Assembly (NCBI GenBank): GCA_038747705.1
Contig: JBCDJP010000002.1
Location: forward strand, 73,395-137,394
Source of the DNA: Verrucomicrobiota bacterium
Lineage (GTDB): Bacteria > Verrucomicrobiota > Verrucomicrobiia > Verrucomicrobiales > Akkermansiaceae
Length of the DNA: 64,000 bases
Direction: 5' to 3'
Shown here: positions 1 to 64,000 of the stretch, in pieces
How positions within the stretch are numbered: position 1 is the first letter of the stretch
Layout: every line of letters begins with the position of its first letter
Made by a program: the position numbers and the translations under genes
Notes under the pieces: generated by a model
The model's database searches: none
What the model saw: the letters and a program-made list of their open reading frames with translations, nothing else
Told to the model about the DNA's origin: nothing

Positions 1-2
1 CC

Positions 3-2294
3 GTGACGATCACCGTCAATCCCGCGCCCGTGGTTGTGATCAGCAGCCCGACGGATGCCTCGACCGCCAATGAAGGGGACTCGGTGACTTTCACCGCCAC
101 CGCCAACGATCCGGAAGACGGGGATGTGGGTGCTTCGTTGGCCTGGAGTTCGAGTCTTGATGGTCCGATCGGAAGTGGCGCGAGTTTCGCCACGACAAGT
201 CTTGCGATTGGAACTCACGTCGTCACCGCGACCGCGACCGACGGCAATTCAGCAGCTGGCAGCACCACGGTGACGATCACCATTAATGCCAAGCCGGTGG
301 TTGCGATCACTGCCCCGACCGATGCCACGACGGTGGGCGAGGGGGATCCCGTGACTTTCACCGCAACTGCAACCGACTCGGAGGATGGAGACGTCACCGG
401 ATCACTGGCATGGGTTTCGGACCTCGATGGTTCCATCGGCAGTGGTGCGAACTTCGGGACGTCTGCGCTTTCAGCCGGAACGCACACGATCACCGCCACG
501 GCCACCGATGGCGACTCTGCCACGGGCAACGACTCGCTGACCCTCACCATCACCTCGAAACCGGTGGTTGCCATCAGTAGTCCGACGGATGCCTCGACGG
601 TCGACGAAGGGGATTCAGTGACTTTCACCGCAACGGCGACGGATGTCGAAGACGGTGATGTGAGCGCTTCCCTGGCCTGGGTCTCGAATGTCGATGGGTC
701 GATCGGAAGCGGAGCCAGCTTCAGTCTCTCAAGCCTGAGCGTGGGAACGCACACGGTCACGGCGACGGCAACCGACAGTAGCTCGGTGTCGGGAACCGAT
801 AGCATCACGATTACCGTGAACGCCAAGCCGGTGGTTGCGATCAGCAGCCCGACGGATGCGACCACGGTCAACGAGGGTGACTCGGTGACCTTCACGGCAA
901 CGGCCACGGACAACGAAGACGGCAATGTGGAAGTCTCACTTGCCTGGGTCTCGGACCTCGACGGTTCGATCGGAAGTGGCGCGACCTTCGACTCGTCGGT
1001 GCTGAGCCTCGGCACCCACACGATCACCGCGACGGCGACCGATGCCAACTTGGCGGAGGGAAGTGACTCCGTGACGATCACCATCAACGCCGAACCGGTG
1101 GTTGCGATCATCAGCCCGACCAATGCCTCCACCGTGGATGAAGGCGAGTCCGTGACATTCACGGCGACGGCCACGGACAACGAAGACGGCAATGTGGAAG
1201 TCTCCCTTGCCTGGGTCTCGAACCTCGACGGTTCGATCGGCAGTGGCGCGACCTTCGACTCTTCGGCGCTGAGCGTCGGCACCCACACGATCACGGCGAC
1301 GGCGACCGATGCGAACTCGGCGGAGGGAAGTGATTCGGTGACGATTACGATCAACGCCGAACCGGTGGTTGTGATCAGCAGTCCGCTGGATGCCACGACG
1401 GTGAATGAAGGTGATTCGGTGAGCTTTGCAGCGACGGCGACGGACACCGAGGACGGTGACCTTGCTGCTTCGCTTGGCTGGAGCTCGGATCTTGATGGCC
1501 CGATTGGCACCGGTGGTTCCTTCAGCTCCTCGGCCCTTTCCGTTGGAACCCACGTCATCACCGCCATGGTGACTGACGCCAACTCTGCGGAAGGCAGTGA
1601 TTCAGTGATGATCACGATCAATGCCAAGCCGGTGGTCGCGATCACCAGCCCGACGGATGCCTCGACGGTGGACGAGGGTGACTCGGTGACCTTCGCCGCG
1701 ACGGCCACGGACAACGAAGACGGTGACCTTGCCGCCTCGCTGACCTGGACTTCGGATCTCGATGGAGTGATCGGAAGTGGTGCAAGCTTCAGCACCTCTG
1801 GGCTTTCCGACGGCACCCATACGGTTACCGCATCCGTGACCGACGCCAACTCGGCAAGTGGAAGTGATGCCCTGACGATCACGGTCAACCCGAGCCCGTA
1901 TCCCGATGGCTACCTCGACTGGCTGAACGGCTTCGGTCTTTCCGGCGATCCCGACGGAGACAGCGATGTCGGAGGAATCAGCAACCTCGATGAGTTCCTT
2001 CTTGGTCTCGATCCGACCGACCCTCTGGATGACAAGGAGTTCCGGATTATTCCGTCGACCGGAGCAGGTTCGATCTTACTGGCATTGCCCGAGCTTGTAG
2101 CGACCGGAAGTTTCCATCTTCACGAAAGTGAGAACCTCGATGACCTCGAAGACATCGGAAACCGGATCGACACGATCACGCCGCTGGAGATCGAGGCGAT
2201 GACGCCCACAGAGCGCCAGAACACGGTCATTGAAGTGCCGATCACGAAGGAGCGAGCCTTCTTCATTCTCATCTTCGAGCCGACTCCCTGGTAA
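3..2294 (+). CDS. Large surface/secreted protein, 5'-truncated by the window: 7 tandem Ig-like (Big/PKD-type) repeats plus a C-terminal DPDGD/GLDPT domain
   Basis: 763-aa ORF with 89-aa repeats (PVVAISSPTD...TFTATATD.EDG...LAW.S.LDG.IG.G...GTHTITATATD), then YLDWL..FG..GDPDGDSD..GISNLDEFLLGLDPTD. Confidence 0.85.
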   Translation: MTITVNPAPVVVISSPTDASTANEGDSVTFTATANDPEDGDVGASLAWSSSLDGPIGSGASFATTSLAIGTHVVTATATDGNSAAGSTTVTITINAKPVVAITAPTDATTVGEGDPVTFTATATDSEDGDVTGSLAWVSDLDGSIGSGANFGTSALSAGTHTITATATDGDSATGNDSLTLTITSKPVVAISSPTDASTVDEGDSVTFTATATDVEDGDVSASLAWVSNVDGSIGSGASFSLSSLSVGTHTVTATATDSSSVSGTDSITITVNAKPVVAISSPTDATTVNEGDSVTFTATATDNEDGNVEVSLAWVSDLDGSIGSGATFDSSVLSLGTHTITATATDANLAEGSDSVTITINAEPVVAIISPTNASTVDEGESVTFTATATDNEDGNVEVSLAWVSNLDGSIGSGATFDSSALSVGTHTITATATDANSAEGSDSVTITINAEPVVVISSPLDATTVNEGDSVSFAATATDTEDGDLAASLGWSSDLDGPIGTGGSFSSSALSVGTHVITAMVTDANSAEGSDSVMITINAKPVVAITSPTDASTVDEGDSVTFAATATDNEDGDLAASLTWTSDLDGVIGSGASFSTSGLSDGTHTVTASVTDANSASGSDALTITVNPSPYPDGYLDWLNGFGLSGDPDGDSDVGGISNLDEFLLGLDPTDPLDDKEFRIIPSTGAGSILLALPELVATGSFHLHESENLDDLEDIGNRIDTITPLEIEAMTPTERQNTVIEVPITKERAFFILIFEPTPW
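18..1886 (+). repeat. Seven tandem 267-bp coding repeats
   Basis: Repeat starts at 18, 285, 552, 819, 1086, 1353 and 1620; units 4 and 5 are nearly identical at DNA level. Confidence 0.9.
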
Positions 2295-2345
2295 CGAAGA
2301 AGCATCGGACCCGTCACGCGACGGGGACGCAACCTCCCCCCAACC

Positions 2346-3284
2346 ATGATTGCTAAAGAAACCGACTTGGCCAGCCACCCACTCAGGGTGGTGGTCGTAG
2401 GCTCGAACGGACGACTCGGCTGCGAAGTTGTCGCAGCACTTCGCGACCAGTGCGAGGTGACCGGTCTCGGTCGAGAAGACCTCGATCTCTCCTCAGCCGA
2501 TTCCATTCGGACGGCGCTCGAGCACCTCGAGTATGACCGTGTGGTGATTCCCGCCGCCCTGACAGCAGTGGACTACTGCGAAACCCACGAAGATGAAGCG
2601 TATGCGGTGAATGCCGAAGGGCCGCGGTTGATCGCGGAGATCAGCAGGGAGAAGGGCGCTCATGTAACCTACGTGAGTACCGACTTTGTTTTCGACGGGA
2701 CCAAGCAGGGTCCCTATTCGGAAGACGATCAGGTGAACCCGATCAGCGTGTACGGCGCATCCAAACTGAGGGGTGAGGAGCTCGTACTGCGCGAAGATCG
2801 GGCGAACCTGGTCGTCCGGGTGTCCTGGGTCTTCGGGCCCGGGCGCCCGGCCTTCCCAGAATGGATCATTGGTCAGGCCCGCGAGAAGTCTGAGCTTTTT
2901 CTCCCTGCCGACAAATTGGCATGTCCGAGTTCAAGCCGTGATCTCGCACGCATGCTGAAGCCCCTCGTGATCGGAAAGAAGGGAGAGGGTGCTTCCGGGA
3001 TTTTTCATCTCTGCAATTCGGGTACCTGCAGCTGGCGAGACTGGGGCCAGTTCTGTCTCGACGAGGCCGCTGATGCCGGTGTTCCCCTCAAGACCCGCAG
3101 AATCGGGCGAAACCTCGTTTCCGATGTCGAGGCCTTCGTCGCCAAGCGCCCGCTCAACAGCGCGCTCGACACCTCGAAATACGCCCGCTGGACGGGGATC
3201 ACCCCGCCTTCCTGGCAGGATGCCCTCAGCACTCACCTCCACAAAAGCCCCCTTTTGAACGAAGCTCGTGAGCTTGCCTGCTAG
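2346..3284 (+). CDS. rfbD: dTDP-4-dehydrorhamnose reductase
   Basis: GSNGRLG Rossmann motif, AALTAVDYCE, STDFVFDG, YGASK (YxxxK). Confidence 0.92.
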   Translation: MIAKETDLASHPLRVVVVGSNGRLGCEVVAALRDQCEVTGLGREDLDLSSADSIRTALEHLEYDRVVIPAALTAVDYCETHEDEAYAVNAEGPRLIAEISREKGAHVTYVSTDFVFDGTKQGPYSEDDQVNPISVYGASKLRGEELVLREDRANLVVRVSWVFGPGRPAFPEWIIGQAREKSELFLPADKLACPSSSRDLARMLKPLVIGKKGEGASGIFHLCNSGTCSWRDWGQFCLDEAADAGVPLKTRRIGRNLVSDVEAFVAKRPLNSALDTSKYARWTGITPPSWQDALSTHLHKSPLLNEARELAC

Positions 3285-3332
3285 CCGGTTTTCCACTAGA
3301 CTCTTCGCCCTCCCCTCCCTCCCTGACAACCA

Positions 3333-4442
3333 ATGAACCTCCTAGTAACCGGCGGAGCCGGATTCATCGGATCGAACCTGATCCACTACCTTCTTGGCGC
3401 TGCGGCGGAAGAAATTCGCCCGGACATCAACAAGGTCGTTACTCTCGACAAGCTCACCTATGCGGGCAACCTGTCGAACCTCGCACCGGTTGACGTCGAC
3501 CCCCGGCATGTCTTCGTCCAAGGCGACATCGGCGACCGCAAGCTGGTTGCCTCGCTTCTTCGTGATCACGAAATCGATGCCGTCATGCATCTGGCGGCGG
3601 AATCGCATGTCGACCGTTCGATTGACGCGCCGGATGAATTCATCGAGACCAACGTCGTGGGAACCCTTTGTTTGCTCGACGAGTTCCGCCGCTACCTGGT
3701 GGAGACGGGTCGCACCGAACGGGAGAACTACGGCAAATCGATTCCCGGTGGAGGGGATTGCGCATTTCTTCACGTTTCCACCGACGAAGTCTATGGATCG
3801 CTCGGACCGGATGATCCGGCATTCTGTGAGACGACTCCTTACGCACCCAATAGTCCGTACAGCGCCTCGAAAGCCGGTAGTGACCACCTTGCCCGGGCCT
3901 ATCACCACACCTTCGGGATGCCGGTGATCACGACCAACTGCTCGAACAACTACGGCCCCTACCAGTTTCCGGAGAAGTTGCTTCCCCTGATGATCCGCAA
4001 GACCCTCAAGGGTGAGCCCCTCCCGGTCTACGGTGACGGAAGCAACGTGCGTGACTGGCTCTATGTCGAGGACCACTGCCGTGGCCTGGCAATGGCGCTG
4101 ACCAAGGGCGAGCCGGGCGAGACCTACGTGATCGGCGGCAAGTGCGAGATGAAGAACATCGACGTCGTCCACGCCATCATCGACACCGTTCGCGAACTGG
4201 CTCCCGAGCGTGGAATCAAGACCGCGGAGGAACTCATCACTTACGTCACCGATCGTCCGGGCCATGACCGTCGTTACGCCATTGATCCAAGTCGCATCGG
4301 CCGCGAGCTGGGCTGGGAACCGCGAGAGAGCTTCGCCTCCGGGTTGAAGCGGACGGTTCAGTGGTATCTCGACCACGAGGAATGGATCGCCGAGATCGAG
4401 GATGGAAGCTATCGCGGCGAACGTCTCGGAACCCTTGCCTGA
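3333..4442 (+). CDS. rfbB: dTDP-glucose 4,6-dehydratase
   Basis: LVTGGAGFIGS, DKLTYAGN, HLAAESHVDRSI, STDEVYGSL, PYSASKA, DRPGHDRRYAID. Confidence 0.97.
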   Translation: MNLLVTGGAGFIGSNLIHYLLGAAAEEIRPDINKVVTLDKLTYAGNLSNLAPVDVDPRHVFVQGDIGDRKLVASLLRDHEIDAVMHLAAESHVDRSIDAPDEFIETNVVGTLCLLDEFRRYLVETGRTERENYGKSIPGGGDCAFLHVSTDEVYGSLGPDDPAFCETTPYAPNSPYSASKAGSDHLARAYHHTFGMPVITTNCSNNYGPYQFPEKLLPLMIRKTLKGEPLPVYGDGSNVRDWLYVEDHCRGLAMALTKGEPGETYVIGGKCEMKNIDVVHAIIDTVRELAPERGIKTAEELITYVTDRPGHDRRYAIDPSRIGRELGWEPRESFASGLKRTVQWYLDHEEWIAEIEDGSYRGERLGTLA

Positions 4443-4450
4443 ATCTCGTC

Positions 4451-5356
4451 ATGGTTGCAGCCATTCGTCAGAAAGTTGACCCCGCGGATCTCAGTTTGCG
4501 GAAGGGGATCATCCTCGCCGGCGGTACCGGAAGCCGCTTGTGGCCGATGACCCATTCGGTCAGCAAGCAGTTGATCCCGGTTTACGACAAACCCATGATC
4601 TACTACCCGCTGACCGTGCTGATGCTCGCCGGCGTCCGGGAAGTACTGGTGATTTCGACGCCCAAGGATCTTCCCGAGTTTGAGAAGCTGATGGGCGACG
4701 GGAGTCAGTGGGGTCTCGAGATCAGCTATGCCGAGCAGCCGAAGCCCGAAGGACTCGCCCAGGCCTTCCTCATCGGTGAGGAATTCATCGACGGTAAGCC
4801 CGTCTGCCTCGTATTGGGGGACAATCTCTTCTACGGGCACGAACTCGGCACCTCGCTGCTTGCGGCTTCCCGCAGGACGAGCGGTGCCACCGTTTTCGGC
4901 TATCACACCCAGAGTCCGGAGCAGTACGGAGTGGTTGAGTTCGATGGTGATGGGAAGGTCATCTCGATCGAGGAAAAGCCTTCGCAACCCAAGTCGAACT
5001 ACGCCGTTCCGGGAATCTACTTCTATGACAAGCAAGTGGTCGACCTGACCAAGAATCTCAAGCCCTCGGCCCGCGGTGAGCTCGAGATCACCGACTTGAA
5101 CCGGGTCTATCTTGAGAAGGGTGAGTTGCGGGTCGAACTGCTCGGACGCGGCACGACCTGGCTCGATACCGGCACGCCGGACGATCTCGCCAATGCCACT
5201 CAGTTCGTCCAGGTAATCCAGCACCGTCAGGGACTCAAGATCGCCTGCCCCGAGGAGGTGGCCTTCACCCAGGGCCGGATCGACCGACCGACCCTCCAGC
5301 AATCCATCGACAAGTATTCCAAGACCGACTACGGCCAATATCTCGCAACACTCTAA
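4451..5356 (+). CDS. rfbA: Glucose-1-phosphate thymidylyltransferase
   Basis: KGIILAGGTGSRLWP, KQLIPVYDKPMIYYPL, SARGELEITD, WLDTGT; start moved to ATG 4451, just after the rfbB stop. Confidence 0.96.
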   Translation: MVAAIRQKVDPADLSLRKGIILAGGTGSRLWPMTHSVSKQLIPVYDKPMIYYPLTVLMLAGVREVLVISTPKDLPEFEKLMGDGSQWGLEISYAEQPKPEGLAQAFLIGEEFIDGKPVCLVLGDNLFYGHELGTSLLAASRRTSGATVFGYHTQSPEQYGVVEFDGDGKVISIEEKPSQPKSNYAVPGIYFYDKQVVDLTKNLKPSARGELEITDLNRVYLEKGELRVELLGRGTTWLDTGTPDDLANATQFVQVIQHRQGLKIACPEEVAFTQGRIDRPTLQQSIDKYSKTDYGQYLATL

Positions 5357-5371
5357 CCCTCCCCCCAAGCC

Positions 5372-6124
5372 ATGAGTGAAAACCAACCGAATCCCTGGTC
5401 GGGCCTCCGATCAGATGCGCGCTCCCGTCTGGAGACGCGCGATTATTCAAGCCTCGACCCGGGAGCGCAGCTCTCCGGCCCCGGGATGCCTTCCGGCCAG
5501 GTCCTTGCCCGCAAGGACGAACTCGCCGACCACTGGATTCCCGGCGTGGAGTTCTTTTCGCGACGCGTCTTTCAGCAGAACGGCCGCGGCTACTTCGCCG
5601 AACTCACCCGCCTCAATGAAGGCAAGCTCGACGAGCTGGGGCTCTCTCCGAAACAGTGGGCTTCCGCTCTGATGCATCGGGATAGTGCCAAGGGTTTCCA
5701 CATCCATCCGCCGCACATTCCCGAGGGCGTCGATCCCGTGGACTGGTTCCACGACCTATACGTCAACAATCCCGAGGACTACGGGAAGCGCCCCTACGAC
5801 AAGGAGCAGTGGGACGTGATGTTTTTCCTCACCGGCATCTGTGAGATGATTCTCGTCGATGAACGGCAGGGTATGCCCCGACGGGTGATGCGCTTCACCA
5901 TCGCCGGCGACAGCCGCCCGGGGCCGGACAACATGGCCGTGGTCATCCCACCCGGAGTCGGACACGCGCTGCGTGACATTGGAAACGAGGACCTGATCAT
6001 GGTTTACGGTACCAGCACGACCTTCAATCCCGCCTGGGAGGGGAGAATTGCCAGCGACATTGAGAAGGCACCGTTGCCGCTCGACTGGGACCGCTACCTT
6101 GCCGACGGATCCACCGCTTGCTGA
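5372..6124 (+). CDS. rfbC: RmlC-like cupin, probable dTDP-4-dehydrorhamnose 3,5-epimerase (divergent, enlarged)
   Basis: GRGYFAEL, KGFHIH, VVIPPGVGHA cupin motifs; completes the rml pathway in this operon. Confidence 0.65.
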   Translation: MSENQPNPWSGLRSDARSRLETRDYSSLDPGAQLSGPGMPSGQVLARKDELADHWIPGVEFFSRRVFQQNGRGYFAELTRLNEGKLDELGLSPKQWASALMHRDSAKGFHIHPPHIPEGVDPVDWFHDLYVNNPEDYGKRPYDKEQWDVMFFLTGICEMILVDERQGMPRRVMRFTIAGDSRPGPDNMAVVIPPGVGHALRDIGNEDLIMVYGTSTTFNPAWEGRIASDIEKAPLPLDWDRYLADGSTAC

Positions 6125-6259
6125 AGCCGAGTCTCTCCCCCTGATATCCAACCTCCCCCCCATGATGTGAGTTGACCCTCGTCGACGCGATCCCTTCCGT
6201 ATGCATCGCGGGACCACCCCAACCGTTTTCCCATCCCTGAAACCAACACCCCCTGAAGT

Positions 6260-6955
6260 ATGAAGAACAACAATGATACCAACAATCGTGTCGCTCCTGA
6301 AGCGGCACCGTCGGTCCGGGCTTCGGCACGCATGTGCCGCTTGTTCCGGAGTCTCCCCGTGTCGTCGCTCGGCGTCGGCATGCTCGCAATGATGATGGCG
6401 CTCTTCCTGAACAGCTGCGCTACCGACGATCCCGGCACCATTCCCGCCGAGGCCTTCGTTGCCCGACCCAGCGGAACCCTGAACGCCGGAGATGTCATCC
6501 GCGTCAGCTATCCCGGCGCCCCTGAACTCAACTTGACGCAGAAGGTCCAGCCCAACGGCCGGGTCAGCCTGCCGATGATCGGCGACGTAAAGGCATCCGG
6601 CCGCAATGTCGGAAGCTTCCAGTCCTCGCTTGAGGGCATGTATGCCGAACACCTCACCGATCCCAAGGTGCTCGTCTCGCTCGAGACTCCCGCTTCGTCG
6701 GTTTATGTTTCGGGTGAAGTGCGCGATCCCGGCAAGATCTCACTTGATCGCCCGATGACTGCGATCGAAGCGATCATGGAGGCCGGTGGCTTCTCGAAGT
6801 ACGCCAATGCCAAGCGCGTCTATGTGGTTCGCAACGAGAATGGCAAGCACCAGCGCTACGTGCTCAATGTCAGCGACACGCTGTCCGGCACCAACAGCAA
6901 CGCCTTCTACCTGCGCCCGTACGACGTTGTCTACGTCAAGGAAAGCAACTGGTGA
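6260..6955 (+). CDS. Polysaccharide biosynthesis/export lipoprotein (Wza/Poly_export + SLBB)
   Basis: Lipobox LNSC, GDVIRVSY, PNGRVSLPMIGDVKASG, VYVSGEVRDPG, AIMEAGGFS, LRPYDVVYV; start uncertain. Confidence 0.88.
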   Translation: MKNNNDTNNRVAPEAAPSVRASARMCRLFRSLPVSSLGVGMLAMMMALFLNSCATDDPGTIPAEAFVARPSGTLNAGDVIRVSYPGAPELNLTQKVQPNGRVSLPMIGDVKASGRNVGSFQSSLEGMYAEHLTDPKVLVSLETPASSVYVSGEVRDPGKISLDRPMTAIEAIMEAGGFSKYANAKRVYVVRNENGKHQRYVLNVSDTLSGTNSNAFYLRPYDVVYVKESNW

Positions 6956-6968
6956 TCTTCGGATCACG

Positions 6969-7011
6969 GAACGACCGGTCAAGGCGGGAGCTGATCCCGC
7001 TGCGACCGTTC
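6969..7011. terminator. Possible bidirectional terminator hairpin between convergent genes
   Basis: GCGGGA-GCTGA-TCCCGC core with outer GGTC/GACC and GAACG/CGTTC pairing; no clear U-tract. Confidence 0.4.
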
Positions 7012-7027
7012 GGTTTCCATCCCTGAT

Positions 7028-8335
7028 TCAGGGATCGGGCGTGACCAGCTTGTAGAACCGCTTCGGCTGGCCTTCAGCGCCCGGATCATCGACGGTGATC
7101 GTGCCGCCATGATTCGTCTCGGTATCGACGAGCGTCCAGTTCTCAAGGTCGCTCGAGGCGAAGACGCTCACGTCCTTGCCGAGTTCACCGGAGAGGTTGA
7201 AGGTGATTAAATGGTTGCTGCCGATGCTCATGCTGGTCACCCGGAAGGGGAATTCATGCACGATGAGTTCCGCGGGACCGGCGGTCTTGATGACCGTGTC
7301 GCTCCAGATGAAGACCGAATAGTTTGCCGCGTCGTCGAAATCGGCTCCCGAAACCCGCAGTGAGGGTCCGGTTTCACCGTTGATGGCAAGGCCATCCTTG
7401 ACCCATTGATACTGAATCGGCCCGGTGGCTGCAGCGATGACGTTGAAGGTGGCGACGCCTCCGACGTGCGTCGATTGATCCGCGGGAGGCCCGGTGATGG
7501 CAAGGACGTCTCCGCTCCTTGGAAGATCATCGTTTGGAACAAAGTCCGGATCGGTGCAGAGCACGATCCGGTCGAGCTGGACCGCTGCTTCGCGACTCCG
7601 GAACCTGATCGTATGGGGACCCGGCGCCAGATTGAAGTTCCTGACCTGTCCCGACTGGGTTTCAATGCGTTGCCACACCCAATCGTCCGAGTAGACCAGA
7701 GGTGGCGGGCTGGAGTCGCCATAAACGTGAAAGACCTCGTCGACGCCACCATCCATCGAAACAAAGTAAGAGTCACTTCCCGAGCTGGGTGCCTTGACCC
7801 GGCACCAGACCTGATAGGGGGCATTGATCTGCGACTCAAAACTGATTTCCGTAAAACCTTCCTGAGTGATGGTGTCGTCCTGAACCCAGGAGACGTCGCC
7901 CGCTCCCTGAACAACCATCGGGGCATTGATGACCCCGTCCTCGGCCTCGACAAGAATCAGGCGGCCATCGATCGACTCGCCGGCGCCGTCAACAAAGGTG
8001 ACCGCGATCTCAGCCGAAAATGCGCTCTCGAGCCCGATCGTGTTGTAGGCGGTTACCGCGCAGTAGTAGGTTTCCCCGAGATCCAGATCGGCAATCTCCA
8101 TCTCCGGGCTGCTGCCGGCATTGAGGACCGAAGTGTAGTTGCCGCTTTCGGAACCGAAATGAACGTTGTAGCCACTGATGTTCGGTTCCGGATTCGGATC
8201 CCAGATCAGGGTGACGCTTCCCGTGCTCGATCCCGTGCGGGCATTCGCGGTGAGGGCGATGCCGACGGTGAACAGGGTGAGAAGCAGGAATTTTAGGGCG
8301 AGCACAGCCCTATTACAGGGTGATTGGGACAGCAC
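7028..8335 (-). CDS. Secreted multidomain protein: fibronectin type III, CBM-like beta-sandwich, Ig-like domain, C-terminal S-x-DL-x-x-W/RFY domain
   Basis: Signal peptide; VTLIWDPNPE..ISGY..H..YYCAVTAYN (FN3); VEAEDG; GPIQYQWVKDG (Ig); ASSDLENW...KRFYKL. Confidence 0.8.
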   Translation of the reverse strand: MLSQSPCNRAVLALKFLLLTLFTVGIALTANARTGSSTGSVTLIWDPNPEPNISGYNVHFGSESGNYTSVLNAGSSPEMEIADLDLGETYYCAVTAYNTIGLESAFSAEIAVTFVDGAGESIDGRLILVEAEDGVINAPMVVQGAGDVSWVQDDTITQEGFTEISFESQINAPYQVWCRVKAPSSGSDSYFVSMDGGVDEVFHVYGDSSPPPLVYSDDWVWQRIETQSGQVRNFNLAPGPHTIRFRSREAAVQLDRIVLCTDPDFVPNDDLPRSGDVLAITGPPADQSTHVGGVATFNVIAAATGPIQYQWVKDGLAINGETGPSLRVSGADFDDAANYSVFIWSDTVIKTAGPAELIVHEFPFRVTSMSIGSNHLITFNLSGELGKDVSVFASSDLENWTLVDTETNHGGTITVDDPGAEGQPKRFYKLVTPDP

Positions 8336-8340
8336 AAAGA

Positions 8341-8430
8341 TTAGTATTAGTTAATTTTAATAAAAAATAAAGCTAAAATTTAATCAAATCTGACAATTTG
8401 GTTATAGAAGCTGAATTTCTTATGAATTGT
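8341..8430. promoter_or_regulatory. Very AT-rich segment in the divergent promoter region
   Basis: 9 of 60 G+C in 8341-8400 by hand count, with A-tracts, between two divergent genes. Confidence 0.6.
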
Positions 8431-8642
8431 GCCGGCGGGGAGGTCAGGAAACCGGCGAGGTTCCTGCCAGACGTGCGGGAAGCTACAGGTTTGCTGACGG
8501 TTGACAACCAGAAGATTTACGCAGTTGTACACCCATTGAAATGCAATGGATACAGGGCTTTCGGGTCCATTTTGGCCGCTGCTGAAGGGGGCGTTGAGGA
8601 GCGAATTCGAGCAGGTATCCGGAGGTCCTTCTTCGGTCGGAA

Positions 8643-10747
8643 TTGGCAATGATTGGGATGCCAGAAGTGCTGGCCGCCGTGGCGGCGTTTGCGGCGGTCG
8701 CCATTGGTTTGGCGGCGGTGGTTCGGAAAGGAACTTCAGCCCCGAGCTGGTGCTTCCTCGTCGGCATGGTGCTGCTCGCCGTCGAGGTCGTCCTCGAAAC
8801 CCTGGCCAGTCGTTCGGTGCCAATCGTCGCCGCCGAGCGCATGGTGACGGTGCTTTTGGTCAAGTCGCTGCTTCCCGGCGTCTGGCTGGCTTTCAGTCTG
8901 CTCTACTGCCGGGGCGGAAAGCCGGACCTGATCCGGCGCTGGCGCTGGGCCTTGGTGGGGGCCTTCTTCATTCCTCCGCTGTGGGTGCTGGGATTCCGCA
9001 GCCATCTGGTAGGGCCGACCGATAGAGGCGTCGAGTTCCTGCCTGCGGCAGCTTTCCTGCTGGTGCTGGTCCTGCTGGCGACCGTGGCCATCCTCGTCAA
9101 TCTCGAGCGGACCTTCAGTTCGACGGCCGGTATCACCCGTTGGCGGATCAAGTATCTGCTGCTCGGCGCGGCGGTGATCTTCGGGGTCAAGATTTACGCG
9201 TTGAGTCAGGCACTGCTCTTCTCGGGCAACGGCACGGCAATCCCGGTGGTATCGTCGGTTGGGTTGATTGTCGGCTGCATCCTCATGACCGTCGGCTACG
9301 TTCGCCAGGGCTTCGGGGACTTCGATATCCATCCCTCAAGGACCGTTCTTCAGGGTTCGCTGACCTTCCTTTTCGCCGGCGGGTATCTTGCGCTGGTCGG
9401 GCTGCTCGCGCAGTGGGTTGAACGGCAGGGAGGCGCCGGTAGTTTTCCCTTGCAGGCCTTCATCGTCCTGATCGGGGTTACCGGTCTGGCGCTGATGCTT
9501 CTTTCCGATCGGGCACGAACTGGTCTCCAACGTTTCGTCAGTCGACACTTCCGTCGGCCAGAGCACGATTTCCGAAGCATCTGGTCGGAGTTCACCCATC
9601 GCACCACGGGCCTGGAAGAGCCCGGGGAAATCTGTGCCTCCACCGGCCGACTGATCGCGGGAACTTTCTCGGCGCTGAACGTCACCGTCTTCCTGCGACC
9701 TGAGGAAAGTGGGGAGCTGGTCTGGGTGTCGACCACATCGGAAGACGGCTGCAGTGAGGGCACTTGCGGGAGGATCAGCATGGAGAATGAGGCAGTGTCG
9801 CGGATCCTGCAGATTGGTCAGGCCTTCAATCTCGAGTCGTGTAAGGATCCCTGGGCTCTTGAACTCAAGGCCGCCTGCCCGAAGCAATTCAGTCACGGAG
9901 GTGACCGCACGGTGGTTCCCGTGGTCAGCGGTGATCGCTTTGTAGGAGTGATCCTGCTCGCGGATCGGGTCAATGGGGTTCCCTACACGGTGGAGGAACT
10001 CGAGTTGCTCGACTGCATTGCCGACCAGCTGGCGGTGGCCCTGCAGAACCGGATCCTCACCGAGGAAGTGATGCGTGCGCGGGAGCTCGAGGCATTCCGG
10101 ACCATGTCGACCTTCTTTGTTCACGACCTGAAGAATGCGGCAAACCGGCTGAACCTGATGCTTCAGAATCTGCCTCAGCATTTCGACGACCCGGAGTTTC
10201 GCGAAGATGCGCTCCGGGGTGTTGGCAAGACGGTGGATCGCATCAACGGATTGATCGTGAAGCTCGGGGCCTTGCGGCAGGACCTTGAACTCAGTCCCGC
10301 CGACACCGATCTGAGCGAGCTGGTGCGGGATGTGATCGGTACGCTGGAGGATGAAATGCCTTTTGAGGAAGTGGTTGATGAGCTCGGTCCGGTGCCGGCG
10401 GTGCCGCTGGATCGCGAGCAGATGCGAAGCGTGATCACCAACCTGGTCATCAATGCAGGTGAAGCGGTGAATGGAGATGGCAGGCTGAAGCTGGCGACCA
10501 TGAGCAGCCCCGGCCGGGTGACCCTGACCGTCAGCGACAACGGCTGCGGGATGGAGCGAAACTTTGTCCGGAAGAAGCTCTATCGTCCGTTTTCCTCAAC
10601 CAAGAGTGCTGGCCTGGGCATTGGCATGTTTCAATGCAAGCGGATCATCGAAGCCCACAATGGAACAATCCATGCCGAGACTGAACCCGGCGAGGGTACG
10701 ACCTTCCGAATCACCCTTCCTGCGCCGGGTGAGACAACTGACTCCTG

Positions 10748-10748
<1 letters not shown>
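8643..10748 (+). CDS. prsK: PEP-CTERM system sensor histidine kinase
   Basis: About 8 N-terminal TM segments, GAF domain, FFVHDLKN H-box, NLVINAGEA, SDNGCGM, GLGIGMFQCK; directly upstream of a sigma-54 response regulator. Confidence 0.88.
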
Positions 10749-12097
<1,349 letters not shown>

Positions 12098-12314
12098 GGG
12101 CTGTCTTTGCTTCGCCTTCAGGCCGTCGGTGACTTTTCCACCTGACTTGGTATTCTAAGTGGCTAGCAATTAGGGGCATACAAAGAATACCGTGAGGCAG
12201 AGTGCGAAAAGCGTCGGGATTTCTTACGGATAGGAACATCTTGGTGGCTTCGAGATATTTTCCATTTTTTTAACTCGTTTATCCGTAGTTACTTAGGAAT
12301 GGTTAATTCTTGTT

Positions 12315-12330
12315 TGGCACGGTGGGTGCT
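12315..12330 (+). promoter_or_regulatory. Sigma-54 (-24/-12) promoter
   Basis: TGGCAC-GGTGG-GTGCT: GG at 12316-17 and GC at 12328-29, exact N10 spacing, 73 nt upstream of the ATG. Confidence 0.8.
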
Positions 12331-12402
12331 TTTAGTGAATCGATCAACCGAACGGTTGAGACTTCCGGTCGGTATTCAGCAGACCGGACGCCCCCCTAGC
12401 TG

Positions 12403-12828
12403 ATGAATTTTCCTCCCACGCCATCGCTCGTATTTGCGGCGATGCTCGTATCTCTCGCTTCGGCGACTGGTACCGCGGTGAGACTTGATTCCTCGTCTCG
12501 GGACTTCGCTCCGCTCGTCGCCCTGAGCTCCACTCCGGAATCGATGGTCGGGCTTGGATCACCAACCAACAACAACTTCGCAGAAGAATCTATCCCGATG
12601 TCGAACGTCGGTGTACCGGGAGCTGAGGGGCTCTGGGACACGAGCACCGCGCGTTCGGTATTGGGGAGGCAAGGGAGTTTGACTTACGCGGCCGGGTTCG
12701 TCCCGGTCACCGCTGAAAATCGGGGGGGGAACCAAATCCCCGATGGCGGAAGTATGGTAGCTCTGCTGGGGATCGCGCTTCTAGGGCTTCAGGGAGGGCG
12801 CCGGTTGATCAGGGCCCACAGGCTCTGA
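12403..12828 (+). CDS. Small VPDSG-CTERM (PEP-CTERM variant) sorting-domain protein
   Basis: N-terminal signal peptide; C-terminus IPDGGSMVALLGIALLGLQGGRRLIRAHRL (motif, TM, basic tail). Confidence 0.8.
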   Translation: MNFPPTPSLVFAAMLVSLASATGTAVRLDSSSRDFAPLVALSSTPESMVGLGSPTNNNFAEESIPMSNVGVPGAEGLWDTSTARSVLGRQGSLTYAAGFVPVTAENRGGNQIPDGGSMVALLGIALLGLQGGRRLIRAHRL

Positions 12829-12862
12829 TTAACCAAGAAACTCGATCCCCTTCTGCAGTAAT

Positions 12863-12902
12863 GAGTCGGGCAGGACTTCGGTCCTGTCCGGCTCTTTTTT
12901 TT
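12863..12902 (+). terminator. Rho-independent terminator
   Basis: GAGTCGGGCAGGAC-TTCG-GTCCTGTCCGGCTC followed by T8. Confidence 0.92.
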
Positions 12903-12968
12903 GCCCGGAGGCCACCGGGCAGCGGGTCCGCTTGCGGGGAAGGGGATTCGCGACTACATCGGGGGCCG

Positions 12969-15134
12969 ATGCCCTTCGAACTTGTCAGTGACTATCAGGC
13001 GATGGGCGACCAGGCCCAGGCGATCGACAAGCTGGCGAGGTCGCTCGACGCCGGAAACGCCCACCAGACGCTGCTTGGCGTCACCGGCTCGGGCAAAACC
13101 TTCACCATGGCGAACCTGATCGCGCGTGCCGGCCGGCCGACGCTGATCATGAGTCACAACAAGACGCTCGCCGCCCAGCTCTACTCCGAGTTCAAGAACT
13201 TCTTCCCGCACAACGCGGTCGAATACTTCGTCAGCTATTTCGACTACTACCAGCCCGAGGCTTACATTCCCCGCACCGACACCTACATCGAGAAGGACTC
13301 GAGCATCAACGATGAGATCGAGCGATTGCGGCTGTCGTCGATGGGTTCGCTCCTGACCCGCGAGGATACCATCGTTATTGCATCGGTCAGCTGCATCTAC
13401 GGTCTCGGCTCGCCGGAGGACTATGAAGGCATGATGATCCCGGTCTGGGTCGGCCAGCAGATCGGGCGCGACCAGTTACTTGAGAATTTGGTCGGCCTGC
13501 TCTTCGAGCGCAATGACATCGCCTTCGGTCGCGGCAAGTTCCGGGTGCGGGGTGACGTGGTCGAAGTGCATCCGGCCTACCTCGATGAAACCGCGGTTCG
13601 GGTCGAGTTCTTTGGTGACGAGATCGAGCGGATCACCACGATTGACACGTTGACCGGCGCGGCGATCGAGCGAGTCGACAAATACACCTTTTTCCCTGCC
13701 AAGCAATTCGTGACGCCGGGCGACAAGATGAAGCGGGCGATCGTTGAGATACGCAAGGAGGCCGATGCCCGGGTGGCGGAGTTCGAGAGCGAAGGCAAGC
13801 TGATCGAGGCTCAGCGTTTGCGAATGCGGACCGACTACGACATCGAGATGATGAACGAGATGGGCCTCTGCCAGGGGATCGAGAACTACTCGCGCCATCT
13901 GACCGGTCGCCCGCCCGGGGCCCGGCCCTACACGCTGCTCGATTTCTTCCCTGAGAACTTCCTGACGATCCTGGATGAGAGTCACGTCACCATTCCGCAG
14001 GTTGGTGGGATGTTTGAGGGCGACAAGAGCCGCAAGACGGTGCTGGTCGACCACGGCTTCCGCTTGCCGAGCGCGCTCGACAACCGGCCCTTGCGCTTCG
14101 ATGAGTTCATGCAGATGACCGGGCAGCGGCTTTATGTTTCGGCCACTCCGGGACCCTTTGAGATCGTCAACTCACGCGCTGACAACCAGCGCTACATTCC
14201 GGTCAAGCGGCGCAAGGACGGGCGGGGCTTTGATCACATCGACCTGAAGAAGCTGCGGATCAAGCCGAGCGGTAACAGTGAGTCCGTGGAGGATTTCGAT
14301 CCCACCGACGCGAAGCGACCGTTGGTGGTCGAACAGATCATCCGGCCGACCGGTCTGCTCGATCCGCAGTTGGTGCTGAGGCCGTTGAAGGAGCAGATCG
14401 ACGAGACCATTGAGCTTTGTCGTCAACGGGTTGAGCGGGGGGAGCGTGTGTTGGTGACCACCTTGACGAAGAAGACCGCCGAGGACCTCACTGAGTATCT
14501 TCAGGGCACCGGGCTGAAGGTTCGTTATATTCACGCCGATGTGGATGCCGTCGAGAGGGTCGAGATCCTTCGCCAGCTGCGTGCCGCCGCCTTCGATATC
14601 CTCGTCGGGATCAACCTGTTGCGTGAAGGTTTGGACCTTCCGGAGGTGTCGTTGGTTTGCATCCTCGATGCCGACAAGGAGGGCTTCCTTCGCAATGAAA
14701 CCAGCCTGATCCAGACGGCGGGCCGGGCCGCTCGCCATGTCCGCGGCGAGTGTGTGCTCTTCTGCGACGAGGTCACCGATTCGATTCAGCGGCTGCTGGA
14801 TGTGACCGAGTATCGTCGCACCCGACAGGCCGAGCACAACGAGGCTCATGGCATCACGCCGACCAGCGTCAAGCGGGCGGTGCAGGAGAGCTTGCAGCTT
14901 TATTCCAACCAGCGTGAGGGTGCCGATAAGCTGAACCGCTCGCTGGTGGCCGACGACGAGGAGGTCTACGACAAGGTCCGGGTGCTGGCCGATCTTGAGC
15001 GGGAGATGCGCGATGCGGCGGGCAAGCTGGAGTTTGAGCGCGCGGCGCACCTGCGCGACCAGATCGCGAAGCTCAAGGGTCAGGACGAGCCAGCTCCGAA
15101 GAAGAAGGTGAAGTACGGCAAGGGAGGAAAATGA
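12969..15134 (+). CDS. uvrB: Excinuclease ABC subunit B
   Basis: QTLLGVTGSGKTFT, HNKTLAAQLY, YDYYQPEAY, DESH, INLLREGLDLPEV, C-terminal UVR coil; start set at MPFELVSDY. Confidence 0.98.
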   Translation: MPFELVSDYQAMGDQAQAIDKLARSLDAGNAHQTLLGVTGSGKTFTMANLIARAGRPTLIMSHNKTLAAQLYSEFKNFFPHNAVEYFVSYFDYYQPEAYIPRTDTYIEKDSSINDEIERLRLSSMGSLLTREDTIVIASVSCIYGLGSPEDYEGMMIPVWVGQQIGRDQLLENLVGLLFERNDIAFGRGKFRVRGDVVEVHPAYLDETAVRVEFFGDEIERITTIDTLTGAAIERVDKYTFFPAKQFVTPGDKMKRAIVEIRKEADARVAEFESEGKLIEAQRLRMRTDYDIEMMNEMGLCQGIENYSRHLTGRPPGARPYTLLDFFPENFLTILDESHVTIPQVGGMFEGDKSRKTVLVDHGFRLPSALDNRPLRFDEFMQMTGQRLYVSATPGPFEIVNSRADNQRYIPVKRRKDGRGFDHIDLKKLRIKPSGNSESVEDFDPTDAKRPLVVEQIIRPTGLLDPQLVLRPLKEQIDETIELCRQRVERGERVLVTTLTKKTAEDLTEYLQGTGLKVRYIHADVDAVERVEILRQLRAAAFDILVGINLLREGLDLPEVSLVCILDADKEGFLRNETSLIQTAGRAARHVRGECVLFCDEVTDSIQRLLDVTEYRRTRQAEHNEAHGITPTSVKRAVQESLQLYSNQREGADKLNRSLVADDEEVYDKVRVLADLEREMRDAAGKLEFERAAHLRDQIAKLKGQDEPAPKKKVKYGKGGK

Positions 15135-16344
15135 AGCCGTCGGCATCGATGCGCGATCCTTCCGGCAGGGCGATCCCTTCCTCGCCGGCGGCGGGTCCGT
15201 GGATCACGAAGGTGCCGTCCTTGCCTGCCCGTGGGTAAAAGCCCGGTAGCAGCATGCCGCGGGATCCTTCGCGACTTCCGGGTTGTTTGGGGCTGCTCGA
15301 GTGAGCCTTGGGCGGATCGGGAGCCGACATCGAGACGATGATTCCGTCGATTGCCAGACAGGGAAGGTGCTGCCAGCCGTTTTTTGAGAAAGGTTCATCG
15401 GCCATGTCACCAAAGTCGAAGAAGTAGCGCGAGCCTGTTGGTTCCGTCTGCGTTTCGAGGTGCTCGCGAAGCCGGTCACCGCCAAGCCAGTGTTCGTGAT
15501 CGGAATCGGGTTCGGCTTTTGCGCGGTAAAGCCCGGCGAAGCCCTCCAGTGCGCCGAGCCGGATGAGCTCCGGATCGTTGGCGAGTATCGAAAAGCTGCG
15601 ACGCCGGGGCAGGGCGTTGATCTGGCCGAGCTGGTAACCATTGATCCAGTCGCGCTGCCGGTCCTCAGGCCAGCGGGAGTGGGTGATTCGATCGTTCAGG
15701 GCTGCGGTCGATGTCTCGAGGAGCACCTCGCGGATCTTCTCCAGAGAAACTTCGTCGGGTGCGAGGGGTGGGGCGAAGGCGAAGTGCATCCGGTAGGGAA
15801 GGCGATGCGGCCACTTGGTGAAGTAACGGTTGCCTTCGAAGGAAAAGATCGATCCCCAAGGGCCGTCGGACCAGACCGCGACGCTCGGGCATCCGGCCAG
15901 GCGGGCGATCAGTTCGCAGCCCCGTTTGAGTTCCTGGAGCGTGCCGGTGCGGCTGAGCTGGCCTTCGGGGAAAATGCAGACCACGTCGCCTTTCCGGATC
16001 GCGTCAGCTGCGATTTTCAGGGCCTCGCGCGGCTTGCCGGTGGTGATCGGCACGGTATTGAATAGCTTGCAGAAGCCGCGAATCAGCGGGTTCTTCATGA
16101 AGCTGCCCTCCATCACGAAGCGCACCGGTCGGGGACAGGCGGCGGTGAGGAAGAAGGCGTCCGCCCAGCTGATGTGATTCGGCAGTAGGAGTACGCCGCC
16201 CTGCTTCGGGAAATGTTCCGTCTGCACCGAACGGATGCGGTAGAAGAAGTGGATGATTGCCAGACCGAGCGTGCGAACGACACGGGTGGGCCAGCTGCCC
16301 AGGCCCGTGGTCGGCGTTTCATTCCTTTCCTCGGCCCGATCCAT
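15073..16344 (-). CDS. Lysophospholipid acyltransferase (PlsC/Aas N-terminal type) with a degenerate C-terminal tail
   Basis: LLPNHISWAD (HxxxxD), CIFPEGQLSRTG, ELKRG. Confidence 0.82.
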   Translation of the reverse strand: MDRAEERNETPTTGLGSWPTRVVRTLGLAIIHFFYRIRSVQTEHFPKQGGVLLLPNHISWADAFFLTAACPRPVRFVMEGSFMKNPLIRGFCKLFNTVPITTGKPREALKIAADAIRKGDVVCIFPEGQLSRTGTLQELKRGCELIARLAGCPSVAVWSDGPWGSIFSFEGNRYFTKWPHRLPYRMHFAFAPPLAPDEVSLEKIREVLLETSTAALNDRITHSRWPEDRQRDWINGYQLGQINALPRRRSFSILANDPELIRLGALEGFAGLYRAKAEPDSDHEHWLGGDRLREHLETQTEPTGSRYFFDFGDMADEPFSKNGWQHLPCLAIDGIIVSMSAPDPPKAHSSSPKQPGSREGSRGMLLPGFYPRAGKDGTFVIHGPAAGEEGIALPEGSRIDADGFIFLPCRTSPSSSELARPDP

Positions 16345-16610
16345 CCGGCGCGAAGCTAGGGGAGGCGCCTGCGGTGGGCAACGTCAGGTTTTCCCCGACC
16401 TCACGCGATCGCGGGATGGAATCGATGGAGAAGCTGTGGGAATCTGTCACTGCTGTAGAATGCCGAAAGGCGGAAGCTGGAAAGCAGTGACCGTTGGAAG
16501 GCCAGACTGAGAATCGTGGATTCCATCCACTCCTGTTTCGGGAAGGGTGGCTCGTAATACCCTCCGGGGGGAAGTTACGAGCCACCCTTTTTCGCTTCTT
16601 GGAAGCCGCT

Positions 16611-17615
16611 TCAGCTCAGTGGCGGTGGCCCGCCGGCGGGTGCCAGCTTGGGCTCGGGGCCCTTGCCTCCATCGAGCATCTTCGCCAGTGAGGCGACGGT
16701 GCCACCGATGTCCGAGAGGTTCTGGGGAATGATCAGCGTGTTGCCCTCCTTGGCGAGCTTGCCGAACTCCTTCACGTACTGCTCGGCGACCCGCAGGTTG
16801 ACCGCGGATTGACCGCCCGGTGCCTCGATCGACTCGGCGATCCGGCGGATCCCGTCAGCGGTGGCGTTGGCCAGCAATTCGATTTCGCGGGCCTTGCCCT
16901 CAGCTTCGTTGACCTGAGCCAGTTTGCGAGCCTCGGAGACCTTGATGGCTTCCTGCTTCTCACCCTCGGCGACGTTGATCTGGGCCTCGCGCTGACCTTC
17001 CGAAAGTGCGATCTGGGCACGGCGTTCGCGTTCCGCACGCATCTGTTTCTCGAGTGCGTCCTGGACCGACTGAGGCGGCTTGATGTTGGCGATTTCGTAG
17101 CGGGTGATCTTCAGTCCCCATGGCTCCGACGCCTTGTCGAGCGCCTGAATGACCGAGGCATTGATCATGTCGCGCTCCTCGAAGGTGCGGTCGAGCTCGA
17201 TCTTGCCGATCTCGGAGCGGAGCGTGGTCTGGGCGAGCTGCGAGGCAGCGAAGTAGTAGTTCTCGATCCCGTAGGATGCCGCTTTGGCGTCGAGGACCTG
17301 CATGTAGAGCACCCCGTCGATCTCGATGGCGATGTTGTCCTTGGTGATGCAGACCTGCGAGGGCACATCGACGGCCACCTCCTTGAGCGAGTGCTTGTAG
17401 GCCACCCGGTCAAAGAAGGGGACGAGGATGTGGAAGCCGGCTTCGAGGGTCTTGCGATACTTGCCCAGTCGTTCGACGACGTAGGCCTGCCGCTGCGGAA
17501 CGACCCGGGCGGTCTTCAGGAGGACGATGATGACGACCACGACGGCAACCACCGCGATGATGATCGGTGCGGGATTGCGGTCGCTCGCCGCAAGGAGTGA
17601 TGGGATGATGGTCAT
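16611..17615 (-). CDS. SPFH/band 7 (stomatin-like, QmcA-type) membrane protein
   Basis: VVPQRQAYVVERLGKY, ITKDN, AQTTLRSEIG, QMRAERERRA. Confidence 0.93.
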   Translation of the reverse strand: MTIIPSLLAASDRNPAPIIIAVVAVVVVIIVLLKTARVVPQRQAYVVERLGKYRKTLEAGFHILVPFFDRVAYKHSLKEVAVDVPSQVCITKDNIAIEIDGVLYMQVLDAKAASYGIENYYFAASQLAQTTLRSEIGKIELDRTFEERDMINASVIQALDKASEPWGLKITRYEIANIKPPQSVQDALEKQMRAERERRAQIALSEGQREAQINVAEGEKQEAIKVSEARKLAQVNEAEGKAREIELLANATADGIRRIAESIEAPGGQSAVNLRVAEQYVKEFGKLAKEGNTLIIPQNLSDIGGTVASLAKMLDGGKGPEPKLAPAGGPPPLS

Positions 17616-17630
17616 GATGAGTTGGATGGA

Positions 17631-18107
17631 TTAGCGGTTGCGGACGTGGAGGGTGAGTCCCTCGCGGTGATCGATGATGACGGTGGTGCCGGCGACGATG
17701 GTCGCATCGGCGCGGGCCTTCCATTCGGCGCCCTTGATCTCGACCCGGCCGTCGAGGCCGGGGCCGGGGATGTCCCTGACGACGCTGGCCTCACGGCCGG
17801 TGTAGTCGTCGTCCATGTCGCCGTTTTCATCGTTGCTCTTGCCGACGAACCAGCCTTTGACGAGATGGCGCAGGGAAAAGAGCAGGACGATCGAACTGGC
17901 TCCGAACATCAGTGTCTGGGAGGTTAGTGACGTGGTCATTCCGAGCCAGGTGCTCAGAGAGGTGAGCAGGGCGCCGGCACCGAAGAAGCCGATCACGACA
18001 CCTGGAACCATGAACTCTGCGAGAATCAGCAGGGCTCCGGCAATGAACCATAGAGTTACGGGGTCGTTCATGATGGTGGGTTCGGGATTCGTCATCATTT
18101 CTACCAC
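17631..18107 (-). CDS. NfeD family protein (YbbJ-like), partner of the SPFH protein
   Basis: W..AG.LL..AE N-terminus, TM segments, GRVEIKGAEWKA OB-fold; start may be 18072. Confidence 0.88.
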   Translation of the reverse strand: MVEMMTNPEPTIMNDPVTLWFIAGALLILAEFMVPGVVIGFFGAGALLTSLSTWLGMTTSLTSQTLMFGASSIVLLFSLRHLVKGWFVGKSNDENGDMDDDYTGREASVVRDIPGPGLDGRVEIKGAEWKARADATIVAGTTVIIDHREGLTLHVRNR

Positions 18108-18224
18108 AAGCTCAGACGGCGGCTTTTATAAACGCCTGACCGGATTGGAGTGCCGGCGGGATCCCCGAACTTGCTTGAATGCAGGCTTGTCGGGTGTGCG
18201 TGGAACGTGCGATAGCTTTCCCCT

Positions 18225-19088
18225 ATGCGTTGGGAAGGTCGCCGGAAGAGCCGCAATGTCGAAGACCGGAGGGGACGAAGGGGTCGCCGTGGTGGCGGCA
18301 TGGCGATGAGTGGTGGAACCCTGATCCTGATCATCATCCTTGCGTTGGTCTTCAAGCAGAACCCCTTGTCGCTGCTCGAACAGGTGGGTGGAGGTCCGGG
18401 GATGGGTGCGCCGGTTGAAAGTGGCGCTCCGCTGACGGCGGAGCAGAAGAGAATGGGAGATTTCGTGGCGACAGTGCTGGCGGACACCGAGGATATCTGG
18501 ACCGAGGAATTCCGGCAGATGGGCCGGAGCTACGAGGCGCCGCGAATGGTCTTGTTTTCCACCGCGACGCAGAGCGGCTGCGGTTTTGCCAATGCGCAGG
18601 TCGGGCCATTTTACTGTCCTGCCGACCGGACGATCTACATCGACCTTTCCTTCTTCGAGGAACTGAAGCGCCGTTTCGGGGCGCCGGGTGACTTTGCCCA
18701 GGCATACGTGATTGCCCATGAAGTCGGGCACCACGTTCAGAACCAGCTTGGGATATCCGGACAGGTCCACCGGAAGCAGCAGCAACTGCGCAAGGCCGAG
18801 GCGAATGAGCTTTCGGTCAGGCTTGAGCTGCAGGCCGATTTTCTGGCCGGGCTGTGGGCGAGGAAAGGCCAGGACAAGTTCAACTTCCTCGAAGCGGGGG
18901 ACATCGAGGAGGCGCTGCGGGCTGCCAATGCGATCGGTGACGACACCCTGCAGAAACAGGCGCAGGGGCGGGTGGTTCCGGACTCCTTCACCCATGGCAC
19001 CTCGGAGCAGCGGATGCGGTGGTTCATGAAGGGCTTCAAGGGCGAGGCCTTTGATCCGAACAACACCTTTTCGGCACGGGACCTGTAA
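18225..19088 (+). CDS. Neutral zinc metallopeptidase (YpfJ-like)
   Basis: MRWEGRRKSRNVEDRRG, GPFYCPAD, AHEVGHHVQ (HExxH), ELQADFLAG, FTHGTSEQR. Confidence 0.93.
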   Translation: MRWEGRRKSRNVEDRRGRRGRRGGGMAMSGGTLILIIILALVFKQNPLSLLEQVGGGPGMGAPVESGAPLTAEQKRMGDFVATVLADTEDIWTEEFRQMGRSYEAPRMVLFSTATQSGCGFANAQVGPFYCPADRTIYIDLSFFEELKRRFGAPGDFAQAYVIAHEVGHHVQNQLGISGQVHRKQQQLRKAEANELSVRLELQADFLAGLWARKGQDKFNFLEAGDIEEALRAANAIGDDTLQKQAQGRVVPDSFTHGTSEQRMRWFMKGFKGEAFDPNNTFSARDL

Positions 19089-19118
19089 CGGTCGGGCAAG
19101 AGTCGGCTTCCAGCGCGG

Positions 19119-20291
19119 TCAGGCGTGGCGTTCGAGCATGTCCTGAGCGAGCAGGTTCCAGCCGATGAATCCACCCTCGACGAAGCGTGGGGCCTGATCA
19201 GCAGCGGGTGCGAGGGGTTTGCCGGTCTCCCCGCAGTAGTTCTCGTGCATCGAGCCGATCGCATCGAGATCGTCGAGCAGCAGCCTGGCCACCCGCTCCG
19301 CAAGATCGCGGGCCTCGTCTTCGAAGCCGTAGCGCATCAGGCCCTCGTGGTAGAACCAGTTGGCGATCGGCCAGACTGGTCCGCACCAGTTGGAGTAGGG
19401 GATGATGATGTTGGCATTGTTGTAGGCGCGATCCTGGCGGGAAAGGCTGCGCGCGCCCCAGGGAGTCATCAGGTGGGCATCATTAAGCAGATGGCCGCGG
19501 ATCATCGAGTCCGCCTGGTCCTGGCCCGCCAATCCGGCCCAAAGGGGAACGAAGTTCGAATAACTGATGCAGTGAACGAAGGCACCGGTGTCGCGACGGC
19601 GGTTGTCGTAGCTGCCCAGGGTGTCGTTCCATAGATACTGGTTGATCGCATCGCGCAGGCGTTCTGCCTCGCCGGTGAAGCGTTCGGCCTCGTCGTTTTT
19701 GCCAAGGCCATCAGCGATGGCGGAGAGCGCCTGATACTCCTCGAACTGAAAGGCATTGATGTCGCAGGAAAGGAAGAGGGTCCGGGTCTCAGGAAGATTG
19801 CTATCGGCGGCGTTGTTGTCGGCGCCCGACTGCATGGCGTCGTTCCAGTAGAAGAGTCCGGTTTCTGCGTCCCGGTTGCTCTCTTCGCGCCGAAGGACGA
19901 TTTGCCGGATTGTGTCGTAGTCGTCGGCGAGCCAGTCAAAGCCTTCCGTGCTGCCTTGGAGCGCAGCCTGGGCCATGAAGGGTTTGAGTGAGAAGTCCCG
20001 TCGGTCGGTTTCGGGTCGCCGGGTGGTGATGCATCCCGGAGTGTATCCGACTTCGTGGTGGGCGGAGACGAAGTTCAGAACCCAGTAGCGGAAATACTCC
20101 GGTTTCGGATCCACGGGCCGCTTGGCGAGGTGGAGGCAGATGAAGAAGCCATCCCAGTCCCACAGCTGGTCGTAGAAGCCGGAAGGTACCCCGTAGGGAT
20201 GCTTGATGAAGCCTCCGGGTTCAGGTTCGCAGAGTGTCTTCGGACGCAGTTGGTCGAAGTGGCTGGAGATCCTCTCGAGAAGGTTGTTCAT
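19119..20291 (-). CDS. Trehalase-like (alpha/alpha)6 glycoside hydrolase (GH37/GH63-like)
   Basis: QLWDWDGFF, SGADN, WCGPVWPIANW, MHENY. Confidence 0.75.
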   Translation of the reverse strand: MNNLLERISSHFDQLRPKTLCEPEPGGFIKHPYGVPSGFYDQLWDWDGFFICLHLAKRPVDPKPEYFRYWVLNFVSAHHEVGYTPGCITTRRPETDRRDFSLKPFMAQAALQGSTEGFDWLADDYDTIRQIVLRREESNRDAETGLFYWNDAMQSGADNNAADSNLPETRTLFLSCDINAFQFEEYQALSAIADGLGKNDEAERFTGEAERLRDAINQYLWNDTLGSYDNRRRDTGAFVHCISYSNFVPLWAGLAGQDQADSMIRGHLLNDAHLMTPWGARSLSRQDRAYNNANIIIPYSNWCGPVWPIANWFYHEGLMRYGFEDEARDLAERVARLLLDDLDAIGSMHENYCGETGKPLAPAADQAPRFVEGGFIGWNLLAQDMLERHA

Positions 20292-20479
20292 CGCTTGGGT
20301 TCGACGAGCTCGGCGCCCTTGATCAGGCGGCAGAATTCCTTCTTGGTGACCTCTTTCAGCGTGCCGTCCCCGCTTTCAGGATCGCTCATCGCCTTGTATT
20401 CGATGGCGAGACGGGCCCATTGAACGATGCGGTAATACTCATCGCCCTTTTTCCACAGCTGGCCTTGCTCGAGCTTCAT
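20288..20479 (-). CDS. Small hypothetical protein
   Basis: 63-aa ORF whose stop overlaps the start of the downstream hydrolase (4-bp overlap). Confidence 0.7.
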   Translation of the reverse strand: MKLEQGQLWKKGDEYYRIVQWARLAIEYKAMSDPESGDGTLKEVTKKEFCRLIKGAELVEPKR

Positions 20480-20640
20480 GCCTTAAGTCGAAGCGAATCA
20501 CAGCATCTCCGGCGTGGCGCGCGGAGTCGAACTGGGGTCGATGGTCGCAATCGGTCCCTGAGGGGGACCCGGCAGGCACCGAGTTCGCCCGGAGGGGGCG
20601 AACCGGCGGCAAGCCGGGGATGAATTTCAAGGGCCATCGA

Positions 20641-21075
20641 CTAGGCCAGCTCCGCTTTGTGGAACTCGTCCCAGTCGTCGAGGTTGTTCAGGTTGACCGC
20701 GTCGCGGGGTTCACCATCGGGAAGTCCGGCCGCGCTCAGGATCGACTGGCGGGTGGCGTCGTCGTGGATGTAGCCGGTGATGGCGGCATTCAGTTCGCCA
20801 ATCGCGGCCTCGTTGACCTTGCTGCCGTTCTCGGAAACCCACTTCTCACACTGGATGTAGCTGGGCTTGTCGGAGGCGATGAAAGCGAGGAAGGCATCGC
20901 GGTCCACGCCGATGCCGTCGAGCACCATCTGGTCGTAGCCTTGACCACAACCGGGGTAGCCATCGGCGAGTTTACCGGCGGCCTCGAGCGAGGCTTTTTG
21001 CCAAAGTCGGGGAAGGTGAAGGACACCAAGGGGACCGGCCACGCCGGAACTGATAAGTGGGACAATTTTGCTCAT
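20641..21075 (-). CDS. DUF5069-like hypothetical protein
   Basis: GVLHLPRLWQK, G..YDQMVLD.IG, NLDDWDE; start set at MSKIVPLISS. Confidence 0.7.
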   Translation of the reverse strand: MSKIVPLISSGVAGPLGVLHLPRLWQKASLEAAGKLADGYPGCGQGYDQMVLDGIGVDRDAFLAFIASDKPSYIQCEKWVSENGSKVNEAAIGELNAAITGYIHDDATRQSILSAAGLPDGEPRDAVNLNNLDDWDEFHKAELA

Positions 21076-21175
21076 AGCGAAGGCATTATCTAGTGGCCTC
21101 CCGCCAGATTGCAATCGCTCTTTGAGTCGGTATACAATCCTTGAACAGCTTGGGTGATCGTGAAGTTGAGGAAGC

Positions 21176-21973
21176 TCAGGCTTCGATGTCCTCCGGGAGG
21201 CATTCGACGCAGTATTCGGTGCCGTCGGCCATGGTCCGAAACTCGATATCCGGGTCGTCGTGTTCGGTCTTGTTGCAGACGGCACAGCGATGGAAGGCCG
21301 AGTGTTCCGGGAGCTGGGACAGGGTGAACTCCTGGCGTCGCTTGGCCGCCTTGGCGAGGGCGGCCTGCCCGCGGAGCTCGGCTGGCAGCACCCAGAGGGC
21401 GTAGGGAATCAGTGTCGGAATCACCACGCAGAGCATCACTGGTGACAGGAGCCCGGAGAGGATCATCAGGGCAAGGGTCAGCCAACCAAGGTAGCGGACC
21501 TTAACCGGCAGGATGAAGAACAAGCGGAACTCGTAGTTCGGGAAGTAGGTGGCGAAGGCGAGGAACATCGAGCTGTAGATGTAGCGGCCCGCCGGCAGGG
21601 TGCCGGGATCGAAGAGGAACATGCCGATGGTGAGTCCGACGATTGCGGTCAGCAGATAGAGGGTGGTCCGCGTCGGGCCCCAGACTTCCTCCAGCGAGTC
21701 ATTGATCAGGAAGGCGATCATCACGGCGAAGAACAGGAACAGGACGCCGAAAATGGAAATCGAGAAGGTGCCGGCCGGAGCGAAGGCAAAGCTGATGATC
21801 CGCCAGACTTCGCCGGAGAGGATCTTGTCCCGGTCGAAGGCGATGCGTTCGACCACCGTGGGATCGATCCACTGCCAGGCGAAGATGACGACGCCCAGCA
21901 TGGTCAGGTACTTGAAGAGCCCGGGGAAGGCGACCCATTGGAGCCGGTTCTCGAGCGAATTCAGCCAGCGCAT
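21176..21973 (-). CDS. Rhomboid-like membrane protein with a C-terminal CxxC...CxxC zinc-ribbon-like tail
   Basis: GEVWRIISFAF, multiple TM segments, HRCAVC...YCVEC; no GxSG catalytic motif seen. Confidence 0.65.
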   Translation of the reverse strand: MRWLNSLENRLQWVAFPGLFKYLTMLGVVIFAWQWIDPTVVERIAFDRDKILSGEVWRIISFAFAPAGTFSISIFGVLFLFFAVMIAFLINDSLEEVWGPTRTTLYLLTAIVGLTIGMFLFDPGTLPAGRYIYSSMFLAFATYFPNYEFRLFFILPVKVRYLGWLTLALMILSGLLSPVMLCVVIPTLIPYALWVLPAELRGQAALAKAAKRRQEFTLSQLPEHSAFHRCAVCNKTEHDDPDIEFRTMADGTEYCVECLPEDIEA

Positions 21974-22052
21974 GGAGGTAGCAATGGCGAGATCTGGGGC
22001 CGGGCCAAGGATTAATCACTGGGCAGCGTCGATCGGAGCCCTACAAGGAGGC

Positions 22053-22799
22053 ATGGCCGAGGCACCGCGATTCGAGGAACTGGACTTTCGCCAGACGCCG
22101 CTCGGCGAGCTGATCCTGCGTCGGCGGCGTTTTCCCTCGCTCGACAATCGCGAGGTCTACGAAGTGATCCTCGGCGATGCCTACCTGATGTCGAGCCTGT
22201 TCACCGAGGTCGAGCAGGCCTTGTCCCGGCTCGGATTGGCCGCGGTTCGGGAGCGTTTCGATGGCCCGCTCGATGTGGTCGTGGGCGGGCTGGGTCTCGG
22301 CTACACCGCGCGGGCGGCACTCGAGCTGCCTGAGGTCGCATCGCTGCTGGTGGTCGATTACCTCGAACCGGTGATCGAATGGCACGAGCAGGGCATGGTA
22401 CCACTGGGCCCCGGGCTCAGGGATGACCCTCGTTGCCGCTTTGTTCACGGTGACTTCTTCGAACTCTCGCTGGCCGACGATGCCGGTTTCGACCCGGAGG
22501 ATTCCGGGCGTCGCTTCCATGCGGTCCTGCTCGACATCGACCACTCGCCGGCCAACCTCCTGCACAAGCGGCACGCGGAGTTCTATGCGGTCTCCGGCTT
22601 GAAGAAGTTCGAGCAAAGGCTGCTACCGGGAGGGGTGTTCGGTTTGTGGTCGGATGACCCGCCGGAAACTTCCTTCGTGGCAGCATTGGAAGAGGTCTTC
22701 GAGAGTTGCGAGTCGCATGTGGTGACCTTTGAGAATCCCCATCTCGGTGAGCCGTCGGAAAGCACGGTTTACCTGGCCCGGAAAGGCGGGGAGTCCTGA
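22053..22799 (+). CDS. Spermidine-synthase-like SAM-dependent methyltransferase
   Basis: VGGLGLGYT, LLDIDHSP; AAGGAG ribosome-binding site before ATG 22053. Confidence 0.8.
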   Translation: MAEAPRFEELDFRQTPLGELILRRRRFPSLDNREVYEVILGDAYLMSSLFTEVEQALSRLGLAAVRERFDGPLDVVVGGLGLGYTARAALELPEVASLLVVDYLEPVIEWHEQGMVPLGPGLRDDPRCRFVHGDFFELSLADDAGFDPEDSGRRFHAVLLDIDHSPANLLHKRHAEFYAVSGLKKFEQRLLPGGVFGLWSDDPPETSFVAALEEVFESCESHVVTFENPHLGEPSESTVYLARKGGES

Positions 22800-22811
22800 A
22801 AAGGGTCGGGC

Positions 22812-23042
22812 ACCAGGGCGATCAAGTTGAGGATTTCGATTGGGAGGAAACCGCAGATTACGCCGATTGACGCAGATGAATTCATCCTGATCCTCTTGAC
22901 TCGGGGTGCTTGTTGGCCCGGTCGTCGATGGTGATGAGTCAAAACTGGTTGTTCGCACGACAATCTGAGTTCATCTGCGTAACCAGCGGCCTCATCTTTC
23001 AACGTTTTGGGAAGAAGGACTCCTCAATTTGATCGCCCTGGT
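22812..23042. repeat. 231-bp nested inverted-repeat element (MITE/REPIN-like)
   Basis: 22-bp terminal IR with 1 mismatch (22812-33 / 23021-42), inner arms 22851-80 / 22970-89, innermost TTGACTC/GAGTCAA. Confidence 0.75.
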
Positions 23043-23110
23043 CGGAAACGGGAAGATTTTGCTAACGATCCGATGGGTTTTGGTTCATAAGGGGAGGACC
23101 CTTGATTCCG

Positions 23111-24028
23111 ATGAAAACCCTAACACTTCTTTGTGCCTCCGCATTGTTGTTGGTGCCCCTTGAGGCGCGTACCTGGACTTCGACCGACGGTCGTGAGCTT
23201 GAAGCCGAGTTTGTTTCCGCCACCGAAACCCACGTGAAGGTGAAGCGGGATGTCGACGGCAAGGAGCTGACGATTCCGCTGACGGGTATTTCGGAAGAGG
23301 ATCGCGAATGGGTCGAAGAGAAACTGGCTGAAGAACCGGAGCCGGAGGAGAAGCAGGCGGTCGAGGGAGAGTATGCGGGTTTGATCACGGGGGAGTGGGA
23401 GCTCGCCGAGCATGGCAAGCTGCCCTATGCGTTTTATGGATCCAAAGAGCTCGATGGCGGCAGCAAGTACCCGCTGGTGGTGTCGCTGCACGGCAAGAGC
23501 GACAATAACGAGAATGGCAAGCAGATCGGATTCGCCCGGAAGTTCTCGCAAGCGAGTAACTACAAGGAGCGACCCTGCCTGATTCTGGCGCCGCTCTGCT
23601 ATCAGCCGCATGGGGGGACGGGTGGCGGATGGGACGATGCACCGGGCGAGGAGACACTCGACTTGATCAAGGAACTGCTGAAGGAGTTGCCGATCGTCGA
23701 TCCCGACCGGGTTTACGTGATCGGTTACTCGATGGGTGGCTTCGGCACCTGGCATTTTCTCAAGGAGGAACCCAAGATGTTTGCTGCTGGCGTGCCGATC
23801 GCGGGCTACGGGCATGGCGTCGGCAAGCTCCGTTCGATGCCGATCTGGTCGTTTCACGGGGCCAAGGACAAGGTGGTGAAGGTCGATGGCTCCCGCGCCT
23901 GCGCCGAAGAGCTGAAGCGCTCCAAGGTCTTCAAATACACCGAATACGAGGACGAGGGACACAACATCGCTGGCAGCGTTACCAGCAATCCCGAGCTGCA
24001 CGAGTGGCTCTTCGAGCAAAGCCGTTGA
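23111..24028 (+). CDS. Secreted alpha/beta-hydrolase (esterase/peptidase-like) with an N-terminal SHD1-like domain
   Basis: Signal peptide, ARTWTSTDGRELEAEFV, VVSLHG, GYSMGG, FHGAKD, GHN. Confidence 0.82.
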   Translation: MKTLTLLCASALLLVPLEARTWTSTDGRELEAEFVSATETHVKVKRDVDGKELTIPLTGISEEDREWVEEKLAEEPEPEEKQAVEGEYAGLITGEWELAEHGKLPYAFYGSKELDGGSKYPLVVSLHGKSDNNENGKQIGFARKFSQASNYKERPCLILAPLCYQPHGGTGGGWDDAPGEETLDLIKELLKELPIVDPDRVYVIGYSMGGFGTWHFLKEEPKMFAAGVPIAGYGHGVGKLRSMPIWSFHGAKDKVVKVDGSRACAEELKRSKVFKYTEYEDEGHNIAGSVTSNPELHEWLFEQSR

Positions 24029-24103
24029 AGGCCCGGGGCGCCCTGCTTTAAATGCTAGAAAAACAGCATTTAGGTTGACGGGCTGGGCATTTCGTGGTGT
24101 TCT

Positions 24104-24547
24104 GTGTGCATGACGAAGCGCCTCCCGATGCTGAGCCGGTCTATTTTCCTTCTCGGAATCACTGCCACTGCCTTCACGACCTCCTCGTGTTATTGGCTTT
24201 ATCCTTATCAGGAACCGGTGGCGCCGCCGCCGAATGGGCCAACGCAGCCCCAGACTTTGGACCAGCTCAAGGAGCAGCAGCGGGAGGAACAGGAGAGTGC
24301 CCTGGAGGAAGGTGAGCGGATCCAGGAGGACATCGGCGATCCCGAGCCCGAGCCCGAACCTCTTCCGGCACCCAAGCCGGCCGAGCGTTCATCGATTCCG
24401 GTCGCGAAGGCGGTCCCGGGACGCGAGGGATTCGTCTTCAGCCCCTTCAACAACAAGATGATCGACGTGAAGGGCTTCCCGAGCGGCACGACCGTGGCGG
24501 ACCCGAGCTATCCGAAGGAAGCGAAGAAGTATTTCAAGGTGCCTTGA
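24104..24547 (+). CDS. Hypothetical lipoprotein
   Basis: TTSSC lipobox-like motif, Pro/Glu-rich linker, GFVFSPF..IDVKG.PSGT..ADP tail. Confidence 0.7.
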   Translation: MCMTKRLPMLSRSIFLLGITATAFTTSSCYWLYPYQEPVAPPPNGPTQPQTLDQLKEQQREEQESALEEGERIQEDIGDPEPEPEPLPAPKPAERSSIPVAKAVPGREGFVFSPFNNKMIDVKGFPSGTTVADPSYPKEAKKYFKVP

Positions 24548-24577
24548 GCGGGGAACGCTTGGAAGACTCTCAATAGA

Positions 24578-24609
24578 AAGGCCCCGCCCGGAGATCCGGG
24601 CGGGGCCTT
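24578..24609. terminator. Bidirectional terminator-like hairpin
   Basis: Perfect 14-bp stem AAGGCCCCGCCCGG-AGAT-CCGGGCGGGGCCTT between convergent genes. Confidence 0.75.
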
Positions 24610-24623
24610 GTTCGTTCCTGGGA

Positions 24624-26543
24624 TTACCAGAAGAGGATGTAGAGGCAGATCGTTGCGATAACCACGACGAAGCCCATGGTGCGGGCGCCTTTCGAGGTGG
24701 TGAGTTCGATCTTGTCGTTGACCGGCATTTCGACCGGTTCGTGCATCGGTTTGATCAGGGTGATGATGACGCCAAGGGTCAGGACGGCTCCGAGCGTGAT
24801 CGCCATGCGGTTGAGGAAGGCGATGTCACTGGCCCACAGTAGCATGCCACCATAGATGCAGATGCTCAGGGCGATGCCGAGCCAGCCGAAGAAGCGGGGA
24901 GTCCGCGGTGAGAAAAAGCCGAAGATGAACACCCCGATCAGGCCGGGCGAGATGAAGCCTTGGAATTCCTGAATGAATTTGAAGATGCTTTCGAAGTTGT
25001 CGAGGCTCGGCGCAACGAAAGCGGCGATCAGGACGAAGATCACGACGAAGACTCGCCCGACTTTCACCAGTGTCGGTGGATCACTGATCCCGGAGAATTT
25101 CGAGAAGAGATCCATGGTCGCGATGGTCGAGGCAGAGTTGAGCATCGAGGCGAGCGACGAGATCACGGCACCTGAGAGTGCCGCGAGCACGAACCATGAG
25201 ATCAGTGGGTGGGGTTTGATCAGATTGCGGACCAGCACGGGGAAGGCCGAATCGTAGTCGTAGGAACGGATCTCGGTGAGTTTGCTGCCGTTCTCAACCG
25301 CCTTCTCAGCGAAGAGGTTGATCCGGCTTCCGAGGTCGTCGGCTTCGACGGCCGCATCGGCTCCTGCCGCAGCGCGGTTGATTTCAAGCACCTTGGCTGC
25401 GAGTTCGGGTTGCAGCTTGGTGAAGTCGGGATCGACCGAGAAGACCTCGCCTTCGACGGCCTTCTCCACGGCGGCGACGTTCTTGTCGGACGCCGAGTTG
25501 TGCAGGTCCTTCGAGAAAAGATTGAAGGCGAGGATGCCGGGGATGACGACGATGAAGGGTACGATCAGCTTGAGTCCCGCGGCAAAGACGATGCCTTTCT
25601 GGCCTTCGGCGAGGGATTTGGAACCCAGGGTTCGCTGCACGATGTACTGGTTGAGGCCCCAGTAGAAGAAGTTCGGAATCCAGAGGCCGATCAGAAGGGC
25701 GGTCCAGGGGATGTCGGAGTCCTCCTTCGGGCGGACCATGTGCATCTTGCCGCCGGAGAGGTTCGGGCCGTTGCGGGCCTCCGCCTCGCCGTCGACCCCG
25801 TCATTGAGCAGCTTGAGGCGCTCCCAGGCGCCGGCATTTTCGAGATCGGCGACGGTGGCATTGGAGTTCTGGACCTTGGTCAGGATCAGCTCCTCGGCCG
25901 GTCGGTCGGTGAGGGTGTTGAAGGCGAAGACCATGACAATCGCACCACCGACGATCAGGGCGGCACCCCAGATCAGGTCGGTCCAGGCACAGGCTTTGAG
26001 GCCGCCTACGAAGACGTAAACGGCTGCAATGATGGCGATTGCCCAGCACATCGCCGTGAGACTGCTGATCACCGGGACGGTGTTGTAGTATTCCGAGACG
26101 AATTTGGCGCCCGAGTAGATGACGGTGGCGGTATTGACGAGCACCAGCGTCACGACGGCGGGGATGGCCATGGTCAGGCGGGCGACGCTGCCGAAGCGGT
26201 ATTGGAGGAACTCGGGAATGGTGTAGAGGCCGGCCTTGAGGAACTTGGGCAGGAACCAGAAGGCGACGACGACCAGGGTGATCGCGGCCAGCCATTCGTA
26301 GGAGGCGATGGCCATGCCGAGCCAGTTGGCAGCCGAGCCCGACATGCCGACGAATTGCTCGGTCGAGATGTTGGCAGCGATGAGGGAGAAACCGACCAAC
26401 CACCAAGTAAGGCCACGGCCTGCGAGGAAGTAGTCTTCGGCACCTCCCTCACCGCTGGTGTCTTCGCCGCGACTTTTCCAAATGCCGAGTCCGACCACGC
26501 CGACGACGGCAACGATGAATAGAATGACTTCGAGGTAATTCAT
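24624..26543 (-). CDS. Sodium:solute symporter (SSS family, probably a sugar transporter)
   Basis: YFLAGRGL, SLIAANISTEQFVGMSG, NQYIVQRTLG, SSLASMLNSASTI; downstream of galM. Confidence 0.93.
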   Translation of the reverse strand: MNYLEVILFIVAVVGVVGLGIWKSRGEDTSGEGGAEDYFLAGRGLTWWLVGFSLIAANISTEQFVGMSGSAANWLGMAIASYEWLAAITLVVVAFWFLPKFLKAGLYTIPEFLQYRFGSVARLTMAIPAVVTLVLVNTATVIYSGAKFVSEYYNTVPVISSLTAMCWAIAIIAAVYVFVGGLKACAWTDLIWGAALIVGGAIVMVFAFNTLTDRPAEELILTKVQNSNATVADLENAGAWERLKLLNDGVDGEAEARNGPNLSGGKMHMVRPKEDSDIPWTALLIGLWIPNFFYWGLNQYIVQRTLGSKSLAEGQKGIVFAAGLKLIVPFIVVIPGILAFNLFSKDLHNSASDKNVAAVEKAVEGEVFSVDPDFTKLQPELAAKVLEINRAAAGADAAVEADDLGSRINLFAEKAVENGSKLTEIRSYDYDSAFPVLVRNLIKPHPLISWFVLAALSGAVISSLASMLNSASTIATMDLFSKFSGISDPPTLVKVGRVFVVIFVLIAAFVAPSLDNFESIFKFIQEFQGFISPGLIGVFIFGFFSPRTPRFFGWLGIALSICIYGGMLLWASDIAFLNRMAITLGAVLTLGVIITLIKPMHEPVEMPVNDKIELTTSKGARTMGFVVVIATICLYILFW

Positions 26544-26675
26544 GGGTTCTGGTGTTTTGAAGTGGTGCGGGGTGAGTGATTCAAAGGGAGCTTCCTCCGC
26601 ATCGGCAAGAATGGAGTGTGACGTCGTCGGGACCCCGGAAGGCGGGTGAGCTCAAGGGAAATGTCGGTTCCCGGG

Positions 26676-27791
26676 CTAAAGCGAAGAGAAACGATAGATG
26701 ATGACGTGCCGGTAAGTGTCATCCGGTTTCAGGACCGGACTTGGAAAGTTCGGCTGGTTCGGTGCGTCGGGAAAATTCTCGGTTTCGAGGCAGCAGGCGC
26801 TTCGTTTACCGTATTGCCGCCCTCGCTTGGCGGGCGGGTTGTCCCCGGCGAAGTCGCTTTCGTCGACCCAGTTGGCGGTGTAGAACTGGACGGCTGGCTG
26901 GTTGGTCGAAACCTCCAACACGCGGCCGCTCTTTGGGTCGGTGAGGCGTGCTGAGTTGGTCATCCCGTTCTCACGTGGCCCGGAGAGGACGTAGCAGTGA
27001 TCGTAGCCGCGGCCCAGGACCAGCGCCTCGAAGTCCTCCTCAATCCGCGCGCCAATCGAACAAGGCGTGGTGAAGTCCATCGGCGTGCCGGCAACGGGTG
27101 CGAGTTCGCCCGTCGGGATCATGCCGGCATTGGTCGGGATGAAATGATCGGCGTGCAGCTGCAGTTCGTGGTCGGTGATCGGGATTGAGGGATCTCCCGA
27201 GAGGTTCCAGTAGCTGTGTTGGACCAGATTGATGATGGTTGTGGCGTCGGTGGTGGCGATGGCTTCCCAGATCAGTTCGGAGTCATCGGTCAAGGTGTAG
27301 GTGACCTTGACCGTGAGGTTTCCGGGATAGCCTTCCTCGCCGTCGCGTGAGTGGTAGGTGAAGCAGATCGAACGGCCGTCGAGGCCGGGCTCCGCGTCCC
27401 ACAGGACATGACTGAAGCCTTTTTCGCCGCCGTGGAGGTGACAGGGGATGCCACCGGGGTCGTTGTTCCGGGCCAGGGTGTAGTCTTTTCCCTCGAGCGC
27501 GAAACGGCCGTTGGCGATGCGATTGCCGAAGCGTCCGACTGTGGCGCCAAAGTACGGATTGCGGGGGCTTTCGTAGCCGGAAACGGAATCGTAGCCGAGC
27601 ACCAGGTCGTCGACCTTACCATCGCGGTCGGGTGCCTCCAGCGCGACCAGTGTCGCCCCGAAATTGGTCACCCGAGCGGTCAGCCCGCTGGGGTGACTGA
27701 GGGTATAGAGTTTGGCAGATCGACCGTCGGCGAGGGTGCCGAAGTCATCGACTTGCATGGTGGTGGGAGCGGGGCTGGCGCTTTCGTGCAT
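26676..27791 (-). CDS. galM: Aldose 1-epimerase (galactose mutarotase)
   Basis: YFGATVGRFGNRIANG, HLHGG, EEGYPG, HSYWNL, GYDH, CLETENFPDAPN. Confidence 0.95.
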   Translation of the reverse strand: MHESASPAPTTMQVDDFGTLADGRSAKLYTLSHPSGLTARVTNFGATLVALEAPDRDGKVDDLVLGYDSVSGYESPRNPYFGATVGRFGNRIANGRFALEGKDYTLARNNDPGGIPCHLHGGEKGFSHVLWDAEPGLDGRSICFTYHSRDGEEGYPGNLTVKVTYTLTDDSELIWEAIATTDATTIINLVQHSYWNLSGDPSIPITDHELQLHADHFIPTNAGMIPTGELAPVAGTPMDFTTPCSIGARIEEDFEALVLGRGYDHCYVLSGPRENGMTNSARLTDPKSGRVLEVSTNQPAVQFYTANWVDESDFAGDNPPAKRGRQYGKRSACCLETENFPDAPNQPNFPSPVLKPDDTYRHVIIYRFSSL

Positions 27792-27904
27792 CTGGGATGA
27801 TCCATTACGAACGATTCGCAGATCCGTTACGAGAAATTTTCCTGACCTGAAAATGGAACGAGAATCCGCTTTCTCCGGGCATCGACGCGTGGTTCAAGGG
27901 GGCG

Positions 27905-28342
27905 ATGAGTGGAGGCATTGAGATCAAAAAGGACCCGAAAGGCTGGTTGGAGGCGGTTTTGGAGGCGATGAGTTGTCAGACAGGTACGTTGCATCGGGCC
28001 GATGGCGATTGGCTTGATCTGGTGGTCGCGATCGGGGTGCCGGAGACCTTGTTGCCGGTGGTCACCCGGATTCCCTTCGGCAAGGGGATTGCCGGAGCGG
28101 CGGCGGCAAGCAAGGAACCCGTGGAGTTGTGCAACCTGCAGAAGGACCTTGGTGGAGTGGCGAAGGAAGGCGCGCGTGAGACCAAGGTGTCGGGATCGCT
28201 GGCGGTGCCGATCTTTTCGTCTGATGGTGGCAAGGTGATCGGCACGCTTGGTGTGGGAATGCATGCGCCCCATGATTTTACGGAGGACGAGAAGGCCGGG
28301 GTCGGGAAGTTTGCCGAGGAAGTCGCCGCTGCTTGGGAGTAG
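27905..28342 (+). CDS. Stand-alone GAF domain protein
   Basis: IPFGKGIAG.AA, SLAVPI, VIGTLGV. Confidence 0.8.
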   Translation: MSGGIEIKKDPKGWLEAVLEAMSCQTGTLHRADGDWLDLVVAIGVPETLLPVVTRIPFGKGIAGAAAASKEPVELCNLQKDLGGVAKEGARETKVSGSLAVPIFSSDGGKVIGTLGVGMHAPHDFTEDEKAGVGKFAEEVAAAWE

Positions 28343-28476
28343 TTCCTTCGCCGGGTGAAGTCCGGAATGCCAAGCATCTTCAAGCGCGCGGGTTGTTGAT
28401 GCGGTGGCTTTTCGGAGTGCTGACACGGCTGTCATCATGCGATTGACCGATTTCCCGTGCCTGTTAGCCTGACAGA

Positions 28477-28941
28477 ATGAAAGCACCGGAAGCGGCCAGG
28501 AAAATCCTCGATACGCTGCTCGGTCATCTCGGATTCGTGGTCAACATCGAGATTCAGGAAACCGAAGACGGTACCTGTCTTCAAATCCTCACGACCGAGA
28601 GTCGTTATCTGATCGGCAAGGATGGGGAGCGGCTCGACGACCTGCAGTATCTGGTCAACCGCGTGTTGCGGAAACACTTCCCCAAGGCGCAGCGCATGCG
28701 GGTCGATTGCGAGCACTACCGGGCGATTCAGGAGGACAATCTGGCGGAAGAGGTGCTCGGTTTGGCCGAGCGGGTGAAGGCCTCCGGCAAGCAATTCAAG
28801 ATGCGGCCGCTGAATGCCTATTATCGTCGCCTGGTCCACAATGCCCTGGTCGGGCATGAGGATGTGGAGAGTGTCTCGCCCAAGGGTGATGAGCGTCTCA
28901 AGCAGATCACGCTTCGGCTGAAGAAGGCCAACGAATCATGA
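28477..28941 (+). CDS. Jag/EloR-like KH + R3H nucleic-acid-binding protein
   Basis: LIGKDGERLDDLQYLVN (KH), MRPLNAYYRRLVHNAL (R3H). Confidence 0.88.
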   Translation: MKAPEAARKILDTLLGHLGFVVNIEIQETEDGTCLQILTTESRYLIGKDGERLDDLQYLVNRVLRKHFPKAQRMRVDCEHYRAIQEDNLAEEVLGLAERVKASGKQFKMRPLNAYYRRLVHNALVGHEDVESVSPKGDERLKQITLRLKKANES

Positions 28942-29405
28942 TGAAATTCCTGTTCGACTGCGGCAGCCGCGACCAGCTCGGATCGGGCGGCGCGTTGGTG
29001 CTTCGCGTGGGATTCGGATTGATGATGCTGATCGGCCACGGCTGGCCGAAGATCGGGATCTTTGAGAAAGCCAAGGACAGCTGGCCGGTGCCGGGCATTT
29101 GGCCGCTGTCTCTGATGTCGCCGCCGGTGAGCATGGCGATGACGATCGCTGCCGAGGTCGGCTGTGCGGCCCTGCTGGTTCTCGGGCTGATGACCCGTCC
29201 GGCGGCCTTTATCCTCGGCTTTGCGATGGTGGTGGGGGCGTTTCAGGTGCATGCGAATGATCCCTTCTTCATGGGAGAGGGCGCTTCGAAAGAGCCCGCC
29301 ATCCTTTACCTGATCCCCTGCCTTGCTCTGATCGTCATGGGTGCGGGCAAGTGGTCGGTGGATGCCTTGATCTACAAGGAAAGGAAGAAACGCTTTTTCA
29401 ACTGA
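28938..29405 (+). CDS. DoxX family membrane protein
   Basis: LVLRVGFG.M...HGWPK, AEVGC..LLVLGL.TR.AA. Confidence 0.88.
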   Translation: MMKFLFDCGSRDQLGSGGALVLRVGFGLMMLIGHGWPKIGIFEKAKDSWPVPGIWPLSLMSPPVSMAMTIAAEVGCAALLVLGLMTRPAAFILGFAMVVGAFQVHANDPFFMGEGASKEPAILYLIPCLALIVMGAGKWSVDALIYKERKKRFFN

Positions 29406-29758
29406 TGGAGACGCAACGACTCGTGCTTCCCGAGGATTTGAATCATCTCGGCTTTCTCTTCGGTGGTCGGCTGCTGGCCTGGGTGGATGAAGCTTGCTGG
29501 ATTGCGGCTTCACTCGACTACCCGCATTGCCAGTTCGTGACCATCGGCATGGACAAGGTCGAGTTTCACCACTCGGTGCGGGAAGGCACGATCCTTTCGA
29601 TCGTCTGCGAACGACAGAAGGAAGGCAACACCTCGGCCAGCTACAAGGTCGAGGTGCTGGATCGCAGGAACCCGGGAGCGCCGCCGATTTTCGGCACGCA
29701 GGTGACCTACGTCAGTGTCGACGACGCCGGGCGCAAGCGGGCAATCCGGTCGTCTTGA
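29405..29758 (+). CDS. Acyl-CoA thioesterase (hotdog fold)
   Basis: VLPEDLNHLGFLFGGRLL.WVDE, TYVSVD..GR. Confidence 0.9.
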   Translation: METQRLVLPEDLNHLGFLFGGRLLAWVDEACWIAASLDYPHCQFVTIGMDKVEFHHSVREGTILSIVCERQKEGNTSASYKVEVLDRRNPGAPPIFGTQVTYVSVDDAGRKRAIRSS

Positions 29759-29759
29759 G

Positions 29760-30191
29760 TTAGAACGACTGCTTCCAGCCGCCCTTGGTCCGTTCCAGTT
29801 CGTAGACCCAGACGGGCGGCGGATTGATCTTCGAGTTGCGGCTGGGGCCGACCAGCACCTTGATGCGTTGGGCGCCGCTGCCGGCGCGTGAGAGGCGTTG
29901 GATCCGGACCGGGTTTACGGCGCCGTTGGTCCGCATCAGCCATTCGCCGTCGTTGATCCCCGGGGTTGGTATCGGCCGGACCCAACCCTTGGGATCCCCG
30001 GCATTGTAGATCGGCAGGGTTTCGGCGAAGGCCAGCAGGTCGGTGCTGCTGCGGAGGGGCCGGCGATCGGGAATGAACTCGGCCTCCAGCGCCGGATAGG
30101 GTGTGCCACTGCCGGAACCACCGTTGGTGGCGCAGCCGACGAGGGTGACCGTGAGCAGGAAGGCGAGCAGCGGACGGATGATCGAGGTCAT
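29760..30191 (-). CDS. Hypothetical lipoprotein
   Basis: MTSIIRPLLAFLLTVTLVGC lipobox. Confidence 0.6.
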   Translation of the reverse strand: MTSIIRPLLAFLLTVTLVGCATNGGSGSGTPYPALEAEFIPDRRPLRSSTDLLAFAETLPIYNAGDPKGWVRPIPTPGINDGEWLMRTNGAVNPVRIQRLSRAGSGAQRIKVLVGPSRNSKINPPPVWVYELERTKGGWKQSF

Positions 30192-30314
30192 GGTTTTCGG
30201 GCGGTTTAAGGAATTGCGGCGGAAGGGCGAGGAAAAAGAAACGAGGTCGCCCTGAAGATCCGTGTCTCCGGCTTCGGCGTTGCCTGATGCCGCGGGAGGG
30301 GACAGGCTTGGGGC

Positions 30315-31883
30315 GTGGAGACGGTCGACATCGTGCTGCCGCTCGAGGCTTCCGAGGACGTGCGCGAGTGGGAGAAGGCGGCGGCGAAGAAGCTGGGCGT
30401 GGCGACGGTGCAGGAGGTTCGCTTGCTCAAGCATTCGATCGATGCGCGTCAGCGGCGGATCAAGGTTCAGCTGCGGCTGGAGGTCGGGGTGGATGCCCCC
30501 TTGCCGGATGCGGTGGAGCCGACCTGGGAGGCGCCGCCCTTACCCAAGGATGCCAGAACCGTGGTGATCGTCGGCTGCGGGCCGGCGGGCATGTTTGCGG
30601 CCCTGAGTTGTTTGGAGAGAGGCATCAGGCCGGTGGTTTTGGAACGCGGCAAGGATGCCAGTGCGCGTCGCTTTGATCTCGCGCCGATCCTGAGGGAGGG
30701 CCGGGTGATCGAGGACTCGAACTACTGCTTCGGTGAAGGCGGGGCAGGGACCTTTTCTGATGGCAAACTTTACACCCGCGCCACCAAACGGGGGCCGGTG
30801 AGGAAGGTCTATGAGATCTTCGTCGCTCATGGTGCTCCGCCACGAATCCTGATCGATGCCCATCCGCACATCGGATCAAACCTGCTGCCGAAGGTGGTGA
30901 TGGCGATGCGTGAATCGATCCGGAAGGCGGGCGGTGAAGTGTGCTTTGGGGCCAAGGTGGTGGGGTTCTTGAATGGCCATGGCGGATGCAATCCGCCGTC
31001 ACGGGTGAACGGCGTGGTGACTTCGGACGGCCGTGAGTTTGTTGGCGATGCGGTGATCCTCGCCACTGGGCACAGTGCGCGCGACATCTATCGGCTGTTG
31101 CATGCGGAAGGTATCCGTCTTGAGCAGAAGGCCTTTGCAGTGGGCGTGCGGATCGAGCATCCGCAGCCCTTCATCGATGGGCGGCAGTATCACCTGAACG
31201 AAGGCGTCGAGCGTCCGCGTCAGCTGCCGGCGGCGAGGTATGGAGTGGCGACCAAGATCGACGGCCGAGGCGTGCATTCCTTCTGCATGTGTCCGGGCGG
31301 CTGGATCGTGCCGGCGGCGACCGAGAACGACGAGGTGGTGGTCAATGGCATGAGCCTTTCGCGTCGTGACTCACCCTTTGCCAATTCGGGACTGGTGGTG
31401 ACGGTTGAACCGGAGGACGTGCGGGAGTTTGAGAAGGAGCATGGGGTGCTTTCCGGAGTGGCGTTCCAGAAGGGTTTGGAATGCCGGGCGAAGCAGGCGG
31501 GCGGGGGTGGACAGATCGCACCTGGACAACGGGTGGCCGACTTCCTGCGTGGCAAGGTCTCGGCCGACTTACCGGAGATGAGTTATTTTCCCGGAGGGAA
31601 ATCTTCGCCCCTGCACGAGATCCTGCCCGAGGATCTGGTGCGGCGAATGCGGGACGGGTTGCGCCTGTTCGATCGCAAGATCCGGGGCTACGCCGGGGCG
31701 GAAGCGCTGTTGCTGGGCTTTGAGACGCGAACCAGTTCACCGCTGAGGATTCCGCGCGATGAGGCGATGCAGCATCCGGAGGTAAAGGGGCTGTTTCCTT
31801 GTGGTGAGGGCGCGGGATACGCCGGCGGGATTGTCAGCGCGGCGCTGGATGGGATGAAGGTGGTGGAGGCAGTGGTGGGGTGA
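30315..31883 (+). CDS. NAD(P)/FAD-dependent oxidoreductase (HI0933-related family)
   Basis: VGCGPAG, GEGGAGTFSDGKL, HPHIGS, ATGHSARD, FCMCPGG, ETRTSSP, GEGAGYAGGI. Confidence 0.9.
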   Translation: METVDIVLPLEASEDVREWEKAAAKKLGVATVQEVRLLKHSIDARQRRIKVQLRLEVGVDAPLPDAVEPTWEAPPLPKDARTVVIVGCGPAGMFAALSCLERGIRPVVLERGKDASARRFDLAPILREGRVIEDSNYCFGEGGAGTFSDGKLYTRATKRGPVRKVYEIFVAHGAPPRILIDAHPHIGSNLLPKVVMAMRESIRKAGGEVCFGAKVVGFLNGHGGCNPPSRVNGVVTSDGREFVGDAVILATGHSARDIYRLLHAEGIRLEQKAFAVGVRIEHPQPFIDGRQYHLNEGVERPRQLPAARYGVATKIDGRGVHSFCMCPGGWIVPAATENDEVVVNGMSLSRRDSPFANSGLVVTVEPEDVREFEKEHGVLSGVAFQKGLECRAKQAGGGGQIAPGQRVADFLRGKVSADLPEMSYFPGGKSSPLHEILPEDLVRRMRDGLRLFDRKIRGYAGAEALLLGFETRTSSPLRIPRDEAMQHPEVKGLFPCGEGAGYAGGIVSAALDGMKVVEAVVG

Positions 31884-31884
31884 G

Positions 31885-32056
31885 AGTGAGGATTTAGTGG
31901 CGAGTAATCAGAGACCAGCTTGCCGTACCGGCCTGTCCGCCGTAGCCTCGGCGAAGGAGGAAGCTTCGGCATAGGCGGGTGACCAGTGATGGGAGGGTTG
32001 GACGCATGGGCGACTGAAAGTCGCCTCGCCCCCTCATGGCGCTCGGAGAGCGCTAC
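31885..32056. repeat. Composite intergenic repeat island: 7-mers, CCTGTCCGCCGTAGCC element, two GNA-triloop hairpins
   Basis: AGTGGCG-AGTAATC-AGAGACC; GGCGACT-GAA-AGTCGCC at 32009-25; GCGCTC-GGA-GAGCGC at 32039-53, reading GTAG-first on the minus strand. Confidence 0.7.
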
Positions 32057-32058
32057 TC

Positions 32059-32856
32059 CTAAAGACTTGCCCGCCGGATCTTGCCGGGGGGCTGGGCAAG
32101 GAAGCGCTTGGCGAGGGCTTCAAATTCCTCGGAAAGGTCGGTCAGGTGAATCTCGAGCTTGCCGGGGTCGCTTGATTCATTGAGCAAGTCCAGCCGGGTG
32201 AGCTCGGCCTTCAGGTGCTCGGCGCAGGTGGTGGCGGAGTCGATCAGTCTGACGTCATCGGGAAGGAAGTCCTTCAATTTCGGAATCAGCAGCGGGTAGT
32301 GCGTGCAGGCGAGGAGCAGGGCGTCGATGCCGGTCTCGACCATCGGGTCGAGGTAGCTGTGCAGGGCGGCATCGGTGGCGGGGTGACCGAGCCAGTTCTC
32401 CTCAACCATCGGTGCGAGCAGTGGCGCCGACTTGGCGTGGATGATCAGGCCGGTCTTCCGCTGGGCGAGGGCGTGTTGATAGGCGTGCGATCGGATCGTG
32501 CCGCGGGTGGCGATGATGCCGATCCGGTCGGTGTCGGGTTCGGCGAGGGCGGCTTCGACGCCGGGTTCGATCACGCCGAGGATCGGCAGGTCGAAACGTT
32601 CGCGCAACGTGGGCAAGGCGTGGGCGGTGGCGGTGTTGCAGGCGATGACGACCGCCTTGACGCCGTGGGACTGCAGGAACTCGACGTCCTGACGGGCGAA
32701 CTCCCGGATGGTTTCCGGGCTTTTCGAGCCGTAGGGAACGCGGGCCGTGTCGCCGAGGTAGACGATGTCCTCGTGAGGCAGGATCTCCTGGGCGGCGCGG
32801 ACGACGGTCAGCCCGCCGACGCCGGAATCGAAGAAGCCCAGAGGTGCGCTGCGCAT
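32059..32856 (-). CDS. murI: Glutamate racemase
   Basis: FDSGVGGLTV, GDTARVPYG, IACNTAT, LACTHYP. Confidence 0.97.
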   Translation of the reverse strand: MRSAPLGFFDSGVGGLTVVRAAQEILPHEDIVYLGDTARVPYGSKSPETIREFARQDVEFLQSHGVKAVVIACNTATAHALPTLRERFDLPILGVIEPGVEAALAEPDTDRIGIIATRGTIRSHAYQHALAQRKTGLIIHAKSAPLLAPMVEENWLGHPATDAALHSYLDPMVETGIDALLLACTHYPLLIPKLKDFLPDDVRLIDSATTCAEHLKAELTRLDLLNESSDPGKLEIHLTDLSEEFEALAKRFLAQPPGKIRRASL

Positions 32857-32868
32857 GGAACGGAGAAT

Positions 32869-32896
32869 CCAGAGACCAGCGACCAGAGACCAGAGA
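32869..32896. repeat. Heptamer tandem repeat (CCAGAGA)x4
   Basis: CCAGAGA CCAGCGA CCAGAGA CCAGAGA. Confidence 0.8.
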
Positions 32897-32907
32897 AAAG
32901 ACTCGCC

Positions 32908-33801
32908 TCAGCGGCGGGTCCGGCGGAGCAGGAGGGCGAGACCAAGGCCCATCAGCGTGGCAGCCGACGGTTCGGGCACGGCGCGGATGCCGGTCTCGTC
33001 TTCGATCCACCCGGTGAAGGCCTGCAGGTTGCCGGCGCCGCTCAGGGCACCGTAGCGGCCATTGGTGCCACCGGGTTGGCTGCTGTGGGTGCTGCCGTAA
33101 CTGTTGATGCCGATCAGGTAGTCCCGGCCACCGATGCTGGTGAACACGCCGCCACCACTGTCGCCCGGTGCGAGGGAGCCCTCGAGGCGGGTTGCAGTAG
33201 GCGAGGAAGCAGGGGTGTTGGTCGAGCCGTCGGGATGGTCAAAGTCGGCGACGAAGGAAGAGCTCGGCAGGGTCGGGTAATCCGGGTGACCGCCGAGCAC
33301 GTCGATGACATTGGTTAAGGCGCGGAACTGGGAGATGCCGACGAAGCCGGTACGTCCACTGCCGACGAATCCATGTCCGACCCACGAAGCTTCGACGCCG
33401 ATCATGCTCATCGAGTCCGAATACTGCCAGATCTCCGCTGCCGCGACATTGCCCACGGCGGTCGAGAGAAACAGCAATGCGAAGTCGGACTCGAAGCTGC
33501 CGCTGGTGTAGCCGGGGTGGATCACCGAGCTGCTGATCGAGTAGGTCGAGCCACCGATGGCGAAGGTGCCGGCGGTCAGGGCATCGGCCACGTGGGCTGC
33601 AGTCAGGACCCAGCGGTCGCCGATCAGGACTCCGGATCCCGTGACCGCGCCCTCGGTGATCTTGCCGACCGAGAAAAAACGGGCGGCCTCGTCACGGTAG
33701 AGCTGGCTTGAAATCGACGGATCGTCGGCCGGGTCGATGATCGTCACGCCGGCGGCGGTGCCGGCGAGCGCTATCAGGAATGGGAAAAGGATGGGCTTCA
33801 T
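32908..33801 (-). CDS. PEP-CTERM-anchored trypsin-like (S1) serine protease
   Basis: Signal peptide, LTAAHV, DFALL, GDSGG; C-terminus VPEPSAATLMGLGLALLLRRTRR. Confidence 0.93.
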   Translation of the reverse strand: MKPILFPFLIALAGTAAGVTIIDPADDPSISSQLYRDEAARFFSVGKITEGAVTGSGVLIGDRWVLTAAHVADALTAGTFAIGGSTYSISSSVIHPGYTSGSFESDFALLFLSTAVGNVAAAEIWQYSDSMSMIGVEASWVGHGFVGSGRTGFVGISQFRALTNVIDVLGGHPDYPTLPSSSFVADFDHPDGSTNTPASSPTATRLEGSLAPGDSGGGVFTSIGGRDYLIGINSYGSTHSSQPGGTNGRYGALSGAGNLQAFTGWIEDETGIRAVPEPSAATLMGLGLALLLRRTRR

Positions 33802-33890
33802 GGCCTACTGCTAAGCTAAAAGCTAAACAGGCGGGTGCGCCACCGGATTTCGGCTTTTCCCCGTGGATTCACGAATCTAAACCGGTTCCG

Positions 33891-35189
33891 GTGAAAGACG
33901 GCCATGATATCGCGATCATTGGGGCAGGTCCGGCGGGCTGCACGCTGGCCTCGCTGCTCAGGATGCGCGGCTTCAAGGTGCTGGTCTTCGATGACGACAA
34001 GCGACCCGACCTGCTGGTCGGTGAGTCGCTGCTGCCGACGGTGGTCAACCTGATGCGGAGGCTGGAGATCGAGGAGCGGGTGAAGGCTTTCGCCACCCAC
34101 AAGCCGGGGGTGGCCTTCATGCATCGGGGAGGCCTGAGGCTGGACTTCTTCTTCCCCGAGAAGGTCCTCGGGAGCACGCCGAACTACGCCTACAACATTC
34201 CAAGGCCCGAGTTCGACCGACTGCTCCGCACCCGCGCCGAGGAACTCGGCGTGACCTTTGTCGGCCATCGCGCCGAAGTAGAGCCGGGAGATGCGGGGCA
34301 TGAAGTCCGTCTGACGGAGGCGTGCCTGAACGCCACTCCAGAGCTTGGCGGGCGTCATCCGAAGCTGTTGGTCGATTCGACCGGTCGGGCCCGTCTCTTT
34401 GCCCGTACATTGAAGCTGCCGGCGCGGCGCGGCGGGCGCAATGATGCCGCCTACTTCGCGCACTACGAGGGCTTCGATGCGGAGAGCAGCCGCGATGGTC
34501 AGGTGGTGCTTTCGATCCTCGATCACGGTTGGTCGTGGAGGATTCCGCTGCCGGGGCGTGTGTCGGTGGGCATCGTGGTCGACAAGGAATCGGCCAAACC
34601 TCACGGCAACACGGCGGAAGAGCGGTTGGAGTCGCTGATCGATGCCGAGCCAATTCTGAGCAAGGCGGGCAGGAACCGGAAGCGGGTCAGCAAGGTGATG
34701 ACCTACACCAACTACCAGCTCATCTCCGAGCGCAGCCATGGTCCAGGCTGGGTGGCGATCGGCGACTCGCATGGCTTTGTTGATCCGATGCTCTCGCCGG
34801 GGCTGTTCATGGCGATGCACATGGCCGACCTGCTTGATCGCGAGGTCTTTGCCGGCGGTACGACCGTGCTGGACCGGCCGGATCGCCTCGCCAAGGGCTT
34901 CGTCAAGGTCGAGGCTGAGATGCTCGACTGGCACGACGCCTGGGCGAACATCATCGAGTACTTTTACGACGGCCGGATCTTCTCGATGTACGAGGGCGGA
35001 TCGAAGATGAGTGAGCAGTATGGAAAATGGGCCGTGCCACTGCTGATGGAACGGCACATGTCGAAACACATCACGCGTATGGTCTCAGGCGTCAGCACCC
35101 GCAGTCGCTACGGCCGCGGACTGGTCGCCTTCGGCGCCAAGCACCTGCTGTGGGAAACCGAGCCGCCGGAGTTTTATGCGGTGAGGTGA
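33891..35189 (+). CDS. Flavin-dependent halogenase-like oxidoreductase
   Basis: GAGPAG, GESLLP, HKPG (candidate catalytic Lys), WSWRIPL (WxWxIP), FVDPMLSPG; GTG start at 33891 is inferred. Confidence 0.72.
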   Translation: MKDGHDIAIIGAGPAGCTLASLLRMRGFKVLVFDDDKRPDLLVGESLLPTVVNLMRRLEIEERVKAFATHKPGVAFMHRGGLRLDFFFPEKVLGSTPNYAYNIPRPEFDRLLRTRAEELGVTFVGHRAEVEPGDAGHEVRLTEACLNATPELGGRHPKLLVDSTGRARLFARTLKLPARRGGRNDAAYFAHYEGFDAESSRDGQVVLSILDHGWSWRIPLPGRVSVGIVVDKESAKPHGNTAEERLESLIDAEPILSKAGRNRKRVSKVMTYTNYQLISERSHGPGWVAIGDSHGFVDPMLSPGLFMAMHMADLLDREVFAGGTTVLDRPDRLAKGFVKVEAEMLDWHDAWANIIEYFYDGRIFSMYEGGSKMSEQYGKWAVPLLMERHMSKHITRMVSGVSTRSRYGRGLVAFGAKHLLWETEPPEFYAVR

Positions 35190-35199
35190 TTGACCGCTG

Positions 35200-37554
35200 T
35201 TACTCCGACTCCGGCAGTTCCAGGAACTCCGAGATGTCGACGAAGTCATTGATTTCCGGCCCCTTGACCTTGAGGACGGAAAGCGGGTGACGGGTGTCGG
35301 TGCGGTGGTCGACCCGGATACGGTAGCGTTGACCGCCCTTCAGGGCTTTGGGGAGATCGAGCTCTTGATTCCCCTCCTTGAGATCGGAGACGAGGGCTTC
35401 GTCCTCACTCCATTCAACGTCGCCATCGAGGTCGACGTAGAGCGTGCCGGTGCCAAGCGACATTTCGAAGCGTAGCGAGTAGTCACCGTCGCGCGGCGGG
35501 ATGAAGTCGGCAACCTGCAGGTGGCCGATCGCCCGGATGTCGCGGAAGGGACCGCGGAAAAATGGCGTCTGGTACTCGGCCAGCACCTTCTCCTTTGGCA
35601 GCGCCATGAGGTCAGGGACGCCCATGGCGGTGAGTCCCTTGACGTCATACTCCGTGACTTCGATCCGCTGTGGCCAGTCGGCGAAGAAACCCCAGGTGGT
35701 GCCGTCGATCGGTGTGCCGTCGCTGGAAAAGAGCTGGGTGCGGATCGAAAAGGCGCCGGTCTTCTTGAGAGGTTTGTCAAAGCTCGGGCTGTCGGTCGTC
35801 ACCGGCTTGGGCTTGCCGAAATCGAAGCTCGAGAACCCGCCGTGGACGCCATCGATTAGCTCGTAGCGCGGGCTTGCCTTGATTTTGGTCCGGTTGCGCA
35901 GCGTGATTTCGATTTCATCGCCTGAGTAGGGCTGGAACAAATCGTAGACGGGGGACTTGTGGTGGTTTCGTGGCCGACCGGGAAGGATCTCGACTGGCTG
36001 AACGATCGGAAGGATCCGTTCCATCGCCAGTTCGACGCGCTTTTCGTAGTCCTTGAAGCCACCTTCGACTTCGGGATTCCACAGTCGCTCGGAGAGTGCC
36101 GGGAGGTTCTGCAGCAGGTTCTCGATCACCGAGGGCTCTTCTTGTTCCCAGAACTGCATCTGGCCGCCGATGACCAGGTCGGTCTTGCCGATGTACTCGG
36201 CGTCCCAGCTGTGGTCACTGCGGTCGGGGTCCTCGGGGCCGGCGTCATTGAAGACCGCGCGACCCGCCTCCCAGTGCATGAAGCGGTCCTTGTCCCAGGA
36301 GTAGAGTGTCTTCGGCGACCACTTTTTGCCGGTCGGGATGCCGACGTGGAACGGACCGCCGAACTTGGCGAGGATGTAAGTCGGGGCCCACGAGGCATTG
36401 ATGATCTGATAGCCGGCATTCAGCAGGTCCCAGGGGGCGTTGTAGCTCGATTCCCAGGAAAAGACCACAACCCGGTCGTCGCCGGTGGCCGGAACTTCGT
36501 CGGTGGGGGCGCCGTGGAAGCCTTCCCAGACGAGCAGGCGACGCTTGCCGCCGGGCGGGTTACCGCGGAGGTGCCGATTGATCGCGCCAATGAAGGGAAC
36601 CAGTTTGTCGCCGGCAGCGGACTCATCCGCACCGATGTGGAAGTAAGGACTGGTGTGGAAGACCTCGAGCATGGCGTCGACGATCGCGGTGATCTTGCCG
36701 TAGTTCGCTTCGCTGGCGACGTCGGCATCGCTTTCCGAGGGATCGAGGTATCCCGACTCCTTCAGCCGTTGCGAGTGACCAGGCAGGTCGAGTTCGGGAA
36801 TCAGCGTCACGCCACGGGCATCGGCGTAGGCGACCAGGTCCTTCAGTTCCTCAAGCGTGTAGGTGAAATTACCCTCGATGTTGTTGGTGACCGGCGGAAA
36901 GGGGAAGGTGAAGATCTGGTGGTCAGTGATGTGAAGGTGGACGTAGCGGATCTTCAGTTGGCGGGCGAGGCGGACGACGTCCTTGAGCACGCCGATCGAG
37001 TGCACCTTACGGGCGACGTCGATCATCACCCCGCGGTACTGCGCCGCCGGTGCATCCTCGATGCGCATGGCCGGCACGGAGAACTTTCCGTCCTTCTCCT
37101 GAAGCGACTGGAGCAGGGTGGCGGTGCCGTAGGCCACGCCCTTGAAGTAGGCGCTGTCGATGATGATGCCCTTCGGTGTCGAAAGGAGGGTGTAGGACTG
37201 GTCCTCCTCGGCCTCGGTTTCGGCGAAGCCGCCTTCGGGGTCGTCGAAGCGCAGCAGGATGTCACCAACGCGTGGCTTGATGGATTCGTTGTGCCCGGCG
37301 ACGGCTGGCCGGATTCCAGTGAGCATCTCGATCTCGCCGGCGAGGACTTGGGCTAGGGGCGCGAGCGATGTTTCCACTGCCCTTGGAGCTTTGCGCGTCT
37401 GAAAGATGATCCGGCAGTCCGGGGTGAGGGGGAAGGCGCCACCGGTCATCGAGAGTCCGGTCGGCTTGGGGACGATCGGCGGGAGTTCGGACTGGGCGTG
37501 GAGCGGGCTCAGGCAGGTCGTGAGCGAGCAGAGCAGAGCGAGGGCGGACTTCAT
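35200..37554 (-). CDS. GH20 beta-N-acetylhexosaminidase with C-terminal extra domains
   Basis: Signal peptide, RGVMIDVAR, HLHITD, IPELDLPGHS, FHIGADE; start set at MKSALALL. Confidence 0.88.
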   Translation of the reverse strand: MKSALALLCSLTTCLSPLHAQSELPPIVPKPTGLSMTGGAFPLTPDCRIIFQTRKAPRAVETSLAPLAQVLAGEIEMLTGIRPAVAGHNESIKPRVGDILLRFDDPEGGFAETEAEEDQSYTLLSTPKGIIIDSAYFKGVAYGTATLLQSLQEKDGKFSVPAMRIEDAPAAQYRGVMIDVARKVHSIGVLKDVVRLARQLKIRYVHLHITDHQIFTFPFPPVTNNIEGNFTYTLEELKDLVAYADARGVTLIPELDLPGHSQRLKESGYLDPSESDADVASEANYGKITAIVDAMLEVFHTSPYFHIGADESAAGDKLVPFIGAINRHLRGNPPGGKRRLLVWEGFHGAPTDEVPATGDDRVVVFSWESSYNAPWDLLNAGYQIINASWAPTYILAKFGGPFHVGIPTGKKWSPKTLYSWDKDRFMHWEAGRAVFNDAGPEDPDRSDHSWDAEYIGKTDLVIGGQMQFWEQEEPSVIENLLQNLPALSERLWNPEVEGGFKDYEKRVELAMERILPIVQPVEILPGRPRNHHKSPVYDLFQPYSGDEIEITLRNRTKIKASPRYELIDGVHGGFSSFDFGKPKPVTTDSPSFDKPLKKTGAFSIRTQLFSSDGTPIDGTTWGFFADWPQRIEVTEYDVKGLTAMGVPDLMALPKEKVLAEYQTPFFRGPFRDIRAIGHLQVADFIPPRDGDYSLRFEMSLGTGTLYVDLDGDVEWSEDEALVSDLKEGNQELDLPKALKGGQRYRIRVDHRTDTRHPLSVLKVKGPEINDFVDISEFLELPESE

Positions 37555-37720
37555 GATGATCGGGTGTGGACAGTGGAATGAGCCTTTGCTCATTCCGGTG
37601 GCCGCAGAACGAAATAGCGCCCGGATTTCTCTCAGAAACCCGGGATGTACAAACAATGGATTCCGACCTTGATGGCGAGAGTCCGCCGCCGCACGGATCG
37701 CCTATCCGGTTGTCGCCGGA

Positions 37721-38359
37721 TCAGTGCGAGTGATGCGCGTCCGGGGAAATGATCAGGTCCAGCTTGATCACCACTTCGTCCCGGATCAGGTCGTCGGCCT
37801 TGCCTGCGTATTCGATGCCCCAGTCCTTGCGGTTGATGTCGAACTCCGCCTGGACCTTATAGTCCTCACCATCCTTCTGGGCGGTCGCCGGGAAGCTGAT
37901 GTTCTTGGTCACACCGCGCAGCATGAAGTCGCCGGAGATCCGGTAGTTGCCGTCGCCCTTGTCCGCGTAGCTCGTGAGCGAGAAGGTCGCGGTCGGATGG
38001 TTCTCAACATCGAAGAAATCCTCGTTCTTGAGGTGCTCGGTGAGCTTGTCGTTGTCCGACCAGGTCGAGGTCATGTCGATCTCGATCGAGCCGCCGGTCA
38101 GGTCGCCCTCTTCGCTGATGTGCAGGTGGCCGTGGACGGTTTTGAAGCCACCCTCGTGGCTGCCGGTGACCTTGGAGCCGACGAAGCCGACGGTCGAGCT
38201 GTGGCTAATGGCGTAGGCAGGATCCTCGGCGGTGGAGGACTCCTTGCTGTCGCCCTGAGCTTCCGAAACGGTGGCGGTGGTCGTGCTGTCGGCTGGATTC
38301 TCGCAGGCGACGAGGGCGAAGGCGGCAAGAGCCGGGACGAGGAATGATGCGTGCTTCAT
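37721..38359 (-). CDS. YceI family lipoprotein
   Basis: LVAC lipobox, GSHEGGF, HLKNEDFFDV, LRGVTK, INRKDWGI. Confidence 0.92.
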   Translation of the reverse strand: MKHASFLVPALAAFALVACENPADSTTTATVSEAQGDSKESSTAEDPAYAISHSSTVGFVGSKVTGSHEGGFKTVHGHLHISEEGDLTGGSIEIDMTSTWSDNDKLTEHLKNEDFFDVENHPTATFSLTSYADKGDGNYRISGDFMLRGVTKNISFPATAQKDGEDYKVQAEFDINRKDWGIEYAGKADDLIRDEVVIKLDLIISPDAHHSH

Positions 38360-38505
38360 GAGGAAATGAGGTTCGAGGTGGCTTGGGAAATCCCTTCCCC
38401 CAGTTCTAATCGAGCAGACGCCGCGCCGGGGTCAAATGGAAGTCTCCGCTTTTCCCGCCATCGGGGATGACGGCCCTAGAGCCAACAACACGCTGATTCT
38501 TCTCC

Positions 38506-41208
38506 TCAGGTCCGCCAGATCACCCGCAGCGAGTCGAGGCGGAGACGTGGTGACTTCAGCGATTCCAGGGTTTCCTCCAGCGTCGATTCCAAGCCTGTGA
38601 TCTCGGACTCGTTAACTTGAGGATTACGCTTGGCGAGTTCCTTGAGGCGTTCGATCTCGGCAGTCAATCCGGCCTTGGCATTCTTCTTCGCCGCCTTGCG
38701 GCCGGGTTCAGCCTGCTTGTCGGCGAGTTCTTCGGCGAGCTTGAGCAGTTTGGGAAGGATGTCGTTGCGGAAGGCCGGCTGATTGACGAGTCGACGTGAA
38801 TCGCCGGGTTGAAGCGGCGCGGGTTTCAGAAGTTCGCTGAGGTCCTTGCCGGTGTGGTCGAGCATCACGCGGATCGAGGTCGGCGGCAGGAAGCGTTCGA
38901 TGTGCAGGCGCTGCGGAGCGAGGGCTTCGAGAACGAAGCAGCATTCGATCAACACAGCCTTGCCCTTGCCGGTCTCCCAACGGGCGAAGGACGCGTTGCC
39001 ATACTCGGAGCTGAGCAGGTGGTCGATCGCGCCGGTCAGCATCGGATGGTCGGCGGTGAGAAAGGTGAGGTCCTCACGCGCGAGAGCGTTGTCGCGATCG
39101 AAGGTGATCGAGAGTCCCTCCTCGGGCAGGTCGGCAAAGGCTTCGCTCAGGCGTTGGCTGCGCTTGAGGATGTAGGATCGCAGGGCCAGATCGGAGACCT
39201 TCAGGCCGAGCTTGTCGAATAGCCGGATGGTGAAGCGCTCGAAGGCGGGATCCTCGTCGGCCTGCTCGATCGTTTCGAGTAGCTTGGCCGCCTTCTCCGG
39301 TGCTGGTGCGCCGAGCTCGAGCAGGCGGTCGTGGCCGGTGGCAAGCTCCTCGATGATTTCATCCTTGAGCTGGCGTGAGCGTTTGAGGAAGGCATCGAAG
39401 GCGGCCTGGTCACCGGGTTCGAGTTCGTCGAGGCCGGGAAGCAGTTCGTGGGCGAGTTTGGTGGCACCCTTGAGCGGCTGGGTGAAGGCGTCGATGCCTT
39501 CATGCAGCCAACGTGCCTGAAGTTCGGACGGGCTATCGACGCCGTAGGGGACGTGGATGTGGATGGTTCCGGTCTGGCCGATGCGGTCGAGGCGGCCGAT
39601 GCGCTGCTCGAGCAGTTCGGGATCGCGCGGCAGGCCGAAGAGCACTAGGTGGCGCGCGAACTGGAAGTTGCGGCCTTCGCTGCCGATCTCGGAACAGATC
39701 AGGATGCGTGCCCCTTCGGGTTCGGCGAAGTAGGCGGCGTTGCGATCGCGCTCGAGCATCGAAAGGTCCTCGTGAAACAGGCCGACCTCGATATTGAGTT
39801 TTTCGAGCAGCTTTTCCTGGGTGCCGATCGCCGCCTCGGGTGAGCTGGTGATGAGCAGGATCTTTTCGTCCTCCGGCAGCTCGCGGACGAGCTTTGCCAG
39901 CCATTGGTAGGGCGAGGTACCGGGTTCGAGCGGATGAAGGTGCGGTTCGCGCTCGGGGAAGCCGCTGAGTTGCTCGCGGGTGTTGCGGAACAACACGCGA
40001 CCGGTGCCGAAGGTGTCGATCAGCTCGGCGATCAGATGCTTGCGGGCAGCTTCCTGGCCGAGCTTGACCTTGCCGAGCAGGGCGGAGGCGCGCTCGGACT
40101 TGTCGGCGAAGCTCTTGATGTCCTCCGGCAGATCGCCATCGAGCAGGGCGTCGATCGCACTGGCCAGGGGTGCGTAGGATTCGGCTTCCTTGAGAAAGGC
40201 GTCGAGATCGACGTAGCGGTCGGGATCGAGCAGGCGCAGGCGGGCGAAGTGGCCGGCCGGACCGAGTTGCTGCGGAGTGGCGGTGAGCAGCAGTAGGCTG
40301 GAGACCGACTTGGCCAGCGACTCGACCATGGAATACTCGCCCGAGCTCTCCTCGGGCGACCACTCGAGGTGGTGGGCTTCATCGACGATCAACAGGTCGA
40401 ACCCGGCCTCGCGAGCCTGCGCGGCGCGGTCGGGATGATCGGTGAGGAAGGAGGTCGCGCACAGGATCAGCTGGGAGTCGAGAAACGGGTTGCCTTCCGG
40501 ATCGCCGGCGTCGATCGAAACACAGCGCGCTTCGTCGAAGAGGGCGAAGAGCAGGTTGAAACGCCGCAGGAGCTCGACGAACCACTGGTGGACGAGCGGT
40601 TCGGGTACCAGAATCAGAATCCGGTCGGCGCGGCCGGTGAGGTGAAGGCGGTGAAGGATCAGGCAGGCTTCGATGGTCTTGCCCAGACCAACCTCGTCGG
40701 CGAGCAGCACGCGCGGGTGGAGCCGGTTGGCGGTTTCCGCGACAATGGCGAGCTGGTGCGGGATGAGGTCGATGCGGGCGCCGGTGAAGCCGCGGGCGGG
40801 TGACTGACGCAGCGTGGCGTTCCACTCGAGCGCGCGCAGGCGCAGGTCAAAGTCGCGGGGGTCATCGCACATGCCAGCCAGCAGCCGGTCGCTCGGCGAC
40901 GTGAAACTCAGGGTGTCGAGCAGGAAGGCCTCGGGTACTTCGATGCCCTCACCGTGGTAGGTGAGGATGCCGTCCTCCTCGTCCACATCGGTAACGTCAA
41001 ACTCCTGCTTGTCCGCGTTGGCGATCCGGTCGCCGACCTTGAAACGCACGCGCACCAGCGGGGCGGACTCAAGTGCGTAAAGTCGGGTTTGCTCGGCAGC
41101 GGGGAAGTGCAGCTCGACACGGTTGTCCTCGGTCGAGAGGACAATACCGAGGCCGAGGGTGGGTTCGGAAGTGGAGATCCAGCGTTGGCCGGGGGAGGGT
41201 GACTGCAT
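38506..41208 (-). CDS. rapA: RNA polymerase-associated SWI2/SNF2 ATPase RapA/HepA
   Basis: GQRWIS..E..LGLG, LLADEVGLGKTIEA, DEAHH, ATPQQLG, SEGRNFQFA, EQRIGRLDRIGQ, LRLDSLRVI. Confidence 0.93.
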   Translation of the reverse strand: MQSPSPGQRWISTSEPTLGLGIVLSTEDNRVELHFPAAEQTRLYALESAPLVRVRFKVGDRIANADKQEFDVTDVDEEDGILTYHGEGIEVPEAFLLDTLSFTSPSDRLLAGMCDDPRDFDLRLRALEWNATLRQSPARGFTGARIDLIPHQLAIVAETANRLHPRVLLADEVGLGKTIEACLILHRLHLTGRADRILILVPEPLVHQWFVELLRRFNLLFALFDEARCVSIDAGDPEGNPFLDSQLILCATSFLTDHPDRAAQAREAGFDLLIVDEAHHLEWSPEESSGEYSMVESLAKSVSSLLLLTATPQQLGPAGHFARLRLLDPDRYVDLDAFLKEAESYAPLASAIDALLDGDLPEDIKSFADKSERASALLGKVKLGQEAARKHLIAELIDTFGTGRVLFRNTREQLSGFPEREPHLHPLEPGTSPYQWLAKLVRELPEDEKILLITSSPEAAIGTQEKLLEKLNIEVGLFHEDLSMLERDRNAAYFAEPEGARILICSEIGSEGRNFQFARHLVLFGLPRDPELLEQRIGRLDRIGQTGTIHIHVPYGVDSPSELQARWLHEGIDAFTQPLKGATKLAHELLPGLDELEPGDQAAFDAFLKRSRQLKDEIIEELATGHDRLLELGAPAPEKAAKLLETIEQADEDPAFERFTIRLFDKLGLKVSDLALRSYILKRSQRLSEAFADLPEEGLSITFDRDNALAREDLTFLTADHPMLTGAIDHLLSSEYGNASFARWETGKGKAVLIECCFVLEALAPQRLHIERFLPPTSIRVMLDHTGKDLSELLKPAPLQPGDSRRLVNQPAFRNDILPKLLKLAEELADKQAEPGRKAAKKNAKAGLTAEIERLKELAKRNPQVNESEITGLESTLEETLESLKSPRLRLDSLRVIWRT

Positions 41209-41304
41209 GCGCGGGGGCTGTTAGCCCATGGCCGGGGATTGGCCAATGATCAAATCGGCGAATGTCGTGCTGGATCGGGCTTTCGGGTGGGGGTGTTGGG
41301 ATTT

Positions 41305-41399
41305 TACGAAAGGACGCGAAGCTCGAGGGGGAGGGATGTTGAGGTCACTTCGGCAGCCTCCAAGCCATCCCCATTGATTCATCTTCGCGGCTTTCTGTA
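41305..41399. repeat. About 95-bp imperfect intergenic hairpin
   Basis: TACGAAAGGACGCGAAG pairs with CTTCGCGGCTTTCTGTA; inner GGGATG/CATCCC. Confidence 0.55.
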
Positions 41400-41415
41400 G
41401 AACCTCAAAAAAGCC

Positions 41416-42825
41416 TCAGGGAACCGTCAGCTCGTGTGACCAGAAGAGCTGTAGCTCGGCGGGATCGATGAGGTAGCGGCGTTGCCCGTCGATGCCGGGT
41501 GCGGCGCTGTCGGAAAGGAGGGTGACACCGCTACTGGGGTCGGATGCAGGCATCCAGCTACTGAGGTCGCGGCTGGTCATCAGCTCGACCTCGAAGCCCT
41601 GACTCAGGGCCGTACCGGAAATCTGAACTTCTAGCACGCGGTCACCACCGTCGTCGACCGGCAGGAACGGCAGATCGTGGGCGGTCGGATCGAGCCCGAA
41701 AACAAAGTCGAAGCCGTTGGCGAACAGGTCGGTGTCGTCGTTGGCGGTGGGATCGGCCGAGACGCCGAAGCTGTCCGCCCATTCACCGATCAGGTCGGCT
41801 CCGGCGGCGAGGCGGAAATCGTCGTAGGCGATGTTGCCGCCGAGGTCCGTGACGGTCGAGCGGATCTCGAGCGTCAACGTGCCCGACTGGCTGGCAATGG
41901 CCGGGATTTCGACCAGTTCGTAGCCGTCGCTCCAGGTTTGCGCGCTGGTCCGGACGATCAACTTCGCCAGCGCGCCGTTGACCAGCGCCTCGCCAGTCAT
42001 GTCGTCGCTTCCCCACGAGACGTGACGGGCGTGGAGGAAGGAAAACGTGTAGGCACCGCCGGGAATGAGTCCGCTGACGGTCTGGGCGATGCCTCCCGGG
42101 CCATGGCCGTTGGTATCGACGACGTTGTTGCCCTCCGGCGGGTTGGCGTTGCCGAACTGGATGACGTCGACGTTTTCCTGCGTGACCAGCCATCCCGGTA
42201 GTGAGAATCCGCAGAGGTGGTCGTTGCCGGCGGGGCCGCTGTTGTCGGGATCGGTGGCGGGGTCGCTGAGGGCCGACTCGAAGCCACCGTTGACCAGTTG
42301 CCGACCACCGCGCGCGTCGTTGATCACGCTCAGGTTTGCCCAATCTTCGGATGGTGGCACGGGCAGCCCGCCGAGATCAATGCGGATGTCATCGATCAGC
42401 AGGCCCGGGTTGCTGGTCTCGAGCGACTCGATGCGCAGGGTGGCGGTTGCCGCCGACGGCGTGAAGGCGAAGCCGTTGCAGGAAAGGTATTCGTTGTCCT
42501 GCGAGGTGTGGAGTTCGCCGAGTGGTTGGCCATCGACCAGTACACGGGCGCTCGAAAGAATGAAGCTGAAGCCGCTCTGTGAAAGGTAGGCGAGCTGGAG
42601 ATGGTGGCTTTGTCCCGGGCTCAGGCCGGTGAGCGTTTGCTCGATGAAGCCGTCTTCAAGATCGAGCCGATGGCTGCCATCGAAGGCGAAACCGCTTTCC
42701 ACCGAGACATCGCTCGACGTCCAGCCGGTGAGACCATCTTCGAAGCTGAGATTGGTCCCGCTGGGAAGGGCCAGTAGTGGCAGGGGAATCAGCAGCAGGA
42801 AGGTGACGAGGAATGCGGGGGACAC
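41416..42825 (-). CDS. Secreted protein with two DUF642/CBM-like domains and a C-terminal GLDPT / S-x-DL-x-x-W domain
   Basis: Signal peptide, NLSFEDG, LVNGGFE, EW...FG.S.DP...FDFVFGLDPT, TSRDLSSW. Confidence 0.72.
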   Translation of the reverse strand: MSPAFLVTFLLLIPLPLLALPSGTNLSFEDGLTGWTSSDVSVESGFAFDGSHRLDLEDGFIEQTLTGLSPGQSHHLQLAYLSQSGFSFILSSARVLVDGQPLGELHTSQDNEYLSCNGFAFTPSAATATLRIESLETSNPGLLIDDIRIDLGGLPVPPSEDWANLSVINDARGGRQLVNGGFESALSDPATDPDNSGPAGNDHLCGFSLPGWLVTQENVDVIQFGNANPPEGNNVVDTNGHGPGGIAQTVSGLIPGGAYTFSFLHARHVSWGSDDMTGEALVNGALAKLIVRTSAQTWSDGYELVEIPAIASQSGTLTLEIRSTVTDLGGNIAYDDFRLAAGADLIGEWADSFGVSADPTANDDTDLFANGFDFVFGLDPTAHDLPFLPVDDGGDRVLEVQISGTALSQGFEVELMTSRDLSSWMPASDPSSGVTLLSDSAAPGIDGQRRYLIDPAELQLFWSHELTVP

Positions 42826-42873
42826 CGGGGAGTTCCTACCAACCGGATCCGGGAAAGGCGAGCCGTCAGGCGA

Positions 42874-43134
42874 TCAGTAGCGGCAGGGCCGGGGGCGCGG
42901 GTAGTAGCCGTAGGGCGGACGGTAGTAGCCGCCGCCGTAGTAGTAGCTTTCGCCGCGCTTGCTGTTGCGGCCGACCGCGTAGCTGATGGCAGCAGCGGCG
43001 GCGACCCCAGCAGCAGCTGCGGCAGGATCGACCGATTGCACCGGGTTGCCCTGGGCGTCGTAGGTGGTCATGCAGGAAGTCGCCAAGGCGGGGACCAGGG
43101 CGAGGGCGGCGAGCTTGCAGGCGAGCTTTTTCAT
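42874..43134 (-). CDS. Small Tyr/Pro-rich lipoprotein
   Basis: LATSC lipobox, YDAQG.PVQ.VDP, YYYGGGYYRPPY. Confidence 0.7.
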   Translation of the reverse strand: MKKLACKLAALALVPALATSCMTTYDAQGNPVQSVDPAAAAAGVAAAAAISYAVGRNSKRGESYYYGGGYYRPPYGYYPRPRPCRY

Positions 43135-43268
43135 GGAATTCGAGCAGGTTGACTCTCCAATGACGCATCTCGTCAGGTTTTATTCAAATCGGTGGGGCAG
43201 GAATCCGGAGAAATGCCCGGATCGAGCTTGGAAGGTGGGAGGAAATTCGCCGTAGTCTTCAGGTCATC

Positions 43269-44231
43269 ATGAAATCCCTCGCTCTCGCCCTTACCATGGC
43301 TGCCCTGACCATCCTTGCCGCGACCGAAGATGCCGTTGAACCGAAACGCATTGTCTTCATCGCCGGTGCGAAGAGTCACAAGTCCGGGGACCACGAATTT
43401 CGGGCCGGCTGCATGTTGCTCGCCAAGGCGCTCAACGAACAAAGCGGCCTGCCGGTGAAGGCCGAGGTGGTCGGACCCGACTGGGGCAAGGATCGCTCGG
43501 TCCTCGATGGTGCCGATGCGGTGGTCGTCTACTGCGATGCCACCAGCGCAATCAAGAACGACCTCGAGCACCTCGACAAGCTGGCCAAGGAAGGACTGGG
43601 CCTGATGTTCATGCACTACGCGGTGCACCCTTCGAAAGAAGTCGGCGAGGATTACTTTCGTCCGTGGATGGGCGGCGCGATGGAGGACAACTTTTCGGTC
43701 AATCCCCACTGGCTGGCCAACTTGAAGGTGAAGCCGGGCCATCCGATTGCAGAAGGTGTGCCGGAGGAGTTCGAGAGCTTTGACGAGTTCTACTACAACA
43801 TGCGCTTCATCGAGAATCGCGAACGCGTGCTCGACCTGGTGACCGCCGTGCCGACGCGGGAGCGCATGCGCCACTACATCAACATGTGGGACTGGCATGG
43901 CGCCGAGGGCATGGGCAAGCCGCAGACCCTGATGTGGGGACTCGAGCGCGAGGACGGTGGCCGCGGGGTCGGCTTCGTCGGCGGCCACTACCACAAGAAC
44001 TGGGCGCTCGATCCTTTCCGCACCGCGGTGCTCAATGCGATCGTCTGGACCGCCGGCATGGAGGTGCCGAAAGGCGGCGTGAAATCGGATCAGGTGACCG
44101 AAGACATGCTGAACGAGAACCTCGACGACTACGGCGACCAGACCAAACGGATCAAGCTGCCCGACCTCGATGCGATCCGCAAGATGCCGCCGGCGAAAGT
44201 GAATCCGAACCGCGAGAAGCGGCCGCAGTAA
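43269..44231 (+). CDS. ThuA (trehalose-utilisation-like) domain protein
   Basis: IVFIAG.KSH..G.HE..AG, DEFYY, GRGVGFVGGHYH. Confidence 0.82.
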   Translation: MKSLALALTMAALTILAATEDAVEPKRIVFIAGAKSHKSGDHEFRAGCMLLAKALNEQSGLPVKAEVVGPDWGKDRSVLDGADAVVVYCDATSAIKNDLEHLDKLAKEGLGLMFMHYAVHPSKEVGEDYFRPWMGGAMEDNFSVNPHWLANLKVKPGHPIAEGVPEEFESFDEFYYNMRFIENRERVLDLVTAVPTRERMRHYINMWDWHGAEGMGKPQTLMWGLEREDGGRGVGFVGGHYHKNWALDPFRTAVLNAIVWTAGMEVPKGGVKSDQVTEDMLNENLDDYGDQTKRIKLPDLDAIRKMPPAKVNPNREKRPQ

Positions 44232-44272
44232 GGAGAAGCGGGTCCGGAATCATCACTTCCAACGAGACGACG

Positions 44273-44626
44273 ATGAAGGTGGAGAAAGTCAAATACGTGA
44301 TCTGGGCTTCGGACTGGCGACGCTGCGTGGCCTTCTACCGCGATCTTTTCGGCGGGAAGGTGACGATGGAAATGGAGGTATGGAGCGAGGTGATCATCGC
44401 CGGTGCCACCATCGGAATCCACGGCGGCGGCGAAGGCAAGCGGACCTGGACGGGGATGTCCTTTCAGCTCGATGACCTGCGCGAGGGGATCGAAGCGCTC
44501 AAGCGTCACGGTGGCGCGTTGACGAGTGAGCCGGTCGACACCGAGGAGGACCCGCTGCACCTCGCGATGTGTGTCGACCCCGATGGCAACGAATTCATGA
44601 TGACCCAGCGACGGCAGTCGGCCTGA
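44273..44626 (+). CDS. VOC/glyoxalase family protein
   Basis: AFYRDLFG, IGIH, DPDGNEF. Confidence 0.85.
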   Translation: MKVEKVKYVIWASDWRRCVAFYRDLFGGKVTMEMEVWSEVIIAGATIGIHGGGEGKRTWTGMSFQLDDLREGIEALKRHGGALTSEPVDTEEDPLHLAMCVDPDGNEFMMTQRRQSA

Positions 44627-44819
44627 AACCGATTCCCGACTTCCTGCTACTGGCGCGAGGAAGCGCGAGTCCAAGAGGGCCGTGGGGCCTTCCCATCGTC
44701 GGACCATTGCAAGCGAACTATCGATAAATAATTTTTATTGAAAGCGCAATACCCGTCCTGTCGTAGTCCGAGCTCTCTGGCGTTCTGACATCCAGAGGAA
44801 ATCCATCACGCTTGAGACG

Positions 44820-46184
44820 ATGCTTCGAGATTACCACCACTTCCTCCTCAGTCTGCTTCTCTACTCTGCCTCTGGCCCCGTGCTCGGCGCCGGTCCCGAG
44901 TTGCTCATGATTCTCGCGGATGGTGTCGCGGCGCCGGAGAGCGTTCCTGCTTCGTCAGCGCAGCCGGGGAAGGACCAGGACCGCTCCGGGATGGGGTTCA
45001 GGTCATCAGGCTTCGACCTCTCCGGTTGGAAGCTCGTCTGGCGGGATGAGTTCGACGGTTCGGAGGAGGATCTCGACGCCCGCTGGGAGTCACAGAATGG
45101 TCCGAGTGGCCACATCCTCTGTAGTCGCTGGAGGGAGAATGTGTCGGTCAGCAATGGCACCCTGAAACTGACCAATCGCAAGGAGAAACGCGGTGGTCAG
45201 GAGTGGACATCGGGAAGCATCTGGACCCGTGAGCAGTTCCGCTACGGCTACTATGAATGCCGTTATCGATACGCCACAGCTCCGGCGACCAACAATTCCT
45301 TCTGGCTCATGACTCTCGGTCCCGATCCCGAGAAGGGCAAGAGGTTCGAGATCGATATCAACGAGGGCCACTACCCGAGCGAAGTGAACACCAACATCCA
45401 CAACTGGACGGACATCACGACAAGGGAGGACGGCTCCAAATCCCACCCTTCCGACTCCGAGACCTTTCCTTTCGGTGTCTCTCAGGATCGTGTGGTGCAG
45501 CTTGAAATTCCCGTCTCAACCCGACGGATCCGCCTGGTTTCGGAGCAAGTGGGGCGCGTCAACATCGGTGAGTTTCAGATCTTCGGTGTCAGTGATTCAG
45601 GCTATCCCGATATCATGAAGTCGGGCGATTCTCGTCCGGGATTGTTCGACTTCGTCAAGGATGCCGGCACCACGATCTCAGTAAGCGGGCACTACAAACC
45701 CGACTCTCCACAGTCGATGTCGGTCCTGAAAGATGGGAATCCCAATACGGCATGGTCGAGCAATGTGGAGGGGCCGAAGTCCATCGAGTTTGTTTTCGAT
45801 GAACCAAGGACGGTCGGATGTGTCCAGTTCAGCAACGGATGGAAGGGGAAGGAGGGACTTGGGGTCTACCTCACGGAGTATCGGCTCGAGTACTTTGATG
45901 GGAAAAAATGGGTGGATATGTCGACCTTCAACCTTGCCGAGGGCGAGTTTGATTTCTCACGCGATTTCCACACCTACGGCCTCGAGTGGAACGAAGATGA
46001 GATCATCTTCTACTTCAACGGACAGGAACTACGTCGTGAGAAGAATGAGTTTGCTCATGGTCCCAGCCCCATTTGGCTCAGCCTTGCAATCATCAGCTGG
46101 TCCGGTGAGGTGACCGATGCGATCGACGGCACCTCCATGGAGGTGGATTATGTTCGCTATTACCAAAAGAAGGACCGTGGCTGA
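44820..46184 (+). CDS. GH16 glycoside hydrolase with an internal F5/8 (discoidin/CBM32-like) insertion
   Basis: WKLVWRDEFDG, YGYYECR, FEIDINE (ExDxxE), DFHTYGLEW, MEVDYVRYYQ. Confidence 0.85.
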   Translation: MLRDYHHFLLSLLLYSASGPVLGAGPELLMILADGVAAPESVPASSAQPGKDQDRSGMGFRSSGFDLSGWKLVWRDEFDGSEEDLDARWESQNGPSGHILCSRWRENVSVSNGTLKLTNRKEKRGGQEWTSGSIWTREQFRYGYYECRYRYATAPATNNSFWLMTLGPDPEKGKRFEIDINEGHYPSEVNTNIHNWTDITTREDGSKSHPSDSETFPFGVSQDRVVQLEIPVSTRRIRLVSEQVGRVNIGEFQIFGVSDSGYPDIMKSGDSRPGLFDFVKDAGTTISVSGHYKPDSPQSMSVLKDGNPNTAWSSNVEGPKSIEFVFDEPRTVGCVQFSNGWKGKEGLGVYLTEYRLEYFDGKKWVDMSTFNLAEGEFDFSRDFHTYGLEWNEDEIIFYFNGQELRREKNEFAHGPSPIWLSLAIISWSGEVTDAIDGTSMEVDYVRYYQKKDRG

Positions 46185-46376
46185 TCCCGAACTGCCGAGT
46201 GAGGAGGAATAGCCGTCGATGAAGGCGGCGTGCCGCCTGTTCATGATACAGAAGCAGAATCTCTCCTGATCATGCTGATTCCGTCGCTCAAGGGGTTTTT
46301 CGCGATTGGTGAGGCGATGAGTGTCGACACCAGAAACATGGGATTCATGATGTCGCTGCAACATTGCAATCAAGGC

Positions 46377-46700
46377 ATGATCGAAGTTTATCGTGATCGG
46401 GAGATGGCCCGGATCGGACAGCTCAAGGGGTTGCTCGAGTCGGAAGGCATCAAGACCTTCGTGCGCAATGAGAACGTCTCGATGACCGAGGCAGCGATCC
46501 CGGTCTTTGCGCCGGCGCTCTGTATTCTCGATGATAAGGACAAGGCGAAGGCGCTGGAGCTGATTCAGCAGTTCGAGGAAGGTGATGAGGAGGTCGACGC
46601 GCCGGAGATCCGTTGTCCGGCCTGCGGTGAGATGAATCCGGGGAACTTCGCCGTCTGCTGGAAGTGCCAGGCGGAACTGGAGCCTCCTGCAGCCGAATGA
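46377..46700 (+). CDS. DUF2007-like protein with a C-terminal zinc ribbon
   Basis: LKGLLESEGI..FVRNE, CPACGE.NP.NF..CWKC; start set at MIEVY. Confidence 0.78.
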   Translation: MIEVYRDREMARIGQLKGLLESEGIKTFVRNENVSMTEAAIPVFAPALCILDDKDKAKALELIQQFEEGDEEVDAPEIRCPACGEMNPGNFAVCWKCQAELEPPAAE

Positions 46701-47359
46701 AGGCAACCCATCAACTGGCCGAGTGCGAGGCGCCCGATGGCAGCCGGATGGTGCTGCAGGAGCACGACGGCGAGTATTTCATGAAGATCGACGGCGTGAC
46801 CCTGATGAGCACGACCGCGACGGCCTCCGAGCAGCAGATGGCCGAGCTGGCCTGTGAGGGCGAACCGCGACGGGTGCTGATTGGCGGGCTGGGCTTCGGG
46901 TTCACCCTCCGGCGGGTATTGGAGCTTGTGGGGCCCGAGGCCGAGGTCGAGGTGGCCGAGCTGCTGCCCGAAGTGCTGGCATGGAATCGCGAGCACCTTG
47001 CGGATGTGAATGGCGCGCTACTCGATGACCCGCGGGTGAAGATCCACCTCGGGGATGTGAAGCAGTGCATCGAGCGGGCTTCGGGTGGTGGGTTGGATGC
47101 GCTGCTGCTCGATGTTGACAACGGCCCCGACTCGCTCGTCCACCGTGACAACGACCGGCTCTACGGCCGCCGCGGTTTCCGCAAGATCAAGTCGGCCCTC
47201 TCACGCCGTGGGCGGGTGGTTTTCTGGTCGGCGAATCGCGACAAGGGTTTCGCCCGAGAGCTGGCGAAGGAATTCGTCGACGTTCGCTCGATCGGTGCCA
47301 AGGCCTATCCGAAGGCGAAGCGGTTCTCGCACACTTTGTTTGTGGGGGAGAAGGGATGA
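46697..47359 (+). CDS. Spermidine-synthase-like SAM-dependent methyltransferase (second paralog)
   Basis: LIGGLGFGFTL, LLDVDNGP; ATGA overlap with the upstream stop. Confidence 0.82.
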   Translation: MKATHQLAECEAPDGSRMVLQEHDGEYFMKIDGVTLMSTTATASEQQMAELACEGEPRRVLIGGLGFGFTLRRVLELVGPEAEVEVAELLPEVLAWNREHLADVNGALLDDPRVKIHLGDVKQCIERASGGGLDALLLDVDNGPDSLVHRDNDRLYGRRGFRKIKSALSRRGRVVFWSANRDKGFARELAKEFVDVRSIGAKAYPKAKRFSHTLFVGEKG

Positions 47360-47459
47360 GTGCCTGCAGAATGGTGAACCTTAAGGTCGAAAAGGGTGTT
47401 CGGCGAGGTGATCCGATTGTCTCTCCAGAGCTGCCAAACTTTCGCGATCCGGAAAAGGC

Positions 47460-47813
47460 TTACTCCGGAAGCTCGAGGACATCCGGTGGTGGCAGGTCCT
47501 GGTATTCCGAGGGCAGGGGTGGCAGGTCGGGGTCGAGGGATTCGAGGTCGGGGTTGCCGTCGTTGGCGGGAGGAAAGAAGTCCGGGGGGAGTTCGCCGGA
47601 CTGCTGACGGGCGGCTTCTTCCTTCTTCTTCTTGGCCTCTTCCTTGGCCTTCTCTTTCTCCTTCTTTGCCTTCCGGGCCTTGTGGGCTTCGACCGGTTTC
47701 GAAACGGCGCGGGCGGTGCCGCGGGTGACGCCGCCGACGACCCTGAAGGGCATTTGGATCAGGCCGCAGGAGCACAGGGCGAAGGTTAGGACGATGGCAG
47801 TCAGGCGGATCAC
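47460..47813 (-). CDS. Hypothetical lipoprotein, Lys- and Pro-rich
   Basis: ALCSC lipobox, PFRVVGG; GTG start inferred. Confidence 0.6.
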   Translation of the reverse strand: MIRLTAIVLTFALCSCGLIQMPFRVVGGVTRGTARAVSKPVEAHKARKAKKEKEKAKEEAKKKKEEAARQQSGELPPDFFPPANDGNPDLESLDPDLPPLPSEYQDLPPPDVLELPE

Positions 47814-47832
47814 GGTGCGATGAGTTACAGGG

Positions 47833-49677
47833 CTATTTCGTGGTGGGAAGGACTTCACGAAGGCGGGCGAGGAAATCAATCAGCAGCCGTTCGCCGGGAT
47901 TAAGGACGCTGCGTTCCTCGATGATCTTGCGGCCGATGCCCGGCGCGGCGAGCAGCATGCCGTCGGCTCCGCGGCTGAGGGCGGCGGAGATGAGCACAGG
48001 GTCCGTGGTGTCGGCGACGTGGACTTCGATCCCGGCCTGGTGTGCCTTGCCGATGACGTTGGCATCGAGCCCGCCGGCGGGGACGATGATGAAGTCGACC
48101 AGCATGCCGATCGATTCCGCCAGCGGCTTGGTCGAGTGGAAGCCGAGTTTCAATTCGGGTCGAAGTTCCCGCACGGTGGCGAGGACCGGCAGGCTCGAGG
48201 AGGCGATGCGGATGCGCTGCGGCATGCCGGAGTGGTCGATCTGGTCGACGAGTGTGGCGACAAAGGCATCGCGCGCGCCCGCGTCCTCGATTGGGTGCAG
48301 GTGGATGAGGATGCCGGCGCGGTCGCTGCAAAGAGTGATGATTTGCTGCAGGGTCGGCACGCGTTCCTCCTCGTAGCGTTCGTGGAACCAGCTGCCGACG
48401 TCGATGGCGGCGAGGTCCTCGGCGGAGGCATCGGCGATCTTGAGTGGTTGCTTGGCGATGCGTTGGAAGTCGGGATCGGCGAAGGCGACCAGCTCACCGT
48501 CTTTTCGCGCGCGGATGTCGATGGCGATCCAGCTGGCGCCGAGGTCGAAGGCGGAGAGGACGGCGGCTGGGGTGTTTTCCGGGGCGTGGGCGGAGGCGCC
48601 GCGGTGGGCGATGACCTGGGCTTGGTCGGCGATGCGCAGACTATCGAGCCAGCGGTAGGAAAGCAGCACCACGAGCACCGCGGCGATCAGGGCAGAGGCG
48701 AGGGCGATGCTGCGGGCGATCGGCGGCAGCATCGGCTTGGGGCTAGGCAGGGGATTCTCGGTGTCGAGTCCTTCGCGTCGGAAAAGCCGGATGTGCTGGA
48801 GGGAGAGGAAGGTGAGACAGATGAAGCCGGTGATCGCGGCGATGGCGAGGGTGAGCAGGATCAGCACGCTGAGCAGCAGGGCGATCAGGCCGATGCGGTG
48901 GCCGAGGAGTTCGGAAGCCCAGAGCGCGAGCTTCGGCCAGCCAGCGTTGAGGAGCAGCACGAGGAGGGGGGTGCCGATGAACCAAAGCGTGAAGGTGATG
49001 AAGGCCGAGCGGCGGACATGGCGCGACCGTCGCAAGCTGTGCTGGCGGGCTTCGCCGGGCTTTTCATGCTGGAACAGCACCAAGGGTAGCGCGAAGACCC
49101 AGCCGACGGCGGAACGCATCAGCACGAAGATCATCGCAATGGCGGTGGCGAAGGTGAAGGCCAGAGCGAGGATGAACTCGGGTGGGAGTTCGCTGAGGTA
49201 GTGCTGCAGGCTGTGGTTGCGCAGCTGGATGGTGAACACGCCCGCAATCACCAGCAGGAAGGGCAGGGCGAGGACGAGGTGGTGGAGGAGAAAGCGCAGG
49301 GCGACCAGCGTGAGCGGGACGAAGGAGCCCGCGGTGCGACGCAGGGCAGTGTGGAGCGAGACCGGCGCGCCGTGGTAGGAATCGTGCGCGGCGAAGAGCT
49401 GGACGGCGTAGCCGAAGACATGGATCAGGATCCACAGGGTCAGCAGGGCGATGGCGAGGAGTGGGAAATTCGGACCGACGATGAAGTTGAGCAGGTCGGT
49501 GTCGTTCAGGCGGGCCTTGCCCGATTGCTTCAAGGCACTGCTGGTGGCGAGTGAAAGCGCCGGGGCCACGATGGACAGGCCGATGACGAGGGCGATCCAC
49601 TGGATGGCGAACATCGTCCTCCAGGTCGCCCGGTAGTGTCGCCAAAGGCCTTCGGAGCCGGGTTCGGGTTCCGCCAT
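47833..49677 (-). CDS. Glycerophosphodiester phosphodiesterase with an N-terminal membrane domain
   Basis: Multi-TM N-terminus, IAHRGASAHAPENT, IDIRARKDG; metal-binding Glu residues look degenerate. Confidence 0.82.
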   Translation of the reverse strand: MAEPEPGSEGLWRHYRATWRTMFAIQWIALVIGLSIVAPALSLATSSALKQSGKARLNDTDLLNFIVGPNFPLLAIALLTLWILIHVFGYAVQLFAAHDSYHGAPVSLHTALRRTAGSFVPLTLVALRFLLHHLVLALPFLLVIAGVFTIQLRNHSLQHYLSELPPEFILALAFTFATAIAMIFVLMRSAVGWVFALPLVLFQHEKPGEARQHSLRRSRHVRRSAFITFTLWFIGTPLLVLLLNAGWPKLALWASELLGHRIGLIALLLSVLILLTLAIAAITGFICLTFLSLQHIRLFRREGLDTENPLPSPKPMLPPIARSIALASALIAAVLVVLLSYRWLDSLRIADQAQVIAHRGASAHAPENTPAAVLSAFDLGASWIAIDIRARKDGELVAFADPDFQRIAKQPLKIADASAEDLAAIDVGSWFHERYEEERVPTLQQIITLCSDRAGILIHLHPIEDAGARDAFVATLVDQIDHSGMPQRIRIASSSLPVLATVRELRPELKLGFHSTKPLAESIGMLVDFIIVPAGGLDANVIGKAHQAGIEVHVADTTDPVLISAALSRGADGMLLAAPGIGRKIIEERSVLNPGERLLIDFLARLREVLPTTK

Positions 49678-49728
49678 GGACGAGTTATAGCCTGCCTTGC
49701 TCCAGAGTCACGCGGATAGCTTCGGGCT

Positions 49729-50880
49729 TCAGCGCACCAGTGGGTTGAGCGGGATGACCGGGTTGCTGGACGGCGGTTCGGGCGTGATGGTGGGTCGCTC
49801 GGGTGCCTGGGGCACGGGCGTTTCCTCCGCCTGCTTGAGGACGGCGAGGAGGCGTCGATGGTCGAGCTGGATGTCCTCGAGCTGTGGGCTGCCTGCGGCT
49901 TCAGCAAGCAGCTGCCCATAGGCGGCATCGATACTGCGGATCTCCTGCATCGTGCGCATCTTCAATTCGCGCCCGAGTAGGTTGCGGTGGGCTTTCTGAA
50001 GGCGGGCTTCGCGGGCGACTTCGGGGAGTTTTTCGAGTTCGGCGATCTCGGCATCGATTCGTTCCGGCCAAGGGCTGCCGCTGGTGTTGGTGAAGGGTCG
50101 GCCCTTGAACAGGCCGAGTGCCTGCCAGGCTTCGAGCGGTTGGCCTTCGAGGATTCCCTTGAACTCCTTTTCGAGTGCGTCGTCGTCCGGCTTGCCGTCA
50201 TTGAGGAGTTGATACCACTCGCGGAGGGCGGTGGATCCGTCGCGGGGAAAGTCATGCCCGAGATCCGGCCAGGCTTCGAAGGTCGTCCGCGCTCCCTTGC
50301 CGCGGTAGAAGACCATCGCCTTGAGCGAGGGGATGTAGTTCGGGTCGCGCCGACCGACGCCAATGAAAACGGGCGTGTCCTTTTCAATCGAGCTGGGTAG
50401 GTCGAGTTGGGAAGGCAGGTGGCCGGCCATCAGGATCGCGCCGCCGAGGAGGGGTGACTCGGATTGGAGCAGGGCGTCGGTCATCCAGCCACCCTTGCTG
50501 AAGCCGGTGACGACGATGCGCCTGGGGTCGAGTCCGTGGGACTTGGCGAGTTGATCGCGCACACGGCGGAAGACCCTGAGTTCCCTGGCCAGGTCGTCGG
50601 GGTTGAGTCGGTACTTGCCGCGTTGGACGTAGGTCATGCCAACCACGATCCAGTCATCGGGTCCGGTGTGGCTGCGGGTGGTGTGGGTGGTCGGTCGCCC
50701 CTTGAAGCCGTGATAGGAGAACACCGCGGGCCACGACTTTCCGGCTTCGTGGTTTTCGGGCAGGGAGACCGGGATCGGGACCTCAAGCTCGGGCAGCTGG
50801 ATCTCGAGCGCGCGCAGGGATGGCGTGATGGCCAGCAGGAGTGCGGCGATCAGGGCGGATGGGAGGGGAATACAACTCAT
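49729..50880 (-). CDS. Secreted alpha/beta-hydrolase-like protein
   Basis: Signal peptide, VFSYHG, TGFSKGG (GxSxG), LGHDF. Confidence 0.72.
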   Translation of the reverse strand: MSCIPLPSALIAALLLAITPSLRALEIQLPELEVPIPVSLPENHEAGKSWPAVFSYHGFKGRPTTHTTRSHTGPDDWIVVGMTYVQRGKYRLNPDDLARELRVFRRVRDQLAKSHGLDPRRIVVTGFSKGGWMTDALLQSESPLLGGAILMAGHLPSQLDLPSSIEKDTPVFIGVGRRDPNYIPSLKAMVFYRGKGARTTFEAWPDLGHDFPRDGSTALREWYQLLNDGKPDDDALEKEFKGILEGQPLEAWQALGLFKGRPFTNTSGSPWPERIDAEIAELEKLPEVAREARLQKAHRNLLGRELKMRTMQEIRSIDAAYGQLLAEAAGSPQLEDIQLDHRRLLAVLKQAEETPVPQAPERPTITPEPPSSNPVIPLNPLVR

Positions 50881-50969
50881 TGACCATCATTCTAGGCCCG
50901 ACATGGCGAAAGTGCATGAGAAAATGCCCGTGCTTGATCGTGGGCTGTCGGGGTGACTAGCTTGGCGCT

Positions 50970-51737
50970 GTGAGAAGGTGGATGATCTTGTTCCTGCTGC
51001 TGGCGCTGCCGCTGGCGGGGCAGGATTTTGAAGTTCAACCGCCACCGCCCGCACCGGAGGGACGGATCCTCGATGACGCGCGCCTGTTCGCGCTCAAGCC
51101 CGAGGCTCTCGAAGCCTTGTCGGCGCGGGTGAGCGACTTTTCCGAACGGACCGGCTACGAGGTCTACGTGGCGATCTTCAACAGCCTGATCGGGAGTGAT
51201 GTGACGGAGCAATCGCGCCTGCTGCAAGAGGCCTGGATCGGCGAGTCAGCCGGCGTGGTGCTGGTGATGGAAAGCGACAGCGCGAAGTATGAGCTGGGCT
51301 GGAGTCAGCGGCCGGATGCAGTGGCGGAGTCGGGCGAGCGGCGGCCGTTGCTCGACGACGAGGATCTTGCGCCTCAGGAGCGAGTGCGGATCATCGCCGA
51401 TCTTTCGAGGCGACGGTCGGCGAAGAAGGACTCAATGGAGTCGGCCGAGAGTCTGATCACGACGTTCCTCGATAGTCTTGACCGGGCATTTGAGAAACCG
51501 GAGGGCAAGGAGCAACCGCGCTGGCGCTTCCGGGTGCTGATGCTTGGCACGGGTTTGATGGCCTGCATGCTTTTGCTCGGCCTGTTGATCGGAGCGTGGA
51601 TCCGTCGTTCGGACCGCAAGGTCGAGGAGCGCTTGATTTTTCCCGAGGTGACCGTCGGCATGCGGCTCGGTGCGCCTTGCGGTGGCGGCAAGATCAGTTC
51701 ACGGAGCTTTGACGTCTTGCCGCGCGACGGGGCTTGA
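50970..51737 (+). CDS. TPM domain-containing membrane protein
   Basis: GRILDDARLF, C-terminal TM, RLGAPCGGG tail. Confidence 0.7.
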   Translation: MRRWMILFLLLALPLAGQDFEVQPPPPAPEGRILDDARLFALKPEALEALSARVSDFSERTGYEVYVAIFNSLIGSDVTEQSRLLQEAWIGESAGVVLVMESDSAKYELGWSQRPDAVAESGERRPLLDDEDLAPQERVRIIADLSRRRSAKKDSMESAESLITTFLDSLDRAFEKPEGKEQPRWRFRVLMLGTGLMACMLLLGLLIGAWIRRSDRKVEERLIFPEVTVGMRLGAPCGGGKISSRSFDVLPRDGA

Positions 51738-52275
51738 GCGGTACTTGCCGGATGGGCAAGTGGTTGGGCAGCAGGGCGGAGAAGAGGTGGACCAGCGGGT
51801 AGGCGACGAGGGCCAGCAGCACGCCGATGACGAGGAAGCCGATGATGAAGGCGGCGACGTCGAGCTGGACGAGTTTGCCGTCCCAGGTGATGTCGACCAC
51901 GCCGAGCTTGGGCATCGGGACGCCGATTGAGCGCATCCAGCAGCCGAAGCGGTGCTGGGTGATGCGGATGAAGGGTTCCGTCAGCGGGTTGGTGACGAAG
52001 CAGGCGGCGACGGTGAAGGGGATGTTGACCTTGGCGCGGGCGGCGATGGCGAGCGCTGCGAGGGTCTGGAAGGGCATCGGCATCATGGCGAAAAAGAGGC
52101 CGATGGAGATACCGCCGGCGACGGTGTCGCGGCAGGGGTGCCAGAGGCGCCGGTCGAGCAGGCTGTTGCGGATGGGCTTCCACCATTCCTGGCGCCGGAG
52201 GCGGCGGTGCCGGAGGATTCGGTGGGCTTTCCGGACCAGCCACAGATAGCGGGCTCTGAGAACTCTCGGCGGCAC
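51694..52275 (-). CDS. DUF2062 family membrane protein
   Basis: LW...R..VAGG..IGLF..M.P.P.Q, ..TNPLT.PF. Confidence 0.82.
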   Translation of the reverse strand: MPPRVLRARYLWLVRKAHRILRHRRLRRQEWWKPIRNSLLDRRLWHPCRDTVAGGISIGLFFAMMPMPFQTLAALAIAARAKVNIPFTVAACFVTNPLTEPFIRITQHRFGCWMRSIGVPMPKLGVVDITWDGKLVQLDVAAFIIGFLVIGVLLALVAYPLVHLFSALLPNHLPIRQVPLKPRRAARRQSSVN

Positions 52276-52383
52276 GCCTTAGTCTGCGCCTGAAGTGATG
52301 CTGGAGCAACCGCAAATCACCCCGGGGGAAAAGCTCCTTCGCTGGTCTGCGGATTTGACCAGCGTTTCCCTTGCGATGCTCGC

Positions 52384-53340
52384 TTGAGTGACCATGCTGC
52401 GCCCGCAACCATTGCCATGACCTGGATCGAAGCATTCATTCTCGGCATCGTCGAGGGCCTCACGGAATACCTCCCGGTCAGCTCGACCGGCCATCTGATT
52501 GTGACTCAGCGATTCATGGGGATCGGACTCGAGGGCAAGGACAAGGCGGCGGCCGACTGCTTTGCGATCTGTATCCAGGCTGGCGCGATCATGGCGGTGC
52601 TCGGTCTCTACTGGCCGCGGGTGAAGCAGATGATCCTCGGTGTCTTCGGTAAGGACTCGGAGGGGCTGAAGCTGACGATCGCGCTGATCGCGGGCTTCCT
52701 GCCGGCGGCGGTGATCGGGCTGGCAGCGAATGACTGGATCGAGGAGCGCTTGTTCGGACTGAAGCCTGTCGTGGGTGCCTGGCTGGTTGGCGGGGTGGCG
52801 ATCCTGTTCTTCGACCGCTGGATGAAGAAGGGTGGTGGTGGCAAGGGCGTCGAGCTCGCTGAGATCACCTGGAAGATGGCCCTGTTCATCGGCTTCGCGC
52901 AGTGCGTGGCGATGTGGCCGGGCACCAGTCGGAGTCTGATGACGATTCTCGGCGGCCTGTTGATCGGGCTGCGCCTGAGTGCGGCGGTGGAGTTTTCCTT
53001 CCTGCTCGGAGTGGTGACCTTGACAGCGGCGACCTTGAAGAAGGCGGTGTGGAAGATCGACCAGGCGGATCAGGTTGCCGCCAACTGGGATGCGGCGAAC
53101 CTCACGGACAAGTATGACGTCTGGGGTGGAGGTGCGTTGCTGATGTGGGACTCTTATGGACCGCTGGCGATGGTGGTCGGGGTGATTGCGGCCACGGTCT
53201 CGGCGGCGATCGCCGTGAAGTGGATGGTGAGCTATCTCAACCGTCGTGGGCTCGGAGTGTTCGGCTGGTACCGGATTGCGGTCGGAATCGCCGTCGGAGC
53301 CTTGATTCTTACGGATTTCCACGGCTTTGCTTCGGCCTGA
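52384..53340 (+). CDS. uppP: Undecaprenyl-diphosphate phosphatase (BacA)
   Basis: LGIVEGLTEYLPVSSTGH, IQAGAI, AQCVAMWPGTSRS, EFSFLLG; start may be 52417. Confidence 0.95.
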   Translation: MSDHAAPATIAMTWIEAFILGIVEGLTEYLPVSSTGHLIVTQRFMGIGLEGKDKAAADCFAICIQAGAIMAVLGLYWPRVKQMILGVFGKDSEGLKLTIALIAGFLPAAVIGLAANDWIEERLFGLKPVVGAWLVGGVAILFFDRWMKKGGGGKGVELAEITWKMALFIGFAQCVAMWPGTSRSLMTILGGLLIGLRLSAAVEFSFLLGVVTLTAATLKKAVWKIDQADQVAANWDAANLTDKYDVWGGGALLMWDSYGPLAMVVGVIAATVSAAIAVKWMVSYLNRRGLGVFGWYRIAVGIAVGALILTDFHGFASA

Positions 53341-53405
53341 TTTCGCTTGCCCGCCCCGCGTGGGCCGTTTGGATTGGGCGAGTGACTTGCGTCCCGACCA
53401 AACCC

Positions 53406-54047
53406 ATGGCCCGGATCCTCACCTTGCTGGCCTTCTGGCTGTGCATTGGGGTCCCGGCACTGGCTGGAAAGACCGTCAGGATTCCGATTGCCGATGGATT
53501 TGATTTTCCCGTCGGGAAGCCCGATGCCGCGGGCTACTACAAGGCGCGCGGATTGCGGCTGCGTCCGCCGACCCATTTCGGTGAGGACTGGAATGGCCGC
53601 GGTGGCGGCAACACGGACCTTGGCGATCCGGTGTATTCGATCGCGACCGGAATCGTTGTCTGGGCGTATGACCTGCGCGGTGGCTGGGGCAATGTGGCGA
53701 TCATCCGTCATGCGTATCGTGACAAGGCCACCGGACAGGTTCGCTATTGTGATTCGCTCTACGGTCACCTGAACCGAATGTATGTGAAGGTCGGTCAGAA
53801 GGTGAAGCGTGGTCAGCAGGTCGGGACGATCGGTTCCAACCGCGGCATGTATGCCGCCCACCTGCACTTCGAGATCCGGCACAACATCCACATCGGAATG
53901 CACCGGAACAAAGTGGCGAGGAGTTATGCCAACTGGGCGGATCCGACGGCATTCATCCGGAAGTACCGCCGGTTGCGCAAGGAATGGGGCAAGCAACCGG
54001 TGCCGATCGGCACCTGTCCCGAGTACAAGGGCTTTCGCGGCCTCTAG
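53406..54047 (+). CDS. M23 family metallopeptidase
   Basis: HFGED (HxxxD), YGHL, HLHFEIR; signal peptide from MARILTLL. Confidence 0.9.
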   Translation: MARILTLLAFWLCIGVPALAGKTVRIPIADGFDFPVGKPDAAGYYKARGLRLRPPTHFGEDWNGRGGGNTDLGDPVYSIATGIVVWAYDLRGGWGNVAIIRHAYRDKATGQVRYCDSLYGHLNRMYVKVGQKVKRGQQVGTIGSNRGMYAAHLHFEIRHNIHIGMHRNKVARSYANWADPTAFIRKYRRLRKEWGKQPVPIGTCPEYKGFRGL

Positions 54048-54050
54048 GCG

Positions 54051-54692
54051 ATGGGCGTGCAGGCGAAGCAATCGGTTTGGCCGCTGGTGGGGCTGATCGT
54101 GCTGGCCCTGATCATGTGGCTGAAGGATCACCGGGGTGATCTTACCGCAGTGGCGACCGGTGATCCGGCTGCGGCGTCGGACGGGCGTTACGAGATGATC
54201 GAGGGCTGCCGCTGGGTGGACAACCGGCGTAACGATGGCGACAGCTTTCGCGTCGAACTGGGGGACGGAAGGTCGGTCGAGTTGCGGTTGTATTTTGTCG
54301 ATGCCCCGGAGTCCGCCTTCAAGACCTACGGCAAGGATCGTAATAATCACGAGCGGATCCGGGATCAGGGAAGGGATCTGGACGTGTCCCCCGAGCGCGC
54401 GGTGGAGGTCGGGGTCGAGGCCAAGAAGTTCGTCCGTGCCCAATTGGGTGACCGGCCGTTCACGATCTTCACCGAGTGGGACGATCCATTCAAAGACCGT
54501 CGTTACCATGCTTTCGTCGAATTGCCCGCCGGTGGTTGGCTGCATGAGGAACTGGTCCTGCAGGGACTGGTGCGCATTCACACCAAGGGTGAGGATGTTC
54601 CCGGCGGACTGCGGCGCGATGCGCAGGAGCAGCGGCTGCGGGAGCTTGAAAGTGAGGCTCGCCGAGCCGGACGCGGAGTGTGGGGGAGGTGA
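54051..54692 (+). CDS. Thermonuclease (SNase-like) family protein
   Basis: [32 protein letters not shown]. Confidence 0.85.
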
Positions 54693-54704
54693 GGGGGCTC
54701 ACAA

Positions 54705-54736
54705 TTGACGCGGCCCGGAACCCGTGGTATATACCA
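54705..54736 (+). promoter_or_regulatory. Sigma-70-type promoter with an overlapping palindromic operator
   Basis: TTGACG-N17-TATATA; perfect palindrome TGGTATATACCA at 54725-36. Confidence 0.8.
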
Positions 54737-54739
54737 GAT

Positions 54740-54970
54740 ATGACAACCACGGTGTTCCTCAATGGTCGCTCGCAGGCGGTCCGGATTCCGAAGGCCTTTC
54801 GCTTTGAGGGGAAAGAAGTGTCGATTCGTCGCCTGGGTGATGGCGTGTTGCTTGAGCCGCTGAAGGTGGAGACCTGGCCTAAAGGTTATTTTGATGCGAT
54901 TCGGATCGATGATTCGGACTTCGAAAGGCCGGACCAGGGGGAGCTCCCGGAAGTGGCTGGGTTCGAGTGA
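54740..54970 (+). CDS. vapB: VapB antitoxin (AbrB/SpoVT fold)
   Basis: [19 protein letters not shown]. Confidence 0.92.
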
Positions 54971-55371
54971 TGAAGTATCTGCTGGATACCAATGTCTGCA
55001 TCCGGGTGATGAAGGGCGATCCCCGGGTCACCGCGAGGATGCGAGCGCTTCGACCCGACGACTGTGGGGTGTCGATGGTCTCGGTCTATGAGTTGTTTTT
55101 CGGCGTCGAGCGATGTCGAAATCCTGAGCGTGAGGCCGACAAACTGCTGGAGTTCCTGAAGCCGCTGCATCTTTGGCCTTTCGACTGGGATGCCGCTCTG
55201 CGAACCGCGGCCGTGCGGAGGCAGCTGGAGGCGTCGGGTAATCGCATTGGCCCCTATGACTTGCAGCTCGCCGGTCAAGCCCTCGCCCTCGATGTCGTCA
55301 TGGTGACGAACAACACGAGGGAGTTTCGCAGGGTCGAGGGTTTGAAGGTGGAGGATTGGGAGAGCGAGTGA
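54970..55371 (+). CDS. vapC: VapC PIN-domain toxin
   Basis: YLLDTN, YEL..G, IGPYDLQLA, VTNNTREF.RV.GL.VEDW. Confidence 0.95.
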   Translation: MKYLLDTNVCIRVMKGDPRVTARMRALRPDDCGVSMVSVYELFFGVERCRNPEREADKLLEFLKPLHLWPFDWDAALRTAAVRRQLEASGNRIGPYDLQLAGQALALDVVMVTNNTREFRRVEGLKVEDWESE

Positions 55372-55396
55372 TTGTCAGCAAGGGTAGGCTCCCGGA

Positions 55397-55951
55397 CTAC
55401 TCTCGCTCGGCGTCTACTTCCGCCAGAAGATCTCTGGTTTCGATGGCGTTCTCGACGGCGGGGAGCTTGAGGATCACCGGACTCTGACCGGCCACGGTGG
55501 TTCTCATGGTGATGTCTGAGATCCCTTGCTCCATCGTTCCCGTGGTGAGGCTGACTTCGTAATCAACGATCTCCCGGAAATGCACTTTCTTGTCGGCATC
55601 AATGGTAATAATCCGAAGAAACGGGCCTTCAACCAAGGCTTGAAATGCATTGACGACTCTCCGGGACCAGCGGTTTCCGAATACAGCCATGTAGATCCAA
55701 GTATAAATGATCGAGACGACAATCAGGGACGAGAACCAAATTGCCAGAGTCCAACAGGTTCCAAACCTCAGATGGAAAGCAGAAACGCTCTCTCCGACTA
55801 GTGACGACGAGCTGGCAATGATCCATGATCCAAACAGAGTCACGAACAAGCAAATCGAACCCGTCGTGATACGGTGACTGCGCAGGTGCTTCCTCAGATG
55901 CTCGTGGTGATTGATACCGACACGGAAAGTATGAGGTGCCGTCGTTTTCAT
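55397..55951 (-). CDS. Hypothetical membrane protein, possible bacterial PH-like C-terminal domain, low GC
   Basis: 184-aa ORF with two TM segments and locally about 42% GC. Confidence 0.55.
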   Translation of the reverse strand: MKTTAPHTFRVGINHHEHLRKHLRSHRITTGSICLFVTLFGSWIIASSSSLVGESVSAFHLRFGTCWTLAIWFSSLIVVSIIYTWIYMAVFGNRWSRRVVNAFQALVEGPFLRIITIDADKKVHFREIVDYEVSLTTGTMEQGISDITMRTTVAGQSPVILKLPAVENAIETRDLLAEVDAERE

Positions 55952-56031
55952 GTCCGAAGCATCTCCCGGACTCCGGTCTCAGGCTATTGTAAGTGGATCT
56001 TGCTTTTGGAACAAGCGGCCGGCGCCTCGGT

Positions 56032-58104
56032 CTACGCCGACACCAACGGGTCTTCCGGGGGTTCATGAATGGATGAGAAGAGCGCTTTGTGCGCACCAGT
56101 GAGTTCCGGATCCTCGGCGATGACCTGGTCGGCGAGGGCGCGGGCCTCGCGAAGCAGGGCAGTGTCGGCGAGAAAGTCCGGGAACCGGATGTCACCAAGG
56201 CCGCTTTGCATGGTGCCTAGAACGTCGCCGGGTCCGCGCAGGCGCAGGTCCTCCTCGGCGATCTCGAAGCCGTCGGCGGTCCGCTCCATGACGCCGAGTT
56301 TCTCCATCGCTTCGGCGCTTTTGCCGTCGGTCAGCAGGATGCAGTAGCTCTTATGCTCGCCGCGGCCGATCCGGCCACGCAGCTGGTGCAACTGGGCGAG
56401 GCCGAAGCGTTCGGCGTGATGGATGATCATCAGGTTGGCATTGGGGACATCGACGCCGACCTCGATCACGGTGGTGGCGACCAGGGCGTCGATCCCACCG
56501 TCACGGAAGCGACCCATGATCGATTCCTTCTCCTCGGGGTCGACCTTGCCGTGGATCAGCCCAACCTCGTACTTCGAGAGGCGTTTGACCCACTTCTCGT
56601 GCGCGGCGGTGGCGGACTCGATCTTGAGCTTCTCGCTATCCTCGACCAGCGGATAGACAAGATAGGCCTGACGGCCCTGATCGAGCTGGTCCTTGACGAA
56701 CTTGTTGAGGTCGGACTGCTTTGGCTTCACCCGCAGGGCGGTGACCATCTTGCCGCGGCCGGCGGGACGTTCATCGAGAATGGAAACGTCGAGGTCACCG
56801 TAGATGGTCATCGTCAGGGTCCGCGGGATCGGCGTGGCGGTCATGACGAGGACATCGGGCCGGGTGGTTCTTTCCTGGTCGGGGCAGGAATGCCCCTTCT
56901 CCATTAGGCGGCCGCGTTGGATGACGCCGAACTTGTGTTGTTCGTCGATCACGATGAGTCCGAGGTCGCGGAAGGCGACGGAGTCGTAGAGCAGCGCGTG
57001 GGTGCCGATGATGACCTGGGCTTCGCCTTCGAGCGCGATGTGGGATTCCTCCTGTCGATTGGCAGTGCGCAGGGCGACGCGGATGCCGAGCGGCTCGAGC
57101 CAGCGGCGAAAGGTGAGGTAGTGCTGCTCAGCGAGGATCTGGGTCGGAGCCATCAGGGCCGCCTGCACCCCGGAATCGACCGCCAGCAGCATGCTGGCCA
57201 TGGCGACGAAGGTCTTGCCGGAGCCGACGTCGCCCTGGAGAAGCCGGTTCATCGGGCGGGGCTGGCGGAGGTCGGCGATGACCTCGCGGATCGAGCGCTT
57301 CTGTGCCCCGGTGAGGTCGAAGGGGAGGTTTTCGTAGAAGGCCTTGAGGAGGCTGGTCTTCTTCCCGAGGACGCGGCCGTCGGACTCGTGGATGCGGGCA
57401 CGTCGCCAGACGACATTCAGCTGGAGGATGAAGAATTCCTCGAGGGCGAATCGGCGTCGCGCGGCTTCCGCCTGCTCGAGGGATTCGGGAAAGTGGACTT
57501 CGCGGATGGCCTCGTGACGCGGATAGGTGGGGTCGACGTCGTAGGGCCCGGCAAGCGTCGCGGGTTCGACATGCTCCAAGGTGTGATACTGGACTTCCCG
57601 TAGTCGTCGCTGGGCGATGCCGGAGACGTTGCGATAGACGGGAACGATGCGTTCGAGGTGGACCGATGGGCCGGAGTGGTCCTTGATGACCTCGAACTCC
57701 GGGTGATCGATGACGATGCGTCCTTGCGATTCCTTCGGTTTCCCGTGGAGAATGACCTCTTGGCCGGCGGCGAGGACCTTTGACAAGAAGGGCATGTTGA
57801 ACCAGCGGCAGGTCAGGGTGGCAGGGCCCATGCCTCTGCTGCCGGAAGCGTCGGCGACGACGGCCTCGTAGAAGCGGGCGCGTCCGCCGAAGCGTTTCCG
57901 GGTGTCGATGACCGTAGCCCGGATGCAGACGGCGGCCCCACCGGCTTCGGCGGGAAAGGCATCGAAGCGCCGGCGATCTTCGTAGCGCCGGGGCAGGTGA
58001 TCGAGCAGCTGCCGGAGCGTGTGGATGCCAACGGCGCCGAGCGCGAGGACTTCCTTCGGAGCGAGGAAGTCGCAGCTGGCGAGCTCGGAGTCGGCGGCGA
58101 TCAA
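56032..58104 (-). CDS. recG: ATP-dependent DNA helicase RecG
   Basis: RLLQGDVGSGKT, APTQILAEQH, DEQHKFGV, MTATPIPRTL, GLAQLHQLRGRIGRG, DLRLRGPG. Confidence 0.97.
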   Translation of the reverse strand: MIAADSELASCDFLAPKEVLALGAVGIHTLRQLLDHLPRRYEDRRRFDAFPAEAGGAAVCIRATVIDTRKRFGGRARFYEAVVADASGSRGMGPATLTCRWFNMPFLSKVLAAGQEVILHGKPKESQGRIVIDHPEFEVIKDHSGPSVHLERIVPVYRNVSGIAQRRLREVQYHTLEHVEPATLAGPYDVDPTYPRHEAIREVHFPESLEQAEAARRRFALEEFFILQLNVVWRRARIHESDGRVLGKKTSLLKAFYENLPFDLTGAQKRSIREVIADLRQPRPMNRLLQGDVGSGKTFVAMASMLLAVDSGVQAALMAPTQILAEQHYLTFRRWLEPLGIRVALRTANRQEESHIALEGEAQVIIGTHALLYDSVAFRDLGLIVIDEQHKFGVIQRGRLMEKGHSCPDQERTTRPDVLVMTATPIPRTLTMTIYGDLDVSILDERPAGRGKMVTALRVKPKQSDLNKFVKDQLDQGRQAYLVYPLVEDSEKLKIESATAAHEKWVKRLSKYEVGLIHGKVDPEEKESIMGRFRDGGIDALVATTVIEVGVDVPNANLMIIHHAERFGLAQLHQLRGRIGRGEHKSYCILLTDGKSAEAMEKLGVMERTADGFEIAEEDLRLRGPGDVLGTMQSGLGDIRFPDFLADTALLREARALADQVIAEDPELTGAHKALFSSIHEPPEDPLVSA

Positions 58105-58122
58105 GGAGCGTCGGGTGTGGGA

Positions 58123-59442
58123 TCAGTCGAGCAGCATGAACTGCGATTCCGAGCTCATTTGCAGCACCGACTTGCGATCGCTGCGTTCCGCCTTCCACTC
58201 CCCGACGAAGCGTGCTTCCTTGCCGACCATTTCGGGCAAGGTTTCGGGGTCGAAGTCCGTCCAGTCCGCCGTCCGGAAGCTCGCCCAGAGGCGATGTCTG
58301 GTGTTGGTTTCCTCGAACTGAAAGTAGTGGGTCTTGCCGCTGCGACTGACTTCGGTGCGGATGATCTTGCCGTACTTTGTGGCTGTCTCACCGAGAGTGA
58401 TGACCGGGGCACCTTCAGCTTCCTCTGCCATGTCCCGAGCGAGCTGGTTGATGCGGGCGATCCGGTCTTCCTCGGCGGTCGGGGTGCGGGTGGCGACATC
58501 GGTCACCTTGACCACCTCCTTGACCGGTGCAGCAGAGGGTTCGTCGTTCGAAGTTGCGGACTCTCCTGCCTCGACGACGATTGGCGGTGTCACTTCGGGT
58601 GGGTTGAAGTGCCGCCAGGCGAGGATGCCGGCGGCTCCGAACGCGAGTGAGGCGGCGAGGATCCAGGGCCAGACAACAGGTCGGCTGGCGATGACGTAGG
58701 GCTGGGGTGCCGGTGTTGAGTGCGGCTCGGTCTGTGGTGCCGCTGCAGCCATCTCCTCGACCAGGGTAGCGGGTTCGTGCAGGGCTTCGCGTGCTTGTGC
58801 GAGTGACCAGGCGTCCGGCTGGTCGCGCAAGGTTTGTACCCAGGCACCAAGTCCGTTGCCGGAGTTTCGAGAGATGACCTGACCGTTCCATCCCGAGACC
58901 TTTTCCACCATGTCGAGCAGCGGCTTGAGGTCGGAGCGGATGCTTTCGGATGAAAGCCAGCGCAGCGGTGAGATCCAGAAGGTGACGGGGCGCTCAGGAT
59001 TGTCCTGCGAAATGACGACTGATGCAGGATCGGTATCCACCCAGATGGCTTCCTCGCCGAAGATTTCCGACAATGCCAGTGAGGTTTCAAGGGCGATGTC
59101 GGCGAGATTGCGAACGGACTCCGGGCTGACCGGTCCATCGGCCAACCGCAAGGCGAGGGCCTCACCCTCGACCCACTCGGTGACCAGAAAGGGGATGTGG
59201 TCGTCGGGGTCGACGCCGCCATCGACCACGGAACGGAGTGACGGATGGGAGACTTCGCGGAGGCGTCTGACACCGATCTCGTAGGCGCTGCTTTCCTCTT
59301 GGGCGAGGCCGCCGCCATCGGGGCCGAAGGGAAAGAAGCGCCGGACCACGACCTCGCGATCGGTTTCCCGGTCGTGGGCGTGAAAAGCCACCCCGGTGTG
59401 ATCCTGGGAGAGGATGTCGAGGATCTCGTAGCGACGCGTCAC
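58123..59442 (-). CDS. Membrane-anchored Ser/Thr kinase-like protein, probably a pseudokinase
   Basis: RYEIL..L, HPSL..VVDGG, FLVTEWVEGE; no GxGxxG, VAIK, HRD or DFG; one TM segment and a C-terminal domain. Confidence 0.68.
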   Translation of the reverse strand: MTRRYEILDILSQDHTGVAFHAHDRETDREVVVRRFFPFGPDGGGLAQEESSAYEIGVRRLREVSHPSLRSVVDGGVDPDDHIPFLVTEWVEGEALALRLADGPVSPESVRNLADIALETSLALSEIFGEEAIWVDTDPASVVISQDNPERPVTFWISPLRWLSSESIRSDLKPLLDMVEKVSGWNGQVISRNSGNGLGAWVQTLRDQPDAWSLAQAREALHEPATLVEEMAAAAPQTEPHSTPAPQPYVIASRPVVWPWILAASLAFGAAGILAWRHFNPPEVTPPIVVEAGESATSNDEPSAAPVKEVVKVTDVATRTPTAEEDRIARINQLARDMAEEAEGAPVITLGETATKYGKIIRTEVSRSGKTHYFQFEETNTRHRLWASFRTADWTDFDPETLPEMVGKEARFVGEWKAERSDRKSVLQMSSESQFMLLD

Positions 59443-59588
59443 GGCAGGAAGGGTTAACAGATCTTGCCGGTTGGAGGCAATGCCGGGAAGGCGTATCGGG
59501 GAATGGTGACGCTTTTTCCGTGATTTTCCGGTGAGTCCGGGCTTTCCTCCGCCCGCCCGGAGGCACTCCGGAGCGCGATCGTCCCGTC

Positions 59589-61388
<1,800 letters not shown>

Positions 61389-61397
61389 ATCGTCGGT

Positions 61398-62480
61398 TCA
61401 GCCCTTGAGTCGGGCGGCGGCGGATTCGAGGTCCTTGACGGCGTCCTTGCGCCATTTGACTGATTGCTCGGCGGCTTCGCGGTTGTAGCCGGAAAAACCC
61501 TTCGGGTTGAACTCCTTGGCGTCGCGGTTCAGCTCGTGGAGAGCGCTGCGGTAGAACTTACCAAAGCGGCTGATCAGTCCGTTGTCGGAGGTGCGCATGC
61601 GCTTGCTTGCCAGTTCGGTGTTCATGTCGAACAGGGCGGCAACGATCGGGACCTCCTCGTTTTCCTCAAAGATGCTGAGGATGGTCGGGCCACCGTCGCC
61701 GACCCGGGTGTCGAGGCGGAGTCCGGCTTTGGTGGGATCGAGGACCGAGATGGCGTAAAGGATGCGGGTGTTGCGGTTGAAATCCTCAAGTCGGGCGTCC
61801 TCCTTGAGGAAGCGGCCGATCGGCATCTGCTGCCACTTGATTTTGCGGTCGAGCCGGGTGGCGAAGCGCCGGACTTCGTTGAAGTCGGTATCCTTCGCCC
61901 AGATATCATCGCGGCCGGCGGTGGCGTGGGTCACGACGCCGAGCAGTTTGCCGCTTTCACCGGAGAAGACCGGGCCGCCGCTGTTGCCCTGGATGACGCC
62001 GTTGGTGACTTCGATGGAGTCGGGGCCGAGGGACTTGGCTTCGCCGTTGAGGACGGTGAGCACGCCGGCGCCACCGCTGTTGCCGATGGCGAGCAGCTTG
62101 GTTTTGACCTTGGCGCTGCCCGGTTCCGCGCGCTCGATGCCGGACTCGAAATCTTCCTTGAGTTCGATGCGGGCGAGGTCCGACTTTTCCGCGACCTCGA
62201 AGGTCCCGAACTTGGTGAACTTCCGGCCGTCGGCATTCTTGACCGTCAGGCGCTTGTTGCCGCAGAGCACGTGGGCGGCGGTGTAAAGGCGGGTGACCTC
62301 GCCCTCGTTGATGATGAAGCCGGTGCCGTTGCCGATATCGCCTTCGATGATGGCGATGGAGCTGAACTGTTCCTCGACGATCTTCTTCGCTTCATCGGAC
62401 TTCTTGGAATCAGCGTGTGCGAGAGGGGAAAGGCAGGCGGTGAGGAGGATGCCCGCGGAGAGTCGGAACGCCTTTTGCAT
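61398..62480 (-). CDS. Secreted trypsin-like (S1) serine protease
   Basis: Signal peptide, GTGF, YTAAHV, SDLAR, GNSGGP; start set at MQKAFRL. Confidence 0.85.
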   Translation of the reverse strand: MQKAFRLSAGILLTACLSPLAHADSKKSDEAKKIVEEQFSSIAIIEGDIGNGTGFIINEGEVTRLYTAAHVLCGNKRLTVKNADGRKFTKFGTFEVAEKSDLARIELKEDFESGIERAEPGSAKVKTKLLAIGNSGGAGVLTVLNGEAKSLGPDSIEVTNGVIQGNSGGPVFSGESGKLLGVVTHATAGRDDIWAKDTDFNEVRRFATRLDRKIKWQQMPIGRFLKEDARLEDFNRNTRILYAISVLDPTKAGLRLDTRVGDGGPTILSIFEENEEVPIVAALFDMNTELASKRMRTSDNGLISRFGKFYRSALHELNRDAKEFNPKGFSGYNREAAEQSVKWRKDAVKDLESAAARLKG

Positions 62481-62541
62481 GTCTAGCGGATAGCAGGTCG
62501 CCCGCCAGGTGGGAAAACAATTTCTGTTAAGTCGATGACAT

Positions 62542-64000
62542 CTAAGCCTTCGCCTGTGCAAGTTCTTGGGAATCTGCGGAGAGTGGCCGGTGGGTCAGCT
62601 CCGCGGCGAGGAAGGGTGCCGTGGCGGATCGTTTGGATTTCGAAACTTTCTCAGGGGTGCCCTGGGCGACGATGCGTCCGCCCTTCTCGCCGGCTTCGGG
62701 GCCGAGGTCGAGGATCCAGTCGGCCTCGGCGGCGACCGCCATGTGGTGTTCGATGACGACCACGGTGTGGCCTTCGTCGACGAGTCGGTGGAGGACGTCA
62801 ATCAGTTTGCGGACGTCCTCGAGGTGCAGTCCGACGGTGGGTTCTTCGATCAGATAGAGGTTGGAGGATTGGATGCCGGACAGCTGGGCTTTCCGGGAGC
62901 GGCCGCGGATGAGTTGGGACACGAGTTTGATCCGTTGGGCTTCGCCCCCGGAGAGGGTTGGAGAGGGTTGACCAAGCTGGAGGTAGCCGAGGCCGGTATC
63001 GGCGAGCAGTCTCAGCGGGGTGGCGATGCGGGGCTGCGATTCGAAGAATTCGGCGGCCTGCTCGATGGTCAGGTTGAGGATCTCCCCGATATTCTTTTCG
63101 CGGAAGCGTACCTCGAGGGTGGCGGGGTTATAGCGGAGTTCGTTGCAGGTCTCGCAGGGAATCCAGGTGGTGGGCAGGAAGTCCATCTCGAGCTTCACCC
63201 GACCGTTGCCCTCGCAATCGGGGCAGCGGCCCTTGCCGGTGTTGAAGGAGAAGCGGGAAGCTTCGTAGCCCCGCACGCGCGACTCGGGGAGTTGAGCGAA
63301 GAGCTTGCGGATGTCGTCGAAGATCTTGACGTAGGTGGCCGGGCACGAGCGCGAAGTCTTGCCGATCGGGGACTGGTCGACTTCGTAGCAATGCTTGAGG
63401 GGTTTGAAGCCAGTGGCCTTCTTGAATGGCCGGTCGGTGGTCTTCTTGGAAGCGGCAGCCACGGCCACGCATTGATGCATGAGGGTGGACTTTCCGGAGC
63501 CGGAGATTCCGGTGAGCACGGTCAGGCGACCGAGCGGGATGGCGACGTCGAGGTCCTTGAGATTGTTCGCGAGGCAACCGGTGAGCTTCAGCTGCGGGTG
63601 GCTCTTCGGGATCGAGCGGCGCTTGCCGCGGGTCGGGTGGGCGATGGGATGGGTGAGCGCCTTGTAGGTGGGGGATGCGGCCTGCTGCGCAGGAGTGTCG
63701 AGTGAGTAGTGAGGAGTGAGCAGTGATGATTTGGCGGCTGCGTCGCGTTTGTTGGACCTTCTGCTCGATGTTTTACTACTGCTAACTGCTAACTGCTCAC
63801 TGCCCACTCGGGGCGGAGCCCCGCAATAGACGACTTCGCCGCCGAGTCGGCCGGCGCCGGGGCCGAGGTCGATCAGGTGGTCGGCGCGGGCGATCGTGTC
63901 CTCGTCGTGTTCGACCACGACCAGTGAGTTGCCGCGGTCGCGCAAGGCAAAGAGGGTGTTGAGCAGGGCGGTGTTGTCGCGCGGATGGAGGCCGATGGTG
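62542..64000 (-). CDS. uvrA: Excinuclease ABC subunit A, C-terminal part (5'-truncated by the window)
   Basis: TIGLHPRD, VVVEHD, GPGAG..GG, GISGSGKS, FSFN..GRC..C, LSGGEAQRIKL, EEPTVGLH; frame stays open to the window edge. Confidence 0.97.
   Translation of the reverse strand, partial: TIGLHPRDNTALLNTLFALRDRGNSLVVVEHDEDTIARADHLIDLGPGAGRLGGEVVYCGAPPRVGSEQLAVSSSKTSSRRSNKRDAAAKSSLLTPHYSLDTPAQQAASPTYKALTHPIAHPTRGKRRSIPKSHPQLKLTGCLANNLKDLDVAIPLGRLTVLTGISGSGKSTLMHQCVAVAAASKKTTDRPFKKATGFKPLKHCYEVDQSPIGKTSRSCPATYVKIFDDIRKLFAQLPESRVRGYEASRFSFNTGKGRCPDCEGNGRVKLEMDFLPTTWIPCETCNELRYNPATLEVRFREKNIGEILNLTIEQAAEFFESQPRIATPLRLLADTGLGYLQLGQPSPTLSGGEAQRIKLVSQLIRGRSRKAQLSGIQSSNLYLIEEPTVGLHLEDVRKLIDVLHRLVDEGHTVVVIEHHMAVAAEADWILDLGPEAGEKGGRIVAQGTPEKVSKSKRSATAPFLAAELTHRPLSADSQELAQAKA
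63700..63823. repeat. Heptamer-repeat hairpin plus GGA-triloop hairpin inside the uvrA reading frame
   Basis: (AGTGAGN)x4 ... (CT[AC]ACTG)-type x5 inverted arms; CGGGGC-GGA-GCCCCG at 63809-23. Confidence 0.8.

What the first reader, a model, noticed from the sequence alone, without database searches (positions are those of the whole stretch)
16446..63823. Synthesis: a transposase-less palindrome system colonising intergenic gaps and conserved coding loops
Three co-occurring element types appear in the window: GNA-triloop hairpins (16516, 16561, 30981, 32009, 32039, 63809), 7-mer arrays (31885, 32869, 33807, 63701) and long nested hairpins (22812, 41305). At least three sit in frame in genes (uvrA, recG, oxidoreductase). 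Triloop hairpins and 7-mer arms are physically joined at both 31885-32056 and 63700-63823, suggesting a shared spreading mechanism acting in trans. That mechanism could be an HUH/RAYT-type nuclease or the small genes such arms flank elsewhere. It would add new peptide loops to DNA-repair enzymes. The mechanism is inference; no mobilising gene is in this window.
Basis: inference. Interest (0 to 1): 0.7.

Follow-up and report, generated by a model that had tools for sequence, protein, structure and literature searches.

The report
Tiny palindromic repeats invading repair genes

Summary
The window comes from a Haloferula-like marine Verrucomicrobiales genome.

**Real features**
- Two robust 7-mer array loci: 32864-32902, and an inverted pair at 63693-63810 lying in frame in a UvrA linker.
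- A 175-nt intergenic composite (31884-32058) made of at least three small repeats that also occur on other contigs of the same metagenome.
- An 18-nt hairpin insertion in the oxidoreductase, with a near-identical copy in another genome.

**Support from relatives**
- 7-mer arrays are about 19-fold concentrated in the ~1,900-aa double UvrA gene.
- Small hairpin families recur at unrelated sites.
- A 30-34-nt element is nested in 7-mer arrays in all four copies found.

**Listed items that do not belong or are not shown to belong**
- 16516 and 16561 are a single-copy structured locus with a terminator.
- 63809 encodes a Gly-Ala-Pro-Pro motif shared with L004 and L005.
- The RecG insert looks like a local tandem duplication.
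- 41305 is single-copy.
- The arrays at 31885 and 33807 are weak.

**Mobilising gene**
No transposase lies in the window. The closest sequenced relative carries an IS200-type Y1 transposase flanked by hairpin repeats beside recG.

**Best reading**
These are trans-mobilised REP/SDR-like mini-elements plus slippage-grown heptamer arrays, tolerated in linkers. This is a new variant of a known kind.

The parts
63693..63729 (.). Heptamer arm (GAGTGAG TAGTGAG GAGTGAG CAGTGAT) of a palindromic element lying in frame in the UvrA inter-ABC linker. The gene is on the - strand.
   Evidence: In-frame reading. Linker position against PDB 2r6f. A further copy of 63708-63751 and 63723-63749 lies on a depth-matched contig.
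63730..63774 (.). Centre of the UvrA element. It encodes ..NKRDAAAKSS.. and is homologous to the centre CCACCAAACGCGGCAAAGCCGCCAAATC, which is present twice in the UvrA gene of Haloferula sp.
   Evidence: blastn to L085 at two places, and to L086.
63775..63810 (.). Inverted heptamer arm (TTACTAC TGCTAAC TGCTAAC TGCTCAC TGCCCAC), about 75% complementary to the other arm.
   Evidence: (I2). Variant copies on other contigs. Arms co-vary within species.
63809..63823 (.). Hairpin CGGGGC-GGA-GCCCCG. It is the coding sequence of the motif Gly-Ala-Pro-Pro (GGG GCT CCG CCC) at the edge of the insert, and is probably not an inserted element.
   Evidence: The same GGGGCTCCGCCC is present in L004 and L005.
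31884..31931 (.). Degenerate heptamer tract (GAGTGAG GATTTAG TGGCGAG TAATCAG AGACCAG ...) directly after the oxidoreductase stop codon. Weak periodicity.
   Evidence: below threshold. The whole 31876-32076 segment is absent in Haloferula sp., where the two genes overlap.
31932..31964 (.). Small dispersed repeat CCTGTCCGCCGTAGCCTCGGCGAAGGAGGAAGC. With a partial inverted copy it forms the hairpin 31937-31978.
   Evidence: Multi-copy in the source metagenome: depth 134 against 17, and depth-matched contigs of 6.4 and 5.8 kb carry it with 1 mismatch. An 86% copy lies inside a heptamer array of UvrA in L005. Subtype B is in L005 and L086.
32008..32043 (.). Dispersed repeat carrying the hairpin GGCGACT-GAA-AGTCGCC (32009-32025).
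   Evidence: Also on a 10-kb depth-matched contig with 1 mismatch, and 32007-32061 on a 1.6-kb contig.
32029..32060 (-). Dispersed repeat carrying the hairpin GCGCTC-GGA-GAGCGC followed by TAC. On the - strand this reads GTAG plus a palindrome, which is the GTAG-REP form.
   Evidence: On another contig with 1 mismatch.
30981..30997 (.). Hairpin GGCGGAT-GCA-ATCCGCC, which accounts for an 18-nt in-frame insertion in a loop of the FAD-dependent oxidoreductase.
   Evidence: The 26-nt match CATGGCGGATGCAATCCGCCGyCACG lies 7 nt after the stop of a UvrA-like gene in L006. In Haloferula sp. the same loop holds a different dispersed hairpin.
32864..32902 (.). Heptamer array (AGACCAG)n just upstream of the glutamate-racemase-like gene start. 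It is ancestral and locally expanded.
   Evidence: Haloferula sp. has an orthologous degenerate 7-periodic tract with the same 3' end, CAGAGAAAAG.
33807..33830 (.). Weak heptamer-like tract upstream of a window-specific trypsin-like PEP-CTERM gene.
   Evidence: 2.1 copies. The gene and the tract are absent in Haloferula sp..
22812..23042 (.). 231-nt nested inverted repeat. Its inner parts, 22845-22877 and 22903-22989, are dispersed repeats. It lies next to a window-specific esterase gene.
   Evidence: (I1). Inner parts on other depth-matched contigs. Synteny.
41296..41406 (.). Imperfect 111-nt hairpin 3' of a window-specific 469-aa gene. It is single-copy, and membership of the system is not shown.
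   Evidence: z = -1.8; single copy; a related strain has a different 143 nt here.
56866..56892 (-). 27-nt in-frame insertion in RecG (the hairpin GGGGCA-TTCC-TGCCCC spans 56881-56896). It is probably a local tandem duplication.
   Evidence: absent in 20 of the 22 aligned relatives. L084 has three degenerate ~30-nt units at the same site.
16446..16595 (+). It is a single-copy, strongly structured region ending in a 17-bp stem plus a T-run.
   Evidence: z = -4.7; single copy, conserved in a related strain; no Rfam family.

Best explanation
The window belongs to a Haloferula-like member of the Verrucomicrobiales. Its lineage carries two things.

(a) Families of very small palindromic repeats: 15-20-nt hairpins and 30-35-nt elements, sometimes as inverted doublets.

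(b) Tandem arrays of 7-nt units, often arranged as inverted arms around a short centre.

The small repeats are non-autonomous mobile DNA of the REP/REPIN/SDR type. They are copied to new places in trans. The most likely agent is a single-strand-DNA (HUH, Y1) transposase of the IS200/RAYT kind encoded elsewhere in the genome, which would also explain the absence of target duplications. They land preferentially in or next to heptamer arrays and other repeats, so composites build up.

The arrays themselves grow and shrink locally by replication slippage. The two arms of a palindromic pair are kept alike, either by intrastrand template switching or by selection for the stem.

Inserts survive inside genes only where their length is a multiple of three, the reading strand has no stop codon, and the protein tolerates them. 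That means flexible linkers and surface loops. The four-ABC-module, ~1,900-aa UvrA paralogue offers many such linkers. Its paralogous modules allow inserts to be copied between equivalent positions, which makes it the main reservoir.

**Shown:** the repeats exist, are multi-copy, are polymorphic among relatives, are nested in arrays, and are kept in frame.

**Inferred:** the enzyme, the single-strand mechanism, slippage as the origin of the arrays, and tolerance plus paralogous copying as the reason for the UvrA bias.
For: **Arrays**
- Period-7 arrays are specific and non-random.
- Among the UvrA loci fetched they occur almost only in Verrucomicrobiales.
- There are 23 arrays in 81.6 kb of double-UvrA genes against 2 in 134.8 kb outside, an odds ratio of about 19 with p = 2e-8.
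- All eight genes not broken by assembly indels remain single open frames of up to 2,006 codons.
- The UvrA linker is 204 nt in Prosthecobacter-like genomes and 258-318 nt in the Haloferula/Luteolibacter group, which carries an orthologous palindrome with ends AGTGCCGAGTG...CACTCGGCACT.
- The arms share species-specific units: within-species score 9.2 against 5.8 between species, permutation 4/120.

**Copying**
- The element centre is present twice in one UvrA gene of Haloferula sp., and again on another depth-matched contig of the window's own metagenome.
- Identical hairpin-plus-array inserts sit at paralogous positions in L009.
- The 19-mer CATGACCGGGACGGTCATG lies in the oxidoreductase loop and in UvrA of Haloferula sp., and in UvrA of L005.
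- The window's oxidoreductase hairpin with its flanks recurs in L006.
- 31932-31965, 32008-32043, 32029-32060, 22845-22877 and 22903-22989 all lie on additional contigs of matching depth.

**Nesting**
- All four copies of the 30-34-nt element lie inside heptamer tracts. In L086 and L005 the insert is 33 nt, sits exactly between two units, and has no target duplication.

**Slippage**
- The 32869 array has a degenerate orthologue with the same 3' end in Haloferula sp..

**Candidate enzyme**
- A Y1_Tnp gene flanked by tandem and inverted hairpin repeats lies beside recG in the syntenic region of Haloferula sp..

**Precedent**
- Intragenic REPs are reported in the 1,995-aa uvrA of Opitutus terrae and in other repair genes (PMC3733652).
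Against: - No transposase is in the window. The hairpin repeats that flank the relative's Y1 gene are absent from the window.
- That Y1 protein scores as IS200/IS605, and falls below the curated cut-off of the RAYT model.
- Most of the window's hairpins have different stems, and no second copy of any of them lies within the 64 kb.
- Copy numbers rest on Logan contig depth, not on an assembled genome.
- The GNA-loop excess is modest, and was not reproduced in Haloferula loci.
- No conserved target sequence was found at the four nested insertion sites.
- Why the unit is seven bases long, and why UvrA is favoured so strongly, are not explained by any test done here.
- Some items look like purely local mutations (RecG).
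Confidence: 0.6

Rival explanations
1. Everything is a local mutational by-product. Heptamer arrays arise by slippage, hairpins by template-switch inverted duplication, and inserts by tandem duplication. No element moves.
For: - The RecG insert is a run of degenerate ~30-nt tandem units.
- The 32869 array is ancestral and merely more homogeneous in the window.
- In the oxidoreductase, the first arm GGCGGA matches the ancestral Gly-Gly codons, so the second arm could be an inverted copy of it.
- No repeat has two copies within the 64 kb.
Against: - Identical 19-nt and 26-nt sequences lie at unrelated loci and in different genera.
- 33-36-nt segments lie on several other contigs of matching depth.
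- The same 30-34-nt element is found in an intergenic gap in the window and inside UvrA arrays elsewhere.
Confidence: 0.15
2. The palindromes are functional structured elements kept by selection, such as terminators, mRNA stabilisers or protein-binding sites, for example elements regulating uvrA expression. They are not selfish DNA.
For: - The composite lies between convergent genes, where REP-like hairpins are thought to act on transcripts (PMC3733652).
- Arm complementarity is kept while the encoded peptide changes completely.
- A nested hairpin in L002 and L006 keeps its stem through changes on both sides: GACGGC/GCCGTC against GAGGCG/CGCCTC.
Against: - The composite is absent in the closest relative, where the two genes simply overlap.
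- Elements are present or absent, and of different sequence, at the same site in related genomes.
- No T-run follows the hairpins.
- No RNA data were available.
Confidence: 0.15
3. The in-gene heptamer arrays are contingency loci. Gain or loss of one 7-nt unit shifts the frame and switches the UvrA paralogue off and on, acting as a mutator switch.
For: - Seven is not a multiple of three.
- The arrays lie in a repair gene.
- Some homologues were called as split genes.
Against: - Eight of eight genes from short-read assemblies are intact single frames despite up to five arrays.
- The two broken genes come from one long-read sample and are broken away from any array, inside conserved motifs.
- The strains in the source metagenome show no length variants at the array.
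Confidence: 0.03
4. There is no system. The listed items are chance palindromes and ordinary terminators in a GC-rich genome.
For: - The total triloop hairpin count equals the null.
- Several listed items are ordinary or single-copy.
- The GNA excess was not reproduced in relatives.
Against: - Period-7 specificity.
- UvrA enrichment.
- Dispersed copies.
- Insertion polymorphism.
Confidence: 0.03

Closest known systems
GTAG/CGTC-tagged REPs and intragenic REPs (Di Nocera et al. 2013, PMC3733652); REPINs and RAYTs (Bertels and Rainey 2011, PMC3116915)
   Same: - Short GC-rich palindromes, single or as inverted doublets.
- They lie mostly between convergent or co-directional genes, and some lie in frame in genes.
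- Striking preference for repair genes: O. terrae, another Verrucomicrobium, has REPs in its 1,995-aa uvrA that encode GTGVSPV-type peptides.
- Relatives of this window carry GVSP-type hairpins in the same gene.
- One window hairpin (32039-32056) has the form GTAG plus palindrome.
   Different: - Most window hairpins lack a GTAG or CGTC tag.
- Stems are 6-8 bp with 3-4-nt loops, and the elements are as short as 15-19 nt.
- They are associated with heptamer arrays.
- No RAYT was found. The only Y1 gene seen, in a relative, scores as IS200/IS605 and below the RAYT cut-off.
Cyanobacterial small dispersed repeats (SDR; Elhai et al. 2008, Genome Res 18:1484) and heptameric STRR repeats. The paper was not held, so details come from my own knowledge. 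Its existence is cited in PMC3116915 and PMC4692102.
   Same: - Very small (20-30 nt) mobile palindromic repeats found nested inside tandem heptamer repeats.
- No encoded transposase.
- Some lie inside conserved genes.
- Heptamer arrays lie near gene starts and ends.
   Different: - A different phylum, and GC-rich sequences.
- The elements here are 30-34 nt.
- The arrays are arranged as inverted arms and are concentrated in one gene family.
- Sequence relatedness to the SDR families was not tested.
Rickettsia palindromic elements (RPE; cited in PMC3733652, PMC1779305 and PMC10969869)
   Same: Palindromic elements of about 100-150 nt inserted in frame in conserved proteins, adding peptide segments at tolerated positions. 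The 63693-63810 element adds about 35-40 residues.
   Different: - No sequence relationship was tested.
- RPEs are not built of heptamer arrays.
- The host is an intracellular alphaproteobacterium.
Over-represented heptameric simple sequence repeats in bacteria (Rehm et al. 2015, PMC4692102, which cites Mrazek et al. 2007)
   Same: Arrays of 7-nt units, typically about 4 units, close to gene starts or stops, in large GC-rich genomes. The origin is unexplained.
   Different: - The motifs here are not G-quadruplex formers (NAGTGAG, AGACCAG, CCATCNN).
- Many lie inside coding sequence, which that study found to be depleted.
- They are paired as palindromes.

Membership tests
REP (GTAG/CGTC type, PMC3733652) | 20-40-bp imperfect palindrome able to form a stem-loop | tested here: met
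   Hairpins at 30981, 32009 and 32039, and the palindrome 31937-31978.
REP (GTAG/CGTC type, PMC3733652) | Conserved GTAG or CGTC tetranucleotide at one end | tested here: inconclusive
   Only 32039-32056 reads GTAG plus palindrome on the - strand. The 31932 element has an internal CCGTAGCC. The other hairpins have no tag.
REP (GTAG/CGTC type, PMC3733652) | Many dispersed copies in one genome | tested here: inconclusive
   Additional copies lie on depth-matched contigs for four segments, equivalent to about 7-8 copies for 31932-31965. No whole genome was available to count them, and no second copy lies within the 64 kb.
REPIN/RAYT system (PMC3116915) | A RAYT (REP-associated Y1 transposase) gene flanked by the same REPs | tested here: not met
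   None in the window. The relative's Y1 gene is flanked by other hairpin repeats that are absent from the window. It scores 34 bits against the RAYT cut-off of 80, and 72 bits against the IS200 cut-off of 55. The rest of the genome was not available.
Cyanobacterial SDR-in-heptamer system (Elhai 2008) | Very small dispersed palindromic repeat nested in tandem heptamer repeats | tested here: met
   Four of four copies of the 30-34-nt element lie in heptamer tracts. In L086 and L005 the insert sits exactly between units.
Cyanobacterial SDR-in-heptamer system (Elhai 2008) | Sequence or structure homology to SDR1-8 | not tested
   The paper and its sequences were not held.
MITE | Terminal inverted repeats plus a target-site duplication, 70-300 bp, in several full-length copies | tested here: not met
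   22812-23042 has 22-bp terminal inverted repeats. However, no duplication is visible at its ends, and only its inner parts recur elsewhere.
Heptameric SSR | Three or more tandem units of 7 nt, above chance | tested here: met
   for 32864-32902, 63693-63729 and 63775-63810. Not met for 31885 and 33807.
Integron attC site | Imperfect hairpin 3' of a cassette gene with RYYYAAC / GTTRRRY core sites | tested here: not met
   41296-41406 lies 3' of a lineage-specific gene, but reading the sequence shows neither core site.
Rfam RNA families | Match at the gathering score | tested here: not met
   No match at the gathering score. The only match in the E-value search is Ysr141 at 33 bits against a gathering score of 196, which I take to be spurious.

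The most novel reading that the evidence does not exclude
Heptamer arrays are the dedicated landing pads of an undescribed mobilisation system for elements of only 15-35 nt. The system would work on single-stranded DNA and leave no target duplication. The giant four-module UvrA paralogue would not be just a tolerant host. It would be functionally tied to the system, for example as a safe harbour kept by selection, or because the palindromes couple uvrA expression or UvrA activity to DNA secondary-structure stress. The same logic would then link Verrucomicrobia, Gemmatimonadota and the cyanobacterial SDR/STRR repeats.
Probability: 0.15. Interest if true: 0.8.

Novelty: new variant of a known kind. 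Interest (0 to 1): 0.55.

Why it matters
In-frame palindromic inserts are a rare route by which selfish DNA adds new peptide segments to conserved proteins. Until now the examples have been mainly Rickettsia RPEs, scattered intragenic REPs, and cyanobacterial SDRs.

This case adds four things:
- a second phylum in which mini-repeats nest in heptamer arrays;
- an extreme and quantifiable preference for one repair gene, about 19-fold;
- paired arms that co-evolve while the encoded peptide is free to change;
- filled and empty sites in cultured relatives (Haloferula, Luteolibacter), which make the mobilising enzyme and the long-unexplained excess of 7-nt repeats experimentally approachable.

There is also a practical consequence. 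These repeats break short-read assemblies (Logan contigs end inside them).

Tried and rejected
- **Rfam.** The gathering and E-value scans gave nothing real, and there are no tRNAs.
- **Self-BLAST of each element within the window.** No second copy was found.
- **The REPs flanking the Y1 gene of Haloferula sp.** They are absent from the window.
- **Metagenome pattern scan with the element centre.** The pattern was too specific. It gave one true relative, again in UvrA (L086), and two likely chance matches. It therefore says little about dispersal outside UvrA.
- **Phase-variation idea.** Rejected, because the genes are intact.
- **attC idea for 41305.** Rejected, because the core sites are missing.
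- **GNA-triloop enrichment as a general signature.** Not reproduced in Haloferula loci.
- **RecG hairpin at 57182 and halogenase hairpin at 34235.** Neither sits at an insertion, and I treat both as chance.
- **UvrB 50-residue insert.** It contains no repeat or palindrome.
- **Strain-level empty sites.** Near-identical strains in the source runs all carry the UvrA and oxidoreductase inserts.
- **Elhai 2008.** The paper could not be read.

Full report
**Source and context**

The window has about 61% G+C. Its proteins are closest to Haloferula and Luteolibacter (Verrucomicrobiales):
- RecG is 84% identical to a Haloferula sp. protein and 99% identical to an NCBI "Verrucomicrobiota" MAG protein.
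- The UvrA fragment is 75% identical to H. luteola.

Public runs that hold the sequence are marine metagenomes.

Pfam scans of 50 ORFs gave ordinary housekeeping and envelope genes and no transposase. The genes that matter here are:
- UvrB, 12861-15134;
- a FAD-dependent oxidoreductase, 30315-31883;
- an Asp/Glu racemase, 32059-32856 (-);
- a trypsin-like PEP-CTERM protein, 32908-33801 (-);
- RapA, 38506-41208 (-), which is not UvrA;
- RecG, 56032-58104 (-);
- the 3' part of a UvrA gene, 62542-64000 (-), which runs off the window.

In relatives this UvrA is a single ORF of about 1,900-2,000 codons with four ABC modules. It is the same kind of gene as Oter_2709 of Opitutus terrae.

**Checking the 7-mer arrays**

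A scan for self-similarity at a fixed lag (at least 17 of 21 positions) finds three arrays at two loci, and only at lag 7:
- 32864-32902, (AGACCAG)n;
- 63693-63729, (NAGTGAG)n;
- 63775-63810, its inverted counterpart.

Lags 4-6 and 8-11 give none, and dinucleotide shuffles give about 0.05 (TRF). The arrays claimed at 31885 and 33807 are weak, below 15/21.

**Checking the hairpins**

- The number of perfect triloop hairpins is what a dinucleotide null predicts: 23 against 21.9 for stems of 6 bp or more.
- The subset with GNA loops (or TNC on the other strand) is enriched: 9 against 2.6, P about 0.005. For stems of 7 bp or more it is 4 against 0.67.
- With a null that keeps every protein and its codon usage, the coding hairpins are only marginal: 5 against 2.0, P = 0.055.
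- The excess lies mainly in the 8 kb of intergenic DNA, where 4 of 6 hairpins have GNA/TNC loops.
- The enrichment was not reproduced in 75 kb from three Haloferula genomes.

The second half of that test, no insertion polymorphism, fails clearly, as shown below.

**The UvrA element**

The gene is read on the - strand, and the frame is open through 63693-63823.

Against solved UvrA structures, the extra residues fall in the linker between the two ABC halves. That linker is about 17 residues in the solved structure and about 70 here.

The stretch from GPGAG to NNLK is 204 nt in Prosthecobacter-like genomes, 213 nt in another Verrucomicrobium, and 258-318 nt in the Haloferula/Luteolibacter group (309 nt in the window).

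In the window, L002, L003, L005, L006 and L085 the extra DNA is an orthologous palindrome. Its ends read (AGTGC)CGAGTG ... CACTCG(GCACT). Each arm is a run of 7-nt units around a short centre that encodes a basic peptide.

The arms differ strongly between species but share species-specific units within a species:
- GCAGTGA and GTAGTGA in the window;
- AAGTAAA and AAGTAGA in L005;
- GAAGTGA in L003;
- GATCAGTG in L002 and L006.

The mean alignment score is 9.2 within species against 5.8 between species. Only 4 of 120 permutations reach the observed diagonal. The encoded peptides are unrelated (SEQLAVSSSK, SKKYKVKSGG, SEKCQVKSGR). What is conserved is therefore the nucleic-acid symmetry, not the protein.

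The hairpin at 63809 is different. It is simply GGG GCT CCG CCC, the motif G-A-P-P at the edge of the insert. The same letters are present in L004 and L005. Its adjacency to the arm is probably coincidental.

**UvrA as a reservoir**

Across 14 Verrucomicrobiales loci centred on this gene:
- 23 period-7 arrays lie in 81.6 kb of the double UvrA gene;
- 2 lie in 134.8 kb outside it, and one of those is in a second UvrA-like gene;
- the odds ratio is about 19, p = 2e-8.

Other lags show nothing comparable.

Loci from Proteobacteria, Actinobacteria and other phyla have no period-7 arrays. The exceptions are a Gemmatimonadales MAG with five, in and around UvrA, and a Planctomycetales MAG with one at that threshold (two at the lower one).

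Arrays sit at equivalent linker positions in the gene's paralogous modules. Different species have different motifs at the same position (CCATCTN, CAAATCT, AAAATCC, CACTTCT and others).

Despite up to five arrays per gene, all eight genes from short-read assemblies are intact single frames. The two broken ones come from one long-read sample and are broken elsewhere, inside conserved motifs. This argues against phase variation and for purifying selection on frame.

**Evidence that elements are copied**

1. Haloferula sp. (GCA_039978435.1) has the element centre CCACCAAACGCGGCAAAGCCGCCAAATC plus a right arm at two paralogous linkers of one UvrA gene. The window's centre is homologous to it. In the window's own metagenome, a depth-matched 1.6-kb contig carries 63723-63749 identically, and 63708-63751 at a second place.
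2. L009 has the identical 34-nt hairpin segment (CGTGGGCG-TCT-CGCCCACG) followed by arrays at two paralogous positions.
3. A census of perfect hairpins across the Verrucomicrobiales loci finds families at non-orthologous places:
   - GGAGCG-GGA-CGCTCC, once in L004 and three times in L086;
   - GGGGCG-AGA-CGCCCC, twice in L004 and once in L009;
   - CATGACCG-GGA-CGGTCATG.
4. That 19-mer is the 8-residue insertion in the oxidoreductase loop of Haloferula sp. It also lies in UvrA of the same genome and of L005.
5. The window's own oxidoreductase hairpin, with its flanks (CATGGCGGATGCAATCCGCCGyCACG, 25 of 26 identical), lies 7 nt after the stop of a UvrA-like gene in L006.

**The oxidoreductase loop**

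About 30 relatives have no insertion, or only one or two residues, at this loop. The window and its 99% twin have 6 extra residues that correspond exactly to the 17-nt hairpin. The closest relative has 8 extra residues that correspond exactly to a different, dispersed hairpin.

Two different perfect hairpins at one loop is strong support for in-frame hairpin insertion. The loop base varies among strains (G to C at 30988) while the stem is kept.

**The intergenic composite, 31884-32058**

In Haloferula sp. the oxidoreductase and racemase genes overlap by 4 nt. The whole 175 nt is therefore lineage-specific.

Laying the contigs of the source runs on it shows sharp depth steps:
- 31932-31965 has depth 134 against 17 in run X1, and 59 against about 0 in X3. 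It lies on several other contigs, including 6.4- and 5.8-kb contigs of the same depth as the window's genome, with one mismatch.
- 32008-32043, 32007-32061 and 32029-32060 also lie on other contigs.

The composite is thus built of at least three small dispersed repeats. Logan contigs end exactly in them.

The first repeat, CCTGTCCGCCGTAGCCTCGGCGAAGGAGGAAGC, has three further copies:
- an 86% copy in L005, inside a (CCACCAT)n array of UvrA. The orthologous array in L009 is uninterrupted;
- a second subtype, CCTGCCCGCCATAGCCCGGARGGCGWCGGCGGG, 33 nt, inserted exactly between two units of the heptamer arm in L005 and in L086, without target duplication.

All four copies lie in heptamer tracts. To my knowledge this is the arrangement described for cyanobacterial SDR elements in heptamer repeats. 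I could not read that paper.

**Items that do not fit**

- **32869 array.** It has an orthologous, degenerate 7-periodic tract with the same 3' end in Haloferula sp., directly upstream of the racemase start. It is an old simple-sequence tract that has expanded locally.
- **RecG insertion.** It is 27 nt and is absent in 20 of the 22 aligned relatives. One relative carries 66 nt at the same site, readable as three degenerate ~30-nt tandem units (GGGCATTCCyGCCCCGAy plus 12 nt). Local duplication is the simpler reading.
- **16516 and 16561.** They lie in a single-copy region on the + strand that folds far better than shuffles (z = -4.7) and ends in a 17-bp stem plus a T-run. It is conserved in a related strain. 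It looks like a small RNA or a terminator. No Rfam family matches.
- **41296-41406.** It is single-copy and folds only marginally better than chance. A related strain has a different 143 nt there.
- **22812-23042.** It is a real nested inverted repeat. Its inner parts are dispersed repeats, so it is related to the mobile fraction. No full-length second copy and no target duplication were seen.
- **Synteny.** 22812, 41305 and the 33807 tract all lie at the edges of genes present in the window but absent in Haloferula sp.. Intergenic DNA at this divergence is generally unalignable, so I draw no conclusion from that.

**Mobilising gene**

None is in the window.

In the syntenic region of Haloferula sp., directly after recG, lies a 158-residue Y1_Tnp gene. 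It is flanked on both sides by tandem and inverted copies of hairpin repeats (GCTCC-TAC-GGAGC, GCCCC-TAA-CGGGGC).

NCBIfam places it in IS200/IS605, at 72 bits against a cut-off of 55. It falls below the cut-off of the RAYT model, at 34 bits against 80.

Its repeats are not in the window. The window instead has a PIN-domain module at that place.

The lineage therefore has HUH-type single-strand transposases with associated hairpin repeats. Nothing ties this particular gene to the window's elements.

**Comparison with what is known**

- Di Nocera et al. (PMC3733652) described GTAG and CGTC REPs, and noted that intragenic REPs cluster in repair genes. O. terrae has the most, including both of its uvrA genes. 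The GVSP-type hairpins seen here in relatives match their O. terrae peptides.
- REPINs and RAYTs (PMC3116915), Rickettsia RPEs, and the unexplained excess of heptameric repeats (PMC4692102) are the other reference points.
- I did not find the following described:
  - palindromes whose arms are heptamer arrays;
  - the roughly 19-fold concentration of arrays in the double UvrA gene;
  - co-evolution of the arms inside coding sequence;
  - SDR-like nesting outside cyanobacteria.

Absence from the literature is not established.

**Verdict**

The core of the finding is real, and more interesting than a list of chance palindromes. It is a variant of a known kind rather than a new kind. About half of the listed coordinates do not belong to it. 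The mechanism (trans mobilisation by a single-strand transposase, arrays as landing pads, slippage for array growth, tolerance plus paralogous copying for the UvrA bias) is the best-supported reading at about 0.6. Its enzymatic steps are inferred, not shown.

Noticed in passing
window 1-9000: GC skew changes sign near 8 kb. The cumulative skew has its minimum there, and the skew is positive from about 8 kb to the end of the window. This could be a replication origin or terminus, or a strand-bias switch. No dnaA was seen.
   Followed up: no
window 3-1855: A 267-nt unit is repeated 6.9 times at 74% identity inside a large surface protein with Big_7, PKD and Ig-like domains.
   Followed up: partly
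window 14175-14325: UvrB (757 aa) has a ~50-residue insertion (RADNQRYIPVKRRKDGRGFDHIDLKKLRIKPSGNSESVEDFDPTDAKRPL) relative to all solved UvrB structures. It also has a ~37-residue N-terminal extension. The insertion holds no repeat or palindrome.
   Followed up: partly
window 16446-16595 (+): A candidate small RNA lies between two - strand genes. It has several hairpins, z = -4.7, and a 17-bp terminator stem plus T-run. It is single-copy and about 94% conserved in a related strain. No Rfam family matches.
   Followed up: partly
window 54656-55371; L085 12326-12802: A PIN-domain (VapC-like) gene, with a small upstream ORF, occupies the place where Haloferula sp. has an IS200-type Y1 transposase flanked by hairpin repeats.
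   Followed up: partly
window 22778-24394, 32901-33905, 35188-38507, 41216-42976, 44623-46722: These segments have no counterpart in the otherwise syntenic Haloferula sp. contig. They contain an esterase, a trypsin-like PEP-CTERM protein, GH20 plus YceI, an unknown 469-aa protein, and a GH16 protein.
   Followed up: partly
L039 133-253, 1016-1099, 3584-3616: A Gemmatimonadales MAG has five heptamer arrays in and around its uvrA, including (GGGGAAC)n and an inverted pair (GGGAGCA)n / (CCCCGCT)n. The link between UvrA and heptamer arrays may therefore extend beyond Verrucomicrobia.
   Followed up: no
L002 10339-10388; L006 10750-10799: A ~50-nt insertion is nested in the right heptamer arm of the UvrA element in two genomes. 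Its hairpin keeps pairing through changes on both sides: GACGGC/GCCGTC against GAGGCG/CGCCTC.
   Followed up: partly
L002 near 10000; L003 near 5378-5531: The double UvrA gene appears split in two MAGs from one long-read sample. The breaks lie in conserved motifs, not at arrays, so they are probably assembly indels.
   Followed up: yes
L088 1803-1990: An unrelated metagenome contig has a MITE-like element with ~57-nt inverted ends that include CAAACGCGGCAGAGCCGCCAAATC. This is the pattern used for the scan, so the match is probably chance.
   Followed up: no
window 57049-57256: A sub-threshold Rfam match to Yersinia sRNA Ysr141 (33 bits against a gathering score of 196) lies inside the recG coding sequence. 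I treat it as spurious.
   Followed up: yes

Follow-up and report, generated by a model that had tools for sequence, protein, structure and literature searches.

Near the end of the 64,000-nucleotide stretch of verrucomicrobial DNA analysed here (the window), a hairpin built of seven-nucleotide repeats lies inside the open reading frame of a conserved repair gene, uvrA. This raises the question of where such a structure came from, how the gene accommodates it and what keeps it there. An earlier note, written from the sequence alone, had likened it to the Rickettsia palindromic elements (RPE), which were reportedly described by Ogata et al. in 2000. The host gene lies on the minus strand at 62545-63999 and continues past the window end. 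It encodes a fused double UvrA, of which the window holds the last 485 codons, comprising the end of NBD-I of unit 2, a linker and NBD-II. The best match is the excinuclease ABC subunit A of Haloferula luteola (75% identical), and residues 629-954 of the PDB UvrA 2r6f align with residues 136-466 of the query. Full-length orthologues have 1,877-2,006 amino acids, each with two UvrA units.

The hairpin sits after GGEVVxxG, at the end of NBD-I, and before S.TG.YL. The variable linker at this point (APPRVGSEQ...DTPAQQAA; 63676-63819, minus strand) is 48 codons long in the window and 10 residues long in outgroups, which agrees with the earlier claim of extra residues relative to an ordinary UvrA; the insert adds about 38 of them at the NBD-I/NBD-II boundary. 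As had also been claimed, the insertion is in frame: the minus-strand frame through the hairpin is open and stop-free (...GGEVVYCGAPPRVGSEQLAVSSSKTSSRRSNKRDAAAKSSLLTPHYSLDTPAQQAASPTYKAL...), and the peptide SEKCQVK...SLLTSHSALATSPTYR spans the insert in the predicted protein. Judging by the conserved open frame, the insert is presumably translated. On the plus strand, five AGTG-cored heptamers (AGTGTCG AGTGAGT AGTGAGG AGTGAGC AGTGATG; 63694-63728) are separated by a 46-nt spacer (63729-63774) from five heptamers complementary to them (ACTACTG CTAACTG CTAACTG CTCACTG CCCACTC; 63775-63809), a hairpin of about 115 bases overall. In mRNA sense, on the minus strand, the 5' arm at 63775-63809 reads (G)AGTGGGC AGTGAGC AGTTAGC AGTTAGC AGTAGT and encodes VGSEQLAVSSS, the A/G-rich loop encodes the basic peptide KTSSRRSNKRDAAAK, and the 3' arm at 63694-63728 reads CATCACT GCTCACT CCTCACT ACTCACT CGACACT and encodes SSLLTPHYSLDT.

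The inverted repeat is real, and both its arrays and its arms, with five units per arm within 63694-63809, can be recovered independently of inspection: Tandem Repeats Finder reports period-7 arrays at 63701-63726 and 63778-63803, and a repeat search reports inverted arms of 26-32 nt with 78-85% complementarity. When periods 4-11 were scanned across the window, only period 7 yielded arrays. Allowing up to 1 mismatch, the window contains the motif AGTGNNNAGTGNNNAGTG 4 times, against 0.16 expected, and every occurrence is within the uvrA element. The whole element (63695-63810, minus strand) is delimited by a full-length match to covariance model R1 and by its RNA fold, which reaches -43.3 kcal/mol (z = -2.5 vs dinucleotide shuffles). 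That model, made from the orthologues alone with the window excluded, scores the interval at 49.7 bits (E = 1.7e-11). Complementarity between the 3' arm and the 5' arm amounts to only about 71-85%, a sign of partial decay. The class to which we assign it is defined by at least three heptamers with an AGTG core, followed by a loop of 10-50 nt and a mirrored CACT-ended run; the window copy has 5+5 units and a 46-nt loop, and it lacks the AGTGGAA loop-edge unit that forms part of the metagenome search pattern. Logan contigs from two independent marine-metagenome runs span 63300-64000 with 0 indels, one being identical and the other differing by 4 SNPs, which answers the earlier concern and rules out an assembly or chimera artefact.

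Several other candidate identities can be set aside. Neither a U-run nor a start codon lies downstream of the hairpin, which excludes an intrinsic terminator or an internal start. As for an intein or intron, 38 residues are too few for the former, Cys/Ser...Asn junctions are absent, and an Rfam scan of the element matched 0 families. The 6-bp mini-stem CGGGGC-GGA-GCCCCG (63809-63823, unstranded), which the earlier note had described as abutting the repeat, is indeed present and lies outside the element. It is not conserved: orthologues read GGAAAGCCGCCGCAAG there, so the mini-stem is a by-product of the C-G-A-P-P codons.

What the insert does to the protein can be gauged from AlphaFold2, which gives residues 72-97 a pLDDT below 50 with no secondary structure and the flanks values above 90; the insert is thus predicted to be a disordered loop at a permissive surface site of UvrA. 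The same linker is variable in other phyla too, and outgroups with the same double UvrA carry no insert. Codon make-up adds to the earlier argument that a heptamer period is not a product of protein selection. The insert has a GC3 of 0.51, against 0.82 for the remainder of the gene, where no 39-codon window falls below 0.64, and the insert uses the rare codons AGT, TCA, TTA and AAA. Period and codon make-up together point to an origin at the DNA level rather than through selection on the protein.

Relatives reveal the age of the insertion. About a dozen verrucomicrobial loci came from a contig scan of GTDB representatives, which do not include the source genome, the best of them at 75% identity. 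A generic hairpin scan (14-nt stems, up to 2 mismatches) was too noisy in DNA of 61% GC, where only stems of at least 19 nt were informative, and a covariance model was therefore used instead. The earlier note had foreseen a clean indel of 108-114 bp among close relatives; this expectation failed, as every clade member has an element at the site, which in all close relatives (68-81% identical) is a homologous hairpin of five units. Eleven orthologues, whose linkers measure 96-153 nt, all preserve the reading frame, and the window 5' arm aligns unit by unit with their five left-arm units. The five-unit layout, the outer units and the loop-edge AGTGGAA unit are kept in 9 of the 11; outer units AGTGCCG...CGGCACT and a GGA-starting loop are retained across lineages 73-81% identical in protein. 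Loop types cut across the protein tree, unit numbers vary between arms and among species, sister lineages L007, L008 and L009 have unrelated small palindromes at the same uvrA sites, and L004 is degenerate there. On the evidence of these alignments, the insertion is ancient and homologous (five units, shared outer units) and has been continually remodelled.

The arms have also changed together. Arms from the same species pair better than arms combined across species (-43.6 vs -36.8 kcal/mol, permutation p < 1e-4). In an alignment of seven hairpins, covering the five left-arm units and 25 pairs, 94% of cells are paired and 5 pairs show compensatory change; the covariation score of 0.196 compares with 0.099 in shuffles (0/500 reach 0.196) and rests on few, related sequences with perhaps only 1-2 independent switches. 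Minimum free energy z-scores for the eleven orthologous hairpins range from -1.7 to -7.1, and the window copy, the weakest at -1.7, is the most decayed of the clade's hairpins. As a counterpoint, the conserved five-unit architecture, outer units and GGA-starting loop would fit purifying selection on structure. Gene calls are split in L001-L003, with breaks that lie outside the heptamer tracts; they are frameshifts in L001 and L002, whose contig names appear typical of long-read assemblers, and one in-frame TAA in L003.

What had been taken for a single insertion is one of several: up to six linkers of the fused double UvrA hold heptamer arrays or hairpins, and the window gene has at least two more copies. 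Period-7 arrays are concentrated roughly 38-fold in uvrA, with 28 in 64.5 kb of the gene and 2 in the 174 kb of DNA outside it (p = 3e-14), and all covariance-model matches with E < 0.01 in 325 kb fall inside uvrA. Within a genome, the same variant recurs at several sites, namely sites 4 and 5 in L003 and in L008, sites 2 and 4 in L006, sites 2 and 5 in L005, and sites 2, 4 and 5 in L009. For the window, a 1,564-nt contig of the source metagenome, at equal depth, carries an exact repeat of the 27 nt at 63723-63749, which include the 3' part of the loop, and repeats 63708-63751 with 6 differences. This contig holds two further copies, one with a flank that translates to ...HSALGTALERA, that is, site 4, and the window's own uvrA thus appears to hold at least three copies of one variant. 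At site 6 (GRS..K..NLYLIEEP), heptamer arrays occur in L003, L005 and L006, and the window gives 0 period-7 signal. All variants have Lys/Arg/Ser-rich loop peptides, such as RRSNKRD, GKPKKSAKQ, GRGKKKS and RKRKNA. Outside uvrA, the covariance model was run on the window's remaining 62.5 kb and on some 110 kb flanking the gene in relatives and found no AGTG hairpin, a result that gives no sign of dispersal in the host genome. Permissiveness alone does not account for the roughly 38-fold concentration in uvrA.

Beyond this clade, the pattern (AGTGNNN)n-loop-(NNNCACT)n was found in at least 120 stretches of metagenome DNA. The 80 loci examined among them range from 29 to 71% GC; most are intergenic, none is in uvrA (0/80), and many of the metagenome hairpins have a candidate start codon at a distance of 5-30 nt. 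Some copies are in frame, in the genes for MBOAT (twice, at the same site), MMPL, PglZ and alpha/beta-hydrolase proteins. A class that is mostly intergenic and sometimes in frame makes the RPE parallel apt. Database peptides such as SGKWKVESGK and FHFPLSTFH are translated heptamer hairpins. A peptide-profile search of 5.8 billion proteins gave no match at E <= 10, UvrA orthologues included, the query being too short for a database of that size. AGTG-heptamer hairpins or their peptides were not found described in the literature searched, an absence that is no proof of novelty. The class is thus widespread, mostly intergenic, occasionally read through as protein and, apparently, undescribed.

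Heptamer arrays also occur elsewhere in the window, and the earlier note had placed units of the same kind at 31885, 32869 and 33807. The likeness is partial: AGTG-cored units are present at 31884-31915, and an array on the minus strand at 33802-33830 (TTTAGCT TTTAGCT TAGCAGT AGGCC) has the 10-mer TTAGCAGTAG in common with the uvrA 5' arm and abuts the ATG (33801) of a gene for a secreted trypsin-like protease. The third, at 32864-32896 on the minus strand, is (TCTCTGG)4, or (CCAGAGA)4 on the plus strand, and lies 8-40 nt upstream of the murI ATG at 32856; it reflects the same genome-wide heptamer habit with a different unit.

The explanation that fits best, probable if only narrowly so, is that the insert is an RPE-like palindromic element lying in frame, which the protein tolerates as a linker and which copying at the DNA level keeps homogeneous. 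The element would be a small palindromic DNA of the form (AGTKNNN)5, loop, (NNNMACT)5, in which each heptamer combines the conserved core AGTG/CACT with a triplet that varies. An ancestor of the Luteolibacter/Haloferula-like Verrucomicrobia clade may have acquired it in frame, in the surface linker that joins the first ATPase domain to the second within unit 2 of the fused double UvrA. Since the site is a domain boundary, some 38 extra residues could be read through and tolerated as a disordered Ser/Lys/Arg-rich loop. Persistence would then be a matter of DNA-level processes rather than protein selection: copies at several linkers of one gene would swap sequence through non-allelic gene conversion or re-copying, so that each genome comes to have its own variant at several sites. 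The arms would stay complementary because quasi-palindromes undergo templated correction within the strand, because the structure is weakly selected, or both. The number of units, the loops and the nested inserts would turn over, overall always in multiples of three, and the window copy would be an old, partly decayed member. Both the mechanism of copying and the absence of any dedicated function are our inference. On inspection, neither the window nor sites 4 and 5 of L003 show a direct repeat on either side of the element, so no target-site duplication was seen; nor did an associated transposase come to notice.

Alternatively, the hairpin may be a selected cis-acting structure in uvrA mRNA or DNA, with the peptide a tolerated by-product. 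It could pause ribosomes at the domain boundaries of a 6-kb ORF or serve as a site for a putative heptamer-binding factor, the same one that would act at arrays beside start codons. We consider this unlikely, though it has the most to recommend it among the alternatives. The covarying arms, the near-perfect stems of most orthologues (z down to -7), the layout, outer units and AGTGGAA unit conserved in 9/11, and the coincidence of insert sites with domain boundaries are all expected of such a structure, as are the arrays abutting the murI and protease start codons and the metagenome hairpins 5-30 nt from candidate starts. Regulatory roles have been proposed for heptamer repeats near start codons (PMC4679880; bioRxiv 10.1101/2022.06.06.494920). 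However, the intragenic hairpin is not followed by a start codon, the window copy has decayed to about 71-85% complementarity with z = -1.7 to -2.5, L007, L008 and L009 have unrelated palindromes at the same sites and L004 a degenerate one, double-UvrA outgroups manage without any insert, and no Rfam family matches.

A bolder possibility, which we regard as rather doubtful, is that the hairpins belong to an unrecognised, phylogenetically widespread family, self-propagating or protein-bound, whose AGTG/CACT cores are read by a dedicated factor and which, in these Verrucomicrobia, was recruited into the coding part of the double uvrA. If true, hairpins at every domain boundary would make up a conserved RNA/DNA structure through which this factor is coupled to the synthesis or folding of the individual modules in a repair protein of 2,000 residues, and the concerted replacement of all sites within a genome would mark co-evolution with the factor, not neutral gene conversion.

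Selection might instead act on the protein product, a flexible basic linker that aids a very large DNA-binding ATPase, with the heptamers a relic of slippage. Every copy is stop-free and hydrophilic, the loop peptides are rich in Lys, Arg and Ser in all variants, and the inserts fall on predicted surface loops. Yet codon usage is strongly atypical, the peptide is poorly conserved whereas DNA complementarity is kept, unrelated elements substitute at the same sites, outgroups function without the insert, and a 7-nt period with an inverted repeat is unexpected under protein selection, all of which leaves this explanation decidedly improbable. Phase variation is a far weaker contender still and would surprise us: uvrA would be a contingency gene, in which a single 7-nt unit gained or lost disrupts the reading frame and turns off repair in part of the population. 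Units that are not multiples of three do lie inside the ORF at up to six sites, and unit numbers differ between arms and between species. However, the tracts are short (3-5 imperfect units), the contigs of two metagenome runs show 0 indels at the site, bearing in mind that contigs hide rare variants, and the frameshifts and stop of L001-L003 lie outside the heptamer tracts. Chance similarity or an artefact of assembly or chimerism, for which only the imperfect window arms and a fold z of -1.7 to -2.5 would speak, has practically nothing left to it, given that two runs assembled the element independently, motif enrichment is far above shuffles, and eleven orthologues have homologous hairpins with a covariance-model E of 1.7e-11.

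If the hairpin is indeed an RPE-like element, the conversion of selfish or structural DNA into protein sequence known from RPEs would reach beyond obligate intracellular Rickettsia to free-living Verrucomicrobia and, through the metagenome matches, to many other bacteria. A link would also emerge with the surplus of heptanucleotide repeats in bacterial genomes, for which an explanation has long been wanting. As a single gene with heptamer-derived linkers at up to six places and genome-specific variants at several of them, uvrA offers a natural system for studying the spread of small hairpins, the complementarity of palindrome arms and the origin of new disordered linkers in conserved proteins. 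There is a practical side as well, as heptamer inserts make gene calls too long or break them up, and give rise to low-complexity 'domains'.

Among known systems, the templated correction of quasi-palindromes, reportedly described by Ripley in 1982 and by the Lovett laboratory in E. coli, bears on how the arms stay matched. It offers a DNA-level route to arm complementarity without selection, as the covariation of the uvrA arms requires; it describes how mutations arise rather than a family of elements, and its action in uvrA would be our inference. REPINs, or REP doublets (Bertels & Rainey 2011, PMC3116915), and MITEs are closer in form. Like them, the hairpins measure about 60-120 nt, with two inverted halves and a short spacer, and show high copy number in some genomes, lineage-specific variants, and nested and clustered insertions. 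However, REPINs are extragenic by definition, and an internal heptamer periodicity is no feature of REPs. As for the features of MITEs, the uvrA element has inverted arms, and a target-site duplication was not seen.

In their building blocks, the hairpins resemble the cyanobacterial STRR heptamer tandem repeats said to have been described by Mazel in 1990. TAACTGA direct repeats have been reported from Beggiatoaceae, Cyanobacteria and Bacteroidetes (MacGregor 2015, PMC4679880), and Nostoc has heptamer repeats near the starts of recF and recO (bioRxiv 10.1101/2022.06.06.494920). The likeness lies in a tandem 7-nt unit, with (C)TAACTG on the plus strand of the uvrA arm one base from TAACTGA, and in window arrays directly upstream of start codons; the murI and protease arrays are direct repeats of this kind. 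Occasional translated copies are a further point in common, with LSVISYQ-type peptides in PMC4679880 and QLAVIS or LITDHSAL here. Unlike TAACTGA and STRR repeats, the uvrA element is a pair of inverted arrays with a 25-35-bp stem, deep inside an ORF, and its unit varies between genomes and even within one arm. Among 170 sets in PMC4679880, only one is inverted and the remainder are direct repeats.

The closest parallel is with in-frame insertions. MITE-like examples have been reviewed by Delihas (2008, PMC2229807). Like an RPE, the uvrA element is a short, stop-free hairpin repeat, in frame in a conserved gene at a surface-exposed permissive position; its class also occurs between genes, and it is vertically inherited and decays in some lineages. 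It differs in that one gene has several occupied sites, made alike within each genome, and in that its host is a free-living marine verrucomicrobium, with copies found within uvrA only in the window and relatives' flanks scanned. The anatomy differs too: an RPE is a unique palindrome and is not known to consist of tandem heptamers, whereas the arms of the uvrA element are tandem heptamers, each with a 4-nt core and a free triplet. As a functional category rather than a sequence family, then, the element would belong with the in-frame palindromic elements of the RPE kind.

Within the last 485 codons of uvrA, encoded on the minus strand (62545-63999), five AGTG-cored heptamers at 63694-63728 (plus-strand reading AGTGTCG, AGTGAGT, AGTGAGG, AGTGAGC, AGTGATG) are separated by a 46-nt spacer from five complementary heptamers at 63775-63809 (ACTACTG, CTAACTG, CTAACTG, CTCACTG, CCCACTC). 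Tandem Repeats Finder reports both runs as period-7 arrays, and the hairpin arms are 26-32 nt long with 78-85% complementarity. The structure exceeds chance in a window of 61.5% GC: AGTGNNNAGTGNNNAGTG, allowing at most one mismatch, occurs four times in 64 kb, always within this element, against 0.16 expected; arrays appear in the window at period 7 only (periods 4-11 were tried); and the element as RNA folds at -43.3 kcal/mol (z = -2.5). An assembly artefact is excluded, as 63300-64000 was recovered without indels in Logan contigs from two independent marine-metagenome runs, one identical and the other with 4 SNPs. The heptamer hairpin that an earlier note had described in uvrA is thus confirmed, and the frame is open through it, with a predicted peptide exactly as written there.

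The best protein match of the host gene is excinuclease ABC subunit A of Haloferula luteola (Verrucomicrobia), at 75% identity. Orthologous loci encode, in a single ORF of 1,877-2,006 residues, two complete UvrA units arranged head to tail, a fusion also found in Prosthecobacter and Roseibacillus. This double ORF (~1,900-2,000 residues) is the uvrA of the order throughout the relatives' loci L001-L014 (e.g., 6065-11932 in L006), and some loci have an additional UvrA paralogue close by (L204, 18174-20554; L006, around 13900). The element sits in unit 2 between the two ATPase domains: GGE[IV]VYxG, which closes the first, precedes it, and SPT[YL]RAL and the second domain follow. In the Geobacillus structure of UvrA (2r6f), the corresponding residues are about 595-629. 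In an AlphaFold2 model of the window's UvrA fragment (mean pLDDT 86.5, 51-sequence alignment), the insert (residues 72-97) has a pLDDT below 50 and lacks secondary structure, so the prediction is of a disordered loop with a well-folded domain on either side. Long inserts of up to ~100 residues in the NBD-I/NBD-II linker region of betaproteobacterial UvrAs (L023 and L027 from Limnohabitans, L065 from Polaromonas) fit a generally permissive linker; the L065 insert, read in sequence, follows an S.TG.YL motif and has no evident heptamer periodicity, and the other two were sized only. In L003, an in-frame TAA lies at ~6825-6830, just ahead of the CxxC zinc-finger motif (..NEELI*CPSCSGSR..) and away from the heptamer tracts; it could be a pseudogene, read-through or an error, and the contig name (k141_...) suggests a MEGAHIT short-read assembly. 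In L205 (1-10602), uvrA homology sets in suddenly, at residue ~1448 of the double protein, with phage-like genes (capsid, adaptor) before it and a type I restriction-modification system after it. The contig may be chimeric, or a prophage or island may have entered uvrA.

A full-length protein alignment places clade-specific inserts at up to six linkers: after LPWFSNLQS (site 1), in the unit-1 linker homologous to site 5 (site 2), at the junction of units 1 and 2 (site 3), after HDIDVxVA in unit 2 (site 4), at the element's own position in unit 2 (site 5) and before NLYLIEEP (site 6). Site 5 is 10 residues long in outgroups and 24-51 in all members of the Luteolibacter/Haloferula-like clade, so the clean indel among close relatives proposed in the earlier note does not exist. 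Hairpin DNA of the same design occupies site 5 in 11 loci. For instance, the left arm reads AGTGCCG, AGTGAGA, AGTGCCA, AGTGAGC, AGTGGAA in L204; AGTGCCG, GGTGATC, AGTTAGC, AGTGATC, AGTGGAA in L205; AGTGGGC, AGTGAGC, AGTCATC, AGTGATC, GGTGGAA in L207; and AGTGGGC, AGTGAGC, AGTTAGC, AGTTAGC, AGTAGTA in the window. A loop separates each of these from a mirrored right arm, which ends ...CACTCGGCACT. The MFE z-scores of the orthologous hairpins run from -7.1 to -1.7, the window's being the weakest (-1.7). Left arms pair with their own right arm at -43.6 kcal/mol versus -36.8 with that of another species (permutation p < 1e-4). The seven cleanly alignable hairpins share a consensus of 25 pairs with 94% of cells paired; both sides change at five pairs (e.g., AGA/TCT vs ATC/GAT), and the covariation score of 0.196 (0.099 in shuffles) is attained by none of 500 shuffles. 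With sequences so few and related, this covariation lends support but does not decide the matter. A covariance model from which the window was left out matches 63695-63810 on the minus strand over the model's full length (49.7 bits, E = 1.7e-11). Orthologous hairpins, arm pairing and this match together show that the window hairpin belongs to the set by homology and vertical inheritance, has partly decayed, and is no recent private insertion. In L002 (10340-10395) and L006 (10757-10810), an extra segment of ~50 nt (MEHSDMDGLENSNLPSN / MERSDIEAQTSTNLASN) is nested in the right arm at site 5, an insertion within an insertion.

The codons of the insert also stand apart. GC3 is 0.51 in its 39 codons versus 0.82 in the remaining 446, the lowest value for any other 39-codon stretch of the gene being 0.64, and AGT (three), TCA (three), TTA (one) and AAA (three) are near-absent elsewhere in uvrA. 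These features back the argument of the earlier note that protein selection did not create the insert; overall, the interpretation given there is partly supported.

Across the clade and window, uvrA holds 28 period-7 arrays in 64.5 kb versus 2 in 174 kb of other DNA (4.3 vs 0.11 per 10 kb; binomial p = 3e-14); across 74 non-clade loci, period 7 shows no enrichment. All covariance-model matches with E < 0.01 in the 325 kb scanned fall in uvrA, at sites 2, 4 and 5. One variant can recur at several sites of a genome: sites 4 and 5 of L003 (AGTGAGA arms, GCGAAGCAA loop), 2 and 4 of L006 (AGTGTTC / GAAAACT), 2 and 5 of L005 (a nested CCACCCCCGGCGAAGCCGC in common), 4 and 5 of L008 (an unrelated palindrome encoding S[AT]GILPA..GVPPKS), and 2, 4 and 5 of L009 (RSVGV[SP]PTS). 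In the source metagenome, a 1,564-nt contig of matching depth (18.6 vs 16.6) bears two more copies of arm and loop, one matching 63708-63751 with 6 differences and the other 63723-63749 exactly; translation of the sequence flanking the first gives ...SLLTPHSALGTALERA, i.e., site 4 (cf. HSSLGTQLSRAL in L003). The window's genome thus shows the same behaviour. Loop types are at odds with the protein tree, one being common to L206 and L207 and another to L003, L006 and L205. Together with the multi-site variants, this implies that sites exchange sequence, whether through gene conversion or re-copying, and that they are occasionally replaced by whichever small palindrome is active in a lineage.

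Other small palindromic elements, predicted to be translated, lie at the same uvrA linkers in L007 (3064-3204), L008 (5381-5461, 6299-6391) and L009 (~2750-2914, 4646-4672, 5561-5653). This set includes GGAGCGCCGGCATCCTGCCGGC...GATTTTGGCGTCCCGCCGAAATC, which encodes GSAGILPADFGVPPKS, and CGTGGGCGTCTCGCCCACG, which encodes RSVGVSPTS. Outside the uvrA ORF, at L008 1-79, there is also a GCGGGCATCCTGCCC hairpin. Several relatives carry near-perfect long palindromes (27-34-nt arms, e.g., CAAGGAGGGGCGTGCCCTATGGCCGCC) at the uvrA stop or within a few hundred bases of it (L001, 7804-7903 and 12188-12288; L004, 5973-6054; L005, 11952-12101; L007, 4532-4613). As a group they are dispersed elements of REP-like type, and one has a second copy in its locus at a distance of 4 kb.

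Searching public metagenome contigs for AGTGNNNAGTGGAA-N(10-40)-CACTNNNCACTNNNCACT matched at least 120 stretches, where we estimate ~1 by chance. Among the 80 fetched (GC 29-71%), none has the hairpin in uvrA, arms comprise 3-7 mirrored heptamers whose triplets vary from genome to genome, and most copies are intergenic. By crude ORF calls, many copies have a candidate start codon 5-30 nt away. A subset is in frame in real proteins, namely MBOAT (two unrelated genes, same position), an MMPL transporter, a PglZ protein and an alpha/beta-hydrolase, with peptides such as SGKWKVESGK...FHFPLSTFH translated from (AGTGGAA)n/(TTCCACT)n. The MBOAT/AlgI-like acyltransferase hairpins, both (AGTGGAA)n after ..FICLDKLL, are on unrelated contigs of 48% and 50% GC (L088, 7903-7948; L107, 1211-1277), a position either common by descent or a recurrent target. 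A single MMPL-family gene (L099, 1198-3561) contains two in-frame heptamer hairpins, together with an array of tandem heptamers that encodes LLTPSLLTPSLLTP.

Within the window, (TCTCTGG)4 lies at 32864-32896 (minus strand), 8-40 nt upstream of the murI ATG (32856), and TTTAGCTTTTAGCTTAGCAGTAGGCC (TTTAGCT, TTTAGCT, TAGCAGT; 33802-33830) abuts the ATG (33801) of a protease and has TTAGCAGTAG in common with the uvrA arm. No obvious Shine-Dalgarno was found in either leader. The protease is secreted and trypsin-like, with a PEP-CTERM-like tail. An intergenic stretch at 31884-32058, after the stop of a 522-aa FAD-dependent protein, opens with AGTG-cored units (AGTGAGG, AGTGGCG, AGTAATC) followed by GC-rich stem-loops GCCTGTCCGCCGTAGCCTCGGCGAAGGAGGAAGCTTCGGCATAGGCGGG and GGGCGACTGAAAGTCGCC (-80 kcal/mol, z = -2.1), and could represent a further repeat element or two terminators. 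A tandem repeat at 3-1855 (267-nt unit, 6.9 copies, 74% identity) presumably encodes repeated ~89-residue domains of a large surface protein.

The best supported account, to which we give somewhat better than even confidence, is an in-frame palindromic element of the Rickettsia kind, remodelled at the DNA level. In a very large protein with many linkers, a small heptamer-repeat palindrome would have become fixed, in frame, at a domain boundary that permits it, and be read through into a disordered basic loop. It would persist and be remodelled as copies within the gene exchange sequence, arms undergo templated correction, units slip with compensation to multiples of three, and further insertions nest inside. 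Points against a purely neutral view are the five-unit design long retained, the near-perfect stems of most orthologues and an unexplained ~38-fold concentration in one gene. Alternatively, the RNA or DNA structure itself may be selected, as a pause or factor-binding site, which we regard as possible but improbable. Against an indispensable function stand the decay of the window copy, the replacement of the element by unrelated palindromes in sister lineages, and outgroups that have no insert. A benefit of the linker at the protein level is more doubtful still, and phase variation very unlikely.

The interest of the uvrA element lies chiefly in the concerted behaviour across sites and in the widespread heptamer-hairpin class that it exposes. 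Palindromic elements inserted in frame (RPE) are known from Rickettsia. In-frame insertion is also known for other MITE-like repeats (PMC2229807). A limited literature search found no description of inverted heptamer-array hairpins, their peptides or such uvrA inserts, and the element has no Rfam match. Among long simple repeats, those of seven nucleotides are the most frequent in many bacteria (Mrazek 2007, as summarised in PMC4679880). In Nostoc, reporter expression is affected by heptamer repeats close to the starts of recF and recO (bioRxiv 10.1101/2022.06.06.494920). The arrays before the murI and protease starts resemble the TAACTGA direct repeats found upstream of start codons in Beggiatoaceae, Cyanobacteria and Bacteroidetes, a few copies of which are translated (LSVISYQ), in that heptamers lie directly upstream of start codons (PMC4679880).
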